64,000 nt of DNA from an uncultured Nitrososphaeraceae archaeon (GTDB lineage Archaea > Thermoproteota > Nitrososphaeria > Nitrososphaerales > Nitrososphaeraceae). The notes beneath the pieces were generated by a model. It was not told the DNA's origin. It did not search any database and saw nothing but the letters and a program-made list of their open reading frames with translations. Every line of letters starts with the position of its first letter. Position 1 is the first letter of the stretch. Where the stretch lies: the NCBI GenBank assembly GCA_963825865.1, contig CAWGVG010000006.1, positions 1-64,000 on the forward strand, read 5' to 3'. The translations under genes were made by a program, and so were the position numbers. Below are positions 1 through 64,000 of the stretch, piece after piece.

Positions 1-359
1 TGCATCGATAGCTTTTTGCTATGTGTCATAAGGAATTGCTGCATTATTGACACGTGCATCTAGTCGTCCAAATTGTTGCTCTATTTGCTGTGCTATCCTA
101 CTAATATTACTTTGATTTGATATATCAAGCTGGAAAAATATACTTCCAATCCTTTATCAGCTAATTGTGAGGATGTAGAACGATTTCCAAATTTGAAAGA
201 AGGAAATTATAAACCAAATTGGAACCATCAGCATCCAAATTGGCTCAGAGATAAGGAAAAGGAAGGATAATGAAGGATAATCTTAACTTGCTTGCCTCTC
301 ATTTTTTATTTTGATTATTTAATAATAAAGTTGTATTCTTAAGGTAAGTCAATCTTCTT

Positions 360-851
360 TTATCTTATCAAATTACATATTATCGTACCCTTAAAACTAC
401 CCTTCTTGCCATCAAGAGAAGTAAATGATATTATTGTATCTTTTGTATTGCATTGTCCTGTTATACTGATATAATTAATTTTAACAGTATTACCGATTTT
501 GTTTACACTTTGGCAAATGTTGTCTTTACTCTCTGAACCTTTGATTGAGATGTCTTTCAGGCTGAGATGATAAATGAACCCCGCTAATAGAGCCGAAATT
601 AGTATCATCTGGTTGCAAGATTTAGTGCGCCAATACTCCAAATACCAGATGTTACTGTTTTTCCTGTCACCTCAAATTGGATTTGCTCATTATTGAAAGT
701 CAGACCGTTAGTACAAACAAGGGTTCCTGTTCCAAACCCACTAGCAACCTTGTTTGCACTTAAATCCATAACTAAAAGATGTTGGAGATAGAATTAAAAT
801 TGTAGCTAGTATAGTTATGCTTGTTAGCGTTGCTCTACTAGTATTGTTCAT
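360..851 (-). pseudogene. Frameshifted copy of secreted hypothetical protein (paralog of 32000..32536)
   Basis: ATG at 851 reads MNNTSRATLTSITILATILIL like 32000..32536. The C-terminus (SFTSLDGKKGSFKGTIICNLIR) is identical. Indels around 600-680 break the frame. Confidence 0.8.
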
Positions 852-965
852 ATATGTATAGTAGAATGGTTGCAAATCCTGGCTTTATAACGTCTATGGT
901 TAATATCTTAAAATATTGTCATTAACTTTTTTAATCATAATGAGTTATTCCGTATCCATGTAATG
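360..965. repeat. Inverted duplication, copy A (partner 31890..32536), including upstream promoter region
   Basis: The reverse complement aligns by eye with 31890..32536, e.g. TTAAAAAAGTTAATGACAATATTTTAAGATATTAACCATAG. Confidence 0.9.
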
Positions 966-1017
966 TCATTTAAATGAAAAAAACTATATAATTTACCGTA
1001 ATCATCTGATTATAAAA

Positions 1018-1620
1018 ATGAACAAGATATTCAGGTTTCAAAATAATAATAACAACTTCGTCGTGCATGCTACATTGGCTATAATTATGGCTGCTATAAT
1101 CGTATTGTCATTTTCAATGATATCAGGATCAACAATACTACCACTACAGACTTCAAACACGCTTGCTTTTGCATTACAGCAAACTGCTGCTAATAAATCA
1201 ACATCTACAATTGCAGATCAGAATGCAACATCTCATTTGAAACTTTTAAACCAAAGTAAAACAGCAGTAATAGAAAAAGCAATAGAATCACCTTTTACAG
1301 GCAATAAGACATTCTACTTGTTTAGCTCTGAGAATGAAGGAGTTAATGAAACAAAGTTAGGCATACCAGGTGATACATACAATTTACATACAATGGTTGT
1401 TCATAAAGGAGATAACGTAACTGTTCATTTCTATAATTTAGAAATTGATGAAAATGAAAGACATTCATTTACAATTGGAGCGCCATACAAAATAGATAGT
1501 GATTTAGCTGGGAACGAACACGCAGTTATAAAGTTTAAGGCAGATCATGAAGGCATATTTCAATACTTTTGTAAATACCATCCAGTAGCTATGACAGGGC
1601 AGTTAGTGATTATTCCATAG
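1018..1620 (+). CDS. Secreted/membrane-anchored cupredoxin (type-1 blue copper) domain protein
   Basis: N-terminal hydrophobic segment. Cupredoxin motifs VHKGDNVTVHFYN, H in ERHSF and G-x-F-x-Y-F-C-K-Y-H-P-x-x-M-T-G give the His/Cys/His/Met ligand set. Confidence 0.85.
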   Translation: MNKIFRFQNNNNNFVVHATLAIIMAAIIVLSFSMISGSTILPLQTSNTLAFALQQTAANKSTSTIADQNATSHLKLLNQSKTAVIEKAIESPFTGNKTFYLFSSENEGVNETKLGIPGDTYNLHTMVVHKGDNVTVHFYNLEIDENERHSFTIGAPYKIDSDLAGNEHAVIKFKADHEGIFQYFCKYHPVAMTGQLVIIP

Positions 1621-1967
1621 AACAAGTAGTTTGAACTAATAATTTTTTCAATTTTTGGCAATCAACTACAACAAACACAAATGAACTGAAGTTGTAATAT
1701 AATACCCTGTGTAACCTGTTATTACGTGCAAATAATGCTTACTAATAATTCCAAGAATAAGATTTGATAGCATCAGAAGCGGTTATTCCATTTGAAAATC
1801 ATTTAGAAGTAAAAGTCAGTTACTAGATCTGCTACTATATTTTACTATAGCCACGCGCTTACAATGACTGCTAGCCTCCCAAAGACTTTCTAAACTTGTA
1901 ATTGTTTAAATTCACTCTACGTATGTTTTGAATAATAAATATATTAATTGCTAGTTATCCCACACAT

Positions 1968-2189
1968 ATGTCTTCAGCTTCAGCCATAGGAGAGATTGTT
2001 GAATTTGTTGGTAGTTCTGATAAAAGTTGGGAAGATGCGGCTCAAACTGCAGTTAAAGAAGCAGTAAAGACAATTAGAAATGTACATGCAATAGAGGTTT
2101 TAGATATGACTGCGAAAGTAGATCCAAATACAGGAAATATCAAAGAATACAGAGTAGGTATAAAATTAGCATTTGGTGTTGAAAGGTAA
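1968..2189 (+). CDS. Dodecin family flavin-binding protein
   Basis: 73 aa with EFVGSSDKSWEDAAQTAVKEA and EYRVGIKLAF, the dodecin signature. Confidence 0.9.
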   Translation: MSSASAIGEIVEFVGSSDKSWEDAAQTAVKEAVKTIRNVHAIEVLDMTAKVDPNTGNIKEYRVGIKLAFGVER

Positions 2190-2514
2190 TAATATCATAT
2201 GGGGCGAGGAAAGTATCTGCTAATCAAAAAACAATTAACCTTTCTACTACTTATTCATCGCTTCAATGTCCTCATACTACTACTATATTCTATACTTATT
2301 AGTCATTAGCCATCGGAAAATAAGCAAAACCATCACGAGCTAATGATCCTTTGTACTTCAATAGCATTAGATGGTGATATTTTAGATGCTTTGTTTACTA
2401 ATGAGGTTGATGATGATGATGGGATTTTCATCTTTAATGATTTTGTCCTTCTTCTAGCTCTGCTACTGCTTTCAATACTTGCCATTATTACCAAGACCTC
2501 TCTCTTCTTTCTAT

Positions 2515-2658
2515 CTATTTTAATATGCCAATTTGCTTGTAGAAGCAAGGCTTTATCGATTTGTCATGTATCTTGCAGGCTGTAAAGTGCCATGCTGTTT
2601 CCAATGCGAAGAAGACTGATGCAAAGCCAAGACCTACGTATGCTATATTTTCTAACAT
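2515..2658 (-). CDS. Small membrane peptide, 47 aa (MLENIAYVGLGFASVFFALETAWHFTACKIHDKSIKPCFYKQIGILK)
   Basis: Hand-translated ATG 2658 to TAG 2515. One TM segment and two Cys. Frame is conserved in the duplicate at 39717..39860. Confidence 0.65.
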   Translation of the reverse strand: MLENIAYVGLGFASVFFALETAWHFTACKIHDKSIKPCFYKQIGILK

Positions 2659-2944
2659 AATTGTTCTAATATTTTTGAAGAATATAAGGCTGTTGGAGAA
2701 AATACTGAATAAATGAACATTATTCCTTACTTGTAATTAATATTTGTTAAGTTTAATTTCCAAAATGTCAGAATTATCATCCAATCGTAAAAGCAAGTTT
2801 TTACAGCATGCTGTTGGAAATAAAAGTAATAATTTATTCGATTGCATTCCTATCGAGAGAGGCAATACATCTAATACTAATGCCATATGTTCTGATAGTT
2901 AGTATTAGTGATCTAAGGTAGGATTTGTCGTTTACATTCATTAA

Positions 2945-3433
2945 ATGCCTCTTCATATTCATTACTATAGATTTACAAATAGAATGGTATTTGGGAATAT
3001 TACTTTACAATTGTTTAATATTGTTAGCAAAAGGTTTAAGTCTATCAACTACTTTCTGATCATAGTCGATAAGGCGAATATGAAAATGACCAACATGTCA
3101 ATAAAAAATGATGCTGCAGTTGTTGTTGCCAGACGATGGATGGTCAATAAGATCAAAGCGAAAATCACTACTGTTATTGATGCTGTTCCATTTAGTAGGT
3201 ATGGAAGGAGTACTCTTGAAGTGAATGATAACAACGATTTTAACATAACAGTAAAAGGAGAAAGATGCTCTTGTTGGTGTGTTCTGTTTATCGATGAAGG
3301 AGTGAAGATAGATGCAAAAATCATACACAAGGGAAGAGGCAAATTCAAAATCCTTGAAGACAGATACATGGGAAAATACATTAACAAAATAGTTGATGCA
3401 TCAGACGTTATCCGCTGTACTGAAATCTCATGA
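2945..3433 (+). CDS. Hypothetical protein (true start probably ~3080-3095)
   Basis: Open frame with a globular C-terminal part (GERCSCWCVLF...IVDASDVIRC). The duplicate copy is frameshifted. Confidence 0.6.
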   Translation: MPLHIHYYRFTNRMVFGNITLQLFNIVSKRFKSINYFLIIVDKANMKMTNMSIKNDAAVVVARRWMVNKIKAKITTVIDAVPFSRYGRSTLEVNDNNDFNITVKGERCSCWCVLFIDEGVKIDAKIIHKGRGKFKILEDRYMGKYINKIVDASDVIRCTEIS

Positions 3434-3628
3434 TGACAATAATAAGTCTCGTGTTTTTCTTTATGGTAATATGAAGTGTCAGTTACTTTAGATTCTATAG
3501 TATCTGCGTTAAGCTAATTAACACGTCATTTTTATGACCTATGTGCCTATCTTAGGTTCTGTTACGATGCACATTTGGAAAAATGGCTTCATTTAAACAG
3601 TTCTATATATATCTATCTATCTATCTAT

Positions 3629-4066
3629 CTATAGAAATCTAAAGTCCTCTTTTACTGTTACCAATACTATGTGACTATTGGTTCTATCAACAAATGGCAA
3701 TGATAGATCTTTTTTTACAAAATCGCTAAGGTCTTTACGATTTCTGAATTTTGCCACTATTATCATATCTGTTAATCCTGTAATGTCATATACAGCACAC
3801 ACATTTGGAAATCTTGATATGTGTTTTTCTACTTCTGTTATCTTGCCTTTTACAGCTGTAAGCTCAATTATTGCTGTTAGATCATAACCTAACTTTTCAT
3901 GATCTAACACAGCTGAATAGGATTTGATAATATGATTGCTCTCTAGCCTTTGCATTCTTGTAAGAACAGTAGGCGGCGAGACACCAATCTCTTCTGCTAT
4001 TTTTCTATATGACAATCGAGCGTCTGATAATACCTTTTTAAGTATTTTAACATCTGTTTCATCCAT
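3629..4066 (-). CDS. Lrp/AsnC family transcriptional regulator
   Basis: MDETDVKILKKVLSDARLSYRKIAEEIGVSPPTV HTH, followed by a RAM domain (VYDITGLTD). Confidence 0.95.
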   Translation of the reverse strand: MDETDVKILKKVLSDARLSYRKIAEEIGVSPPTVLTRMQRLESNHIIKSYSAVLDHEKLGYDLTAIIELTAVKGKITEVEKHISRFPNVCAVYDITGLTDMIIVAKFRNRKDLSDFVKKDLSLPFVDRTNSHIVLVTVKEDFRFL

Positions 4067-4453
4067 ATCAAATCTTTGACGATTAACTAACTAACAAATA
4101 AAAGTCATTCTAAGAGCTTTATTATTGAATATTAAGAATTACAGTATAAATCATTATATTTTTATTCTAAACCATTTATAGTGATTTTGTCATTCAATCA
4201 ATATGACATTACATCAGAGGTTTTTTGATGCAATAGCAAGAGGAAGATTTATCGGCTTCCTCTATAAATCGAAAGAGTAACATCAATGATGAACAAGATA
4301 CTGTAGGAGTAGCAAGTAAATCCGATGTATCTCCTAATACTCTAAGAGCAGATGAATGAACGGTGTCTATTGCAAAAAATAGCACCTTTTATGTAGTTCT
4401 AGTCTATATGAATAAGTTCTTACACGTCATGATCAACTTAGATATTCCATACA

Positions 4454-4969
4454 GTGTCATATCAATGCATTATGAGTGAATATGAAAATATGCGAGCTGC
4501 AGATATTATCGCAGAAGCCTTGATTGACTGGAAAGTCGATACTATTTTTGGCTTACCTGGTGACGGCATCAATGGATTTATGGAAGCGTTAAGGACACGA
4601 CAAGATAAAATAAAATTCATACTTGTTAGACATGAGGAATCAGGAGCATTTATGGCCTGTGCTTATTCAAAATACACAGGAAAACTTGGAGCATGTGTTG
4701 CTACTTCAGGACCAGGTGCAATCCATCTTTTAAATGGGCTATATGATGCCAAAGCAGATAATACACCTGTCATTGCCATTACAGGAAGCACCTATTCAGA
4801 TATGATAGGATCTGGTTATCAGCAGGATGTAAATCTATTACAACTATTTTCAGATGTGGCAGTTTATAACAATATGATAATTTCTCCAGAACAGGCCGAG
4901 ATGGTAGTTGACATTGCATGTCGACTTTTTATTACAATGAAGAAGACTTACCGAATAATATGTTTGTGA
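4454..4969 (+). pseudogene. 5' fragment of thiamine-pyrophosphate enzyme (pyruvate oxidase / acetolactate synthase-like)
   Basis: IFGLPGDG, VRHEESGAFMA and ATSGPGAIHLLNGLYDA motifs. Homology stops at DIACR (~4922); such enzymes are usually more than 500 aa. Confidence 0.85.
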
Positions 4970-5238
4970 TTCTAAAAAAACCAGAGAAAGAAAAAGAAAA
5001 GAATGGAACTTTATTTGTAAAGCGATTTATTATCTGTGTTAACCAGGCTGAATCTTTTTTATGACGAATACAATGAAGGATTATTAAAACCGCTGAATGT
5101 AAGGGAAGTTGGGATAACTACCAACTCACTAGGGTTTGATGATATTACATATGATGTTATCGATGATTTTGGTTGTAATATAGACCAGTTTGAATTAATA
5201 TTTGTAAAAAGATTTGGTTTTATGCTGATAGAAAAATA

Positions 5239-5451
5239 TTAGCCACCACCATTACCTTCACCGCCATTAGCATTATTAGCATGATGAACGCTGTTTACCC
5301 CATTGGCATTTCCGCCATGACCGCCATCTGCACTTCCACCATTAGCATTGTGACTAGATACTGCAAAGGCATTGCTTGTCATTGTCAAACTTAATCCTAT
5401 TGTCGCCATCGTTACGATTGCTATTACTGCAATTATTGTCTTGACTTCCAT
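5239..5451 (-). CDS. Small secreted Gly/Asn/His-rich peptide
   Basis: Signal peptide ending SNAFA, followed by repeated NANGG-type units. Confidence 0.65.
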   Translation of the reverse strand: MEVKTIIAVIAIVTMATIGLSLTMTSNAFAVSSHNANGGSADGGHGGNANGVNSVHHANNANGGEGNGGG

Positions 5452-5580
5452 ATTTTATTCTCTATTATTATATAGATTATATAAGCATTTTAATTTAATT
5501 TAGCTAGAATTAGTAATAGTTAGGGTTTTGCTGTAGAAGATACCACAGTCCCTTGTTCTATACTCTCTTCTTCATAATTA

Positions 5581-6300
5581 TTATTTTCTTTTGTTGGTTG
5601 TTTTAGGTTTGTTGTATATGGCTTCTTGTATTGTGCTAATTGCAGCTCTATTTGGGCTTCTCTTTGCTCTTGTCACTTTTGTCTTTCTAGTTTTATTTAG
5701 TTTGACTACTGGTTCTTCATCTAGAATACCATCTGCTCGACCAGTTGCATACAACGTTTCAAAATCCCCTGTTAGCCAGTCATGGTACGATTTACAACTA
5801 ATTTTTCTTTCACCCATACGTTCAACTATATATTGTGTAACGTTTGGCTGTGTCATAGTCCTCTTGTCGACACACCATTTGTGTAATTCATCCGCTTTCT
5901 CCTTTGTGAATGGGAATTCATAACCTGTTTGTACTTCACTTATGGGACCGTTCTTAATTACTGGTTGGTTGTCTTCATCAAATGCCCTGATTACTGTCCT
6001 CTGAGGGATAGGATATTTACCTAAATTAGTGCGCACGTATCGTTTAGGATTACCTAAACCATCAAGTCGGACTTCGCATAAATCATATAATATCACTTCC
6101 TGCTGGGTTTCATCTCCTTCGTCATTAGGAGCTAATTGAAGCCTAATAATACGATTAACAATAAATTTATTTTCTTTCTCTGGGGAGCTGCGGGTGACTT
6201 TCTTGAACCTTTCATAGGCTAAATCGAATGGATGCTTTGGGTAGACTTTCTCTATTGCCTTGTACATCTCTTCACCTTTTTTGCTAAAATAGTATTCCAT
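5581..6300 (-). CDS. Hypothetical protein (island-associated), basic C-terminal tail
   Basis: 239-aa open frame with normal composition and no recognised motif. Confidence 0.7.
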   Translation of the reverse strand: MEYYFSKKGEEMYKAIEKVYPKHPFDLAYERFKKVTRSSPEKENKFIVNRIIRLQLAPNDEGDETQQEVILYDLCEVRLDGLGNPKRYVRTNLGKYPIPQRTVIRAFDEDNQPVIKNGPISEVQTGYEFPFTKEKADELHKWCVDKRTMTQPNVTQYIVERMGERKISCKSYHDWLTGDFETLYATGRADGILDEEPVVKLNKTRKTKVTRAKRSPNRAAISTIQEAIYNKPKTTNKRK

Positions 6301-6915
6301 TATTATTTATCTTCTTCTCAGAATAGAATAACCGTTTGCAGACTTCAAAAGTGTTGTTTGCATTATGTTTTTAAACATCAGGTATCATAAAGTAATTGAT
6401 ATCAAGAAGAAGATGATAAAGACCACATACAATCAAAATGAAGATGCTTATCGACTAGCTGCGAACTAAATTATATCAGAGCAAATTCAGCATCAGTAAG
6501 TGAAAAAGACCAACGGCTATCTAATAACCTAAGAAATTATGCAATCATTCAAAGACAAAATGGCCAAGCAGATTCTGCTCTAGAAAAGATGTTAGAAAGT
6601 GCTAAAGCTTGCGAAGGACAAGATTATGCTAATTTCGTAAGAGAACATACTGCAATGATAATGCAAAAAGTCAAAGAACATGACGCATATCAAAAGAAGA
6701 ACTCATTTTATGAAGCATTACAAACTCGTAAATCTGATTGGTAGTGGAGTCGAATTAGATTAGAATGTCTGCGAAGGGACTTAAGAAATCAACATACAAA
6801 TCGCCTCCAAGTGTCACAGGCAACAGCGGCGATAATAATACATCTATCCAGTCAGACCGAAAAAAACAAACTGATACTATAGTAACAAAAAGAAGAGGAG
6901 GCAAAAGCAAGTAAC

Positions 6916-7128
6916 ATGAAACAAAAAACTCATGTAACTCCTAAGAAATCTCCTACCAATAAACAAGCAGATACACTTTTGAGACAGATTAAAACAGAAA
7001 ATGCTATCAAGGACTTGGCAAAATCAAACCGACAAAAGGGTATTATTGCACCAAAGTCTTTGACTGTGTCTACTTCAGAAAAAGCAACAGCAACACCGAC
7101 AACAACAACAAAATCCAAGAAAAAATAA
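6916..7128 (+). CDS. Small basic hypothetical protein
   Basis: 70-aa Lys/Thr-rich ORF, co-oriented with the two following ORFs. Confidence 0.45.
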   Translation: MKQKTHVTPKKSPTNKQADTLLRQIKTENAIKDLAKSNRQKGIIAPKSLTVSTSEKATATPTTTTKSKKK

Positions 7129-7155
7129 TTATTATTATTATTAATCATCATCGTT

Positions 7156-7449
7156 ATGTTTCCTTTTGACTATATTTTTAATAATAACAAATCGGAAGAA
7201 GCAAGGAAAAGATATTTTGAATTTATGAAGTCACCAGATGCTTATGAAAAAGAGGTATTTACTCTGAGAATTAAAGAACTTGAAAAATGTCTTGAAGAAA
7301 GTAGAGAATTGTATCATTCAACAAGTGAATCAGATTATGTTACACGCTCTATGATTTTAAGGGAGATTGAAAGTCTTGGTGTAACTTTGGCAATGTTAAA
7401 AAATGAACATCAATTATGGAAGCAGCACCGTGTGACTATAAGCAAATAA
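7156..7449 (+). CDS. Hypothetical protein (coiled coil)
   Basis: 97-aa ORF, tightly spaced in a + strand run. Confidence 0.55.
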   Translation: MFPFDYIFNNNKSEEARKRYFEFMKSPDAYEKEVFTLRIKELEKCLEESRELYHSTSESDYVTRSMILREIESLGVTLAMLKNEHQLWKQHRVTISK

Positions 7450-7455
7450 GTAATA

Positions 7456-7704
7456 ATGGTAATGATAACGAATAGAAGTAGTAAAAGAAGACTACAAGAA
7501 GAACGTTCTTTATATTTTCATGATAGGTGCAAGGAAATACATTTGATGTTGCAGGATTGTTTGATATATCCAAGACATTTAAAAGATGATGAAACCCTTC
7601 TTAAAAAATTAAAGATACTAAATTATGCTCTAGCAGAATTTGAGGATATCTGCAATAGAATGATTATTTCTAAAAGTAGTCATAATAATAGCAACAACAA
7701 GTAG
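7456..7704 (+). CDS. Hypothetical protein
   Basis: 82-aa ORF starting 6 nt after the previous stop. Confidence 0.5.
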   Translation: MVMITNRSSKRRLQEERSLYFHDRCKEIHLMLQDCLIYPRHLKDDETLLKKLKILNYALAEFEDICNRMIISKSSHNNSNNK

Positions 7705-7836
7705 TAACTAACTTACCATTTTATATTTATAAACATGAAAAATGATAATGGTATCATAATTTATTAACACATATACATAACAACAACAACTTAACTTTTT
7801 ATTTGACTAACCTGTTATTGTATAATGTTACCTAAT

Positions 7837-8869
7837 TGTTGTACTTGCACAGATAGGTTACATTATTAAGTACCTACATGGGTTACACTTTGTTGCTTAG
7901 TTCTTATACTTATGGTGGATGTAATTAATCTTTGTAGAAACATCTCTGATGGAGTAAGACCATTTATGCCTCCATGTTCTCTAGTTTCATTGTACGCTTT
8001 TACAAACATGTCATATCTTAGCTTACCATCATCTATGTTTGGTATATCTTCTATTGCTAGAAACTCATTTTTCACTGTCTTGTTATATGCTTCTATTTTC
8101 CCTTGTAGCTGTGGGTAAGATTTTGGTATTTGCTTATCCTTTATCTGATTGTGTACAAGGAAATGTCTGAACATTTTGGATGTAAACTGCTTTCCATTGT
8201 CATGCATTACATTTTCAGGCTTGCCATTAATGATTATCAAGTCCTCTAATACATCTAGAACATCCACTAATCTTTTTCTTTCAGACCATCTGCTTCCTAC
8301 CATTCTTGAACAATCATCTAGACAGCTGATGATATAATTTCTTTGACTAGAATTACTCAGATAGAAAGGGCCAAGGATATCCATCTGTACCATCTCATTT
8401 GGATGCCTCATTGCGAACCGTTTGTATTTTCTTATTTTAGCTTGACATTTGAGGACGTTAAGACCATGTCGCTTTAGTATCTTGTAGATAGTTCTGCTGC
8501 TTAACGAGATTCCAACAACCTTTCTTAATCTAAACTTGATCCTATTACATCCAAATCTTTTGGTTAGTCGTAGATCAAGTATTGTCTCTTCTATTTTTGA
8601 TGTTACCTTTCTATATGGAGTATTATGAGGTATTTTAGAGTTATCTGATAAACCTTCTATCCCTTTCTGTTTGTATCTGTTATTCCACTTGTAGTAAGTC
8701 TTTCTGGATGTACCGTATCTTTTGCAAATAATAGATACTGTATCGCCAGTCCATTCTTTTTCATGTATTAGATTGAACTTTTTTCTTATTTCTATATGGA
8801 TACATTCCTGACAGCAGAAGTGTAACCCATGTCGGTAAGCTATAATCTCACCTATTTAGAAGTACAACA
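7837..8869 (-). mobile_element. IS481-family insertion sequence, copy 1
   Basis: Ends TGTTGTACTT...AAGTACAACA. 6-bp target duplication CCTAAT at 7831..7836 and 8870..8875. Encodes an rve/DDE transposase. Confidence 0.92.
7866..8806 (-). pseudogene. IS481 transposase (HTH + integrase core); start codon out of frame
   Basis: QMDILGP, LDDCSR, HDNGKQF, PQLQGKIEAYNK motifs. The frame stays open upstream to ~8795 (HTH SRKTYYKW) but the ATG near 8806 is shifted by one base. Confidence 0.85.
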
Positions 8870-8879
8870 CCTAATTACC

Positions 8880-9058
8880 ATGAGCAAGTTAACACAAATC
8901 CAAAAACAGCAACTAAAGGATTTATTCATTGATGCAACAGTTCGCAGATTAATGGCTTTAGAGATGCAAAACGAGATACAGGAAAAGATGCAGGTAACAA
9001 TTACTATAGATTATCTCAGACATATCAAGAGTGATATTAGTATTGACATGGCTAAACA
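8880..9058 (+). pseudogene. Truncated paralog of the 9890..10537 protein
   Basis: MSKLTQIQKQQLKDLFIDATVRRLMALEMQNEIQEKMQVTITIDYLRHIK matches SKLTIPQKQQLKDLVIDAIVKRLTSLEMQNEVQNKMQITITQDYLRHVK. Upstream sequences at ~7700 and ~9766 are also homologous. Confidence 0.75.
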
Positions 9059-9232
9059 ACAACCGCTACCGCCACTACCGCTATTGGCTACAGCAAAAGC
9101 CATTTGACTATGGTCTAACATTCCAATTGCTGTTCCAATAGCCATTGTTATTCCTAAACCAACAGTAAAAGTTACCAGCTTTGGATGAACTGTCATTGCA
9201 TTCATGATTTTGTTTTTTATGGACATATCCAA
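9011..9232 (-). CDS. Small secreted peptide with HPKLVTF-x-x-GL-x-ITMAIGTAIGMLD leader; 3' end probably a junction product
   Basis: Hydrophobic leader ending MAFA, then a Gly/Ser-rich stretch. The tail overlaps the antisense paralog fragment. Confidence 0.6.
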   Translation of the reverse strand: MDMSIKNKIMNAMTVHPKLVTFTVGLGITMAIGTAIGMLDHSQMAFAVANSGSGGSGCCLAMSILISLLICLR

Positions 9233-9302
9233 GCAGGATTACCATTGTTTAGTATATACGGTTAACTACAGATAGCTCATTAACTATTCTAATACTCTGC
9301 TA

Positions 9303-9627
9303 TTGCCAGCATTAGCAAAGAAATTGAATATGATGGATTCAATTCAAACAGATATGGCAAATATGAAAAATGAGCAAGAAAAAATGAAGTCATTGAAAGC
9401 AAGTCTGGATGAATTTGTAGAACAGAGAAAACAAGAGATTGAGAGTCAAAAGCAGGAAACCATGGATGAAACAAAAAAAGTTTACCAGGAATTACGTGAG
9501 TTTTTACATGCTAGAATCATATTTAATTGAAGAAATCAAAGAAGTCAAAAAATTACAAGCAATGAATCATGATATGTTAGATTTTTTAAGAACAGCAGGT
9601 AGCATGGCTATATATGGAATATTGTGA
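9303..9627 (+). pseudogene. Coiled-coil hypothetical protein, split over two frames
   Basis: Overlapping ORFs 9303..9530 and 9439..9627 with heptad-rich composition. Confidence 0.45.
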
Positions 9628-9889
9628 AAGAAACAATATCCCCTTACCAGATTTGAGCAAAGCGAAGCTTTTCTTAAGACATCTGGTGACATCCTTGAAA
9701 GGAGATATCCAACTGAAAATCAACAACGGAATACAACAACAGGGAGATTCAACAGAACCATAATAAGTAGTAACTAACTTACTATTTTATATTAATTACA
9801 ATAAAAATGGCTTATATAAGCATAGTTTACTAACCAACCATTTTACTTTTATTTAACTATGAATATATAATATAACAGTAAACTACTTC

Positions 9890-10537
9890 CATAGTAAATT
9901 AACAATCCCCCAAAAACAGCAATTAAAAGACCTGGTAATTGATGCAATCGTAAAAAGGTTGACATCATTGGAGATGCAAAATGAGGTACAGAATAAAATG
10001 CAAATAACAATTACCCAGGATTATCTTAGGCATGTTAAACTTTCTATTAAAAATGATAGGAAGCAGACTTTTGAAGAACTTCGCAAAGACCGTTATCTTT
10101 ACATAAATTCAATCTTCTTTGATAGGGTCGAAGAACTTCGGTATATGCAAAAGGTATTGCACCAGGTTATAGAGACAAATGAAGACGATGGCGACATACA
10201 GATTAAAGCAGTAGTGCAATTGCAAAGTATAACGAATCAACTTGAGTCATATTATGTGGCTTTGCCAAAAGTTTACAAGTGGAATCTGCGGATATCAATA
10301 CATTGTTTCCTTAATCCTAATACTAATACTAATAATAATTCGTCTTCGCTTAATAGTTCTGCTGTTGTTGTAGTTAATAATAATAATCCTAATAGGTGGT
10401 GTGAAAGGTGTAATCGTGAACATCCACTAGATAAGGAAGGTTTCAAAAAGTGTCCCGAATTTAAAGTTGGAATGGATTATGAAGATGAACCAGGGTATTA
10501 TGAAAGAGAAGATTATGACCTTGAGCGAAAGTTTTGA
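9890..10537 (+). CDS. Hypothetical helical protein with N-terminal HTH-like region and C-terminal Zn-finger-like motif (CERC..H..C)
   Basis: ORF 9959..10537. Homology to the 8880 paralog extends upstream to ~9890, where the ATG appears lost. Confidence 0.6.
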   Translation, partial: HSKLTIPQKQQLKDLVIDAIVKRLTSLEMQNEVQNKMQITITQDYLRHVKLSIKNDRKQTFEELRKDRYLYINSIFFDRVEELRYMQKVLHQVIETNEDDGDIQIKAVVQLQSITNQLESYYVALPKVYKWNLRISIHCFLNPNTNTNNNSSSLNSSAVVVVNNNNPNRWCERCNREHPLDKEGFKKCPEFKVGMDYEDEPGYYEREDYDLERKF

Positions 10538-11055
10538 TACAGCAACAGCAATAACAACAACAACAACTATCGGGGATTGACATTCTGACTTATAGGATAG
10601 GGGGAGTTATTCTATACTATCTTATCAAAAACGATAATTGCTTCTTCGTCATTAACTTAGTCTATTATGAATAATATTACTAGTAGTAGAAAAAAACCAG
10701 GAAGGCCAAAAACATATGATAGTGTCAATGGGATAAATTTAGGCGAGTGTTTGTTTTCTATAAAGTTATAATAAAAATTTGATATCACTCCAACAATCTA
10801 TAGTTCAAGATACGAACTACTGTGTGAAATGTTGGAGGACAGAAATAATGGAAAAAGAATATCATGATTTATTGGACGATGAGATAAGGCGTTTTTGGGA
10901 AGGCAAGATACACTATCGAAAATTAATCAGTAGTAGTTGAAGAAGAAGAACCCTCTCCCTACTAACTCTAACTATAATTCTTTCATATTTACCAATTGTT
11001 CTATTATACAATTGATGGTATCTTTGGAACTATTATTCATCAAACATTGTTTACC

Positions 11056-11337
11056 TCATTTAATGAAATCAAATTTCCGTTTGGTTGTATCTTCACTCTT
11101 TTGTTGTTCAACAGTTTTATTAAGTTGTTTTTCAAGTGATTCTAATGTTGGTTTATGTTTTTCAAGAGTCTCTATACGCTTATCTAGTTCTTTTATTCTT
11201 TGTTGCAGACTGTCAGGGGTTTTGTCTATTTGTTTAGTTAAAAATTGAGTAACATGTAATATATTGAGAAAATCCTTTCTCATTTCATCCATATCATTTT
11301 CTTGTTTAAAAACAAATTTTAGCGCATTTTCTAACAT
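11056..11337 (-). CDS. Coiled-coil hypothetical protein
   Basis: LQQRIKELDKRIETLEK heptads; last of a run of small minus-strand ORFs. Confidence 0.55.
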   Translation of the reverse strand: MLENALKFVFKQENDMDEMRKDFLNILHVTQFLTKQIDKTPDSLQQRIKELDKRIETLEKHKPTLESLEKQLNKTVEQQKSEDTTKRKFDFIK

Positions 11338-11858
11338 ATCGTTTGTAGTTCGTATTTCAGAGTAAAATTGGGTTGCTAAGATTGAAAGCTCCTAAAGGTG
11401 CAGGATTATGAGATGAGTGTGATTGTTTTAATTCCTCCTCTGCTTTTAAAAATTGTTTCCTTTTGTGTTCAAAGACTTGCTTTATTATATCAAGGTAATT
11501 AGGAATTTCAGACATTTAATTTTTCTCCTTTTACTCGTCTCTGAACCTCCTGATTTTTAACTGTTGCTTCATCTGTTATCTTTTCTTTATTATTTTGATT
11601 CTTGTTACTTTCATCAATCAATCTACTATACTTCTTACGTGTTGTTTTCATTTCATTTCTAATTAGAAGGTGTTATTTCGTTTGCAACCTGTGATAGAAT
11701 TTGTTTTGCCTCAGCGAGCAGACATGAATTGTACATTGGAGCAACATGATACCATAACGCGTACAGGCGTGTAATCCATTATCGTAATCATGTATTCAGT
11801 ATTGCAATTACTGCAAGTATTTGCACGATTAGGCTTCTTTGTTAACATGTCTTTTTTA

Positions 11859-12089
11859 TCATCTCTCCTTTATTTTCATGACCACTTTATCATGACCACA
11901 GTTTAAGCAGGTATGTAATTGCTTGACCATAAACATACCAGAATCAGATGTTTGAATAGTTTCGAGATTATCCACATGCTCGTATTCATGTAAACCAAAG
12001 CAACTATCTTCATATTCTTCTATATCATCGTCGTCGTCATATTCTGATACAACAACTAGAGATTTGTTATTGTTGTATTCTTCACGCAT
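11859..12089 (-). CDS. Small Zn-ribbon protein
   Basis: C-x3-H...C-x2-CGH pattern (CFGLHEY...CLNCGH). Confidence 0.55.
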   Translation of the reverse strand: MREEYNNNKSLVVVSEYDDDDDIEEYEDSCFGLHEYEHVDNLETIQTSDSGMFMVKQLHTCLNCGHDKVVMKIKER

Positions 12090-12177
12090 CTCTAATCAAT
12101 CCTTTGCCTTCTTAATCGCTAGCAATAATTCATTCATACCAAAAGCGCTAATTCCTATTAGTATGTAACCACCACCT

Positions 12178-12435
12178 TCACTTAACACATTTTGTAGTTC
12201 TATGCCAGTCATTGGATGTTTTACAGTAGCAATCCAATAAGTTGAACCATCTTCTTATATTGGTCAATTCTTCAATTTCTGTGTCGTCTAAATAACCCGT
12301 ATGTTCAAATGCTCTTTTCAGATTGAAACCGTAGACGTTCAATTCTCTGCTTCTCGTTCTTGTTCTTGTTATTCTTGTTCTTCCTGTTTGTTCCTTGTTG
12401 TTGCTGTTGCTGATGTTTTCTTGCTGTCTTGACAT
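12178..12435 (-). CDS. Hypothetical protein, first gene of the leftward small-ORF operon
   Basis: 85-aa ORF with AT-rich TATA-like sequence upstream (~12465-12500). Confidence 0.5.
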   Translation of the reverse strand: MSRQQENISNSNNKEQTGRTRITRTRTRSRELNVYGFNLKRAFEHTGYLDDTEIEELTNIRRWFNLLDCYCKTSNDWHRTTKCVK

Positions 12436-12522
12436 ATTCGTAGGTATAGTAAGGTATTGTTTAGATATAAAGGTATAAAGATTATATACCTATTAGTTAT
12501 ATTTACCTTAATGTCACATGAC

Positions 12523-13612
12523 AGCTTAGTCCAGTAACTCCATCTCTGTTCTGATTCTGTATCTTATGAGTAGCCTAATATTATAAATTACAACTCTTAT
12601 TCCTGTTTCTATTTTCTGCATATTCCATTTTCTGCTAGCGAGGATATCGCCAAACTTTCTTTTGAATGCGGAGTTGGTTGATTCAGCATTGCTGCGTTTG
12701 TGGTATCTATTTTTGAAAGCCACTGGATGCTCTTGTCTGAACTTCATCATGTTCTTCCATGCTTGGTGTCCCTTAGCTCTGTTTGATGCGTTGTTTTTTG
12801 GCATTAAAAAAGGTCTGCCGCCTTCTCCACTGCAAGTTCGACATTCTTCCTTGAAGAATATGCTTTATCTCCATATACATCTCCCAGTTCTCCAGTTATT
12901 CTGATAAGCAGTTTTACGAATCTGGGTGAATCATGTCTTATCGCAGAGGTCAATTCCCACGAGTAGATTGGCTTTTCTTTATGTCTGCATTCAGATGCGA
13001 GGTGTAGTTTTCTAAAGTCTCTTTTCTTGACTATGTTTGAATGGGTACGTATGGAGTACCATTGACTCTTTCTGTTTATTCTCAGTCCTGATGAGTCTAC
13101 AGATATGTGTTTCTTTGCTCTCCTCCCTCCACATCTTTTTTGAATTTAGACAGGGCAGTATCATTGAGTTTTCTGAGCAGCTTTGTACCCACTTTTCCAT
13201 ATGCTACGTGTATGGTTGATTTACTAGGAGAATACTTCAAACCCAGTTCTGTTAAGAGGTCTTTATTGCATTTTAGATGCGCTTCCATTTCTCTGTAATC
13301 CTTTCGGTGATAGTTCATCAGAAGAAGTACTAACATCATTGGTTTGAAATGATATGATATTGGCTTTCCTCCTGCATGTTTCTTTGGATTTCTGGGTTTC
13401 ATCCAGTTTGAAGGTTCTTTTACTGTGTTAACCACTTCGATGGCTATTTTGAGAAATAACCGCTCTTCATCTTTTGAAGCCCTCTCATACACAACATATT
13501 CGCCTACAGCCATCTCCTGATCATCATGCCAGAAATGGGAGTGGTCTAAGCTAAGAGGATTTAGAACAACAAGACATGACAGGAAGGTAAAAAGTAGTTA
13601 CTGGACTAAGCC
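12523..13612 (-). mobile_element. IS5-family element (IS903-like group)
   Basis: TIRs GCTTAGTCCAGTAACT at 12524..12539 and its reverse complement at 13596..13611. 9-bp TSD TCACATGAC at 12514..12522 and 13613..13621. Length 1090 bp. Confidence 0.9.
12526..13513 (-). pseudogene. IS5-family DDE transposase, frameshifted
   Basis: Fragments 13097..13513 (YREMEAHL...PSKSTI) and 12526..12804 (YHKRSNAESTNSAFKRKFG). Confidence 0.85.
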
Positions 13613-13660
13613 TCACATGACCATACGAATATATGCAAACTTGTCTTTATAGCGAATGAA

Positions 13661-13864
13661 GTGCCAAAGAAGGCTATTGCTGTCGATGTAGTTACAATTA
13701 GAGCCGCAAGAAGTGAGAGTAGAGAAGGCAAGACTGAGCCGCTTATCATTTCAATACCAAAGGAGATTGCCGATGCTGCAAAACTACAGAAAGGTGAAAA
13801 GGTTCGAATTTATACAGACGGCCATAAAGTTTACATTGATAGATTAGAAGAGCCTGAGTTATAA
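13661..13864 (+). CDS. AbrB/MazE/SpoVT family DNA-binding protein
   Basis: LIISIPKEIADAAKLQKGEKVRIY is the swapped-hairpin signature. Confidence 0.85.
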   Translation: MPKKAIAVDVVTIRAARSESREGKTEPLIISIPKEIADAAKLQKGEKVRIYTDGHKVYIDRLEEPEL

Positions 13865-13911
13865 TAATGATTTACTTGTAACAAATAGGACACTCTAATG
13901 ACTTATCAAAA

Positions 13912-14391
13912 ATGAACAATAACAGTAACAGTAGCAATAATAGTAATAGCAATAGTAAAAATATAATCGCTATTAATAATGAAGCACCATTACCTGTTTT
14001 AGAACCAGGTGAATCTGTCGTCTTTAGGAGAGATAACACAAAAGGTATCTTTCATAAACACGTTACTTCTAGAGACATAATAACAAATCATAGAGTCATC
14101 CATTGCACAGATTACAATTATTCACCGCAGATAATGCTCAGAGATTTGCAAGATGTATTAACTATGAATAGTGTTTCTACTGGCAACTATCAGTATTACG
14201 GGACTTCAGTAGGTTCTAGATATTATACTGGCACTCGTTCAAACTATGGCATAGGTACATCACAACATACAACTTCATCAGATATATTATTTATAACTGA
14301 AGGTAAACCAAAAATCATATTTTCCCATGTTCAGAACGCTCACGAAGTAGTAGCATTGACGAAATCAATGCGGAAATTAGAAGGTAGATAG
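13912..14391 (+). CDS. Hypothetical protein, possible PH-like domain
   Basis: L-x-PGE-x-V...IITNHRVI pattern resembles prokaryotic PH-like domains. Confidence 0.55.
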   Translation: MNNNSNSSNNSNSNSKNIIAINNEAPLPVLEPGESVVFRRDNTKGIFHKHVTSRDIITNHRVIHCTDYNYSPQIMLRDLQDVLTMNSVSTGNYQYYGTSVGSRYYTGTRSNYGIGTSQHTTSSDILFITEGKPKIIFSHVQNAHEVVALTKSMRKLEGR

Positions 14392-14898
14392 ATAGATGAT
14401 GATAACAAGGAAGTCTAACTAGTAAATGTTTGAAGGTAGTAAAAAGGAAAGAATTGCAAAATGGGTCCTGTCGATATCTGCTGTTGTGTTACTGGGAGTT
14501 AGTATCACAACTTTTGTGTTTACTACATTACTGATGCACCACTAGTACATACAAAGATAAACTATATTATCGTCGACTATATTTCCTAATTATATAAATG
14601 GCGATATGTCTCTAATACAATCTATAATGCGTTAATTAGAAAAATATAATATCGACAACTCCCTATAATACATCTAGGAATGGGCAAAATTATGATGCCA
14701 TTTATAATTCGAGGTAGGTAATAAAGAAAAATAATTATTGTCGTTAATAACTGCAAGCGGGTGTAATGAAGTTTGTGGCATTGTTAATTGCTTGTGGTGG
14801 CTGCGATGATAATGATTTCTTTTTTGTTATCTATCTGCCCATTCCTAATTATTAAATATATTTAGATAGATAGATATCCTCTTAACACGTGTTAATAA

Positions 14899-15315
14899 TT
14901 GTATAGACAGTCATTAGATGCAATTAATTGTGCTAGATCTATGATCAAAGTAGTCAAAGAAGGTATTAATCCAATTCTTAATCAGTCTGACTACCCTGAT
15001 ATTGGAGTCCGTATTGGAATAGATGTTGGAGAAATTGCAATAATACAATATGGCTGGGATATACATACATTGGATAAAAGGCAATTAATAGTTAAAGAAC
15101 CACATTATGACATTCTAGGACATACTATCAATGTTGCAGTAAAAATGACAGGTCTTGCAAAACCTGATAGTTTTATCATTGGTCAATCAGTATACGACAT
15201 ACTAGATGAAAAACAAAAGTCCACATTTGAAAAATTGAATGTTAATCCTAATACCTGGAGTTATTTAAATGAAAAAACAGGAAGTATATATCAGGTTTAC
15301 ATTAGCACAGCCTGA
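14899..15315 (+). pseudogene. 3' fragment of class III adenylate/guanylate cyclase
   Basis: VRIGIDVGEI, YDILGHTINVAVKM and IIGQSVY motifs are present. The N-terminal metal-binding Asp motifs are missing. Confidence 0.85.
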
Positions 15316-15754
15316 TAAACGAAAGGAAATTTAACTAATCTTCCTCGGCAGAGAAAAAAATATAGTTTTAACGGATACAAAAGTATATGAATTCTACAAA
15401 TTAATATACCGCAGCAAAAGTTGTTTGGTATTTTCTAATACATAACCACCTAAACTACAAATATCCTCAAACGGTGAGTTATCTATGTGATCCCTATAGA
15501 TGTATCTCGAAATCAAGTAACTTTCAAGATGGATTGTAATTATCTATGCAACTGCTTTGGATACATTCGTTTACTATAACTACATATAATGAAAGGAGAG
15601 GGTTATACAACCAATACTTTATCCTTCCAGTTTGGTTGACTATACATACTCGTCTACATAAATTGGTTTTAATTCATTCTTTTTATTACTTCTCTTCATC
15701 ATACGGATATATCAATTTGGATTTACCTTTGTATTCAGTAGGTCCATGATAGTA

Positions 15755-16312
15755 TCAAGAATATGCTTCATCCTTTAATTTGTCAACAGATTCTCCAGTA
15801 GGTAATGGCGCGTTTCTATCTACTTTGTATTTGAAAACTTCTGGAAAATCAACACCTACAATTACATTCATTCCAACAGCTATTATTTCAGATTTCGGAA
15901 TATCAAACCTGTAATCATGCTCTCCAAAAACAACTATTTTGTCATTTGTCTCTTTCATTATGTGCCCTAAATGATCTTCATTCTTTGTCCTTACTCCTTT
16001 GTTAAAAAGAGTCTTTGGATACTGTTTCTCATAAGTAGCCAGATCTACATTTCCGCGTGTAGTCCATGGATCTTTACGGCTTGTTGGTAATGGGTCTTGA
16101 CGGTTAACTTTATACTTATTTATGATTTCTTGTAGATTGAGGCCGATAAGCACGTTAGCACCGACTTGGTTAATTTCTGTAGTTGGGATATCGTATCTAT
16201 CATTCCTTCCACCAAAAACAACAATTTTATCAGGCGTTTCTCTTACAACATGTCCTATATCGGGAGAGTCTAATGCCTTTACCCCTTTGTTAAAATACTT
16301 TCCAGATGTCAA
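15755..16312 (-). CDS. Hypothetical protein with two tandem homologous domains
   Basis: The unit FNKGV...GH...ET.DKIVVFG...DIP..EI..VG.NV...KYKV.R..PLPT occurs twice. Confidence 0.8.
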   Translation of the reverse strand: MTSGKYFNKGVKALDSPDIGHVVRETPDKIVVFGGRNDRYDIPTTEINQVGANVLIGLNLQEIINKYKVNRQDPLPTSRKDPWTTRGNVDLATYEKQYPKTLFNKGVRTKNEDHLGHIMKETNDKIVVFGEHDYRFDIPKSEIIAVGMNVIVGVDFPEVFKYKVDRNAPLPTGESVDKLKDEAYS

Positions 16313-16613
16313 TTTAATTGATGTAATAATATTCTGGTGATGCTATTATACTTTATTTGTTGCATAAGTAAAAGACTCAAGTCATCTCTAAAAATAAAGG
16401 AATGATCTAGTTAGTCTTCTTCTCTTCATCTCTTTACACTATAACACAATGGTAGAATAGAAAAGTTACAAGAGCGAAAGTGATTATGCGGTTGTGCTGA
16501 AGGTGGCGAGAACATGTTATTACTGAATTACATATGCATATTTTTGTTTCATAAATCTATAATAATAACACAATATAATATAATATTAGAAGAAAAGAAG
16601 ATGAACAACTAGA

Positions 16614-16790
16614 ATGCCCATGCTAATGTTACAATGCAAAACCTGTGGCGAAGTCTTTCCAGGAATGTATATTCCAGAGAGAAGTACTGACGATTTTAAA
16701 TCAACTGCTACAACTGCTGATACTTCACATACCTGTTCAAGAGGGCATAAGAACGAATATGTTACAATAGATTATATGGATTGGTCTTGA
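16614..16790 (+). CDS. Small Zn-ribbon protein, 58 aa, directly upstream of hflX
   Basis: Hand-translated MPMLMLQCKTCGEVF...HTCSRGHKNEY...MDWS. The stop lies 9 nt before hflX. Confidence 0.7.
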   Translation: MPMLMLQCKTCGEVFPGMYIPERSTDDFKSTATTADTSHTCSRGHKNEYVTIDYMDWS

Positions 16791-16799
16791 GTATATATT

Positions 16800-17876
16800 T
16801 TGAATTCGGCAAAAGTAATACTGGTGACATATCCAGATGATTTTAGTCTGCATGAAGGAAAGTGCCTGGTAGAATCGTTAACAGACTATCAAATTGTAAA
16901 AGTTGTTACTCAAAAGTACCTAAATCACTCTGAATATGGTTTAGGTTCAGGTAAAGCTGAAGAAATTAAGGAATTTGTAAAAGAAAGTAATGCTGATCAG
17001 ATAATTGTTGACGAACATTTGACATCAAAACAGATTCATAATCTTGAGAAACTAACGGGGGCACAAGTAATAGATAGGGAACGACTAATACTTAACATAT
17101 TCTACTCTAGAGCTACTACAACTGAGGCAAAATTACAGATTGAACTGGCTGAAATCAAATACGAAATGCCTCGCATTAGAGAAAATGCTAAACTAGCCTC
17201 GGGAAATGAAAGACCTGGAAAAGGAGGTATGGGAGAATATGTAGTCGATGTAAAATTCCGTGATCTGAAAAGACGTATGTCTTTTATCAAAGAGAAACTG
17301 GCTGATACACACCAAAAACGTGAGCTTTATCGTAAACAAAGATTGAAAGTTGGAATGCCAGTTGTTTCACTAATAGGTTATACCAGCTCGGGAAAAACTA
17401 CGTTGTTCAACCTGCTTACATCTGAGTATAAGGAAACATCGAGTAGTTTATTTACAACACTTTCAACTACTGCTAGGTCGTTCAAAATTAATGATAGAGA
17501 TTTATTACTTACAGATACAGTAGGTTTTATAAGCAGACTTCCTCACTATATGATAGATGCATTTAAATCAACATTGGAAGAATCTCTTGTTGCTGATTTG
17601 GTTCTACTTTTAATAGATGCTTCAGAGAAGGTTGAAGATATTAGAATAAAGTACGAAAGCTGTTGGGATGTTTTAGATGATCTAAAAGTAGACAAATCCA
17701 AAGTTTTTGTAATTTTGAGCAAATATGATGATATAAGTACCGGGAAAAAAATTGAGGAAATTGCAAGTGATCTAAAGATATCAAATCCAATAGCTATATC
17801 GTCTAAGACTGGATATGGAATTCACAAACTAAAAACTATAATAGGGCACAGTACGTTGGACAAATTGAAAAACTGA
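16800..17876 (+). CDS. hflX: GTPase HflX
   Basis: IDRERLILNIF..RA.T.EAKLQIELA, G1 GYTSSGKTT, LFTTLS, DTVGFI, AFKSTLEE and ISSKTGYGI motifs. Confidence 0.95.
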   Translation: MNSAKVILVTYPDDFSLHEGKCLVESLTDYQIVKVVTQKYLNHSEYGLGSGKAEEIKEFVKESNADQIIVDEHLTSKQIHNLEKLTGAQVIDRERLILNIFYSRATTTEAKLQIELAEIKYEMPRIRENAKLASGNERPGKGGMGEYVVDVKFRDLKRRMSFIKEKLADTHQKRELYRKQRLKVGMPVVSLIGYTSSGKTTLFNLLTSEYKETSSSLFTTLSTTARSFKINDRDLLLTDTVGFISRLPHYMIDAFKSTLEESLVADLVLLLIDASEKVEDIRIKYESCWDVLDDLKVDKSKVFVILSKYDDISTGKKIEEIASDLKISNPIAISSKTGYGIHKLKTIIGHSTLDKLKN

Positions 17877-17920
17877 CATAAGAAATGCATACCTTCTTAT
17901 GAGTGTAACAACTGCAGTAA

Positions 17921-18181
17921 ATGATGGCCAATAGCGCCAAATTCATAGTTGTCGATATGGAAGACGAACAAAAAACTTTCCTTAAGAAACGAGGTTTTAT
18001 TGTATATGAAACACAGAATGGATTTTCTGTTTGGATAGGTCTTAGATCTCTGGGTAATGAAGACAGGGCTCTTTTTATAAAGCATGATGAAATGGAAGTG
18101 ATTCAAAAGTTAGGAAAGATTGCAAGAATTGATTGTAGTGATGATATAAGATTGGAAATCATCAAAAATAAAGAGCAATAA
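17921..18181 (+). CDS. Hypothetical protein
   Basis: 86-aa ORF following hflX on the same strand. Confidence 0.6.
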   Translation: MMANSAKFIVVDMEDEQKTFLKKRGFIVYETQNGFSVWIGLRSLGNEDRALFIKHDEMEVIQKLGKIARIDCSDDIRLEIIKNKEQ

Positions 18182-18463
18182 AAAATCCTGTGATGAATAT
18201 AGGAGCACTATTCAGTAAAATGATGAGGAACTTCTAGTAATCCCACGTGCAACAAGTACTAGGTCTGCTATATATAATAAAAATTATAAAAACTACATAA
18301 TAAATAAGTCTTATAGAGGCTGTTACTTTATTTGCTTTGGAGGATATATGTAATAGTCCTTCTATGGGAATGGACATTTTCACTTAAAATAAATAAGGCT
18401 TTATATCCAATATTGCAGTATTTCTTATTCTCGTAACTTTTTTCCTCTTATGCAAACGAGTTA

Positions 18464-18784
18464 TTATTGTAATTTGATTATCTCATCCCATGTTCCAGTT
18501 GCTGAGAGCATGTAGTATTTGCTGTTATCTCCAGATTCAAATTGTATGATGTCTCCAGCTGATATTTGAATTTGAAATAATTTATTTAAGAACTGTAAGA
18601 AACTAGGCCCTGCCACTATGCTCTTGGCTTCCTTTTCAAGTGGTTTATTGTGGTATTTTTGCAGTGCATCGACTAATCCCATTTTACTAATTTCTTCTAC
18701 TAGGGTTGCCAAGTCCATAAACATCGAATTTCTTTTGTAAATTCTAAGTATTGCCATTATAAAACATACACATCCATTTCTCAT
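18464..18784 (-). CDS. Hypothetical protein
   Basis: 106-aa ORF; the true start is probably a few codons downstream. Confidence 0.6.
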   Translation of the reverse strand: MRNGCVCFIMAILRIYKRNSMFMDLATLVEEISKMGLVDALQKYHNKPLEKEAKSIVAGPSFLQFLNKLFQIQISAGDIIQFESGDNSKYYMLSATGTWDEIIKLQ

Positions 18785-19829
18785 CTGATGTGAACTGCAA
18801 TATAATGTTGATCTATGCGTTTATGATGAGCTGGCATATGCATATACAGACTCAATAAAATCTCATCTTTTTTAATATCTAAAGTACTCTGTTTCTTAAC
18901 AATATTTAGGTGGTAAGTGCATTAATAAAGAGCTAATAGGAAGAGATTGTTTATACAAGATATATTACACATACAGAATCAGTTAATATAATGAATTAAA
19001 CGATTGCTAGTTTTGAATGTTAACAGATTCTGTCTTTGTAATTTCAACTTGTTTTCTAATCGCAAACGATAATTCTACCGCATAGATGTTCTTGCATTTA
19101 ACACCATAAGGTATTTTCTTTATGGTTAATCAAGGATATAGGAAAAAACTTGCGCTACCATTTTCTTCCATGCAGCGAATACATACATCGGGTCTGATCT
19201 ATACGATATATCTTCTCATAGCAACTTCAGACCTTCAGTGACTCAAAAAGAAAGACTCAGATTTGAAACTACAAAACCACAACATTGTTAGCTACTACCT
19301 GATTCAATTAGGCTAGACAAATTCTCTGCTATTAGGATTTACAACATATTATGATTTCTAACAAGAAAAGCTTAGTAATCGCGTACGGATTTTAGCATCT
19401 TTAATATTTACTAAATGTAAAAAAACTAACCGCTTGCTAAAACCGAATAGGCAAGGGGTTATGAACCAATAAGGACCCCCCTGTATATCATTTCGCAGAC
19501 CGCGGTCAATTTAAATACGTAAAATTGATTATTAGGTTTTTTGTGATATATTAGTGAAAATATCACAAAAATATCATTAATTAGAGACTAATTAATTACT
19601 ATTTCCTTTTGTGGTATATATGACATACCTCCAAAACATAGTCTCTTCTACATTGCTAAGACTAGATAATAACAATTTCAAATCTTGCTACCAAAATGTT
19701 GTTAAAAAACTCTCCTCGCAGACATACCTTCTAATTTAAAATTAAAATTAAAAGTAATCTACAATATCCTAAAAGGCTTTCTAGTTTGCTCCTACAGAGT
19801 GAGTGCTTTAAACTATTTTAAATAAAGGA

Positions 19830-20510
19830 TCATAACCCTTGTGGAAAGTCGTACGCAGAAGGCATGCTATCTGGTGGTCTTCCATAAACTATTGCTATCT
19901 CTTGATGTGGAGTTAGTTTAATATCTCTGTAATTTATTGTGCTTGGTACTTTAACACCGTTGATATATACATTTGGTGGTGCCACATCTTTTCCATTAAA
20001 GATATTATCAAATACTTGAAGATTGTTCAATTTGCTTTTCCAAAGATCAAAGAATTGCCCTAGTGTAAAATCTCTATTTATTGGCGATTCTATATGTACG
20101 ATACCAGTTCCATCGTGGGTATGCATCCAATAGATACATTTGCCAGGAATGATCCCTATTTGTGGTGGAATGTAGATAACCTGCCCGTTAACTAAGATAT
20201 CAATATGAGTATGTATGTGAAACAGAAACTGCTCTCTTACATTACATTGTATTCCATCAACCATAGTCGTCAATGGAATCGCCGAGGAGGGGGGATTTTG
20301 TGCATATGCTAAATAAGGTGCAAATACTCCAAGCCCAGATACAGTTAAAGAGATAATGGCAACTAATATGATAGACCGTATGTTGAAAAAAACAAAAAAC
20401 TTACGCGCTGGCAAGCGATGACAGTATTGTGTATGTTGTTGTAACTGCTTTATAAAACAGAACTCTTTTCTGCAGGTATCGCGTTCTACATTATCATCAT
20501 CATTAACCAT
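19830..20510 (-). CDS. Secreted His-rich putative metal-binding protein
   Basis: TM/signal segment ending AYAQ, then HIHTH, IPPQIG, CIYWMHTHDGTGIVHIE and FTLGQFFDLW. The first ~40 aa may not be coding. Confidence 0.75.
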   Translation of the reverse strand: MVNDDDNVERDTCRKEFCFIKQLQQHTQYCHRLPARKFFVFFNIRSIILVAIISLTVSGLGVFAPYLAYAQNPPSSAIPLTTMVDGIQCNVREQFLFHIHTHIDILVNGQVIYIPPQIGIIPGKCIYWMHTHDGTGIVHIESPINRDFTLGQFFDLWKSKLNNLQVFDNIFNGKDVAPPNVYINGVKVPSTINYRDIKLTPHQEIAIVYGRPPDSMPSAYDFPQGL

Positions 20511-21235
20511 CCAGAACTAGGTATCTTTATCTTCATAAATAGTTGTTGTTATGGAAAAAGTTTGATGGGAGTGACAGCGAAACAATTCCCTGAATGGTAA
20601 TTGTCTAAATATGTCAGATCAGGGATATTCGAAAATGAAGATTGACGCTGTCTTCAATTGGGATATAATTATCATCCGCATTTGTCATCACAGTCTTTTT
20701 TTTGAAATCATTATCAAATAATTTAACTAATTCTTCCTTTTCCTTTATCAGTGTTTTCAATTCTTGAACTAAACTGGTAGAACTAATTGTATTTGAAAGT
20801 CGTATCGTTCTACTTTTACTTTTTACTTTTCATTTAAACCTTTGTTTGAATATCTCTGCATGTTGAAAAAAACTAAAGATGATAAATATTACCAGTAACG
20901 TTTATAATAATTATCTTTACATATATAAAATACTCCTTTACAAAATCATGGGTATTTTATAACAATGATGATGACTTATTGGCTAAAGTGAATCAAGAAC
21001 TTGAATGTTCTAAGCAAAAATATACATACTTTGGAATTTATGCTGAAAAGAGTTTAACAATCTATCTGAAGGAGTAAGTTATTCAAGCTCCATTAAGGGA
21101 GTTCTATTCTTCTGCTCAAATGATTGTTGCGAAAACTATCTTAATACACGTGGTAGCGTAGCTGAAATGTAAAATTTGGTAGACTTAGACATGTGTAGAT
21201 TTAGATGATAGACATAGTAATATCTAAAGGAAAAG

Positions 21236-21790
21236 TTAATACCAATAGCTCTTTTCCCTTGATGGCAGAAAATGTTTCTCTACTTCATCCAATCTTTCTA
21301 TGGAACCATCATTCTTTCTAAGACTGGAAAAAGAAGAATCATTTCGAATTTTTTGTAGTAGCAATAGAACTTGTTCATTCGTAACTCCCTGCTTCATGTC
21401 ATAGCCTATTTGTCTACAAACGCTCGTTATTCTACCGTAGCGTTTATTCTGTCTTTTCTCCCACGCAGTAGCATTAACAGATAATCCCGTTACAAACTTG
21501 ACTACTGTTTTTTCCATGTGTTTAACATGCCAGTCTCTCATAGGAAAACTGTTTTGTATCAAAAAAATATCATCGTTTATAATATACGTTAAACTAACAT
21601 ATATGTGAGATGTATCGAAAGTAACAATAAAACACTGCCTTTTATCTAAGAAAGATATAATTTCAGACAATAATAGTGGATTTTTATCTTTAAGACCAGT
21701 TACTCTGAACTTATATTGATCTTTATAGATATTTTGGTAAAACCGCGCATAGCTTTCGGCAGTATGATGAGTAGCAAAAATTAGTCCCAA
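21236..21790 (-). CDS. Hypothetical protein
   Basis: 184-aa open frame with no recognised motif. Confidence 0.65.
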   Translation of the reverse strand: MGLIFATHHTAESYARFYQNIYKDQYKFRVTGLKDKNPLLLSEIISFLDKRQCFIVTFDTSHIYVSLTYIINDDIFLIQNSFPMRDWHVKHMEKTVVKFVTGLSVNATAWEKRQNKRYGRITSVCRQIGYDMKQGVTNEQVLLLLQKIRNDSSFSSLRKNDGSIERLDEVEKHFLPSREKSYWY

Positions 21791-22119
21791 GCTTTCAACT
21801 GTAGTTTTATTACCATATATGCCTGCATTTTTATATCATAATACTTTGGCAGTTTTTTAGATATCTTATTGTTAAGAATACATTTGTCAATAGAAGTTAA
21901 TATCCTTTTGCAGAGTTCAGAAGATATATGCTGCTAGATGATGATGATCTAACAATATTTGTATAAAATACCAAATACTTTTGCAAATAATGTTATCACG
22001 AATTCAAACGTCATCTATACTTTGTGTAGCTTGAATGAACTACAATAATGACAGATAAATGATTTAGGATATTTCTATATTGTCTATCATTTCATGACAT
22101 TATAACTAAAGAGTATTGA

Positions 22120-22490
22120 AAATCGAGGGCAGTGTATTTGCATATTTGCAAATGAAATGTACATAGTCGACATAATAATAAGATAGCGATTCAAAAAAAC
22201 AAGTGTTTTGTACAATGGTTTTTGTCCTACCTCTGAAATTGAGTGATACATATTTTACAGCATACTTTTTCCTTGACCATTAATCTTTTGAAAAGAAATA
22301 CATGGAAAAAAGCATTAGGTCTACCATAAAATTTGAAGGGGTATAAAACATACTTTATCTTTTGAATGAAGAAATAACTATGTACTGAAAAATCCTATGG
22401 CACTTATAGCAACAATGCTTTACTTATCATGTATGAAGACTGGAGAATGGACCAGTGGATATTTCAAATACAGCTAGAGTAATATATTCA
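22120..22490 (+). pseudogene. tfb: Degraded transcription initiation factor IIB (TFB) fragment
   Basis: From 22388 the sequence reads KNPMALIATMLYLSCMKTGE, then DISNTARV after an indel. This matches the second TFIIB cyclin repeat. Confidence 0.6.
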
Positions 22491-23505
22491 GATCTAATAC
22501 AAAACAAATGTAACCCTTATTTTTAAAATATAATATTGTTGGTGCTTGGCGATTCTGAACATGTGTGAACCTAATATTACAGCCTTTGCCGTTAAAGAGG
22601 TTCCATAGTGTCAGTTTTGTTAACTACGCCGCCAAGCACCGACGTTATGCGATAGTTACTGGTCGCATAATATAGCAGTGTAAGTAATTATATAAAAAGA
22701 TTTATATTATATAATAAACATATATTACAGTGTAACTGATTACAATTATTCAACATATTAGTGTTAATTAATCAAATATATTTAATTAATATAAATAGTG
22801 GGCATTGCAATCGAGGAAAGTATAGGTGCAAATGAAAATATACAGAATCATGTTTTATGCCATATGGCAGGAATATAACGTATCTGAGTCCCGTAGGAGC
22901 AGTAAAGATGAAGGAGTCTAAAGAAGATGATTATGGCGATAAGGAGGAGGATTCTGGTACAGAAGGAGACAAAAACAGGAAGAAGAAATCTCGGAAATAA
23001 CAACAAATTCTGTCTTGAACTAATGTTGAACTTGAGTAAGAGATATTTTATTTATTTCCTATATTATCGATGGCAAGTTTAATGTTTGTAGTAAATTGAT
23101 AAATTCATTTTTAGTGGTCCTTTGATACAATAATTAGGAATAAAGGTTTACAATAAAAATTCAATAAACAATATTCAATCATTGTTCATAATTAGTCTAT
23201 CCTACTTTCGAAGTGAGATTCCACATTTTAGACACTTTAGGATTAGGCTAAACGAATAGAATCATCAAAAGATTGAATTTACGATTGCTGGACCAGACAA
23301 TTATAAATGATACTCAATTCTGTACAAATTGTTTTCTTCTCCTAGGAGCCACATATCGAAGTCGCAACCGTGAGCGTGGGCAAGCCTTTTTCTTTTTTTT
23401 GATTTATAAAAATATATAATTCATATTTATATTTATATATACATACACACCTATCAATCAGTTCCGCTAGGTATAAGTGAGCCTTAAGTCTACTATTATT
23501 TACAC

Positions 23506-24120
23506 GTGCCAAAGAAAATGAGAACGACAGCATTTGGAATAACTGCAGCATTATTGATCACAGGCGTTATTCTTGTAGCCTCATATCACAGAAATACTCT
23601 AGCATTTTCGCCACCTTTTTCTTCCCAAGGTATATTCGGATCTAACAAGCAGTATGTCTTTGGAAGTATTGACAGCATACAGAATGATAAAAGTGGCAAA
23701 CCTGAGTGGATCCTATCAGGCTTCTGGAAGACAAATCTGATAAATCAGTCTCAAACCAATAGTCAAAATGCTTCAGCAGGAGCGGTATTCAATACTTCAT
23801 TTAAGATGATTATGACAAATGGCTCAGGTATGCATACACACACAATAACAGACTTTGTTTTGAAGAATAAATCAATGCCGAGCAACACAACAACAGTATT
23901 TAATGGAACAGCTTCGGCGAGTATGAGAGAAGGAATTGTCACAAATATACCAATCAGTATAAAAGTCATGAACAATAGTGTCATAAGCATATGGCTTGAT
24001 CCAGCAAATATAAAGAATCACTTCGGGGACACACCGATATTTGGTGTAATCTTTAAACGCGACATTGGAGCCCTACATAAGGGCATGCCTATGGTTAATA
24101 AAACACATATATCTACATAA
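23506..24120 (+). CDS. Secreted hypothetical protein
   Basis: Signal peptide, then GSIDSIQND...WILSGFW and H-T-H...NHFGDTPIFG. Confidence 0.75.
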   Translation: MPKKMRTTAFGITAALLITGVILVASYHRNTLAFSPPFSSQGIFGSNKQYVFGSIDSIQNDKSGKPEWILSGFWKTNLINQSQTNSQNASAGAVFNTSFKMIMTNGSGMHTHTITDFVLKNKSMPSNTTTVFNGTASASMREGIVTNIPISIKVMNNSVISIWLDPANIKNHFGDTPIFGVIFKRDIGALHKGMPMVNKTHIST

Positions 24121-24199
24121 ATTAATGACACAGCAGACTCACAATAGGATAGAAAAAGAAATTTTTTCTTCACTTTTTATTACATATGCCTCTTAGATT

Positions 24200-25243
24200 T
24201 TGTTTCACCTGACACTGACACTTAATTTTTATATATATGCGGGATTACATTCTTGGAATATGTCAAAGAGACATTTTCTAATAACTTCTATGAGCGTAAG
24301 TAGTAGTATCTTAGCTTTAGTTTTGCTTTGCTTGATTACAACAAGTAAAACTCCAACTGCTTATGCAGCAGAACAATATTCTTTGGTTGGAAAATGGGGT
24401 TCAATTGGTTCTGGTTACGGCAAATTCTCCCAACCATTAGAAGTAGTAATAGATTCTTTAGGTAATGTGTATGTTAACGACTTTAATGGCCTAGCTAATG
24501 ACGTACAAAAATTTACAAATAATGGCACTTTTATAACTTCATGGGGAAACTTGGGTTTTGGTAATGGAAGGTTCACTAACCCTGCTGGTATGGCAATAGA
24601 TTCATCGGACAATGTATATGTTGGGGATTTTGGTAATGCACAGAATGCTATACAAAAATTTACAAATAATGGCACTTTTATAACTTCATGGGGTTCCACT
24701 GGATTGGGTGACGGCCAATTCGTAAATCCAGGTGGTATTGCAGTAGATTCTTCAGGTAATGTATACGTTGGCGATTTTGGAGAGAATAATCGTATTCAGA
24801 AATTCGACAGCAATGGAAACTTCATTACCAAGTGGGGAACTCCTGGAACTGGTAATGGCCAATTCATAACTCCTGCAGACATAGCCTTAGATAGAGCAGG
24901 TAATTTGTATGTGGTTGATGCAGGAAACGATCGCATACAAAAGTTTGACAGCAATGGAAACTTCATTACCAAGTGGGGAACGACAGGATCAAACGATGGC
25001 CAGTTTTCTAGGGTTATTGGTATAGCAATAGATTCTTCAGGCAACATATATGCAGCTGACAATAGTAACAATCGGGTACAAAAGTTTGACAGCAATGGAA
25101 ACTTCGTTACCAAGTGGTCTGTAAATAGCCCCGCTGGTGTTGCAGTAGACTCTGCTGGCAAGGTCTATGTAGTAGATCAAAACGATGGCAGCATACAGGT
25201 TTATAGCGTGGCATCATCGTCGCCGCCAAATGTTCCTAAATGA
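24200..25243 (+). CDS. Secreted NHL-repeat (six-bladed beta-propeller) protein; start probably ~24259
   Basis: Six repeats of GQF..P.GIAVDSSGNVYV.D..NNRIQKFDSNGNFITKWG after a signal peptide ending AYA. Confidence 0.92.
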   Translation: MFHLTLTLNFYIYAGLHSWNMSKRHFLITSMSVSSSILALVLLCLITTSKTPTAYAAEQYSLVGKWGSIGSGYGKFSQPLEVVIDSLGNVYVNDFNGLANDVQKFTNNGTFITSWGNLGFGNGRFTNPAGMAIDSSDNVYVGDFGNAQNAIQKFTNNGTFITSWGSTGLGDGQFVNPGGIAVDSSGNVYVGDFGENNRIQKFDSNGNFITKWGTPGTGNGQFITPADIALDRAGNLYVVDAGNDRIQKFDSNGNFITKWGTTGSNDGQFSRVIGIAIDSSGNIYAADNSNNRVQKFDSNGNFVTKWSVNSPAGVAVDSAGKVYVVDQNDGSIQVYSVASSSPPNVPK

Positions 25244-25726
25244 CATAACAAATTACAAGATCGGAGGTAAATTAGTTCCATTCGTATCAGTAACTGTTTT
25301 TTGGTTATTGACGGATCTTTACAACAAAATCTGTGGGGTTGTTATTTAAAATTTTTTAAATTGTTCTATAGTTTACCAAATTATAACCAATTTTAAGAAC
25401 AGATATCGTTTCAACTCCATTGGGCCATTGTGATATCATTGCTTTTTAATGGGTTTCATAAACAATATGATGAAAAATAAAAGAATGTGACTTGTCTTAA
25501 TAAGAGGTAAAAGAGTTACTCCAATGATCTTGTTAGTTATTTTTCTGAAGTATTATGGGGTTATCATTTCTATACCGTTACAATCGTATTACCAATAAAC
25601 AATAACGTATGAATACAGAAAAACAATTAGTTTGATATTTGTGATATAATAAGATAAAACAAATAATAAACTTCCCTTATATTGATAAAATTAAAAAGAT
25701 TATTAATTAAGGCTTGATTTTATTTG

Positions 25727-25993
25727 CTACTTTGATATATTTCCGCTGCCAGATGTCATATTACTGCCATGTGATGTCGTACTGCCAGTAGCAGATGATG
25801 ATGATGTTGGCATATTAGGACCAAAAGTAGAGGTAAGGTTTGGTGATGTTTTACCCGTAGTAGGAGGGTTTAGATCCTGAGCTGAAGCAAAATCTAATGT
25901 CGTTGTTACTGTTATTGCTATTATAAGAACTGCTGCTAGAATAGCTATGGTTATTGCTATTGCGGTTGTTAATACTTGCTCTTTTTTATGCAT
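25727..25993 (-). CDS. Small secreted Ser/Thr-rich protein
   Basis: Hydrophobic leader ending ASAQ, then a low-complexity S/T/G tail. Confidence 0.65.
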   Translation of the reverse strand: MHKKEQVLTTAIAITIAILAAVLIIAITVTTTLDFASAQDLNPPTTGKTSPNLTSTFGPNMPTSSSSATGSTTSHGSNMTSGSGNISK

Positions 25994-26269
25994 GTAAAGA
26001 CTTTCAATTGTCTTATTTATAAGACGTTCGAATTTTATATTGGAGTAATAAAGAAAATAGTAGTAGTCATGCCAGAGGGAAAAGGAAAAAAGAATTCAAG
26101 ATAATTTAGAAATCTCATCAGAGCTACTTTAAATGCATCATTGTGAAGGTGAATTGAGAGATAAACCATAATATTCAATCTTTCAATTAACATCAGAACC
26201 ATCAGAAATAATAATAGTTGATGAGTTTGTAATTTTTCTGACGAGATTTACGATATTTTTCACCAATTT

Positions 26270-27241
26270 TTAATTATAGTGGATTTTGATAAATGGATCA
26301 ATAGGTACTTTCATATCTCCAAAACTATCTGGGTCAATTATCTTTGCTAATATTTCTAACCCTGTTATTGTTCTAGGTCCAGGTTTGCTAAAATATGCTC
26401 CTGCATTAACTGCATAAACTTCGTTACCTTGAACAGCACGCAGTGATTTCCATCTATCGTTTATTTCTAATGTCTTTGCTTCTGTCAATGTTTTATCTGT
26501 GTCAAAACCACAAGGCATCAAGATTATTTTATCTGGATTGTATTTTATAATCTCATCAATATACATGCGACGTGACAGCTGTCCGCGAGAACTTAGACCG
26601 TTAATTCCTCCTGCAATTTCTATCATTTGTGGAATCCAATGTCCAGCAGTAAAGAAAGGGTTAATCCACTCAATACAAAGTACTTTTGGTTGTTTATTAT
26701 TATTATTATTATTATTGACAATGCTACTACAGCTTCTTCTTTGTCCTGCTCTCATCCTTATGTTGTCAATACGGCTTTGCAAAGATACTACTAACTTACG
26801 GCCTTCTTGTATTCTATCAACCCTTTCTGCTATATCCATTATACTTACCAAAATATCATCTAAATCATGCGGGTCGAGTACAAGTATGTCTGGTTTGTAA
26901 CCTAATACAGAAGTAGCGCGGTTTATCTCCTTTGTAAATGGAGCACATACTTCGCATACGCCTTGAGCAATAATAATATCTGGCTTTGCTTCTTTTAACC
27001 TTTGATCGTCTATTACATATATATCCATGCCAGATTGTATTAGTTCTACAATTTTCCCATCAATTTCTTTACTATTCATTTTATTCGCATCAAAGGAAGA
27101 ATTTATCACTCTTGGTTTTCTTCTAGCGTCATCAGGATACTTGCACTCATGTGTCACGCCTACTATTTGGGAGTCTGCACCAATTTCATAAAGTATTTCT
27201 GTAGAACTAGGTAAAAATGATACTATTCTTTCTGAAGGCAC
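26270..27241 (-). CDS. btuF: Cobalamin/iron-siderophore ABC substrate-binding family protein (BtuF-like)
   Basis: RIVSFLPSSTEIL, VGVTHEC, GHWIPQMIEIAGG, PCGF and FSKPGPR motifs. No signal peptide is visible. Confidence 0.8.
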   Translation of the reverse strand: MPSERIVSFLPSSTEILYEIGADSQIVGVTHECKYPDDARRKPRVINSSFDANKMNSKEIDGKIVELIQSGMDIYVIDDQRLKEAKPDIIIAQGVCEVCAPFTKEINRATSVLGYKPDILVLDPHDLDDILVSIMDIAERVDRIQEGRKLVVSLQSRIDNIRMRAGQRRSCSSIVNNNNNNNKQPKVLCIEWINPFFTAGHWIPQMIEIAGGINGLSSRGQLSRRMYIDEIIKYNPDKIILMPCGFDTDKTLTEAKTLEINDRWKSLRAVQGNEVYAVNAGAYFSKPGPRTITGLEILAKIIDPDSFGDMKVPIDPFIKIHYN

Positions 27242-27563
27242 GAATATAATATAGTAATAAGAGGCTATTTTAAAGATGGGTATTTAATTATTCTTCATTA
27301 TTCTATGTTCACATCTTTATAAGCTTGATGAGTAGGCTCAGTTATTGCAAGTTTGGCTATCTTTACAGCTATAGGACAAGGTAATATCCATTATGGACTT
27401 TACCTTTGGGAAAGGTGGATGTTTTCAATCATTTGTACTGAAACGAGTATTGGCATTTTCTAATGCTAGTTATACTGCCTAACATAATTTGATACAACTG
27501 TCTAAAGATTTAGTTCAATATCAATTTAGCTTGAATATGTTATGAATATACTCCGTATTCACT

Positions 27564-27797
27564 TTGATGTCTGTTGCAGTTTTAAACGATGCTTATAGAA
27601 ATGAAAAGGATGCTAATATTCGAGAAAGGATTTTGCTGGTAAGACGTGTCAGAATGGATAAGAAAGAAGCAGCCAGTGTATCTGAGAAAGAATTTCATAG
27701 ATCTAGATGGTGGGCTTACAAATGGCTAAAGAGATTTGATAATACTGGTTTGGAAGGACTAAAGAATAAGCATAGGAGCGGTAGGCCTCCAGAAGTA
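27564..27797 (+). pseudogene. IS630-type transposase N-terminal relic, cut by the next IS
   Basis: WAYKWLKRFDNTGLEGLKNKHRSGRPP HTH ends exactly at the TA where the next element begins. Confidence 0.8.
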
Positions 27798-28958
27798 AGT
27801 GAAGTGTCTGAATTTATGTCGTTATTTGTTCATTACATAACCTAGATTTGGAAATAGTTAAAGCTTAGTAAATGAGATATTTTCATTCTGTGAATCATCC
27901 TTTCAAACTCAAACTTACCATAGGACAGAGGAACAAATTAAAGTCATTTATGAAGAATACGGGTAACAAAAAAGAATACCGCAGGCTACTGGCTATACTC
28001 CAAAAAGCTGAAGGTAGAACTTACGAAGACATAGCAAATGAACACGGAGTCAGCAGCAGGTCTGTACAGAGATGGGTTGCTGCCTATATCCAAAGTGGGA
28101 TAGATAGAATAAAGATGAAGAAACCTGGCGGAACAAAATCTGGCATAACAGATGAAAACAGAGAGATTATTCTATCAGCATTATTTAACGACCCGCACAT
28201 CTTTGGTTATCTTAGAAATACATGGAGTCTGAGATCACTTGCAAACTGTCTGACAAATGAGCTAGGAATCCCAATCAGTTTCAAGCACCTGCAGCGAATA
28301 ACAAAAGATTTAGGAGTTAGGTGCAAAAGGCCAAAACTGGAATTGCTACATGGAGGAAAGGATTATGAAGAGGGAAAAGAGAAAGTGCAAAACTACAAAC
28401 AGATAGCTTCAGCTCTGAAAAAAAGGGAGTTGTAGTAGCATTTGAAGATGAGACTATTATAACACAGAAACCTTGTATTCGAAAATCCATGAGTTTTGAA
28501 GGTGAGCAACAAAGGATAGAACATACTGGTAGTAGAAAGAAGTTCTCTGCATACATATCCATGGTATGGCCTGAAGAGAAATTAATGACGTATGATTTCT
28601 ATGATAAAATGGATTCTACGAATACTATCGACCATCTAGAGAATCTCAAGACAAACATTATGAAAAATGATTGGTGGAAAAGACTGGTACTCATATGGGA
28701 TAACGCTTCATATCATGTAAGCCTAATGGTACGGAATTATATCAATGCACAGAAAGAAGACTGGCTGACCATAATCCACCTTCCAAAGAAAGCACCATAC
28801 CTAAATCCGAATGAAAGGAAAGTAAACCAGCAAATAAAGTCAGATGTATGTGCGAATAGATTCTATGAACATATGGAAGACCAGAAAGCTGCAGTATCAG
28901 AATATTTGGACAAACGATTTGGAAGATGGTATGACGACATTAGTTATGACACTTGACT
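27798..28958 (+). mobile_element. IS630-family element, copy 1 (two ORFs joined by -1 frameshift)
   Basis: Imperfect TIR AGTGAAGTGTC / GACACTTGACT flanked by TA. ORFs 27872..28435 and ~28420..28956 carry FEDET, WDNASYH and APYLNPNE. Confidence 0.9.
27872..28956 (+). CDS. IS630 transposase (programmed -1 frameshift at A7G, 28418..28425)
   Basis: The HTH ORF ends just after the slippery site A AAA AAG. The DDE domain is in the -1 frame. Confidence 0.82.
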
Positions 28959-28960
28959 TA

Positions 28961-29715
28961 GCACCATTTGCTGATGAGAAGGGAATTGCTTTACTTTATA
29001 CAAGAGGCTTTCTGACAGATTACGTATCAGTTCTGTCTGAAAAGTCAGCTAAAGAAGGATGCAATATTGCTATCTTAACTGACTTTGATGACTCTGGCTT
29101 GGCCATTGCAAGGGAAGCGCCAGACGCCTATAGAATAGGTATAGATTTTGAAACGCTAGAAGATTTGGGGTTGGATATTGAAGATGTAGAGGAAGAATAC
29201 AATCCAGGAAACCACTTAAAGACACTGCAGCTTGCGGCAAACATGCAAGCGTATATTCAAAAGAAATTGTAAAATATGTTGAATACAAGCGTGTAGAGAT
29301 TAACAGCGTCGTAGAGGCACTGAACGATAATTCTAGATTCTGGAAATGGATTATCAAGAAGTTAAGGGATCATTTTACTAGCCGAGATTACAACCGTGCC
29401 GTTGATATTCCAGAGTATGTGATGCCTGAATGTCTCGAATCTTTTAATGAGAAAGTAAAAGAAAAAGGAGTTGCAATATTAAAAGGGCGGCGTTTGAAAC
29501 TCCAGGACCGTCTCTCTGATATTGGCCCTGGATTTCTATTTGATCGAACTGATAAGGTATTATTGAAAAAAGGAGATGATGACGTTATGACAATCAGTAA
29601 ATACGAGCAAACGCTGGCTGATCAGTCACGACATATTATCGAATCCGATGAGACTATGAAACCAATCTTGGATAAAATTGAAGATTTGGATAACGAGTTG
29701 ATAAAAAATGACTAA
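28961..29715 (+). pseudogene. C-terminal TOPRIM fragment of topoisomerase VI-A-like protein (paralog of 50342..51409)
   Basis: GIALLYTRGFLTDY...IAILTDFDDSGLAIA, RVEINSV and RDYNRAV match GVALVNTIGHLTEY...VAIFTDYDASGIKIA, RVEIDAV and RNYNRVI. Cut by IS630 and frameshifted. Confidence 0.8.
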
Positions 29716-30007
29716 TGATATAACAAATGCAGCAGGATTAGGAAATTGTGAGACGCCTAATTGTGGCAATCCTCTAAAACCATCTTACTATCTTATTTAT
29801 CCTCTTACTAAATATGTTGGAGAATACATTATAGCTAAATGCAGAACGCTAGAAGACGAAACAAAAAATGAGCCAAAAATTGCCGAGTTAGTTAAAGTCA
29901 AAGTGCGTACAGCATTAGATCCAGAACATATTCTTGTTGATAGGAGCAGTGGCGCGGAGGTAACGATAGAGCAGTATGCTGAGGATAGCGCAAGAATTGG
30001 GTGTTAA
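29708..30007 (+). CDS. Hypothetical protein
   Basis: 99-aa ORF overlapping the stop of the TOPRIM gene. Confidence 0.55.
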   Translation: MTNDITNAAGLGNCETPNCGNPLKPSYYLIYPLTKYVGEYIIAKCRTLEDETKNEPKIAELVKVKVRTALDPEHILVDRSSGAEVTIEQYAEDSARIGC

Positions 30008-30640
30008 GAATTGCAATAAATTTATCAGTCTGTGAGTAAATATACGTAATGTCTGTAATATCTAAATGGGCGCAAATAATAACAAGTTAGTAATCCAAGA
30101 TCGAAGGCAAAAGATATGGACTCTTTTAACTAGAGGAATGAAAGGTTATGAAATTGCCAGAGTTAAACACTACACCAGCGACTATAAGCCGAGATATTCA
30201 GTATTTAACATCACAGTCTCAGAATTTTTTAAATGATCTGGCTAAAGAAACGCTTCCTTTCATGTATAAGAGTTGTATTGACGGCATAAGAGAAGTGTTA
30301 AAGGAGTGTTGGAATATTTATGAGTCTACCGACGACGAGCAGCAGCAAGTAAGCTATTTCCAAAGATTAGCGGCGCTCAAATTGGCCAAAGAATGTAATG
30401 AAGCACAGTTCAAATTATTGTCAGAAGGTCCGTCGATTATGTATGTGCAGAATTTGGAAGAGAAACTGATACAGATTGAAGAGATACAACAGCAACGGCA
30501 ACAACCACCGCAGGTAAACCAAATATCTCGATAGGTAGTATAGTATTATTCTACCTTGAAGACAGATACTTACGTTAAAAATATGGTAAAAAGACTTGAC
30601 AACCTTCTACGTGGATTCTCACCTTCTAGTTCAAAGTGGG
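29979..30640. repeat. Inverted duplication, copy A (partner ~45300..46996, which carries IS481 copy 3)
   Basis: Near-identical from 29979 to ~30470, then diverging. Represents the empty site for the IS481 insertion at 45854. Confidence 0.9.
30066..30534 (+). pseudogene. HTH protein, terminase-small-subunit-like architecture; frameshift at ~30160
   Basis: ATG 30066 gives MGANNNKLVIQDRRQKIWTLLTRGMKGYEIA, then ELNTTPATISRDIQYL (HTH) and helical LAALKLAKECNEAQFKLL in the next frame. Confidence 0.65.
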
Positions 30641-31143
30641 ACATTGCTGGCGCTGATGGTGTAGGTGGTAGTAAAACAACAATTTCTCAACAAGAATTAG
30701 AAGAGTTAGACGATATTGAAACACAGCGAAACGGTGAACCTCATAGGTTTTCCGATTACAGGGCCGCCAGGGCAAAGAAAACAGCCCCAGCAGTTGGCCT
30801 AACCTATGAAGACGTTTACGACACTATAACCCAGGAAGAGTTAGACTGGGAGTTGAGGCGGCAGCTTAAGGTAGCACCAGAACAAAGATACAAGCATGAA
30901 AAATATCACTGGTATACGCACCCTTCAAGCTGGAATATGAGGGTGCCCCATAATAGGTATGATGGTAAAGGATGCACAGGTCAAGCTTGTATCCCAGAGT
31001 GCAGATATTATCCTGAGACTGGTAGGATAGAAGATTCAGAAGTTGTACAAAAGCATAGAGAACGTGAGAAACGTTATAGAGATAATAACGGTATAGTAAA
31101 GCCGCCTCACCCAATTGTGTATTATCTAGAAGGCAATTATTAG
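30556..31143 (+). CDS. Hypothetical protein (N-terminus homologous to 44836..45388)
   Basis: MKTD...KRLDNLLRGFSPSSSKWD is shared with the minus-strand paralog. Cys cluster CTGQACIPEC. Confidence 0.7.
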   Translation: MKTDTYVKNMVKRLDNLLRGFSPSSSKWDIAGADGVGGSKTTISQQELEELDDIETQRNGEPHRFSDYRAARAKKTAPAVGLTYEDVYDTITQEELDWELRRQLKVAPEQRYKHEKYHWYTHPSSWNMRVPHNRYDGKGCTGQACIPECRYYPETGRIEDSEVVQKHREREKRYRDNNGIVKPPHPIVYYLEGNY

Positions 31144-31449
31144 TTAGTTGCGATGAGTTAGTTGGTTGCGGTGGTAGCTGTAGTAGCTGTAGCAAAATTA
31201 GTAGACGGCGATGATGTAGTTTTATTCACTCTGATTTATAGAGGAGGAATCAGATTCCAAATTTAGCTGTTTCCTATTTAGCATAGTAGTAGTAAGTATT
31301 TTGTGTTACCATCTAGTAGTAGTATTAATAATATGATAGATCATTTAGCCATGTTGTCCAAATCAATCTCATCATCTCAATTACTACAACTGCTGCTGTT
31401 GCATTAGCCGAAAGGTTGTAAAGACTTATGATGATGACTGACTAGCTAA

Positions 31450-31692
31450 CTAATGCCTTGCGATTGTTCCATCCAATAGCTTGGCACTGAAGCAATACCC
31501 CCTCGGTCTAGTCCTCAACTTTGAGTTACAGCAAGGGCATAATACCCCCTCAAATTTTATGAATAGATCGCATATCTGGCAGCGCTTTTGGCCTATGGAA
31601 TATCGTCCACCACCATTATTAGCATTACCTCCTTTTTTCTTTATGTAAGGCTTGAGAGCTTGATACCTTGAGCAGATCCCTTTACATGCCAT
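31450..31692 (-). CDS. Small Cys-rich Zn-finger protein
   Basis: CKGIC...RY..GQKRCQICDLF....G..CPCCNSKLRT.PR pattern. Confidence 0.8.
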   Translation of the reverse strand: MACKGICSRYQALKPYIKKKGGNANNGGGRYSIGQKRCQICDLFIKFEGVLCPCCNSKLRTRPRGYCFSAKLLDGTIARH

Positions 31693-31889
31693 TTATGTTA
31701 TCGTTATATCCTACCTACCTTGAATACTTACTTTTAATCTTTGAGCTACTAGGCAGATTATTATCACCATCACTAAGTTTTTTATAGGCATGTCAATAAT
31801 TTGTAAATATCAGCAGTAAAGCGTTCATGGTTATGTCATTCAACAAAACGGTCTGTTGAACATATGACCTCTTTCTTTTAAAATATCGT

Positions 31890-32536
31890 CATTACATCGA
31901 TACGGAATAACTCACTCTGATTAAAAAAGTTAATGACAATATTTTAAGATATTAACCATAGGCGTTATAAAGCGAAGATTTACAACCATTCTATTATACA
32001 TGAACAATACTAGTAGTAGAGCAACGCTAACAAGCATAACTATACTAGCTACAATACTAATTCTATCTCCAACATCTTTTAGTTATGGATTTAGAGCTGC
32101 AAACAAGGTTGCTAGTGGGTTTGGAACAGGCGCCCTTGTTTGTCCTAACGGTCTGACTTTCAATAATGAGCAAATCCAATTTGAGGTCAACAAGAGCAAA
32201 AAAGTGACAGAACAAGTAAAAAAAACGGTAGCATCTGATGATAATTGGAGTATTGGCGCACTAAATCCGCAACCATGTACAGCACATGCTAATTCCGCCT
32301 TCGGCTCTATTAATGGGGTTCATTTATCATCTAGCCTAAAAGATACCTCAATTAAAGGTTCAGAGAATCAAGACAACATTTGTCAAAGTGAAAACAGAAT
32401 CGGTAACGCTGTTAAAATTAATTATATCAGCATAACAGGACAATGTAATACAAAAGACACAATAATATCATTTACTTCTCTTGATGGCAAGAAGGGTAGT
32501 TTTAAGGGTACGATAATATGTAATTTGATAAGATAA
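31890..32536. repeat. Inverted duplication, copy B (partner 360..965)
   Basis: See 360..965. Confidence 0.9.
32000..32536 (+). CDS. Secreted hypothetical protein with several Cys
   Basis: Signal peptide and intact 178-aa frame, with a paralog at 360..851. Confidence 0.8.
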   Translation: MNNTSSRATLTSITILATILILSPTSFSYGFRAANKVASGFGTGALVCPNGLTFNNEQIQFEVNKSKKVTEQVKKTVASDDNWSIGALNPQPCTAHANSAFGSINGVHLSSSLKDTSIKGSENQDNICQSENRIGNAVKINYISITGQCNTKDTIISFTSLDGKKGSFKGTIICNLIR

Positions 32537-32740
32537 GATTGACGTGTTAATAAGTTCATATCATTACTTAACCTTCTCATAAAATTCAACTTGCTGTTAA
32601 TGCTTCTCGCCTATAATTCAAGATACCTTTGAGCATCTTCCTTTGTTAAGAATTTGTTAGCTGGACCCAAGAATGACCAGCTTTCTTCATCGTATTGCTG
32701 CACTATCATCATCGTATAGAGCAGGTTTTGGTGATAATGA

Positions 32741-33067
32741 TTATGGCGTCGTCGTTGGTCCTACTGGTGCCATAGGAGATTTTGGAACACCACAGACTTT
32801 TGATTCAGTTGTATTGATAAATTTGTCAGTAGGATCACACATTGGATTTTGTCCTGGTGATATAGTATTACTAGTAGTAGTAGAAGGCGAAGTAGGTAAT
32901 GGCAATGACGGAAGAGCAGAAGAAGGTGTTTGTTCCTCCTCTTGAGCCTGGGCCATATTAATAATCTCAATTCCTAATACTGCACTAGAAGCTACTACTA
33001 CTACAACAATAGCAAACAATGATAATACCATTCCTATAGATCTAATTATTGCATTCATAGTTTCCAT
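32741..33067 (-). CDS. Secreted Pro/Thr-rich small protein
   Basis: Leader ending AQAQ, then a CDPTDKFINTTESKVCGVPK motif. Confidence 0.7.
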   Translation of the reverse strand: METMNAIIRSIGMVLSLFAIVVVVVASSAVLGIEIINMAQAQEEEQTPSSALPSLPLPTSPSTTTSNTISPGQNPMCDPTDKFINTTESKVCGVPKSPMAPVGPTTTP

Positions 33068-33600
33068 CTACTACCATGATGATGATGATGTATATGATAC
33101 TTGTAATAATATTATGATTGCCAGCTCTTATTGCTGCCTTTGATAATTATTTTTTAGTATCGTTTCTCTTATAAAGTTACAGACAGAAAATGCATGACTA
33201 ACCATGCAAATTATTTCCACCATCACCTGCTGTAAACCGCAGGATCGGAATGAGGTTGAGACATCGCAGGAAACTAAAGTAGAGAAGAGCATATGCTCCA
33301 TATAACGCATCAGATAGCATGTGAAAAGTATTCAAAGATATTGTGTTTCTGTTATGACTTAATGCCCTTACTGAAGGTACTCCATTAATGATTTAGCAAG
33401 CGAGAGTGCTAGAACGGAACAGTCAGATGTACAAAAGAAGTCTCTACACAAGGAAAGGTTAGTAGCGTATAGACGTATGGTAGAGAATTCAGCCCCAAAT
33501 GAAAGATCAAGTCAAAAGCAATTGAAGCTTTAAAAAGGTGGTGCATATTATAATTTCCTCTTGAATATTTAATAACGTGAGCAGCTGTCTAGTATTCGTT

Positions 33601-34047
33601 ATGTCTTTTACTAATAACAAGTCAATTGCAGAGCAATTCGTTGAGGAAGTATTAAACAAAGGAAATCTTGATAAAATAAAGAATTTAATTACTCCCGATA
33701 TCGTTTGGCACGGACAGTATAAAGAGGTTAAAGGTTTGAAGAGTTTTAAGAAATGGATCTCACTGGAGCGTAGCATCTTTCCTGATATGCAGTTTAACAT
33801 AGTAGATAATTTTGCAGAGCATGATAAGGTTGCTATTAGATGGGTATTGCAAGCTACGCATAAAAAGAAACCAAGTACCCATCAGAAATTTCAAACTATG
33901 GGCATCAGCATATTTCACTTTGAAGATGACAAAATCAAAGAAGCCTGGATTGTCTTTGATGCTCTGAACCCTGCACTACAGCTTAGAGTTGTTGATGTAG
34001 TGCCCTCAGGTTCCTATCTGATCAAAAGTTTTTCAAACAGGATATGA
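33601..34047 (+). CDS. SnoaL-like ester cyclase / NTF2-fold protein
   Basis: NKSIAEQFVEEVLNKGNLD, FPDMQFNIVD.FAE.DKVAIRW and GISIFHFEDDKIKEAW motifs. Confidence 0.88.
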   Translation: MSFTNNKSIAEQFVEEVLNKGNLDKIKNLITPDIVWHGQYKEVKGLKSFKKWISLERSIFPDMQFNIVDNFAEHDKVAIRWVLQATHKKKPSTHQKFQTMGISIFHFEDDKIKEAWIVFDALNPALQLRVVDVVPSGSYLIKSFSNRI

Positions 34048-34529
34048 TCGTCATATGAATATGAATATGGATTAGTGTACGTTCCAGCACATCTTCTCTA
34101 TCTTCCCAAAGTTTAATATATATTATAATGAATAGAACAGTAATCAAATCAAACCCTTTAGATACTTGCAAGGGATATTTATAGCACAAGACAGGACTTT
34201 CAATTTAAGGTCTACATGACATTCCTCTTTATTCGATCTGAATGAATTTGGATTACATTTCTCTTCGATATTTTATTTTATGATTCCCATACCCGTAATT
34301 TTTTGCTACTTCGTCTACCTTGATTATATGTAGCAATTTGCTCAATATTACCGCTTTTTTTTCCTCCTTTTCTTCATTTCCCTTGCTTTTCTTCTTTCCT
34401 TTCTTCTTTGCCAAGCTACAGCAGCGACTACTATTCCCATGACTAAAGCCATAATTCCCTTATCCTTATTCATAAGACCTTTTAAAATATATTAGGAGTT
34501 CTTGGGATAGAGATAAGTTTGGGGATTAA

Positions 34530-34692
34530 GTTGGTTCACTGTTAATGTGGGAAAAGAAAAGCATGGAAAAGAGACAAAATTTGATATTGCAGAATACCTT
34601 GAGGAGGAAGAAATTCAGAAATTAATAGAAAGGCAGCACCTACATTACAGAAAAAAGCTTTTCTTGCATGTATGTATGAAAGTGGAGCAGGG
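34530..34692 (+). pseudogene. Tyrosine recombinase fragment
   Basis: Reads EYLEEEEIQKLIE/APTLQKKAFLACMYESGA, the box-I lead-in, truncated just before the catalytic Arg. Confidence 0.6.
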
Positions 34693-34944
34693 GTAAAGAC
34701 AAATTTTTTCAGCCATGAATCATTTGGTCATCGTATTCCAAATTACACGAGATTTATGCTCGAGCCAAAAAGTGTGTCAAAAGCCATTCTTGCTGCCTGC
34801 AAACTCTCCTCGACTTGAAATAATGATTCCATTTTACATAAGAGTCGGAGTATGGTTTAAGCATACAATACCATACCTAGTCAATCCAATAGTTGGTTAT
34901 GTTTTTAATAGGCAATTAAAAAATAAGTGTTATTCACCAGTCTA

Positions 34945-36097
34945 AGTGAAGTGTCAGGATATATGTCATAATATGTTTATTCCATGGTTTAAATTCTTAG
35001 ATGGATAAAGCTTAACAGATGTAGGATATTTTCATTATGTGAGGTCTGCTTCTAAACTAAATCTAAGCCGCGCACAGAAAATAGGTTTAGAATCACTTAT
35101 GAATAACACAACTAGCAAAAGTGAGTATCGCAGAGTACTGGCTATACTTCAAAAGAGTGAAGGTAGAGGTTATGAAGACATAGGACATGAACATGCAGTC
35201 AACATTAGATCTGTACAAAGATGGGTTGCTGCGTTTATTCATGGTGGGATAGAAGAAGTAAAGATAAAGAAGACACCGAGAGGATCGAAATCACGCGTAA
35301 CAGATGAAAACAAAGAGATCATTCTTTCAGTGTTATTTAATGATCCACATATCTTTGGTTACCTTAGAAATACATGGAGTCTAAGGTCGCTTGCAAGATG
35401 TCTTACAGATGAGCTTGATATTTCAATCAGTTTCAAGCACCTACAGAGAATAACCAAGGATATGGGGATTAGATGCAAAAGGCCAAAATTGGAACTGTTA
35501 CATGGGCCGGATTATGAAGAGGGAAAAGAGAAAGTGAAAAACTACAAGCACGTAGCATCAGCTCTTAAAAAAAGGAGTGATGTTAGTATTTGAAGATGAA
35601 ACAACAATAACACAGAAACCTTGTATACGCAAATCGATGAGTTTTGAAGGTGAACAGCAAAAAATAGAACATAATGGTAGCAGGAAAAAGTTCTCTGCAT
35701 ACATATCCATGCTATGGCCAGATAAGAAGTTGATGTATGACTTTTACGATGTTATGAACTCCGATAATACCATAGACCATCTGGAGAATCTCAGGAAATA
35801 TGTCATGAAGATCAGATGGAAAAGACTGATACTCATATGGGATAATGCTTCTTTCCATGTAAGCCGAATTGTGCATGACTATATCAAAATACAGAAGGAT
35901 CGGCTAACCATAATTTATCTTCCAAAGAAGGCTCCATACCTAAATCCAAATGAAAGAAAGGTGAACCAGCAGATAAAGTCATATGTGTGTGCAAATAGGT
36001 TTTATGAAAATATAGAAAACCAGAAAGCTGCAGTGTCGGAATATCTCGATAAAAGATTTGGAAGATGGAATAATGACATTTAATGTGACACTTGACT
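34945..36097 (+). mobile_element. IS630-family element, copy 2
   Basis: Same TIRs as copy 1, flanked by TA in a CTA/TAG context. ORFs 35039..35593 and 35577..36083. Confidence 0.9.
35039..36083 (+). pseudogene. IS630 transposase; slippery site one base short (ORF2 in +1 frame)
   Basis: A7GG here versus A7GGG in copy 1. FEDET, WDNASFH and APYLNPNE are intact. Confidence 0.75.
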
Positions 36098-36264
36098 TAG
36101 TTGCTGCTATTGTATTATCTGCAAAGCTACTAACTACTCTACAACTATGTTATTAACTCCCACCCGTATTACCTTTCTTTGCATATGCTGACTGTTGGTG
36201 TAGCATTGGAGTTGTGTTAATTGTTGTTACAAGCTTCACCAATATTGATCATCTGATTCATGTT

Positions 36265-36567
36265 TCACAGTGTGGTACGGCTACTTGCATTATGGTTTTG
36301 AACCTTTCTGATGTTTAACAGATAATTTAGCATATCATCTAGAGTAGCATTAGGATAAATTGAAGATATTCTAAATTCCCAACCTCCCAAAGCAACAAAA
36401 TCATCGCTAACCTTCTGCGGGGTGTACTCGTTTTCGTCCAGCAATATATCAGGTTTTTCTAATAGTTCCAATAGATGATTACATTTCCAAATTACTTTTC
36501 CGCTAATGCTAGCTTGGCACCTACTGTCTATTACAATAAAAAGAGAGAAATATGTTATATATGGCAT
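36265..36567 (-). CDS. Hypothetical protein, possibly a fragment
   Basis: 100-aa ORF with no motif. Confidence 0.4.
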   Translation of the reverse strand: MPYITYFSLFIVIDSRCQASISGKVIWKCNHLLELLEKPDILLDENEYTPQKVSDDFVALGGWEFRISSIYPNATLDDMLNYLLNIRKVQNHNASSRTTL

Positions 36568-36776
36568 TATATGCTACAAGCCGTCTCTATTCATTGATTC
36601 TATTATCTTAGATCATACAGCACCTTATTTTTCAGCTTCAAAGTATCAAACTTTAGCGGTCTATATCAGTTCTTCACGGAGTTCCTCAAAGCATACCTTA
36701 CCATATTGCTGCCCCGACCTCCTCATTCGGGGGAGCCATTGACACCATTTTATAAAAGCTGCTGATTCAGAACTTT

Positions 36777-37043
36777 CTACTTCATAGTTGCCTTGGAGAG
36801 TTGGTTCAAGAAACACCAAAAAAAGAGATTTGATGTATGAGTAAAGGAAAAAGAGTCCTTCAAGAATCTTTTGATATGTGACTTTATTTTCTGCTGCATT
36901 TCTGGAGTCATTATCTCTTCTGCTTTATAGTGATGGTCCTGTACTGCATGTTGTTCTGCATTTTTCATAATTTCTTCTTCTGTTTCATCTTTGCATACAT
37001 AGTCACAATCCATTCCTACCTCTCTACATGATACTGTTAACAT
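36777..37043 (-). CDS. DUF1059 small metal-binding protein
   Basis: SCREVGMDCDYVC...EEEIMKNAEQHAVQDH pattern. Confidence 0.85.
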   Translation of the reverse strand: MLTVSCREVGMDCDYVCKDETEEEIMKNAEQHAVQDHHYKAEEIMTPEMQQKIKSHIKRFLKDSFSFTHTSNLFFWCFLNQLSKATMK

Positions 37044-37239
37044 TATTTTTATTAGCTGAGAGTAGACTAAAAGGTTTTTTATCTTTCAAAAAAAGAACCT
37101 TTCTTTAAATTTGCATCATTAGTAGTGCACGTTTCACTGTCCTTCTCTTCAATTTCGGAATCAATTTCTCTGATCTTATCTTTTATAGACTGATATTCTC
37201 CATTTTCATCTTTTCACACCAGGTCTGTGAAATCATGCT

Positions 37240-37473
37240 TTATCGCACATTGCACTCAGAAATAGAACATCTGATTTTGGAAATAGCTCTGCTACTTTTT
37301 TTTACTGGATAAGATTTTCCTTCACCTGTCGGGGCATTTATAGCTAGGTTAATAGGATTATTTGTATACATGCTCAGAAGAGTATAATGGACTTGTCTGC
37401 AAAGTCTGTCATCTTGTTTTACTTCCTTTGCTACAACATCAACGTGATTTAATATCGGATGATCGAATATCAT
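37240..37473 (-). pseudogene. Fragment of a P-loop NTPase (replication/helicase-like)
   Basis: NPINLAINAPTGEGKSY Walker A, followed by a frameshift. Confidence 0.55.
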
Positions 37474-37613
37474 CTTCAGATGTTACTGTCATCTTCTTCT
37501 AAACCTATTCCATAATCAGTCTGTATTGAATGCCTTTCAATAGATGCTTATTCCCAGTTAGCGCACAGATCTTAGAGAAATTGTGCCTATTCTGTTTCTT
37601 CATCTAAATCTAT

Positions 37614-37826
37614 GATGCGACATACATTTTCAATAAAAAGTACAGAGACAGATTAGATATATTTTCAGAAATCCTTGAGCTGGGAAATGGCAATGAAGTA
37701 AGAGTTGGTAATATTTCACATAAATCTGGTCTTCCATATAATCTGCTAAAGAAACACTTGAAAATACTGCTATACAATAATTTATTGGAATATCATAAGG
37801 AGGAAAAAACCTATAAAACGACTAGC
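37614..37826 (+). pseudogene. Winged-helix regulator (archaeal HTH_45-like), truncated by IS481
   Basis: KYRDRLDIFSEILE...LPYNLLKKHLKILLYNNLLEYHKEEKTYKTT ends at the IS end. Confidence 0.7.
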
Positions 37827-38854
37827 TGTTGTACTTACACAGATGGGTAACAATTTTGATTACCTACATAGGTTACACTTTCTTGCTTCCTTTTTGTATA
37901 TGTCTTAGATTTAATTAACCTTTGTACAAACCTTTCAGAAGGAGTAAGACCATTTATTCCACCATGTTCCCTAGTTTCATTATATGCTTTGACAAACATA
38001 TCATACCTTAGTTTTCCATCATCAATACTTGTTATTTCTTCAACTGTCAAGAACTCATTCTTTACAATCTTGTTATATGCTTCTATCTTTCCTTGTAACT
38101 GTGGATATGAATTTGGAATTGGTTTATCCTTTATGTTATTCTTATATGGAAAGTGTTTGAATAGTTTAGATGTAAACTGCTTACCGTTGTCATGCATAAC
38201 TTTCCTGGGCTTTCCGTTATCCATAATCCACTCCTCTAGTACATTCAAAACATCAATGCTCCTCTTTCTTTCAGACCACTTGCTAGCAACTTTTCTTGAA
38301 CAGTCATCTATACAGCTTATCATGTAATTTCTTGTGCTAGAACAGCGTACGTAAATGGTCCAAGTATATCCATTTGAAGCATGTCATTTGGATGTTTCAT
38401 TGCAAATCGCTTATACTTTCTATTATTCTTTACCTTACAGTTTAGAACGTTGAGAGTATGTTTTTTCAATGTCTTGTATATGGTTCTACTGCTCAATGAT
38501 ACTCCAAGTCTTTTTAATCTGAACCTGATTCTACTAGTACCAAAGGTCTTTAATCTTAAATCAAGTATTGTTTCTTCTATTTCTTTAGATACTTTGGTTT
38601 TGATGCTATGAGGCCTTCTAGATAGGTCTTTCAACCCGTCTATTCCGTGCTCTATGTATCTATTTTTCCACTTGTAATATGTCTTCCTAGATATTTCGTA
38701 TTTATTGCAAATATCGCTAATACTATTACCAGTCCATTCATGTTCATGAATGAGATTGAATTTTGTTCTAATTTCTATAGAGATTTCCACTTCCTAGCAG
38801 AAGTGTTACCTATGTCTGTAAGCTATATTGTTACCTATGTTTGTAGGTACAACA
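37827..38854 (-). mobile_element. IS481-family insertion sequence, copy 2 (no TSD); transposase frameshifted
   Basis: Ends TGTTGTACTT / GGTACAACA. Flanks ACTAGC and ATTAAG differ. ORFs 38320..38790 and 37835..38323. Confidence 0.92.
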
Positions 38855-38862
38855 ATTAAGTC

Positions 38863-40085
38863 TAACGCAGATACTATAGAATCTAAAGTAACTGACACTT
38901 CATATTACCATAATGAAAAACACGAGACTTATTATTGTCCTCATGAGATTTCAGTACAGCGGATAACGTCTGATGCATCAACTATTTTGTTAATGTATTT
39001 TCCCATGTATCTGTCTTCAAGGATTTTGAATTTGCCTCTTTCCTTGTGTATGATTTTTGCATCTATCTTCACTCCTTCATCGATAAACAGAACACACCAA
39101 CAAGAGCATCTTTCTCCTTTTACTGTTATGTTAAAATCGTTGTTATCATTCACTTCAAGAGGTACTCCTTCCATACCTACTAAATGGAACAGCATCAATA
39201 ACAGTAGTGATTTTCGCTTTGATCTTATTGACCATCCATCGTCTGGCAACAACAACTGCAGCATCATTTTTTATTGACATGTTGGTCATTTTCATATTCG
39301 CCCTATCGACTATGATCAGAAAGTAGTTGATAGACTTAAACCTTTTGATAACAATATTAAACAATTGTAAAGTAATATTCCCAAATACCATTCTATTTGT
39401 AAATCTATAGTAATGAATATGAAGAGGCATTTAATGAATGTAAACGACAAATCCTACCTTAGATCACTAATACTAACTATCAGAACATATGGCATTAGTA
39501 TTAGATGTATTGCCTCTCTCGACAGGAATGCAATCGAATAAATTATTACTTTTATTTTCCAACAGCGTGCTGTAAAACTTGCTTTTACGATTGGATGATA
39601 ATTCTGACATTTTGGAAATTAAACTTAACAAATATCAATTACAAGTAAGGAATAATGTTCATTTATTCAGTATTTTCTCCAACAGCCTTATATTCTTCAA
39701 AAATATTAGAACAATTATGTTAGAAAATATAGCATACGTAGGTCTTGGCTTTGCATCAGTCTTCTTCGCATTGGAAACAGCATGGCACTTTACAGCCTGC
39801 AAGATACATGACAAATCGATAAAGCCTTGTTTCTACAAACAAGTTGGCTTATTGAAATAGATAGAAAGAAAGAAAGAGAGGTCTTGGTAATAATGGCAAG
39901 TATTGAAAGCAGTAGTAGAGCTAGAAGAAGGACAAAATCATTAAAGATGAAAATCCCATCATCATCAACCTCATTAGTAAACAAAGCGTCTAAAATATCA
40001 CCATCTAATGCTATTGAAGTACAAAGGATCATAGCTCGTGATGGTTTTGCTTATTTTCCGATGGCTAATGACTAATAAGTATAGA
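38863..40085. repeat. Inverted duplication, copy B (partner 2289..3511)
   Basis: See 2289..3511. An extra base near 39161 frameshifts the paralog of 2945..3433. Confidence 0.95.
39717..39860 (+). CDS. Small membrane peptide, 47 aa (duplicate of 2515..2658)
   Basis: MLENIAYVGLGFASVFFALETAWHFTACKIHDKSIKPCFYKQVGLLK. Confidence 0.65.
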   Translation: MLENIAYVGLGFASVFFALETAWHFTACKIHDKSIKPCFYKQVGLLK

Positions 40086-40170
40086 CTCGGATCTAAGAAG
40101 GATTAGTGTAGTAGAAAGAACCAAACAACTTATTAGTTTCTCCAAAAGAATGGTAAATAATTAATTAATT

Positions 40171-41351
40171 GACGATTGGACATAAATCCAGACTCTATTT
40201 TTTGCAAATATATATTGATGAATTAGGCTAAAGCTATCCTTTGGATGTCTGAATTTGTGATGACATATAATAAAACATCCTCAAAGGACAGCACATGATA
40301 GTTCAGAATCCATCCTTATTGGTATTCTGTATTTGATAGGCTTGATACCATGGCCAGAATCACAAAAGATGAAAAAAAGAGGTAGACCATACGTCTATTC
40401 TTCTACTGTCATACTACGATGTTTCATAGTCAGATTGTGGTTTAGAATGGATTCTAACAACGCATTACATGAATTCCTAGGAATGGATTACCCTTACAAT
40501 AAGAAGATAATGAAAAGATGTGGTCTTACCCAAATACCAGATAGACGAACATTTGACAGACGTCTTAAGACCATATCCATAGACATCAAGGAAAGGATTG
40601 CTACTATGACTAGTCTATTAGTAAATGGGAAGATAATAGACCCTTATATTGTTGCAATAGATAGTACATTGCTCAAAGCCAGAGGACATGTTTGGCACAA
40701 ATCATCTATGGATAAAGGAATAGTACCACGTTCAGGTATAGATACAGATGCCAGGTGGGGATTCAGTCATACCAGAGGTTGGATATTTGGTTACAAACTA
40801 CATTTGATATCAAGTACTGGTTCTACCATAGTACCTTTAGCAGCAGATTTTACAACTGCTAATGTACAGGATAATCAAATGTACAATCCTATGATATCAT
40901 CATCATCATCATCTCTGTTCCTAGAAACATGTTTCATGATAGGTGATTCTGGGTATGACGACAATAAACTATATGATTTGAGTACTAAAAGAGGATTTGA
41001 ACTGGTATGTCCAGTACAAAGGTACAAAAATACCCCAAAGAATAGACTAGAGCTGATACAATTCTATGAATCTGAGTTAGGACAGGCTATTTACTCTTGG
41101 AGAAGTAAATCGATAGAACCACTAATAGAACATATTAAATCTATTTTTAGAATAGACCCATTACCGGTAAGAGGCTATCAGAAGGCTGCTGGAATAGTAC
41201 TTCTGTCAGTACTACTGTATCAGATCCTTGTCTACTACAATTATAAAACCAGACCTAGTCAACGACCAAAATCAATCAAACACATGTTATGTAGTTAATG
41301 CAGCACTAAATGATAGATGAAAAATATAGAAATGAATTATGCCCATGTCTC
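40171..41351 (+). mobile_element. IS4/IS5-superfamily insertion sequence
   Basis: Imperfect terminal IRs (GACGATTGGACATAAATC versus revcomp GAGACATGGGCATAATTC), flanked by AATTAATT on both sides. The ends are ambiguous because the flank is palindromic. Confidence 0.7.
40333..41298 (+). CDS. DDE transposase (DDE_Tnp_1-like)
   Basis: KRGRP, IPDRRTFDRR, VAIDST, DARWG, FGYKLH, IGDSGYD and Y.WR...IEP motifs. Confidence 0.9.
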   Translation: MIGLIPWPESQKMKKRGRPYVYSSTVILRCFIVRLWFRMDSNNALHEFLGMDYPYNKKIMKRCGLTQIPDRRTFDRRLKTISIDIKERIATMTSLLVNGKIIDPYIVAIDSTLLKARGHVWHKSSMDKGIVPRSGIDTDARWGFSHTRGWIFGYKLHLISSTGSTIVPLAADFTTANVQDNQMYNPMISSSSSSLFLETCFMIGDSGYDDNKLYDLSTKRGFELVCPVQRYKNTPKNRLELIQFYESELGQAIYSWRSKSIEPLIEHIKSIFRIDPLPVRGYQKAAGIVLLSVLLYQILVYYNYKTRPSQRPKSIKHMLCS

Positions 41352-41357
41352 AATTAA

Positions 41358-41597
41358 TTGGTATTTGCAATTAAGCGTTACGTAAAACAAAGCAATCAAT
41401 GGGTCGACATCAGTCTAATTGGAGAAGATGGGTATTTCAGAGGTAATGCCAATACTTTCTCAACAAAAGCCAAAGCACAACGGTATCTTGAATTATACCA
41501 ATCAAGGATTGGCAGTAAATTGAATTTTTATGGAAAACCTAAAAAGGTTTTGAGACTGAAGGTTTTCGAACTTGCGCCGCTAGAGTTAATTGACTGA
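41358..41597 (+). CDS. Hypothetical protein
   Basis: 79-aa ORF starting at the IS right end. Confidence 0.5.
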   Translation: MVFAIKRYVKQSNQWVDISLIGEDGYFRGNANTFSTKAKAQRYLELYQSRIGSKLNFYGKPKKVLRLKVFELAPLELID

Positions 41598-41719
41598 ACT
41601 AAAGTAAGTTATTTGATTATCAGTTGGCATGTAGAGGACTTTTGCAAAACATAATTGCAAGACATTAGTTAACTGCTACCCCTAACTATACAAATGTAAT
41701 TCAAAATCTCTTTTGTCTA

Positions 41720-41983
41720 CTAAAGTCTGGCTACTTCTACTTCAATAATCCATTCACATTTTTTTATACCTGCTTTGTAATGATGATTTTCAACTGCAAG
41801 TGAATCTGGTGCATTCAAAAGGCAAAAGCACATATTGGCCCCTTTATCGTAGAAGTAATTTACATGTCTAACACCAAATTCATCTATTGGTGACTTGAAG
41901 AATTCCTTTAAATGATCTTCGCTGAACGGAAGATTATGAACATCAAGAAATATTGGCAATTCATGGGCATTTAGATCATCCAT
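41720..41983 (-). CDS. DUF4242 / SCO4226-like metal-binding protein
   Basis: FLDVH...FGVRHVNYFY....CFCLLNAPD..AVENHH.KAG...WIIEV pattern. Confidence 0.8.
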   Translation of the reverse strand: MDDLNAHELPIFLDVHNLPFSEDHLKEFFKSPIDEFGVRHVNYFYDKGANMCFCLLNAPDSLAVENHHYKAGIKKCEWIIEVEVARL

Positions 41984-42517
41984 ACCTATATAATTTGTTG
42001 AAGAACGAGCTTGCTTCCAACAAATAATTAGCCACCTCTTATATCAGAGATAATGTGGACTGCTAGCCAGGTTGTTAGCAACTGATAAACAATCAAGGAT
42101 GTAAAAATTGAAGAATGCTTAGGTTATGCACAATATATTCAAAAATTTCCAATTATCAATACCTTTTTCTATTTGATCATTTATAATTCACAAATTGGCT
42201 GTTCCACGGAGTAATTTGACAACCCGAACAACGCCTAGTGTATGTAATCATAAGTGCTAATGGCTTGGCTGATGCATTAACAAATCCTGCTACTGTAACA
42301 TTATCACCTGGTGTAGCTTAGTCCTGATAGGTTAACGTAATTATATTGTTGTCATCTCCTAACTTACTTTTTTTTGAAGGTAATGATATAATCCAAGTCT
42401 TGAACCAACCTTCAGATCATCATTTGTCACAATATATTGTTACTACAAATCAGAACGATCGATAAAGCTATTAACTTATCGATAAGAATGAGCAACTATT
42501 TAATACTGTTAAATAAC

Positions 42518-43621
42518 TTATTTGTAACCTGGCAGTAGCTGTTCTTCAACCTTTGAAATAATTTTATTTTCTTCTAATTTACCGTTTATTGCTTTAATAT
42601 CATTATCATCTATCGCTTTAATATTATCACGATCATATTCTTTCCTGAATTTCTCTTCTACAATTTTGTTAGCTTCAGGATCTATAATTATGAGCCTATG
42701 TTTTCCTCTTCTCATAGCTTCAAGAAATATTTTTCGTATAAACAAATCATTAAAGGAATAACCTATAACGATCCAATTCTGTGTGTTAGCTAGATCTTCC
42801 TTGAATGTTTTTAAAAAATCAAACCAAGGATGCAGATATAGATCCTTTTGATTAATAGGATAGAGCATCATTTCGCCTGTAACTATTTTTCCACCAATAC
42901 TGATCCTATTAGTATCTGATTCAACTATATTTCCATCGACCAATCCATACCATCTAATCGAACCGTGCAAGTGGACCAATCGCAGATTTGGCGATTGGAT
43001 TCTTTTAATATCTACAAATCTTATATTATTTTCTTCCCTTAACAGGTTATTGATTGGAGCAATTCCTTCCCAACAAAGTTCTTGTACTCTATCATAATTC
43101 GTTGTATATATATGCCAATTTTCGAAATAATATTTTTTCCCATCTACTTCTCTCGGCGTACAAGCCACTTTGCAAGCTATCATATTAAAAAAAGGCCAGA
43201 AGACTTCCTTGATATGAGCATCTTCATTTTCATTTACACTACATTTTTCTCTGATAAAATCTCTAAACTTAGTTAGCAAATTATCTGCAATAATTCTTGT
43301 TTTGTCGTCAGCTATAGATTCATCTTGTATTTTAGTAAGCTTATTAGTAGAAAGGATATAGACAGAAGTAAAACCAAGTTGTGAATATGTGATGCTTTTA
43401 TGTAGATCTTTTATTATGCTGAAAACAGATTCCAAGTCGGAGTATCTATAGACAGATAATAAACTGTTCTTGATAGACTGATAAAGATCATACATTTCCT
43501 TTGAATTTGTTTCTGATCCTTCTTTGAGCTTTTTTTCGAAACAAGTAACAAGCCCCTTCATTGTAGGAATGCCAAATGCAGATGAAGCTCCAGAACCAAG
43601 AAAAATCAAGCTATTTGCCAA
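42518..43621 (-). CDS. SIR2-like domain protein (SIR2_2 type, candidate NADase defence effector)
   Basis: FLGSGASSAFGIPT, IYTTNYD, LVHLHGS and IVIGYSFND motifs. No Zn-binding Cys pairs of deacylase sirtuins. Confidence 0.88.
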   Translation of the reverse strand: MANSLIFLGSGASSAFGIPTMKGLVTCFEKKLKEGSETNSKEMYDLYQSIKNSLLSVYRYSDLESVFSIIKDLHKSITYSQLGFTSVYILSTNKLTKIQDESIADDKTRIIADNLLTKFRDFIREKCSVNENEDAHIKEVFWPFFNMIACKVACTPREVDGKKYYFENWHIYTTNYDRVQELCWEGIAPINNLLREENNIRFVDIKRIQSPNLRLVHLHGSIRWYGLVDGNIVESDTNRISIGGKIVTGEMMLYPINQKDLYLHPWFDFLKTFKEDLANTQNWIVIGYSFNDLFIRKIFLEAMRRGKHRLIIIDPEANKIVEEKFRKEYDRDNIKAIDDNDIKAINGKLEENKIISKVEEQLLPGYK

Positions 43622-43988
43622 TTTCTACAATTGCATAATAAGCATGTTAATATAAATATTCTCGCAATATTCTTATGAATACACTATTATTTGTTAAATA
43701 AAAATAATATTGTGAAAGTTTTATACTTGTAATGTGCAATAAGTTATACTTACATAAGGTGCTGACGATATTGTAAGATAGTCACGCTCTATGAAGCAGT
43801 TTATCTTAAGATTTTACATAAGGAATTGCTAACATTGTAATATCATGTATCTTGGATATACAACAAAATTGTATTAGTTTACATAAGAATGGGATAAACA
43901 GATAGATAGTTGGTGGCAATAATATTGCCGCATTTGATTTATTTGCAAAAGATAGAAGATAGTCATATATTGAAAAAATTGTTACTGA

Positions 43989-44387
43989 CTATACAATATT
44001 AGCAGTAGTAGGCAATGGCAATTGTTTTCCAATATACTTTTTCCTTAATTTCTTAGAATTGCAATCCCAGATATATGCATAATAATATTTGTGTGTATTA
44101 TGTCTGCAATCTTTACAACACTTTACCTTTTCATATCTTATTGTGCAATTCTGCGGTAAATTCAGTTTCTCTTTGACCTTTTCTTCCTGTTCATATATTC
44201 TTTCTAATTCAAAATACTCTGAAGATAGGTAACTCGCTGATTCAAGTTTGTTTCTGTATTCCTTATCACTATAAAATTTTTCGAGGTTATCTGAATCGTG
44301 TAATAACTTCTTTAGCATATATCTTGGATCTGATAGCCCTGCTCTCTCTTGCAATTTTGCTAGACGTGTATTAAAATCCTTGTACAT
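43989..44387 (-). CDS. Putative nucleic-acid-binding protein, DUF6788-like C-terminus
   Basis: IRYEKVKCCKDC...H.YYYAYIW....KLRKKYIGK pattern. Confidence 0.65.
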   Translation of the reverse strand: MYKDFNTRLAKLQERAGLSDPRYMLKKLLHDSDNLEKFYSDKEYRNKLESASYLSSEYFELERIYEQEEKVKEKLNLPQNCTIRYEKVKCCKDCRHNTHKYYYAYIWDCNSKKLRKKYIGKQLPLPTTANIV

Positions 44388-44588
44388 TTCTATTGTTGCA
44401 GTTATTGTATGTACCTACTTACACACTGATAAATTTATTGCAGTAATATAATTAGTTTGAAATTCTTGTCGACAGGAGTTAGATATATGCGTTGAGAGCA
44501 TATATATTATAACCTAATAAATAAATGGCGTTCTGAAGGAATAATGGGATGAAGTTTAAAAAATAAGAGTGGGATCGGTAGGCTATGG

Positions 44589-44800
44589 TTACCTTTCTGT
44601 GTTTGTAATAGTACATGTTAGGTGTTGGCCTGCAGCTATGGTATCTTCACAATCACTACTGAAGGAAACATCAAAAAATGGTGGCTCATTAAATCTCTCT
44701 TCAAATGAGAAGTCATCCCCTGGCTGCAGTGTAAAAAGGACACCATTTCCAACAGCAGACTGACATGTGAAAGTTTGAGGGTCTTGGGAGCGGACAAGTA
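44589..44800 (-). pseudogene. C-terminal fragment of a surface-protein beta-sandwich domain
   Basis: TLQPG....ER...SFSSDCEDTIAAGQHLTCTITNT with no credible N-terminus. Confidence 0.5.
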
Positions 44801-44835
44801 AAGATATTTGACAGCCATTTACGACGAGAGAGCAA

Positions 44836-45388
44836 CTAACTAACAAAAGTATAGCTACCGTCACTTTTGTATAGTAGGTTAACCTTCATATTGTGCTCAT
44901 TATATGATGAAAAGACTCGCCAATTAGGTGTGTAATTTTTATCTTTGAGTATTGGAAAACGTTCTTCATTATCATAGTAATCTAATTCTTCTTTGGTCCA
45001 ATTTATCCAATATACAGGCGCTGTAGCATTACTTGGGTGTTTTTGCAAGTATTCAATATCTTTTCTTTCAAGTGCTTCATCCCACTTGCGGTCGTATTCT
45101 TCAACCCGTGCACAACGCATATCTTGAAACTTTTCTTCTAGTTCAAAATCTCTTAACTCGATATTTCCTAATCCACTAATTACAGGACTTGACCAAGCGT
45201 TATATCTCCGTTCATCTGGAATAAACCAGACTATTTCCTTCGTTTTCCTTGATAACGGCGTTAATCATATCCCAGTTGCTAGGACCAGCTTTAGAATAGT
45301 CGTCCCATTTAGATACAGAAGGAGAAGACCCACTTAATAGATTCTCAAGTCTTTTTGAAAGATTGTCTAGGAGTTTATCTGTCTTCAT
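44836..45388 (-). pseudogene. Frameshifted paralog of 30556..31143
   Basis: ATG 45388 gives MKTDKLLDNLSKRLENLLSGSSPSVSKWD and continues into ORF 44836..45120. Confidence 0.6.
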
Positions 45389-45391
45389 GGT

Positions 45392-46909
45392 CTATCGAGA
45401 TATTTGATTTGTTAACTGCTGATGTGACTGTCTTTGTTGCTGCAACTGCATCTGATTTTCGACCTCTGTTAGTTTCTCTTCTAAACTTTGCACATACATA
45501 ATTGACGGACCTTCTGATAATAGTTTGAACTGTGCTTCATTGCATTCTTTAGCCAATTTGAGCGCCGCTAATCTTTGGAAATAGCTTACTTGCTGTGCTC
45601 GTCGTCGGTAGACTCATAAATATTCCAACACTCCTTTAACACTTCTCTTATGCCGTCAATACAACTCTTATACATGAAAGGAAGCGTTTCTTTAGCCAGA
45701 TCATTTAAAAAATTCTGAGATTGTGATGTTAAATGCTGAATATCTCGGCTTATAGTCGCTGGTGTAGTGTTTAACTCTTTCGCAATTTCATAACCTTTCA
45801 TTCCTCTAGTTAAAAGAGTCCATATCTTTTGCCTTCGATCTTGGATTACTAACTGTTGTATTACAAACATAGGTAACAATATAGCTTACAGACATAGGTA
45901 ACACTTCTGCTAGGAAGTGGAAATCTCTATAGAAATTAGAACAAAATTCAATCTCATTCATGAACATGAATGGACTGGTAATAGTATTAGCGATATTTGC
46001 AATAAATACGAAATATCTAGGAAGACATATTACAAGTGGAAAAATAGATACATAGAGCACGGAATAGACGGGTTGAAAGACCTATCTAGAATGCCTCATA
46101 GCATCAAAACCAAAGTATCTAAAGAAATAGAAGAAACAATACTTGATTTAAGATTAAAGACCTTTGGTTATAAGTAGAATCAGGTTCAGATTAAAAAGAC
46201 TTGGAGTATCATTGAGCAGTAGAACCATATACAAGACATTGAAAAAACATACTCTCAACGTTCTAAACTGTAAGGTAAAGAATAATAGAAAGTATAAGCG
46301 ATTTGCAATGAAACATCCAAATGACATGCTTCAAATGGATATACTTGGACCATTCTACTTACACTGTTCATAGCACAAGAAATTACATGATAAGTTGTAT
46401 AGATGACTGTTCAAGAAAAGTTGCTAGCAAGTGGTCTGAAAGAAAGAGGAGCATTGATGTTTTGAATGTACTAGAGGAGTGGATTATGGATAACGGAAAG
46501 CCCAGGAAAGTTATGCATGACAACGGTAAGCAGTTTACATCTAAACTATTCAAACACTTTCTATATAAGAATAACATAAAGGATAAACCAATTCCAAATT
46601 CATATCCACAGTTACAAGGAAAGATAGAAGCATATAACAAGATTGTAAAGAATGAGTTCTTGACAGTTGAAGAAATAACAAGTATTGATGATGGAAAACT
46701 AAGGTATGATATGTTTGTCAAAGCATATAATGAAACTAGGGAACATGGTGGAATAAATGGTCTTACTCCTTCTGAAAGGTTTGTAAAAAGGTTAATTAAA
46801 TCTAAGACATATACAAAAAGGAAGCAAGAAAGTGTAACCTATGTAGGTAATCAAAATTGTTACCCATCTGTGTAAGTACAACAACTAACTTGTTATTATT
46901 TGCGCCCAT
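45392..46909 (-). pseudogene. Terminase-small-subunit-like HTH gene, copy 2, interrupted by IS481
   Basis: Start MGANNNK at 46909. The remainder (LVIQDRRQKIW...ELNTTPATISRDIQ) lies on the other side of the IS. Confidence 0.7.
45854..46883 (+). mobile_element. IS481-family insertion sequence, copy 3; transposase frameshifted
   Basis: Ends TGTTGTA...AAGTACAACA. TSD ACTAAC at 45848..45853 and 46884..46889. Nearly identical to copy 2. Confidence 0.93.
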
Positions 46910-47348
46910 TTAGATATTACAGACATTACGTATATTCACTCACAGACTGATAAATTTATTGCAATTCTTAACACCCAATTCTTGCGCTATCCTCAGATTC
47001 AGTCATTGATTGAGATAGTAAAGCATGGGACTTTGACTTGCGCTCTTTATGTCATGGTGATTTTTATATCCTCGACAGGCTGAAGTACACCGGTTCTATA
47101 GCCGCTTTAGGAAATCGTTATCTTATATCTCACAAGCGTTTGCATACAGACTGAATACTGGAACATGCCAAGATCTGATAATCATATAAGATCACTACTC
47201 CAATATATTATCATGGTGAAGGAAATGGAACTATATCAATTATTGGAGACAGCAACGAAACTGGTAATGTCACCGAATTCGGAGTTGCAAACTTCACAAG
47301 GAAGAAACGAATAAGTTTGGCATATCTTTAGTAGTAATACACTGGAGA

Positions 47349-48074
47349 CTATGGGTATAGTATCCGTAACAATCTTTTATCTTCTTTTGAAAGTTTACTA
47401 TTCCTACCTCCTATTTCCCTATGGTTAAGTGTATATTCTCCAGGAATTGGAAAAAGCATTACAGATTCAGGATCAAATTCATACTTGTTTGTAATTGTTC
47501 TACTATATCTTTCAAATATCTTTCGCTCTACCTCTTGCCTACTCCAATTATATGGAGGACCCATGAAATACTTGTAAACTGCATCTTTATCCCAAGGAAT
47601 ATCTGCAGCAGGATTCTGATATTCGTGAATAAGACCTATAGCATGGCCAAAAATATGTAAGACAGTTTTTGAATACTCTTCTGCTGGTGTCTCGGGGGCG
47701 AGCCAACCAAAATTTATCGTTGGTTCATTTTGAGGTATGTCAAGAGCATCTTTACCAATGTAAGACCAAGAACCTTTATCGCCATTCCACCCAAAACCAA
47801 TGCGAATCTCTGAATGTTTTTCATCATAATGAAATTTAAACTTTAGATTAGCATATCTTACCAATTCGTCTGCTATTTCCTGTACCTTTTTTTGTACCAG
47901 GACATCTCCATTCAAAAAACGTATATTTAGAACCTGGCCGCTTTTCCACCATCTTCCTGTAATGACGGCTATGGGAAAAGCAGCTGGTTCAGAGGAGCCA
48001 AATCTGGCTAAAGCATATGGAGAATGTCCTAGTATATCTTTATCAACACAAATCCTAAACACATTCCCTGTCAT
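47349..48074 (-). CDS. Metzincin (M12/astacin-like) protein lacking the catalytic Glu
   Basis: EIRIGF...GSWSYIG, H-I-F-G-H-A-I-G-L-I-H and the Met-turn SVMLF. Confidence 0.85.
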   Translation of the reverse strand: MTGNVFRICVDKDILGHSPYALARFGSSEPAAFPIAVITGRWWKSGQVLNIRFLNGDVLVQKKVQEIADELVRYANLKFKFHYDEKHSEIRIGFGWNGDKGSWSYIGKDALDIPQNEPTINFGWLAPETPAEEYSKTVLHIFGHAIGLIHEYQNPAADIPWDKDAVYKYFMGPPYNWSRQEVERKIFERYSRTITNKYEFDPESVMLFPIPGEYTLNHREIGGRNSKLSKEDKRLLRILYP

Positions 48075-48114
48075 TACTTTAATTTTTCTTTTGCACCATT
48101 ATTATGTATTATCT

Positions 48115-49171
48115 TTAACGAGTCATACGTCGTAATCGTGCTACAAAAAGTGTAAAAGTTAGATAATCTGCAAGCAGTGTAACATATTCCTTTGAATAAG
48201 GAAACCTTTCCATATACGCACGTTTTTCAAATGGTGCATCAAAATAGAGGTTTTTGAATTTGCTGAACTCCTCATCGCAATTCTGATACTCCATGAATTG
48301 CTTAGAATCAATTTCTATAGCAGGGTTATTTTGAAACCACTTCATTACAATATTGATTTGATTATGTAATTCTTTACTCTCACTCTCATTTAGAGAAGGC
48401 AATATTTCATTACGTTCTCTCTCTAAAACAGAGAATCTTTTGATCCATTCCCTCGTTATATCTCGCCATTTCTCAAAGCGTGAATTTATATACTCTCTTT
48501 CGCTAACTGAAAGCCCACTTTCTTCCAATCTTATTACAGACTCTAAGATTTCGATGCCATAGTAATGTCCATAGGTTCCTAGAACACGATGAATAATCGT
48601 GAGGGCATCCTGTAATTTTGAAATCTGTCCAGCATCATCATTCTCATGGATATAATTACCAACAGTTTGTAGCAAAATATAGCATATTATCGAAATAAAA
48701 TAGCATGTCTATGTCTTCTGATGTAATATTGCTAAATCTTGATTTCCAAGAATTAGTTAGATCGGCTATCCTACTTTTACTATCCTCTAATCTTTTAAGT
48801 GTGTCATTAATATTGTTATTTCTCTTTCTAAAAAATATTACCTCATTGATCAAACTATAAAACTCATTCCACATTACTGAGGATTCTTTTATTGATTCTA
48901 ACTGTCTCTCTTTTCGATCTTCTTCTCTTTTTTCAATAATTTTAAAACGTCTTTCTAGTAGGAACAAAAATATAGGAAAAAGGAGACCGGCTGTTAATCC
49001 TTTGAATATATCCGATTCAAAGTATTCCCATACTTGTGTTATAGGCGGTATAGAAGGGTGAGCTTGTTGATAGACAATAAACAATAAGGAGTTCATGGCC
49101 ACAATCAAAACTAAAGGTAAGTAAATCCATAAAATAACAGCAGATGATCGTGAAAGAGTTAACAGAACCAA
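48115..49171 (-). pseudogene. Membrane-anchored hypothetical protein, split into two overlapping ORFs
   Basis: ORFs 48656..49171 (two TM segments) and 48115..48675 overlap by 20 nt. Either one frameshifted gene or two coupled genes. Confidence 0.55.
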
Positions 49172-49832
49172 CTAGAACAATCATTCTTTCATCAAGGCAT
49201 TATTTATCTTTGATTAAGTTATCACATATTGATAAGTATAAGATATGATGACCTATTACAAAAATGGAATGTAATGTATACGTGTCAAGATTAAACAGAG
49301 GTCTAAACGTAATTGGATCGTGGACCTCCTCAAAAATTATATCTTCATCTTCTTTAATTGTTTCCGGTGTTGTCGTGTTACTATCGATATTAGTATTATT
49401 ATGACAAGCTAAAAATTTTGCTATCATTCAATGTTAAAAAATAATGGAAGAGGTGATGGTTGATGCCCTGGACCGCTACCTCGATTTAGTTTAGCAGGGA
49501 TGGCCGTTGAAAGAGCATTGCTCCACATGCTTATCGTGTTCACTTACTGTCGCATGTTGTTCGTTAAACTGGAAGGTAATTGTGTTACCTTTACCCCCCC
49601 CTGAAGGCAAATGCTGGTAGAGAAGGGGTATGCGATTATACTAGATTCTAGCATGGTTAGGAATCATGATTCCAAAGCACACCAAATTCAAAGAAAACAT
49701 GACCCTCCCCTACTTCCAAATTTTCGTAAGCAAGAATATTACAAAAAGAGGTTACAAAATAGCGATTCCTATAAATGAAATCTACCCTATTTCATTCATT
49801 CATTCATTAATAATTAATTAATGAATTCTATT

Positions 49833-50345
49833 CTATTCTATTCTATTCGTAGCAAGACCAGTAGAATATGGCTCTTCCTTAGTATTGGTAGTCTTATGGA
49901 CTGCTCCTGTTCTTAGGTTTGATTCTTTACGTCTACGGTCAAAATACAACCTCCTCGCAAACTGTTGCAATTGAATCGCATATTGCTCGATTCTAGTGAT
50001 ATCATTGATATTCTGACATCTCTTATCATCTGTCATATACTCATACAGTTTATCAAATGGTGCTAACAATTCATCCAAAGTTTCTACTTGGGTAGCAGCA
50101 GTAATGTCATTATTATTGCTATTGCTGTGATATTGTATATTAATCGGATTAATAGGGTTATCTATATCTTCATTTCTTTGAACATACTCTTTTACCAAAT
50201 TGACAACCAATTGGCTAAAGCTGGTAGATATGCCTTCTTGTTTCTTTGCTATTTGCTCAGCCTTGATTAAGGTTTCTTTCTCAGATATTGGGCAGCTAAA
50301 TGACTTTGGAAAATGTAGATTGTCGGTAGTCCGTCCACCTGTCAT
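49833..50345 (-). CDS. Putative ribbon-helix-helix protein
   Basis: KSFSCPISEKETLIKAEQIAKKQEG...SFSQLVVNLVKEYVQR. ATGA overlap with the upstream TOPRIM gene. Confidence 0.6.
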   Translation of the reverse strand: MTGGRTTDNLHFPKSFSCPISEKETLIKAEQIAKKQEGISTSFSQLVVNLVKEYVQRNEDIDNPINPINIQYHSNSNNNDITAATQVETLDELLAPFDKLYEYMTDDKRCQNINDITRIEQYAIQLQQFARRLYFDRRRKESNLRTGAVHKTTNTKEEPYSTGLATNRIE

Positions 50346-51409
50346 TTCTTATATGGGCCACCACGACTGTTGTCTTTGCTGTCTTTTACATCATCATCGT
50401 AAATCTCTTTCTTAACCATATCTTCAAGCTTTGCGCCAATATCTTTCAGGTGCGGATCGTTTTCTACAATCTTCCCAAGTCTATTAAGAATCTCTTTTGT
50501 CTTATCTGCGACATTGATAAAGCCTTTGACATTTTCAAGTTCAGACTTTATCTTTCGTTGCTCTTCAGCCATGAGTGAAGCGACATGCCTGTCAATGTAA
50601 CTATTAAAGGTCCGTATCGCATTGGGATGGTATAATGATAAATCTGGCGAGGATGATATGACACGATTATAATTCCTTTTAGGAAATAATTTAACCAGTT
50701 TATGCATTATATATTCCCATAGCCTTTCGCTGCCAACTGCTGCAAGGACGGCATCTATCTCTACTCTGCTATGTTCTAGAAATTCGATGTCGATATCATT
50801 AAACCTTGAATCGTCTCCATACTCCACTAATTTTCTAACAGGATTTATCTCCTGTGGGAGTGGATGATAAGATACTGCTATTTGTTTATCGTATTTAGAT
50901 AAACCGAAATACTCTAGCATTTCGTCATCAACTCCTAGCCTCGGTATCACTTCTGGAACTTCTGAAGCTATTTTTATTCCACTTGCATCATAATCAGTGA
51001 AGATTGCAACGTGTGCACCTGACTCATTTGATGCTTCAATCAAGTCTTTACCATATTCTGTCAAATGGCCTATTGTGTTAACCAATGCTACGCCATATTT
51101 ATCAGCGTAATCAGTAAGCACTTCAACTATATCCAATTTTTCGATAAAGATAACATCAGTTCCATCTGATGCAAGTGCATTTACGTTATCAAAACTAACA
51201 CTAGTCCATATACCATTATAATACATTGCAGCCCTTGGCGATGCTATTATTCCAAGTGATTCACGTGCTACGCCTAGTTCTTTGCATATGACATTGATTA
51301 ACCTTGTAACATATTTTCTAGTCACCTTAATGCCATACTTCTCCATTATAGGAATAAACAGATACCAGACTGTTGACTGAGTCCATCTGTCTATAGGAGT
51401 AGCGCTCAT
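50342..51409 (-). CDS. Type IIB topoisomerase A-subunit-like (WHD + TOPRIM)
   Basis: TQSTVWY resembles the TxRxxYY helix. RESLGIIASPRA, TOPRIM VIFIEK, G at NTIG, DxD in FTDYDASG and RVEIDA. Confidence 0.75.
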   Translation of the reverse strand: MSATPIDRWTQSTVWYLFIPIMEKYGIKVTRKYVTRLINVICKELGVARESLGIIASPRAAMYYNGIWTSVSFDNVNALASDGTDVIFIEKLDIVEVLTDYADKYGVALVNTIGHLTEYGKDLIEASNESGAHVAIFTDYDASGIKIASEVPEVIPRLGVDDEMLEYFGLSKYDKQIAVSYHPLPQEINPVRKLVEYGDDSRFNDIDIEFLEHSRVEIDAVLAAVGSERLWEYIMHKLVKLFPKRNYNRVISSSPDLSLYHPNAIRTFNSYIDRHVASLMAEEQRKIKSELENVKGFINVADKTKEILNRLGKIVENDPHLKDIGAKLEDMVKKEIYDDDVKDSKDNSRGGPYKK

Positions 51410-52440
51410 TCTATGTCGTCTCCTCCTCCTACTACTTCTACTGCCTTCTTCCGTGCCTTGATAAATTCTGTCAACGCTTCTTTGGCTGACTTTTTCCTAT
51501 CCTCTGGAGCAGTGAATGAACGATGTCTATCATCGGTGCTAAATACATAACCTGCCGCTCGAAATGTCTGTATACCTTCAGCCATCTTCTTTGCAGCCTC
51601 TATGATAACAGATGAAAAAGGTTGTGTGTCAATGCGTGATTTGTCATGTCCGTGGTAATCAATCCTTGGAGATACTAGGTTTGCAACTATAATACATGGC
51701 AGTTTTGTTTTTGCATCCTGATATGCATAGAATCTAAATCCGTAAGCCTGTAGGATATCTACGATGCTGTTGGAGTGAAGACCGTAATCACCATGACTCT
51801 TTTTGGTATCTTGCCATTGATAATCACCGTCAAATTGATTTCCCCTTGGAGAGAATGAATAATTGACACTACCATGGAATTTGGTTCCTATGTCTCTATG
51901 AAGTGCAATGGTGTCGTCATTTAATGGAATGGCTATAATCTCAAAGACAAATGGATACTGCAACAACATGCCGGTGCCTTTCTTATAGGGATAAGTTGTA
52001 CTACCATCGTGACTCCAAACTTTCTTTAAGTCCTTGTCGTTATAGCATCCATGAATTTCTTTGTAGACTGCATTCTTAGTATCCAGAATAATAATACCAT
52101 TTTGAAGATAAAGCTGTTCTATTCTCTTGACTAACGCATACTTTCTTTGTTCAGATTTAATGTTAGCATATGGCAGAGATATCTTCTTCGGTGCGTCTAA
52201 AACATTTTTTAATCCATAATAGAGTGCTTCTATTTTCTTATCCTTATCTTGATCTAAGATTAATTCGGCAACAGATATTTGATTATCAGGACCTTTCTTC
52301 ATGCTACTTCCTTCTCTGAATGTCCGTAACACATCGTAGACTAAGGTTGATTCTTTATCGTGTACACTTGTAATAGCGCTAACGAATTCTTCAGGTTTGT
52401 AGGAATGTATACTTGCTAATTTTGCAATTGACAGTATCAT
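51406..52440 (-). CDS. Type IIB topoisomerase B-subunit-like transducer region (GHKL ATPase part missing)
   Basis: PFVFEIIA, VNYSFSP and IIVANLVSPRIDY..DKSRID resemble the Topo VI-B transducer. No GHKL motifs are visible. Confidence 0.6.
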   Translation of the reverse strand: MILSIAKLASIHSYKPEEFVSAITSVHDKESTLVYDVLRTFREGSSMKKGPDNQISVAELILDQDKDKKIEALYYGLKNVLDAPKKISLPYANIKSEQRKYALVKRIEQLYLQNGIIILDTKNAVYKEIHGCYNDKDLKKVWSHDGSTTYPYKKGTGMLLQYPFVFEIIAIPLNDDTIALHRDIGTKFHGSVNYSFSPRGNQFDGDYQWQDTKKSHGDYGLHSNSIVDILQAYGFRFYAYQDAKTKLPCIIVANLVSPRIDYHGHDKSRIDTQPFSSVIIEAAKKMAEGIQTFRAAGYVFSTDDRHRSFTAPEDRKKSAKEALTEFIKARKKAVEVVGGGDDIE

Positions 52441-52955
52441 TTGTTATAAGGATTCTTCACAATTGGACATGTTGTCCGATTACATACATACTTTATAATC
52501 CACGTTTATCTCTGCATTATAGTGTGCTAGGGTATTGGGTGGTTTGCATTTAGCCAAATTGGCCATTTTGGCCGATTCAGTAGTTCTTGGTTTGAAAATA
52601 TAACTTTACCAAAATTAGGAACATTATGTGGGAAACATAAAAACAAATAAAGTTTTACTTTTAAAAACGGGTAAGAGAGAGACCTCGCTAATCTATCAAC
52701 GGATCAATATCATACTTGGTCTTTAGATCTGCACCTTTTCTAGTTATATGCATCGCACAGTAACCTTTCTCTATCCACTTTAGAATACCTGTAGCAACCT
52801 TTTCTTCCTGTTATCATAGTGCATCTATGAGAATCCGAGTCTGAGATGAGTCCTATTTAATTAAATAGTTTTTCAATGCGAGAATGTCATAACATCAGAT
52901 TGTATATACTTTTGATTATGATCAGGATTTTGACAAACTAAGCAATCAAGAACGA

Positions 52956-53159
52956 ATGAAAATAGCTATTACATGGGTCAGAGCTTATAGATACTATAAT
53001 TGTGAGCCTACTATTAATAATACTAAAGATATAGCAAGCATGTGGGCTCAAAGCATGTTAATGAATGATATGCGAATAAAGGGATTTTCAGATGAGGAAA
53101 TAAAATATGCAATTGAGCGTGTTTATAATCGCAAGAGAGGTAAAAAATACAGAAACTAA
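52956..53159 (+). CDS. Hypothetical protein
   Basis: 67-aa ORF with plausible composition. Confidence 0.45.
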   Translation: MKIAITWVRAYRYYNCEPTINNTKDIASMWAQSMLMNDMRIKGFSDEEIKYAIERVYNRKRGKKYRN

Positions 53160-53420
53160 TTTGAGTAATTGCTTATTTATTCTTCCGATCAGAATAATTT
53201 TAAGATCTCTGACTTATGCTTATTGGAAAGAAAGACCCTGAAAGCAAAAAGATCTGAGAGATAAGGTAAAAGATGACGCTATAGCACATTTATCAGATCA
53301 ACTTTTAGCTCTGTCTACAAGGTTACAAGAACTTGAAAGAAAGGCAGGCAGCTAATACAATAACAATAAAAATGACAACAAAAGAAAAGTTACCTGATTA
53401 TATTGAGCGAAATTACTGCT

Positions 53421-54815
53421 TTATCTAAGGTCTTTCGCAGATGCTTTGTCTTTTGATTTTCGAAGTAAATTGGGGTCTATCATCGATATCTCTCTTAATG
53501 CCTCGTTAATATACTCCCGAACGTTAGATGGTTCAGAAGCTATGGTGAATAGATTATCATTTTGAATTTCATTGTATACTTGTTTGCTGATATTGTCTAT
53601 CTTGTTGGTCACGATGTCTTGCGCCTTCGCATGACCTAAGGAATTTAAAATATCGTAGTCTTTTTGGGGTGATTTTGCAATGATCCTTCGTAGGGAAGAA
53701 TCTGTTGCTATGTAAAGCCCTGCCGAGTCCAAACCAAATATCAAAGAGTATGAGCCTATTATCAAAAAACTCATTGATAAAACACCCCATGGAGGATAGG
53801 GAGTCATTATTATTAGCGAAGAAGCATTTGCGCCAAACAGAAGAATTAAACCTATCCCAGCCATCACTATAGATTTCTTTAGTTGAATATGCGCAATGTT
53901 TCTAGAAAGTACGGCAAATGCAATACCAAACATTATCCCTCCTGCGGTTCTAACTGTGTTTAAGAAAAAGTTGTAGATGTAGGCATACATCGGATTGTCC
54001 TCAACTCCTAACACTCCAAGTAGATCTAGATGTTCTAGAAATGGTATTGTGTATAGGCTTGCAAAGTATACAAGGGGAATGCTTACTATGGTCCAATATT
54101 TTATCCGCCTAGACTTTGAAGCATAATGATATGTCAAAAATACTGTAGCGATCCACAAACTTACAAATGATATGATCCCTATCAATTGGTATGCAGAAAA
54201 TAGATCAGGCGATATTGTTGGAGAGTACGAATTCCATGGACTATATTCAGATGTTATGTAATCTGGTTTTCCTTGAAGGAAGTTGTCAACGTATATGAAG
54301 GTGATAATGCCACTCAATGATAGAACTGCAATAGATATAGAGTAAGCCAGTACAACTTTACTAGGTGAGATCCTGTATGTACGTACTAATCTTGACGAAA
54401 GAATTGCCAATAACACACTGGAGGTAATTAGATTTATCCCTACTACTGTTTCTAACAGATCGACGCTATATTTTGAAGTGAAAATAACCTGGAACAGAAT
54501 TATGACCAGAATGCCAGACGCAGAATATTGGAGTAAGTTCGAGATTACAAGAACACTCTTTCCAAGCCTAGATTTAGATCTTTCTACCTTTATCGATTCC
54601 TTTGTCTTTTTGATCAACATGAATTGTATCATGATGGAAATTAGAACCATTAAACCGAAGACAAATAGGTCAGCCTGTGGAAATATACTGCCAAGAGATA
54701 TCGTAAATGTATTACCAAAGGTTTTATCTAATACCTGAAGGATAACAGCGATAATTGCTACGATTACAATTAAGAAACTATTACGTATGCTACGAGCATG
54801 AAACGGACGTTTCAT
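53421..54815 (-). CDS. Multi-pass membrane protein with soluble C-terminal tail
   Basis: About 10 hydrophobic segments in an intact 464-aa frame. Confidence 0.85.
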   Translation of the reverse strand: MKRPFHARSIRNSFLIVIVAIIAVILQVLDKTFGNTFTISLGSIFPQADLFVFGLMVLISIMIQFMLIKKTKESIKVERSKSRLGKSVLVISNLLQYSASGILVIILFQVIFTSKYSVDLLETVVGINLITSSVLLAILSSRLVRTYRISPSKVVLAYSISIAVLSLSGIITFIYVDNFLQGKPDYITSEYSPWNSYSPTISPDLFSAYQLIGIISFVSLWIATVFLTYHYASKSRRIKYWTIVSIPLVYFASLYTIPFLEHLDLLGVLGVEDNPMYAYIYNFFLNTVRTAGGIMFGIAFAVLSRNIAHIQLKKSIVMAGIGLILLFGANASSLIIMTPYPPWGVLSMSFLIIGSYSLIFGLDSAGLYIATDSSLRRIIAKSPQKDYDILNSLGHAKAQDIVTNKIDNISKQVYNEIQNDNLFTIASEPSNVREYINEALREISMIDPNLLRKSKDKASAKDLR

Positions 54816-55282
54816 TTCACCTGACCCTCGATAATAGATCTCTATGGGAAAACCCCATTTGCTAGTGACGAATGTATTAAGGGTGATATATCATTATCGG
54901 GTTTATAAAAACCTCTTCAATATCATAAGTCAGTTTATGCAGTTGTAGGCTAGCATCCCAACGACAATTCCTTGTTATGTGTTCTAGTCAATCTAGACAT
55001 AAGATGTTCCTACAAAGAAACATTTAGTAACACTAATTACAATAAAGGATGAAATCATTTTTTCAATTAATTGCTAATTCCGTCTGTAAACTTCTGCAAT
55101 GCTGTAAAATGAGATATACGTTACGTTGCTACGGATAATAATAAGTAATGTACACCGATTAACCACCTGACAAACATTCTATAACTCTAACAGTATTAAT
55201 ACAATGGTTTCTATAGAGCAATCATATTCCTTGCCTTTAAATCCTTAATAATGGGCCGATTCATAATAGAAGGCCATATAAA

Positions 55283-55909
55283 TTGAAAGATGCCTTGATT
55301 TCGGTTTGTCTGATTATAATCATTTCATTAATAATTTTGACGCCATCTTACATTAATGCTTCTAGTAATGCTCCAGTGCTCTTCCGAAAGGGTTCTTCAC
55401 CTTATGGGACACCTTATTTAGAGTGGCTCAAGAACTGGTGGCAGTGGTGGATAAGCATCCCAAATAATGAGCATCCATTTCCAAACTATGATTCCAAGAC
55501 ATGCTCAGTTCATCAGCAAGGCCCAGTATGGTTTCTACCTGACGTTGAGCCACAAGGTCAACTAACACATGCCTCAGTGAAGTATTCATGTGAAATTCCA
55601 AAAGGTAAGGCAATATTCTTTCCTCTCTCACAGTCCTCCTGCTGGTTAGGTAACCCAGAATTTAAGAAATATAGTAACAAGTTGGCACCTAACCCTCAGG
55701 CCGATCAAGAGCTTAAAACATGCGCTGTTTCACCCCAGGATTTTAGTCATTCGGTCGTTCGTCTAGATGGAATAGATTTAGATCCAACTAAATTAGATAG
55801 GGTTACAACAAGTTTTTACAATGTAACAGTACCACCCAACGCTGTTAAAGATCTCTTTGACTTTGGACCTCCTGGCACATCTAGAGGAATAGCTGATGGA
55901 TATGTATGA
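55283..55909 (+). pseudogene. Secreted protein (WWQWWISIP/GPVWFL type), apparently 3'-truncated
   Basis: Signal peptide, then SPYG..Y.EW...WWQW, C...Q.GPVWFL and IPKGKAIFFP. Stops abruptly at ADGYV against a convergent ORF. Confidence 0.7.
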
Positions 55910-56206
55910 CTCTTTGATTTATAGCATCCTGCACACCCGCAACAATGTTCAACCTGGTTATAATCCATTCCTGCTTCTGTAAACATTTTTTTGAATTCTT
56001 TAATTGAGATCTCATCTAGATAAAGCAATTTCAAAAGACGATGGCATTCTTTAGCGTTCCAATAAGAAGGAGGCAGCAAAACATCGAGTCTTCTCTAACT
56101 TCTCTAACATAGCATTATCTGCATCAGAACCGTAAGCCTTCCACATATTGCAATATTCGCAGTCTTTAGAGTCTTTGAACTTCTTCATTGTTTTTTGTTT
56201 TGACAT
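55905..56206 (-). pseudogene. Cys-rich hypothetical protein, frameshifted
   Basis: MSKQKTMKKFKDSKDCEYC... continues in another frame as ...HCCGCAGCYK. Confidence 0.5.
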
Positions 56207-56226
56207 TTCTTAGATTTCCTTTCTTT

Positions 56227-56589
56227 CTATCTGACTGGTTTGACAAGATACCTGGTGTCCTTATTGCTGCCAATTCGAGAGATTTCTAAGATAGTCTTGC
56301 AGTTCTTTAACTCATCATATATTTTCGATACATGCATTCTACTTACTTCGAATATCTTTTCTTTTCTCTGTTCTGTGTCATTGATGTCTATGACTACGAA
56401 CTGTACTTTCTTTACAGGCTTGCCGTTGAAATCAACTTTGTCTACTACTTTTGTCCTATTTGCAAGAAATTCAAAAACTTTTGTTTCTCCATCTTTGATG
56501 CTGACATAATTTGATTCAATAAAAGATTCGATCTCTTTGTTTTGATAGTATGTTGTTTGTGTTTGTTGTCGATTATTTGATGTTTCCAA
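56227..56589 (-). CDS. Putative phage-type OB-fold single-stranded DNA-binding protein
   Basis: YVSIKDGETKVFEF...EISRIGSNKDTRYLVKP resembles gp32-like SSBs. Confidence 0.55.
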   Translation of the reverse strand: METSNNRQQTQTTYYQNKEIESFIESNYVSIKDGETKVFEFLANRTKVVDKVDFNGKPVKKVQFVVIDINDTEQRKEKIFEVSRMHVSKIYDELKNCKTILEISRIGSNKDTRYLVKPVR

Positions 56590-56731
56590 ATTTTTTATTT
56601 TACCTTAAGATACTCTATGTAATGCCTGGATATATAAATGTATCAAATTGATATTTATGAGCAATATGATATTATATTATCAATAACATATCATTATATA
56701 TTTGTATGAGATTTTAAAGATTAATACATAA

Positions 56732-56926
56732 ATGGCTATACTCCAGACAGCTGCTATTACAGCAGATGATGTTGACATGATAGAATTGAAATTTATATCA
56801 AAAGTAAGCACAATGGGTCCAGATAGGCTGTTCATTCAAATTCCAAAGGAATATTTGAAAACTGCTAAAGGTCTTAAAGGAAAGTATGTGAAAGTCTTCC
56901 TTCAGGAAGTGACGTTGGAAGAGTGA
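56732..56926 (+). CDS. AbrB-like small DNA-binding protein
   Basis: KVSTMG.DRLFIQIPKEY......GKYVKV pattern. Confidence 0.65.
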   Translation: MAILQTAAITADDVDMIELKFISKVSTMGPDRLFIQIPKEYLKTAKGLKGKYVKVFLQEVTLEE

Positions 56927-56963
56927 GAAGAAATGACTTCAAAATTCAGTTGAACAAACCTCT

Positions 56964-57070
56964 CTACCTCTCCAGAGGATTATTGAATGCGTCTTCCGTT
57001 GGATGGTGTAGTTTGCCTGGATGTTCTATGTCTATGTGTTTTATGCGTTCTAGATCAGTCGAAAATATTT
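56964..57070 (-). pseudogene. Relic 3' end of a second primase/helicase gene
   Basis: IFSTDLERIKHIDIEHPGKLHHPTEDAFNNPLER* matches IKRVKHREESHPDSPNYPNPEDFDNRLER* at 57958. Confidence 0.7.
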
Positions 57071-57096
57071 GTATGCGTTGATAAGAGATTCAATAA

Positions 57097-57795
57097 TCAA
57101 GCAAATTGTATTGAATTTATCACATGTAGTGCTATTGGTAGATATGTCGGAGCATCTAATTGACCCACGTTAAATGCGAACAACATGACCCTTCCATCAT
57201 TAGATGGCATTGAGATATAATAGTCTCTATTATAGAAATTTTTACCACCAAAATAAAGACTGGTAAAACCAGTATATTCCAACTGCCAAGCTGAATTACC
57301 TGATATTGTAATTGCCTTATCTCGGAGATAGGAATCATACTCTATAGTCGCAGTTTGTGGCGTCTGCTGTCGCATGTTATTTATCCTTTCAATAACTAAA
57401 TCATGTGGTGTTTTGATTTTGACTTGCATATCATTTGTATCCAAGAACTTTTCTGGTTCCCTAACGTGTATAGAAAAAGAAGCCTGCTTATCAGGAGAGC
57501 TTATGACTACACTATTGAGTGTTTCATACTCATGCACAGACCAATCACTGGGATATTGTAGTGTATATCCAGATCTATCGCTCTGATATGTTACAAAATC
57601 ACTATCTGCTGTGTTATTTGTAGTAGTTTCCGATGCTGTGTTTTCACTAGGATTATTATTAATATTATCAGAACCTGGAATACCAGGAATTTGTGCATAG
57701 ATATACTGCCGTGGTGCTTGTATTATAATAGCAAACAAAAACAAGAATGTTATTACCATGACGCTAGCAACAAAAATCGTTAATCTGTTAAGCAT
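57097..57795 (-). CDS. Secreted PsbP-like protein
   Basis: Signal peptide, FVTY....GYTLQYPSDW and C-terminal VINSIQF. Confidence 0.75.
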   Translation of the reverse strand: MLNRLTIFVASVMVITFLFLFAIIIQAPRQYIYAQIPGIPGSDNINNNPSENTASETTTNNTADSDFVTYQSDRSGYTLQYPSDWSVHEYETLNSVVISSPDKQASFSIHVREPEKFLDTNDMQVKIKTPHDLVIERINNMRQQTPQTATIEYDSYLRDKAITISGNSAWQLEYTGFTSLYFGGKNFYNRDYYISMPSNDGRVMLFAFNVGQLDAPTYLPIALHVINSIQFA

Positions 57796-57957
57796 TCACT
57801 ATTACGGTCATTGTGAATTAAATGTATAAGCGATTTCACAAATTTTTCTGAATTCCCTTTATAGCAAAACGATAAGCTATAAAATCTGTGCAAGAGTTAC
57901 CAAAGATTTTTCATCAATTGGACATAATGTCCAATTACATATTTTATAATTAGTCTT

Positions 57958-60875
57958 CTACCTCTCCAAACGGTTATCAAAGTCCTCTGGATTTGGGTAA
58001 TTGGGTGAATCTGGATGAGACTCTTCTCTATGCTTTACCCGTTTGATATTACAGTCGTTTCCGTCGTTGCCCTCGAAACAATCATCACAATAAAAACACT
58101 TGAATATTTTTCTATAACTGTCCTCATCATTGTTATTTGCTAACACACCATGGTCTTGGGAGACTTGGAATATATCGTCCGCATCGTCCGTATCGTTCGA
58201 ATCCTTGGTATCGCTAGAGATTTGAGCGTAGTTTTCAGCATTATCGTCGGACGGTATTTCATTATTATCGAACGGTATATCGTCCGCATTTTTTATAATA
58301 TCGTCCGAAATATAGCTAGATATATCGCTAGAGATTTGAGCTTGATTCTGGCCTGCAGCCGATCCGTTGGACGGTTCGGACGGTTCGGACGATATTCTCC
58401 AGATCTTCACGACCTTAGACCTTTTTGTCTGATCAGTGAAACCTTTCTCTATTATGATGCCAACTTCTCTAAGGTTTGCCTTTACTTCATTGATCCTCCT
58501 GCTCAGGCTATTAGGCGCCTTTGGCCATGACCTATTTTGGAAGGTTGTATTTATGTGCAGATTGCTGGCAACTGTATTTAGTTCTTCAAGCAATTGTGTC
58601 ATAGTTCCTTTCCATAATTTGCCTTCCCTATCATCTACGAATTGCTTGATGACATTACCTACTACATGCGCATTTATCGTCTCTTCAGATTGAAGGTTTA
58701 TGTTATCGTCATATGCCTTGGTAAAAGCGCCTTCTTTATTGTCCATGGCAGCGAGATATGATTTCACCAATTTCAGCAAAGTCTGCAAATCTTGGATACG
58801 ACTTTAATTCAATTCCTCCATTACTTATAATCCTCAATACTTTGGACAGGATATCAAAGATATACCCTAGCAATTTTGGTCTTATTTCCTCAAATTCTTG
58901 CCATATAACCTGCAATTTCCGTCTTTTTTCCTTGGGTATTGGTTCAAGTTCTAGGATAAGACCCCAATCGATAAGATCTGACTCTTCAGCACCTAGGTTT
59001 ATCCCATTAATCCCTATACACCGCTTGAAACTATAGATCACGTCCTCATCGTCTGTGAACAATTCCCTTTTAGAAAATGCATCCCCAGTTACACCCCTAC
59101 ACAAAGCATCTGATACCTTTTTAGGGATATCAGACACATTCTCATAATAGCAGACATAGTTATGCATCATTTGCTGTGCCAACTGTGCAATATCTGTAGG
59201 AAGTGATAGCGTCATTGCAGGGCTTGGGTCCACTAGAATTCTTAACAACTGTTGAAATGTGGTCTTTGCTGCTTTTGGCTCTCCATGCAACATTAATGCG
59301 GGTTTTATGATATCTGGGTAGAACATTGCAATGATGTAGCACTTTAACAGTAGTTTTTTATCCTCACCTGAGACATTGATCAATTGCATGAACTGGTCAA
59401 AGATATCTCTGGGATATTCTCTTACGGGGTAAACTTGTGGTTTTTGGTCTGCTATACCTTCTAAAGATTATAGGTGCTTGGCCTATGGTCCAACCATTTT
59501 CTTCTGAAGAAGTAGTTATCTTTACAGATTGACAATCCTTATTTGCCAAATCGTAATAGATCGTGAATGGACCCTCTTTGATCTTGGAAACTCTCAACTC
59601 AAGTTCCTTTCTAACACCTTCAAAGTCCGCCCTTGCCTGCAATATGTTGAGGATACTCGCTATATGCTCGCCGTTTAACATGGCGCTTTTGCCAGATGCT
59701 TCATAGAATTTATGGCAAAGCCAATGCTTGAACCTAGCGCCTTTGAGTTGAAGGGTTTCTAAATGGCCATCTATATTTACAGTTGCGTAAGGGTTCCCAA
59801 ATTGATCTTGAAAGAATTCAGGGCAATGGCCTTCAACTAGCTCTATGGCCTTTTGAGTCCAGGCTTATCTGGTTTATTCTTAGCCAGACCCTGAGAGGTT
59901 TGAATAATATCGTCCGAATCACCCATATCGTCCGACGACGGCGACATTGCAGCCTTGTTAGTTCCATAGATAAACATGGTTGCATCACGCCATTGTCTAT
60001 CAAATTCACTATCGTCTAGCGGGGATACAATGCTTACCGTTCCAATCTCTAGCAAACCCCTTTATTGTCTCTAAATCTAGAATGTTTTGGTTGCGTTTGA
60101 TAAGTGATTCCATAGTGCGCAGTAGTGCCTCGTGACGGTTATGACCTTCATATACCTTGAAATCTGACTTGAACAGATCTTCAATTGGTATCTGATTTGG
60201 ATTTTTTGATGATCTTCCATTTCCATTTTCTTGTAGATATGAAATACCATACCTCTTGCAAACATTATCTATATGCTTGCCTCAAAATCGTCTGCAATAA
60301 CTGGCTCTTGTGTTCCTATTATCTGGAATTGTTGTCCATTCTTATGCATAGAAGGAGAGCAGAATAATATTCCATGTTCGCCTAAGCCTTTAACTTCGAT
60401 TGCGGGGATCTCATGCTCTCTATTTTATCCGTTAAACCTGCTGTTGGTTTTATTTTTATCATTGCTCTTCTTTGTAAATGGCTTGTATGAATAGACATAG
60501 ACGTGCGCTCTATTTGTGTCATCTGGATGCTGCCTCAACTAAAGTCCATTGGCTTAATTCTTTAATTGAAATGGCTTTACCATCATATTTGCAAACCTCT
60601 TCTATAGCCTTTGAGTTATCTAGATCAATTCCATTAAGGTTTAACCCTGGTTTTTGATTATTATGCCATACCTTACCTAAAATAACAGCCATACCGTCTG
60701 AAAATTTGTTTTCAGATTTCCATTGGTTATGAAGTTCTTCAGGAATTGGTTTATCTTGCCATTGGTCCCAAGGAACTACTGGTTTTTTATTTTTAGTATC
60801 TGCAGGTATTACATTTACGCCTATATCATAACGCCAAAAGTCAGTCCATTCGTTGATTGTTGCAATACTAGCCAG
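57958..60875 (-). pseudogene. Primase-polymerase (Prim-Pol) fused to helicase-like ATPase; multiple frameshifts
   Basis: Hand translation from ~60866 gives INEWTDFWRYDIGVNVIPADTKNKKP...GMAVILG...GIDLD, then AHVYVY and EVKG......CSPSMHKNG. Later fragments have LMLHGEPKAAKT, YENVS, DALCRGVTG, KRELFTD, PRFADF and WPKAPNSLSRRI. Confidence 0.85.
58173..58394. repeat. Cluster of TATCGTCCG-type iteron-like repeats inside the rep gene
   Basis: TATCGTCCG at 58173, 58278 and 58299, with variants at 58182, 58191 and 58242 and an inverted copy at 58386. TATCGCTAGAGATTTGAGC at 58209 and 58323. Confidence 0.75.
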
Positions 60876-61065
60876 TTTTAAAAGTCACCTTTTTTTGAAG
60901 AAAAAGTAGCATCATTTTTATTTCAAGTATTTCTGCACGAGTGTGAGCCTGTGCCTTCTGAAAGCTATCAATTCTTCCCAAGACATCGTCAAGCTTTTTA
61001 TCTCTATTTGGTGTGGAAAAGAAAGACTTATCCTTTGGATCGTTGTAGTTATCTTGAGAGGTCAT
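60868..61065 (-). CDS. Small hypothetical protein coupled to rep
   Basis: 65-aa ORF whose stop overlaps the rep start region. Confidence 0.6.
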   Translation of the reverse strand: MTSQDNYNDPKDKSFFSTPNRDKKLDDVLGRIDSFQKAQAHTRAEILEIKMMLLFLQKKVTFKTG

Positions 61066-61082
61066 TTAAGCAATCTCATCTC

Positions 61083-61391
61083 CTATGACATTGCCTGATG
61101 ACTGCTCTGGTCTGTTGGTTGAGTTGGGGTTGGCTGGTAAACCTTGTCCTCCTCAACCTTTTTTGTAATTGTATGACAACTATGTCGACAAATGAGCCTT
61201 AATCTATTTCCAGTAATTACGTCACTATAATTACCTGTGCATTGATTACAAGGTGCTAAACAAACTTCAATTTCACGTATTATTATATTTTCAGATTTGT
61301 TTTTTATAAGGTCATTAGTAGCAGTATTATCTACAGAACTTGATTTATAGGTGCCTAATACTATTGTCGAGGGTTTGGTTTGGTGACTCAT
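61083..61391 (-). CDS. Small Zn-finger protein
   Basis: C..PC.QC...C.H.CH pattern. ATGA overlap with the upstream gene. Confidence 0.65.
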   Translation of the reverse strand: MSHQTKPSTIVLGTYKSSSVDNTATNDLIKNKSENIIIREIEVCLAPCNQCTGNYSDVITGNRLRLICRHSCHTITKKVEEDKVYQPTPTQPTDQSSHQAMS

Positions 61392-61555
61392 TGTTCTGTG
61401 ATGGCACCCCTGATACCGACACTATTGTTATTTTTATTACCGATCTTAATCAGTTCATTAATCAGTTGGTCGTATGTTTGACTTTTATGTCCTATTTTCC
61501 TCAGGAGCTCCCTAGTTGGTTTCTTAACAATTATTGTTGTGTAAACTTCAGGCAT
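61388..61555 (-). CDS. Ribbon-helix-helix (CopG-like) regulator
   Basis: MPEVYTTIIVKKPTRELLRKIGHKSQTYDQLINELI. Confidence 0.75.
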   Translation of the reverse strand: MPEVYTTIIVKKPTRELLRKIGHKSQTYDQLINELIKIGNKNNNSVGIRGAITEQ

Positions 61556-61598
61556 ATTTGCAAATATATATAACACAGAGATACTGACATATAATACG

Positions 61599-61625
61599 CC
61601 TATACTCCTATACTAGACCTATACT
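61599..61625. promoter_or_regulatory. Three CCTATACT direct repeats in the divergent promoter
   Basis: CCTATACT at 61599, 61607 and 61618, immediately before ATG 61630. Confidence 0.55.
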
Positions 61626-61629
61626 ACGT

Positions 61630-62598
61630 ATGACAAAAGTAAGTAGCGAGACAGACGAGTTGAATCATTTACGAAAGGAAAATCAGGAGTTGAAGCACAA
61701 ATTGGCTGAACTACGAGGTGTAGCATCACTAGAAGAGACGAACATATCTCTAAGACAAATGTCAATATTGGATTACATAAAAAAGAATCCAGGAAAAAAT
61801 AAACAGAATGTAATTGAATGGGGAGAATCTCTGAAGATCCCTATAGGATCAAGAGTAACCATTATGAATGCGATATCTGATCTTGATAATTTAGGAATAA
61901 TAAAGGTTGAAAAAGACAAACCCAATAGCACAATACACAAATTATATGTTAATGAAGACAGTATTTTGGTTTTCTTAATTGAAGAACTTGATTCTTTTGA
62001 AAAAGACTTTTCTGTTTTAATATAAAAAGTAAAAGACAAAATAAAAGGAAGAGATTTTGGCGATATAACTTACTCTAAAAATGAAATAGCATTCTTTACT
62101 TATTTCTTTGTAGTTTATCAACAATTCATTGGAATGCTTGTATTACATGCCATATCTACATGGCCAGCCAAATTAAATAACGAAGATACACTCAAAAGAC
62201 TATATGCAATGCTATTCTCATGGCTGAGAAAAATCCAATTAAACCTGACAAATGTTTTTGATTTTAGATCATATTATCCATACACATATTATATCGATGT
62301 GCAGGCGACTATGGCTCAAGCTTGGTTTGTGTTACAACCTCAATATATGAAAGATTTACTTTGCATAGCAAAAGAATATGATGCAGTAAGTGAAATAGAA
62401 AATGTATTCGACGTGGTATGGAAAATAAGTAAACCATTTTTTAGATATTCTATGTGGGCTAATCCTCCGCAGTCTGGAAAACAAAACAAAGATGGCAGTA
62501 TGGCCTACAAAGATCGAAATAGCAAACAGCTTGCTGAACTAAATCCAGAAAACTGGAGAGAACCATTAATGAAATGGGAAGGTCAACAAGAACAATAA
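61630..62598 (+). pseudogene. Winged-helix protein with an in-frame premature stop at 62023..62025
   Basis: RQMSILDYIKKNPG...SRVTIMNAISDLDNLGII wHTH. ORF 62134..62598 is in the same frame and the gap is open apart from one TAA. Confidence 0.7.
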
Positions 62599-62643
62599 AT
62601 GCTCAACATTATTATAAATCAATATTAATCTTGTTTAGTTTAA

Positions 62644-63999
62644 TCACTTATCCGCTAGTTTTAAAAGACCAGAGGAGAACAAAGATTGCGCCATTGTATT
62701 GAACTGTTTATTATCTTGAGTATGACATAATCCTCCAATTAGTTTTTCTAACATGGACTGCATATTGTCGAATTGCTTTTGCATCATAGTTAATTGGTTT
62801 TCCTTCTGCTTCTGTGACTCTAATGCTTCTTGGTATCCTTCAAAGCTCATTATCATTTTACATTTGCTGCAGAACTTGCTATCTACAGTATTACCTTCAT
62901 TGCAGTTAGGGCACATTTTGGGATTTAGGGTATCAATTGGAACATTATTTTTATTCTTTGTGACAATGCCATATGCTTCAAGCAATGATTCAGAAGATTC
63001 ATTACCAAAATAGTGGATGTATTTTTGTACCATGTTGCTATTCATTGTCCAACCAGCATGTTGGTTCAATGTGTTGGATTTTAGCTTTGTAGATTTTTCA
63101 GTTAATGCTGAATGGCGCCTTATGTATGGGTTAAATGGTTTTGTGAGTAAGGTTTTGATTTTCTCTTTGTCTTCATTTGATACTGTTGCATCTTGTAATA
63201 ATTTAGGAAAAAATTCTTCTTTGTAGTCTTTGTAAATCTGCTCCAGACCACCAGTAGATAGTGGTTTACCTGTATTACTCCTACCTAGTCCTACAATAAG
63301 TGGAGATTTAAGGTTATTACGGCTTGGGTGATTTGATAGCCATTCTTTGATATAAGGTATTGATTGGATTAATGGTATATGTCTTGAACCAGTTTTACCG
63401 TTGACTAGTACCTCTGCATACTGATACTTACCATTGTCTACAGTTTTGAACACGATATCTTTTATTTTCAGGTTCAATATTTCATGGGGACGTGCAGACA
63501 AATCTCTAGCCATTGTATGATAGCACCGATCTCGTTTGTTTGTAACCCATTTTAAGAAAAGAACATCGTCTTCTTGCGTCCATAGATCAGATGGTTTGTA
63601 GCAACTTACCTCTTTTCTCTTTAGCTGGGGTACACCCATAATACATGCAGGTTTTCTCTCATTTTCAGATAGTTCATTTCTTCTTTTAGGAGTATCTACA
63701 TTAGGATAACAAAGCCATTTAAAAAATCTAAATAATATGATACGTTTTGTATTGTAACTCCCTATCCATTTATGCAATGGGTCATCATTTTCTGATTTTC
63801 TACAACTGTCTAAATATAACAAAACATCATCCCTTGCCATATCCTCAAATCGTTTTTCTATGCCAACAGACTTTGAGAGTTCTGACAGAAATTGAATTGT
63901 GTATTTTATGTAGCTGAGTCTAGGATTAACCTCTCTTTTCATCGCTATAATATATTCAGATATTGTCAGGGCGTTTTCTTTAGATAATCTACTCCTATC
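62644..63999 (-). CDS. Tyrosine recombinase/integrase with C-terminal Zn ribbon; 5' end lies outside the window
   Basis: ARPHE (R), GKTG (K), PYIRRHS (R), HAGW and QKYIH (Y), then CPNC...CSKC. The frame is open to the window edge. Confidence 0.92.
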   Translation of the reverse strand, partial: DRSRLSKENALTISEYIIAMKREVNPRLSYIKYTIQFLSELSKSVGIEKRFEDMARDDVLLYLDSCRKSENDDPLHKWIGSYNTKRIILFRFFKWLCYPNVDTPKRRNELSENERKPACIMGVPQLKRKEVSCYKPSDLWTQEDDVLFLKWVTNKRDRCYHTMARDLSARPHEILNLKIKDIVFKTVDNGKYQYAEVLVNGKTGSRHIPLIQSIPYIKEWLSNHPSRNNLKSPLIVGLGRSNTGKPLSTGGLEQIYKDYKEEFFPKLLQDATVSNEDKEKIKTLLTKPFNPYIRRHSALTEKSTKLKSNTLNQHAGWTMNSNMVQKYIHYFGNESSESLLEAYGIVTKNKNNVPIDTLNPKMCPNCNEGNTVDSKFCSKCKMIMSFEGYQEALESQKQKENQLTMMQKQFDNMQSMLEKLIGGLCHTQDNKQFNTMAQSLFSSGLLKLADK

Positions 64000-64000
64000 T

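Follow-up and report, generated by a model that had tools for sequence, protein, structure and literature searches.

The DNA examined here comes from a soil ammonia-oxidising archaeon and lies in a window of 64,000 nucleotides. It is pieced together from integrated plasmid-like mobile elements that insertions and truncations have damaged. The locus bounded by an integrase and a SIR2 gene, a mosaic of 21.6 kb in this copy, is probably a defective integrated plasmid-like element of the kind described as cryptic integrated elements in Thaumarchaeota; its best fit among known systems is with these elements and with integrated plasmids bearing topoisomerase VIII (Topo VIII). The first-pass annotation had listed an integrase, divergent small genes, a primase-polymerase/helicase, a topoisomerase IIB-like pair, an HTH gene and SIR2, most of which are real genes (Table 1). 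Its assignment of the locus to mobile DNA characterised by an integrase and a primase-polymerase is supported, as is its view of a mosaic rather than one intact unit. Its proposal of a PICI-like satellite that hijacks helper packaging is not supported: the TerS candidate has no terminase match in PHROGs or Pfam, its family was not found in IMG/VR, and the element is linked to Topo VIII-like genes.

Table 1. Features of the locus and of the partial copy upstream, in window positions unless stated otherwise.
Feature	Position	Strand	Basis or remark
IS630-family copy 1	27798..28958	+	twin at contig 72415-73576
Partial copy	28959..31143	+	3' part of Topo VIII-like gene, 99-aa ORF, HTH gene, 195-aa gene
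Stand-alone SIR2_2 protein	42518..43621	-	SIR2_2 E 1.4e-10
Cys-rich 132-aa protein	43989..44387	-	multi-copy, linked to mobile elements
Remnant of 195-aa partner gene, 29 codons	45302..45388	-	tblastn
HTH gene, ~148-aa family	45395..45885	-	HMM of family alignment; HTH_11 E 5.8e-6
IS481-like insertion sequence	45850..46887	+	rve + HTH_28 matches; interrupts HTH gene near 5' end
Four genes (170, 171, 186, 241 aa)	47349..50345	-	unique in genome, no paralogues
Type IIB topoisomerase A-like protein, 355 aa	50342..51409	-	upstream partner 51406-52440
Topoisomerase B-like remnant, 344 aa	51406..52440	-	transducer region
464-aa membrane protein (-) and 208-aa secreted protein (+)	53421..55909		ORFs
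120-aa protein (earlier 'SSB-like')	56227..56589	-	linked to mobile elements
Secreted PsbP-like protein	57097..57795	-	PsbP_2 E 9.3e-6
Primase-polymerase / superfamily-3 helicase	57961..60866	-	tblastn, intact relatives
Four short tandem repeats	58174..58391		9-21 bp, 1.9-2.6 copies (Tandem Repeats Finder)
Cys-rich 102-aa ORF	61083..61391	-	ORF list
Putative regulator	61630..62598	+	two ORFs: 61630-62025, 62134-62598 (131 aa, 154 aa)
Tyrosine integrase int498, 498 aa	62644..64140 of contig	-	extends past window end (64000)

The integrase was correctly recognised on the minus strand: it matches Phage_integrase (E 2e-4) and phrog_1 integrase (E 6.6e-8), carries a C-terminal zinc ribbon (DZR matches) and has 38 ORF matches elsewhere in the genome by blastp. 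Convergent with it lies a putative regulator homologous to a 263-aa gene that adjoins a second integrase; residues 8-203 of the 263-aa protein match 61894-62463, and the 131-aa ORF matches 68520-68236 at 36% (both tblastn). A relative of the regulator holds the same position in genomes G001 and G063. The regulator is indeed divergent from the Cys-rich 102-aa ORF, with a spacer of 238 bp (61392-61629), but the winged-HTH fold once attributed to it found no significant family or PDB match (best PDB match SlyA, E 0.71). The 102-aa ORF has no family match in Pfam, PHROGs, PADLOC or NCBIfam, and a weak paralogue adjoins the primase-helicase on contig C7.

The replication gene aligns end to end with intact relatives of 916-944 aa (residues ~28-933, tblastn), some of which carry Pfam Prim-Pol (PF09250), which confirms the earlier call even though the gene is broken across at least four frame changes. 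These breaks are probably assembly indel errors, since the essential rpoB is split likewise, and gene models are uncertain because the assembly is rich in such errors. The primase-helicase occurs in 40 of the 81 family genomes and has only distant relatives in IMG/VR (27-39% identity, in seven contigs). The repeats described as iteron-like are internal to this gene, but there are just four short ones of at most 2.6 copies, all within an acidic/Ser-rich, low-complexity C-terminal coding linker. Of the genes just downstream, the PsbP-like one has a paralogue (C27:163566-164342) that adjoins the primase on contig C27, directly downstream there too. Paralogues of the 120-aa protein adjoin other primase or topoisomerase-like loci. 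The single-strand-binding role suggested for this protein was not borne out: it has no significant PDB, Pfam or PHROGs match, the sole lead being a weak Atlas match to Phi29 SSB (0.88), while the Atlas clusters closest to it (0.95-0.97) consist of hypothetical viral proteins.

The A-like protein of the topoisomerase pair comprises the second half of a 5Y-CAP, a Toprim domain and a T2BI-like box, and it matches DUF2399 (E 8.5e-7), phrog_6247 'DNA topoisomerase' (E 3.4e-5) and JetD (E 4e-5), in agreement with the type IIB assignment made earlier. It has 183 relatives, mostly of 330-380 aa, and an alignment of 25 sequences shows the conserved motifs R59xxMY63, E90, D139xDxxG144 and R215VEIDA. Its upstream partner aligns to residues 102-377 of a 526-aa Topo VIII-like ORF. 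In relatives the upstream DNA, read on the same strand, matches an ATPase N-terminus; the GHKL ATPase part is absent from the remnant, and nothing similar lies in 52441-53420. The motifs of the pair fit Topo VIII as described in the excerpted text of Takahashi et al. 2020 (PMC7671362): a tyrosine motif RxxMY, the E and DxDxxG of Toprim and an RVE-type T2BI box, on a type IIB topoisomerase homologue carried by mobile DNA. The box RVEIDA is intermediate between the RVELNAM of Topo VIII and the xWELDAL of Mini-A. Unlike in Topo VIII, the ATPase part is missing from the window copy. Its relatives have separate genes for the B-like and the A-like moiety, which is the Topo VI arrangement, whereas the seven split Topo VIII of that excerpt break inside the transducer. 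The same excerpt, which cites Gadelle et al. 2014 for Topo VIII-bearing plasmids, reports Topo VIII from plasmids alone, whether free or integrated; Thaumarchaeota are named in that paper only in its reference list. In other genomes the topoisomerase-like pair adjoins an int498-like integrase (G060:C215, G051:C26), a primase-helicase (G085:C279, G078:C438) or a set of 350-aa integrase, 263-aa and 442-aa genes (G063:C2). The link of the element to Topo VIII-like genes points to plasmids.

The 97-aa ORF once called TerS-like (45586-45879) is a fragment of an HTH protein of ~148 aa from a family of at least 497 proteins. The first ~8 codons of the gene are displaced to 46884-46996 by the IS481-like element, which is 98.6% identical to 37823-38858; across its two flanks (46996-46884 and 45857-45465) there is a collinear match to 29979-30475. 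Next to it, residues 1-29 of the 195-aa protein match the remnant at 62% identity (tblastn); this protein gave a confident structure model with no PDB match. The HTH model is all helical, with an N-terminal HTH and long helices and no C-terminal barrel. Foldseek against the PDB returned no significant match (best E 0.16), the G20c small terminase (4xvn_E) scored E 0.23 with a TM of 0.26-0.31, and a wide structural search had no terminase among its best 50 matches. Three 'small terminase' entries of the viral structure library BFVD matched weakly (E 0.0095-0.088, TM 0.33-0.34), and the structural matches include generic HTH regulators (MntR, LuxR, sigma region 4). There was no terminase match in PHROGs or Pfam, and a search of viral DNA (IMG/VR) found no relative of the family. 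A TerS identity is not supported for this ORF, its terminase matches being weak and non-significant. The HTH family is present in 52 of 81 genomes and the large-terminase family Terminase_6N in one, which has no HTH match. The family is not specific to this element type, because it is far commoner than the primase family and mostly found on other contigs.

The core order of integrase, regulator, primase-helicase, HTH and 195-aa protein without known fold recurs in other genera, on contigs that are complete or large. In G054 an integrase, a 357-aa gene, an 870-aa primase-helicase, the HTH gene and a 195-aa homologue are followed by UPF0175 and PLD cargo, and G001 and G043 have the integrase and primase-helicase. 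At six loci (G054:C1, G065:C18, G089:C10, G055:C68, G009:C102, G012:C20) the primase-helicase is followed by the HTH gene at a distance of 0.3-3.6 kb. A same-strand HTH gene lies within 25 kb downstream at 8 of 17 primase-helicase loci of this genome; 2000 random placements averaged 1.09 such loci and never gave more than 6, under a uniform null that ignores the clustering of mobile DNA in islands. Five of six loci of the 195-aa family in this genome directly follow an HTH gene. Conservation of gene order is partial: the core recurs, and its neighbours differ in G054, G001 and G043.

The second partial copy noted upstream is real, with HMM matches for the HTH gene at 30066-30531 and the 195-aa gene at 30556-31143. 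Its Topo VIII-like part, however, is the 3' half of a gene that belongs to a different element and that an IS630 copy has split: 28959-29300 continues C2:47237-47580 exactly where 72000-72414 stops (C2:47238), and the two segments are contiguous in C2, as 27470-27797 and 73577-74375 are in C23. A TA stands at each IS630 joint. The IS630 twins are in direct orientation, 99.4% identical over 1170 bp, and flank a 44.6-kb segment that might close into a single circle. Either recombination between a circular molecule and an IS630 copy on the chromosome produced this segment, or the assembler joined in a free circle. The segment contains both the locus and, head to head with it, the second element (350-aa integrase, 263-aa regulator, 442-aa protein and Topo VIII-like gene). 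The DNA separating the two integrases includes the 3' remnant of a histidine-kinase gene.

PICIs and SaPIs have an integrase at one end, divergent regulators, their own primase-replicase, a small DNA-binding protein downstream and cargo, but no structural genes. The present locus resembles them in all these respects, and the order recurs. An archaeal satellite of this type would excise upon infection by a head-tailed helper virus, replicate with its own primase-helicase and use the HTH protein as a TerS to redirect the helper TerL; the N-terminal HTH and long helices of the model, its weak small-terminase matches and the viral-like clusters of the 120-aa protein are consistent with this. We consider it highly improbable nonetheless, as the TerS matches are all non-significant (TM at most 0.34) amid generic regulators, the barrel and any terminase family match are missing, the HTH gene of this copy is interrupted, and the family has no IMG/VR relative and a distribution at odds with that of Terminase_6N. 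The locus has no demonstrated terS, capsid-remodelling or helper-interference gene, att site or known helper, and differs from PICIs in its 21.6-kb mosaic structure and plasmid-type topoisomerase. The earlier statement that no capsid, portal, large terminase or VirB4 gene is visible was confirmed among the contig ORFs scanned, and no capsid or conjugation genes were recognised next to the element. PF03237, PF05065, PF12846, PF03354 and PF04466 matched nothing in six-frame translations of the whole genome, and neither TerL nor an HK97 capsid family was found in this genome, which is 82% complete. Travel as a satellite in virus particles is not supported by any of these findings. Integration is also a trait of pSSVi. 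Together with pSSVx, likewise a satellite of Saccharolobus fuselloviruses, and the haloarchaeal SRCE it resembles the locus in being archaeal and plasmid-derived, with primase-helicase-type replication proteins, but in the excerpted text of the Zhou et al. 2025 preprint (10.1101/2025.02.15.638363) these satellites span 2.7-9 kb. Both pSSVx and SRCE possess a morphogenesis gene of the helper virus, for an AAA+ ATPase and/or a capsid protein, and nothing of this sort was recognised here.

From the integrase to SIR2, about one gene in two lacks a family match (Pfam, PHROGs, PADLOC, NCBIfam), so an unrecognised virion or transfer module is possible. These genes, and the 195-aa protein with its confident model unmatched in the PDB, would suit the remnant of a provirus of an undescribed archaeal virus type with capsid and packaging proteins among them. 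Such a provirus is nevertheless improbable: no further conserved gene block travels with the core in relatives, compact relatives leave little space for a virion module, IMG/VR holds only the distant helicase relatives, and the Topo VIII-like link favours plasmids. The 21 kb might instead be, functionally, no element at all but a chance pile of unrelated mobile fragments, lying in an accessory island prone to recombination, with some scrambling by the error-rich assembly. Dozens of stretches of 50-700 bp with 75-95% identity are common to the region and many other contigs, segmental duplications and truncated host genes accompany insertion sequences of several families on the contig, and the histidine-kinase remnant adds to this picture. 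We regard this as rather unlikely, since integrase, regulator, primase-helicase, topoisomerase pair, HTH gene and 195-aa remnant follow one another, strand included, as in other genomes and contigs, an agreement that a random pile would not reproduce.

A plasmid-like integrated element agrees better with the cryptic integrated elements of Krupovic et al. 2019 (PMC6563490), which in the excerpted text are integrase-bearing islands that lack the hallmark genes of viruses and of conjugation. They range in size from 2.6 to 98 kb, with a median of 17 kb, and contain defence and other cargo; in some, a primpol is joined to an S3H helicase in one fusion protein. That excerpt names no signature genes; here there is a recurrent core, with the HTH/195-aa pair and the Topo VIII-like pair. 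From the gene content we infer that, in an intact relative, the tyrosine integrase would insert and excise the element DNA, the regulator divergent from the replication genes would set the switch, the primase-polymerase/helicase would start replication on the excised circle, and a two-subunit Topo VIII-like enzyme would handle its topology. The conserved pair of HTH protein and 195-aa Cys-motif protein most likely binds DNA for regulation or partition, and the host may gain protection from variable cargo, SIR2 for example. Autonomous function of this copy is unlikely given three structural lesions: loss of the ATPase part from the B-like topoisomerase gene, the IS481-like insertion in the HTH gene, roughly at its eighth codon, and reduction of the 195-aa gene to 29 codons. 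In public sequencing runs the organism is present only at a depth of ~2-5 and in short contigs; no circular forms, excision or replication were observed. The element ends are undefined, because neither att direct repeats longer than 14 bp nor a tRNA was found.

The SIR2 assignment was upheld: the protein, probably defence cargo, matches PADLOC SIR2 (E 1e-20) and Aga_SIR2 (4e-19), as well as NF042942 under its cutoff (E 4.7e-8), and PADLOC recognised no partner gene. The 170-aa protein listed as RHH has no PDB match and no significant family match, and the 241-aa protein has a partial AbsR1-like match (NCBIfam NF050131, E 1.8e-32, 113 bits against a cutoff of 650). The 464-aa and 208-aa genes are a probable patch or cargo; they have no family match in Pfam or PHROGs, and their paralogues are scattered at non-element places. 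Paralogues of the Cys-rich 132-aa protein occur on C62, C45, C14, C19 and other contigs, the one on C45 lying 1.4 kb downstream of a topoisomerase-like pair.

The locus at 42.5-64.1 kb is most likely a damaged, integrated plasmid-like element, lying within a larger segment of 44.6 kb that is bracketed by IS630 copies and was once, or still is, circular. The first-pass annotation had proposed a satellite resembling phage-inducible chromosomal islands (PICIs); its gene list was largely right, as was its caveat that the region is a mosaic. The genes of the locus are collected in the table. At ORF level, the integrase has 38 relatives, many of them partial, spread over many contigs of this genome, in which relics of these element families number in the dozens. 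No ORF matches capsid, portal, terminase or VirB4 families, and a six-frame search of the whole genome (82% complete) gave no match to Terminase_6N, TerL_ATPase, Terminase_3, Phage_capsid or AAA_10. PDB sequence searches returned nothing significant for the proteins labelled 'SSB-like' (120 aa), 'wHTH' (131 aa), 'RHH' (170 aa) and Toprim. The protein-atlas clusters nearest to the 120-aa protein (56227-56589) are tailed-virus hypothetical proteins (scores 0.95-0.97), with a weaker lead (0.88) to a Phi29-type SSB. The supposed iterons are four short tandem repeats of at most 2.6 copies within the low-complexity end of the replication gene's coding sequence. In SIR2-based anti-phage defence, the SIR2 domain comes with a known partner (pAgo, HerA, TIR etc.) or in a large protein of DSR type. 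The SIR2_2 protein contains the SIR2 domain itself, scores far below the cutoff of NCBIfam SIR2_antiphage, and has no recognised partner among 21 neighbouring proteins.

Genes and other features of the locus at 42.5-64.1 kb, listed from the integrase end
Feature	Position	Strand	Remarks
Tyrosine integrase	62644..64140	-	498 aa, C-terminal zinc ribbon; at one island end
Regulator	beside integrase	+	annotated as two ORFs (131 and 154 aa); homologue of the 263-aa gene next to the second integrase
Cys-rich 102-aa ORF	across a 238-bp spacer from the regulator	-	divergent orientation
Primase-polymerase/helicase	57961..60866	-	aligns to residues ~28-933 of intact relatives of 916-944 aa; at least 4 frame changes
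Patch/cargo genes		-	PsbP-like secreted protein, 120-aa protein, 464-aa membrane protein
Patch/cargo gene		+	secreted 208-aa protein
Topoisomerase-like pair, B-like gene	51406..52440	-	344 aa
Topoisomerase-like pair, A-like gene	50342..51409	-	355 aa
Four genes unique in this genome		-
IS481-like element	45850-46887
HTH gene	45395..45885	-	followed by a 29-codon remnant of the 195-aa gene
Two small ORFs, then Cys-rich 132-aa gene		-	132-aa gene multi-copy
SIR2_2 gene		-	stand-alone; PADLOC SIR2, E 1e-20

The window comprises the first 64 kb of a contig of 89 kb, in an assembly of 4.98 Mb and 62 contigs with a G+C content of ~35%. Its placement in the Nitrososphaeraceae comes from the names attached to homologues. 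The archaeon is the sole member of its genus among the relatives compared. ORFs of at least 150 aa cover just 43% of the genome, and the essential RNA polymerase B gene, rpoB (PF00562, domain-6 region), is read in three frames within 1.1 kb (C44:25097-26220). Public short contigs that are free of substitutions relative to the window differ from it by gaps (n=3 in 60236-60429, n=2 in 59965-60147, n=1 in 45105-45370), each such contig being weak evidence alone because its depth is 2-5. In a 92%-identical relative, one base is missing at 59446, the exact site of a frame break. Given the split rpoB, the low ORF coverage and the gap-only differences, the ±1 frame breaks are probably technical indel errors, and 'pseudogene' calls from this assembly cannot be trusted. 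We therefore accepted a lesion as real only where DNA was inserted, a gene truncated or a domain missing. A reading of the primase-helicase gene as a decayed pseudogene was withdrawn, rpoB being split likewise. The public reads comprise 13 runs, each containing at most 21% of the sampled words, with no RNA run listed.

Two IS630-family copies, at 27798-28958 and contig 72415-73576, are 99.4% identical and in direct orientation. Junction mapping placed 72000-72414 directly next to 28959-29300 in an uninterrupted paralogue (C2:46846-47238 and 47237-47580), and 27470-27797 directly next to 73577-74375 in another IS (C23:13441-13768 and 13767-14569); TA is present at each IS630 joint. Thus, one IS630 copy once lay in a Topo VIII-like gene and the other in a second IS, and their flanks have since been swapped. 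This is most simply explained by recombination between a chromosomal IS630 copy and a circle of 44,617 bp, the length from one point in the first copy to the equivalent point in the second, giving an IS-mediated cointegrate; either this happened, or the segment is a free circle and the assembler mispaired the repeat copies. Among the short, shallow contigs of the public runs, no contig bridges a possible excision joint. The 44,617-bp segment contains both integrases, the locus described here, and the stretch at 28.9-31.1 kb that had been taken for a second partial copy of it. The IS630 junction mapping shows that this stretch is instead the tail of a neighbouring element, which lies head to head with the locus and comprises an integrase (int350), the 263-aa regulator, a 442-aa protein, a single-chain Topo VIII-like gene (contig 69080-72414 plus 28959-29712), an HTH gene and a 195-aa gene. 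The front half of this second element is conserved in a relative (G063:C2), with an integrase that is 70.6% identical. Segmental duplications of 87-98% identity (2289-3511/38863-40085, 360-965/31890-32536 and 950-1625/contig 86301-86975) link the contig ends with the interior of the bracketed segment.

Extending the analysis to the full 89 kb of the contig, as a check for the att repeats or tRNA expected at an integration site, revealed neither. No direct repeat longer than 14 bp was found beside either integrase when integrase-proximal DNA was compared with the rest of the locus by exact-word matching and blastn-short. Searches here and in three relatives (G001, G043 and G054) gave only 11-14-mers and one 17-nt match with a mismatch, which is the level of chance. 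The last ~45 codons of a histidine-kinase gene, the end of HATPase_c, lie between the two integrases (contig 64888-65022); the rest of this gene is absent from the contig, and the genome contains over 20 comparable 3' ends. We rejected such 3' ends as the integration target, since just the final ~45 codons occur at this site, and integrase copies elsewhere do not consistently adjoin them.

The 97-aa ORF that had been called 'TerS-like' is a fragment of a ~148-aa family with generic HTH matches only and no terminase family match in PHROGs or Pfam. At least 497 proteins in the databases belong to this family, almost all without a name or with one taken from IS30-type HTH domains; the family occurs in 52 of the 81 family genomes sampled (a tally that includes the unpublished G046 and G088), with up to 29 copies per genome. 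The IS481-like insertion splits the gene around codon 8; its two flanks, 46996-46884 (99% identity) and 45857-45465 (96%), align collinearly with 29979-30475. A profile search of PDB sequences with the HTH protein gave nothing under E 0.1. The AlphaFold model, calculated from 35 sequences (pLDDT 85), is all helical, with an HTH and long helices. Its top Foldseek match in the PDB is MntR (E 0.16), and the G20c and P74-26 small terminases are weak matches (E 0.23-0.35, TM 0.26-0.31). In a PDB search independent of Foldseek, LuxR/GerE, DeoR and sigma-region-4 HTH domains lead (Z 8.1-7.3), with no terminase among the best 50 rows. The best match in a viral structure library is a phage protein annotated 'HTH type 11' (E 8e-4, TM 0.45); three entries named as small terminases match weakly (E 0.0095-0.088, TM 0.33-0.34). 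Small terminases combine an N-terminal HTH with a helical oligomerisation domain that assembles into rings, and have homologues in virus genomes, typically beside the large terminase. For the HTH protein, an alignment-based pattern scan of 2.9 million IMG/VR contigs found no relative, and the same check with a primase-helicase alignment gave 7 distant helicase matches only. Terminase_6N is present in one of the 81 genomes, G051, which has no HTH match. The predicted fold architecture would not speak against a small terminase, a reading that has no positive support.

Directly 3' of the HTH gene, in five of six loci of this genome and also in G054, lies the 195-aa gene, one copy of which is at 30556-31143. 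Its family has 202 representatives (E up to 0.001) and the conserved motifs PPRF, ITQDELD and C..C.PEC..Y..GRIED. The predicted model is confident (pLDDT 82.5, pTM 0.68) and found no fold match in the PDB (Foldseek best E 4.6, VIA best Z 6.2); a protein-atlas look-up gave no usable match. A hit to the HK97 small terminase (rank 49, Z 3.8) was dismissed as noise.

The core gene order recurs in part in other genomes. Primase-helicases of this family occur in 40 of the 81 genomes. In G054, a complete relative, host genes are followed by an integrase, 357-aa and 151-aa proteins, a primase-helicase (870 aa), the HTH gene, the 195-aa homologue, an antitoxin-like gene and a PLD-domain gene. On six contigs from six other genomes, a primase-helicase is followed 0.3-3.6 kb downstream by the HTH gene. 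G001 and G043 have an integrase and a primase-helicase without an HTH match; a regulator resembling the 131-aa ORF was detected between them in G001 only. Within the present genome, a same-strand HTH gene lies at most 25 kb downstream at 8 of the 17 primase-helicase loci, compared with a mean of 1.09 under random placement, where 8 was never reached in 2000 trials; this null model ignores island clustering. As most of its copies lie on other contigs, the HTH gene lacks specificity for primase elements.

The 355-aa A-like protein has the motifs R59-A-A-M-Y63, E90 and D139-Y-D-A-S-G144, that is, the tyrosine and Toprim signatures of Topo VIII. Across 25 relatives, E90 and D139 are invariant, Y63 and G144 nearly so, and R59 and D141 are the consensus (majority) residues. 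According to Takahashi et al. (2020, PMC7671362), RxxMY is a variant found in Topo VIII, the discriminating boxes are RVELNAM for Topo VIII and xWELDAL for Mini-A, and Topo VIII is reported on free and integrated plasmids only. The T2BI box of the 355-aa protein, R215-V-E-I-D-A-V, has RVE as in Topo VIII and D-A as in Mini-A. The protein has 183 relatives, as a rule stand-alone and of 330-380 aa, in 23 of the 81 genomes (the unpublished G046 included). In G060:C215, G085:C279 and G051:C26, a match to an ATPase N-terminus precedes the 344-aa homologue, both being on one strand; hence, the intact form is a B-like gene of ~560 aa followed by the A-like gene. No Bergerat-fold ATPase moiety is present upstream of 52440 (52441-53420), so the B-like gene in the window is truncated at its 5' end. 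The second element retains an ATPase moiety, at contig 70374-70766. The two-gene type IIB topoisomerase-like enzyme of the relatives (the three contigs above and G063:C2), with an ATPase N-terminus on the B-like protein and an A-like protein of ~350 aa, shares the split between B-like and A-like moieties with Topo VI, and the pair adjoins element integrases or primase-helicases. Upstream of the truncated gene, 52403-53363 is a chain of short segments that are 82-95% identical to places on C21, C27, C13, C43, C48 and C29, and looks like a recombination scar.

How, then, should the locus be classified? An integrase at one end, a primase/replicase module of its own and the lack of structural genes are shared with PICIs. 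PICIs further have a packaging-hijack gene (terS, or one for capsid size or helper interference) and depend on a helper for induction and encapsidation. A PICI is a compact island flanked by att sites; the locus spans 21.6 kb and carries an IS insertion. On present evidence, the satellite proposal is unsupported. The only archaeal satellites described earlier were pSSVi and pSSVx, according to a recent preprint (Zhou et al. 2025, 10.1101/2025.02.15.638363), in which pSSVx and new haloarchaeal candidates carry a helper morphogenesis gene; none is recognised in our locus. The class that does fit is that of the cryptic integrated elements, which have an integrase and typical mobile-element genes and no hallmark genes of viruses or conjugation, as does our locus; in Thaumarchaeota they include primpol-S3H replicons, as set out by Krupovic et al. 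(2019, PMC6563490). The core of integrase, regulator, primase-helicase, HTH and 195-aa proteins is not described in the consulted passages of PMC6563490, PMC7671362 or 10.1101/2025.02.15.638363.

A bolder reading starts from the recurrence of this core: it would be a widespread, undescribed element family of the Nitrososphaeraceae, in which the HTH protein and its fold-orphan partner would together make up a new module of DNA recognition serving horizontal spread, possibly through packaging into virions by unknown helpers. We consider this very improbable, and favour a damaged plasmid-like element. Were packaging true, these would be the first satellites in ammonia-oxidising archaea. To our knowledge, genetic tools are lacking for the soil members of this group, and few plasmids or viruses are known from them. 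An integrating replicon that is compact and recurrent, consisting of integrase, regulator, primase-helicase, HTH protein and 195-aa partner, could be the starting point for vectors, and would point to a major path of gene flow, also for defence genes (SIR2, for example). The remaining interest lies in the recurrent HTH/195-aa pair, the Topo VIII-like enzyme that soil ammonia oxidisers encode in two genes, and the putative IS-mediated cointegrate.

Finally, nine relatives of the helicase part (P0173, P0180, P0184, P0188, P0190, P0194, P0200, P0202 and P0223) are longer, at 1240-1470 aa, and have a family B DNA polymerase domain (PF00136) in place of the primase-polymerase domain; P0223 has both.
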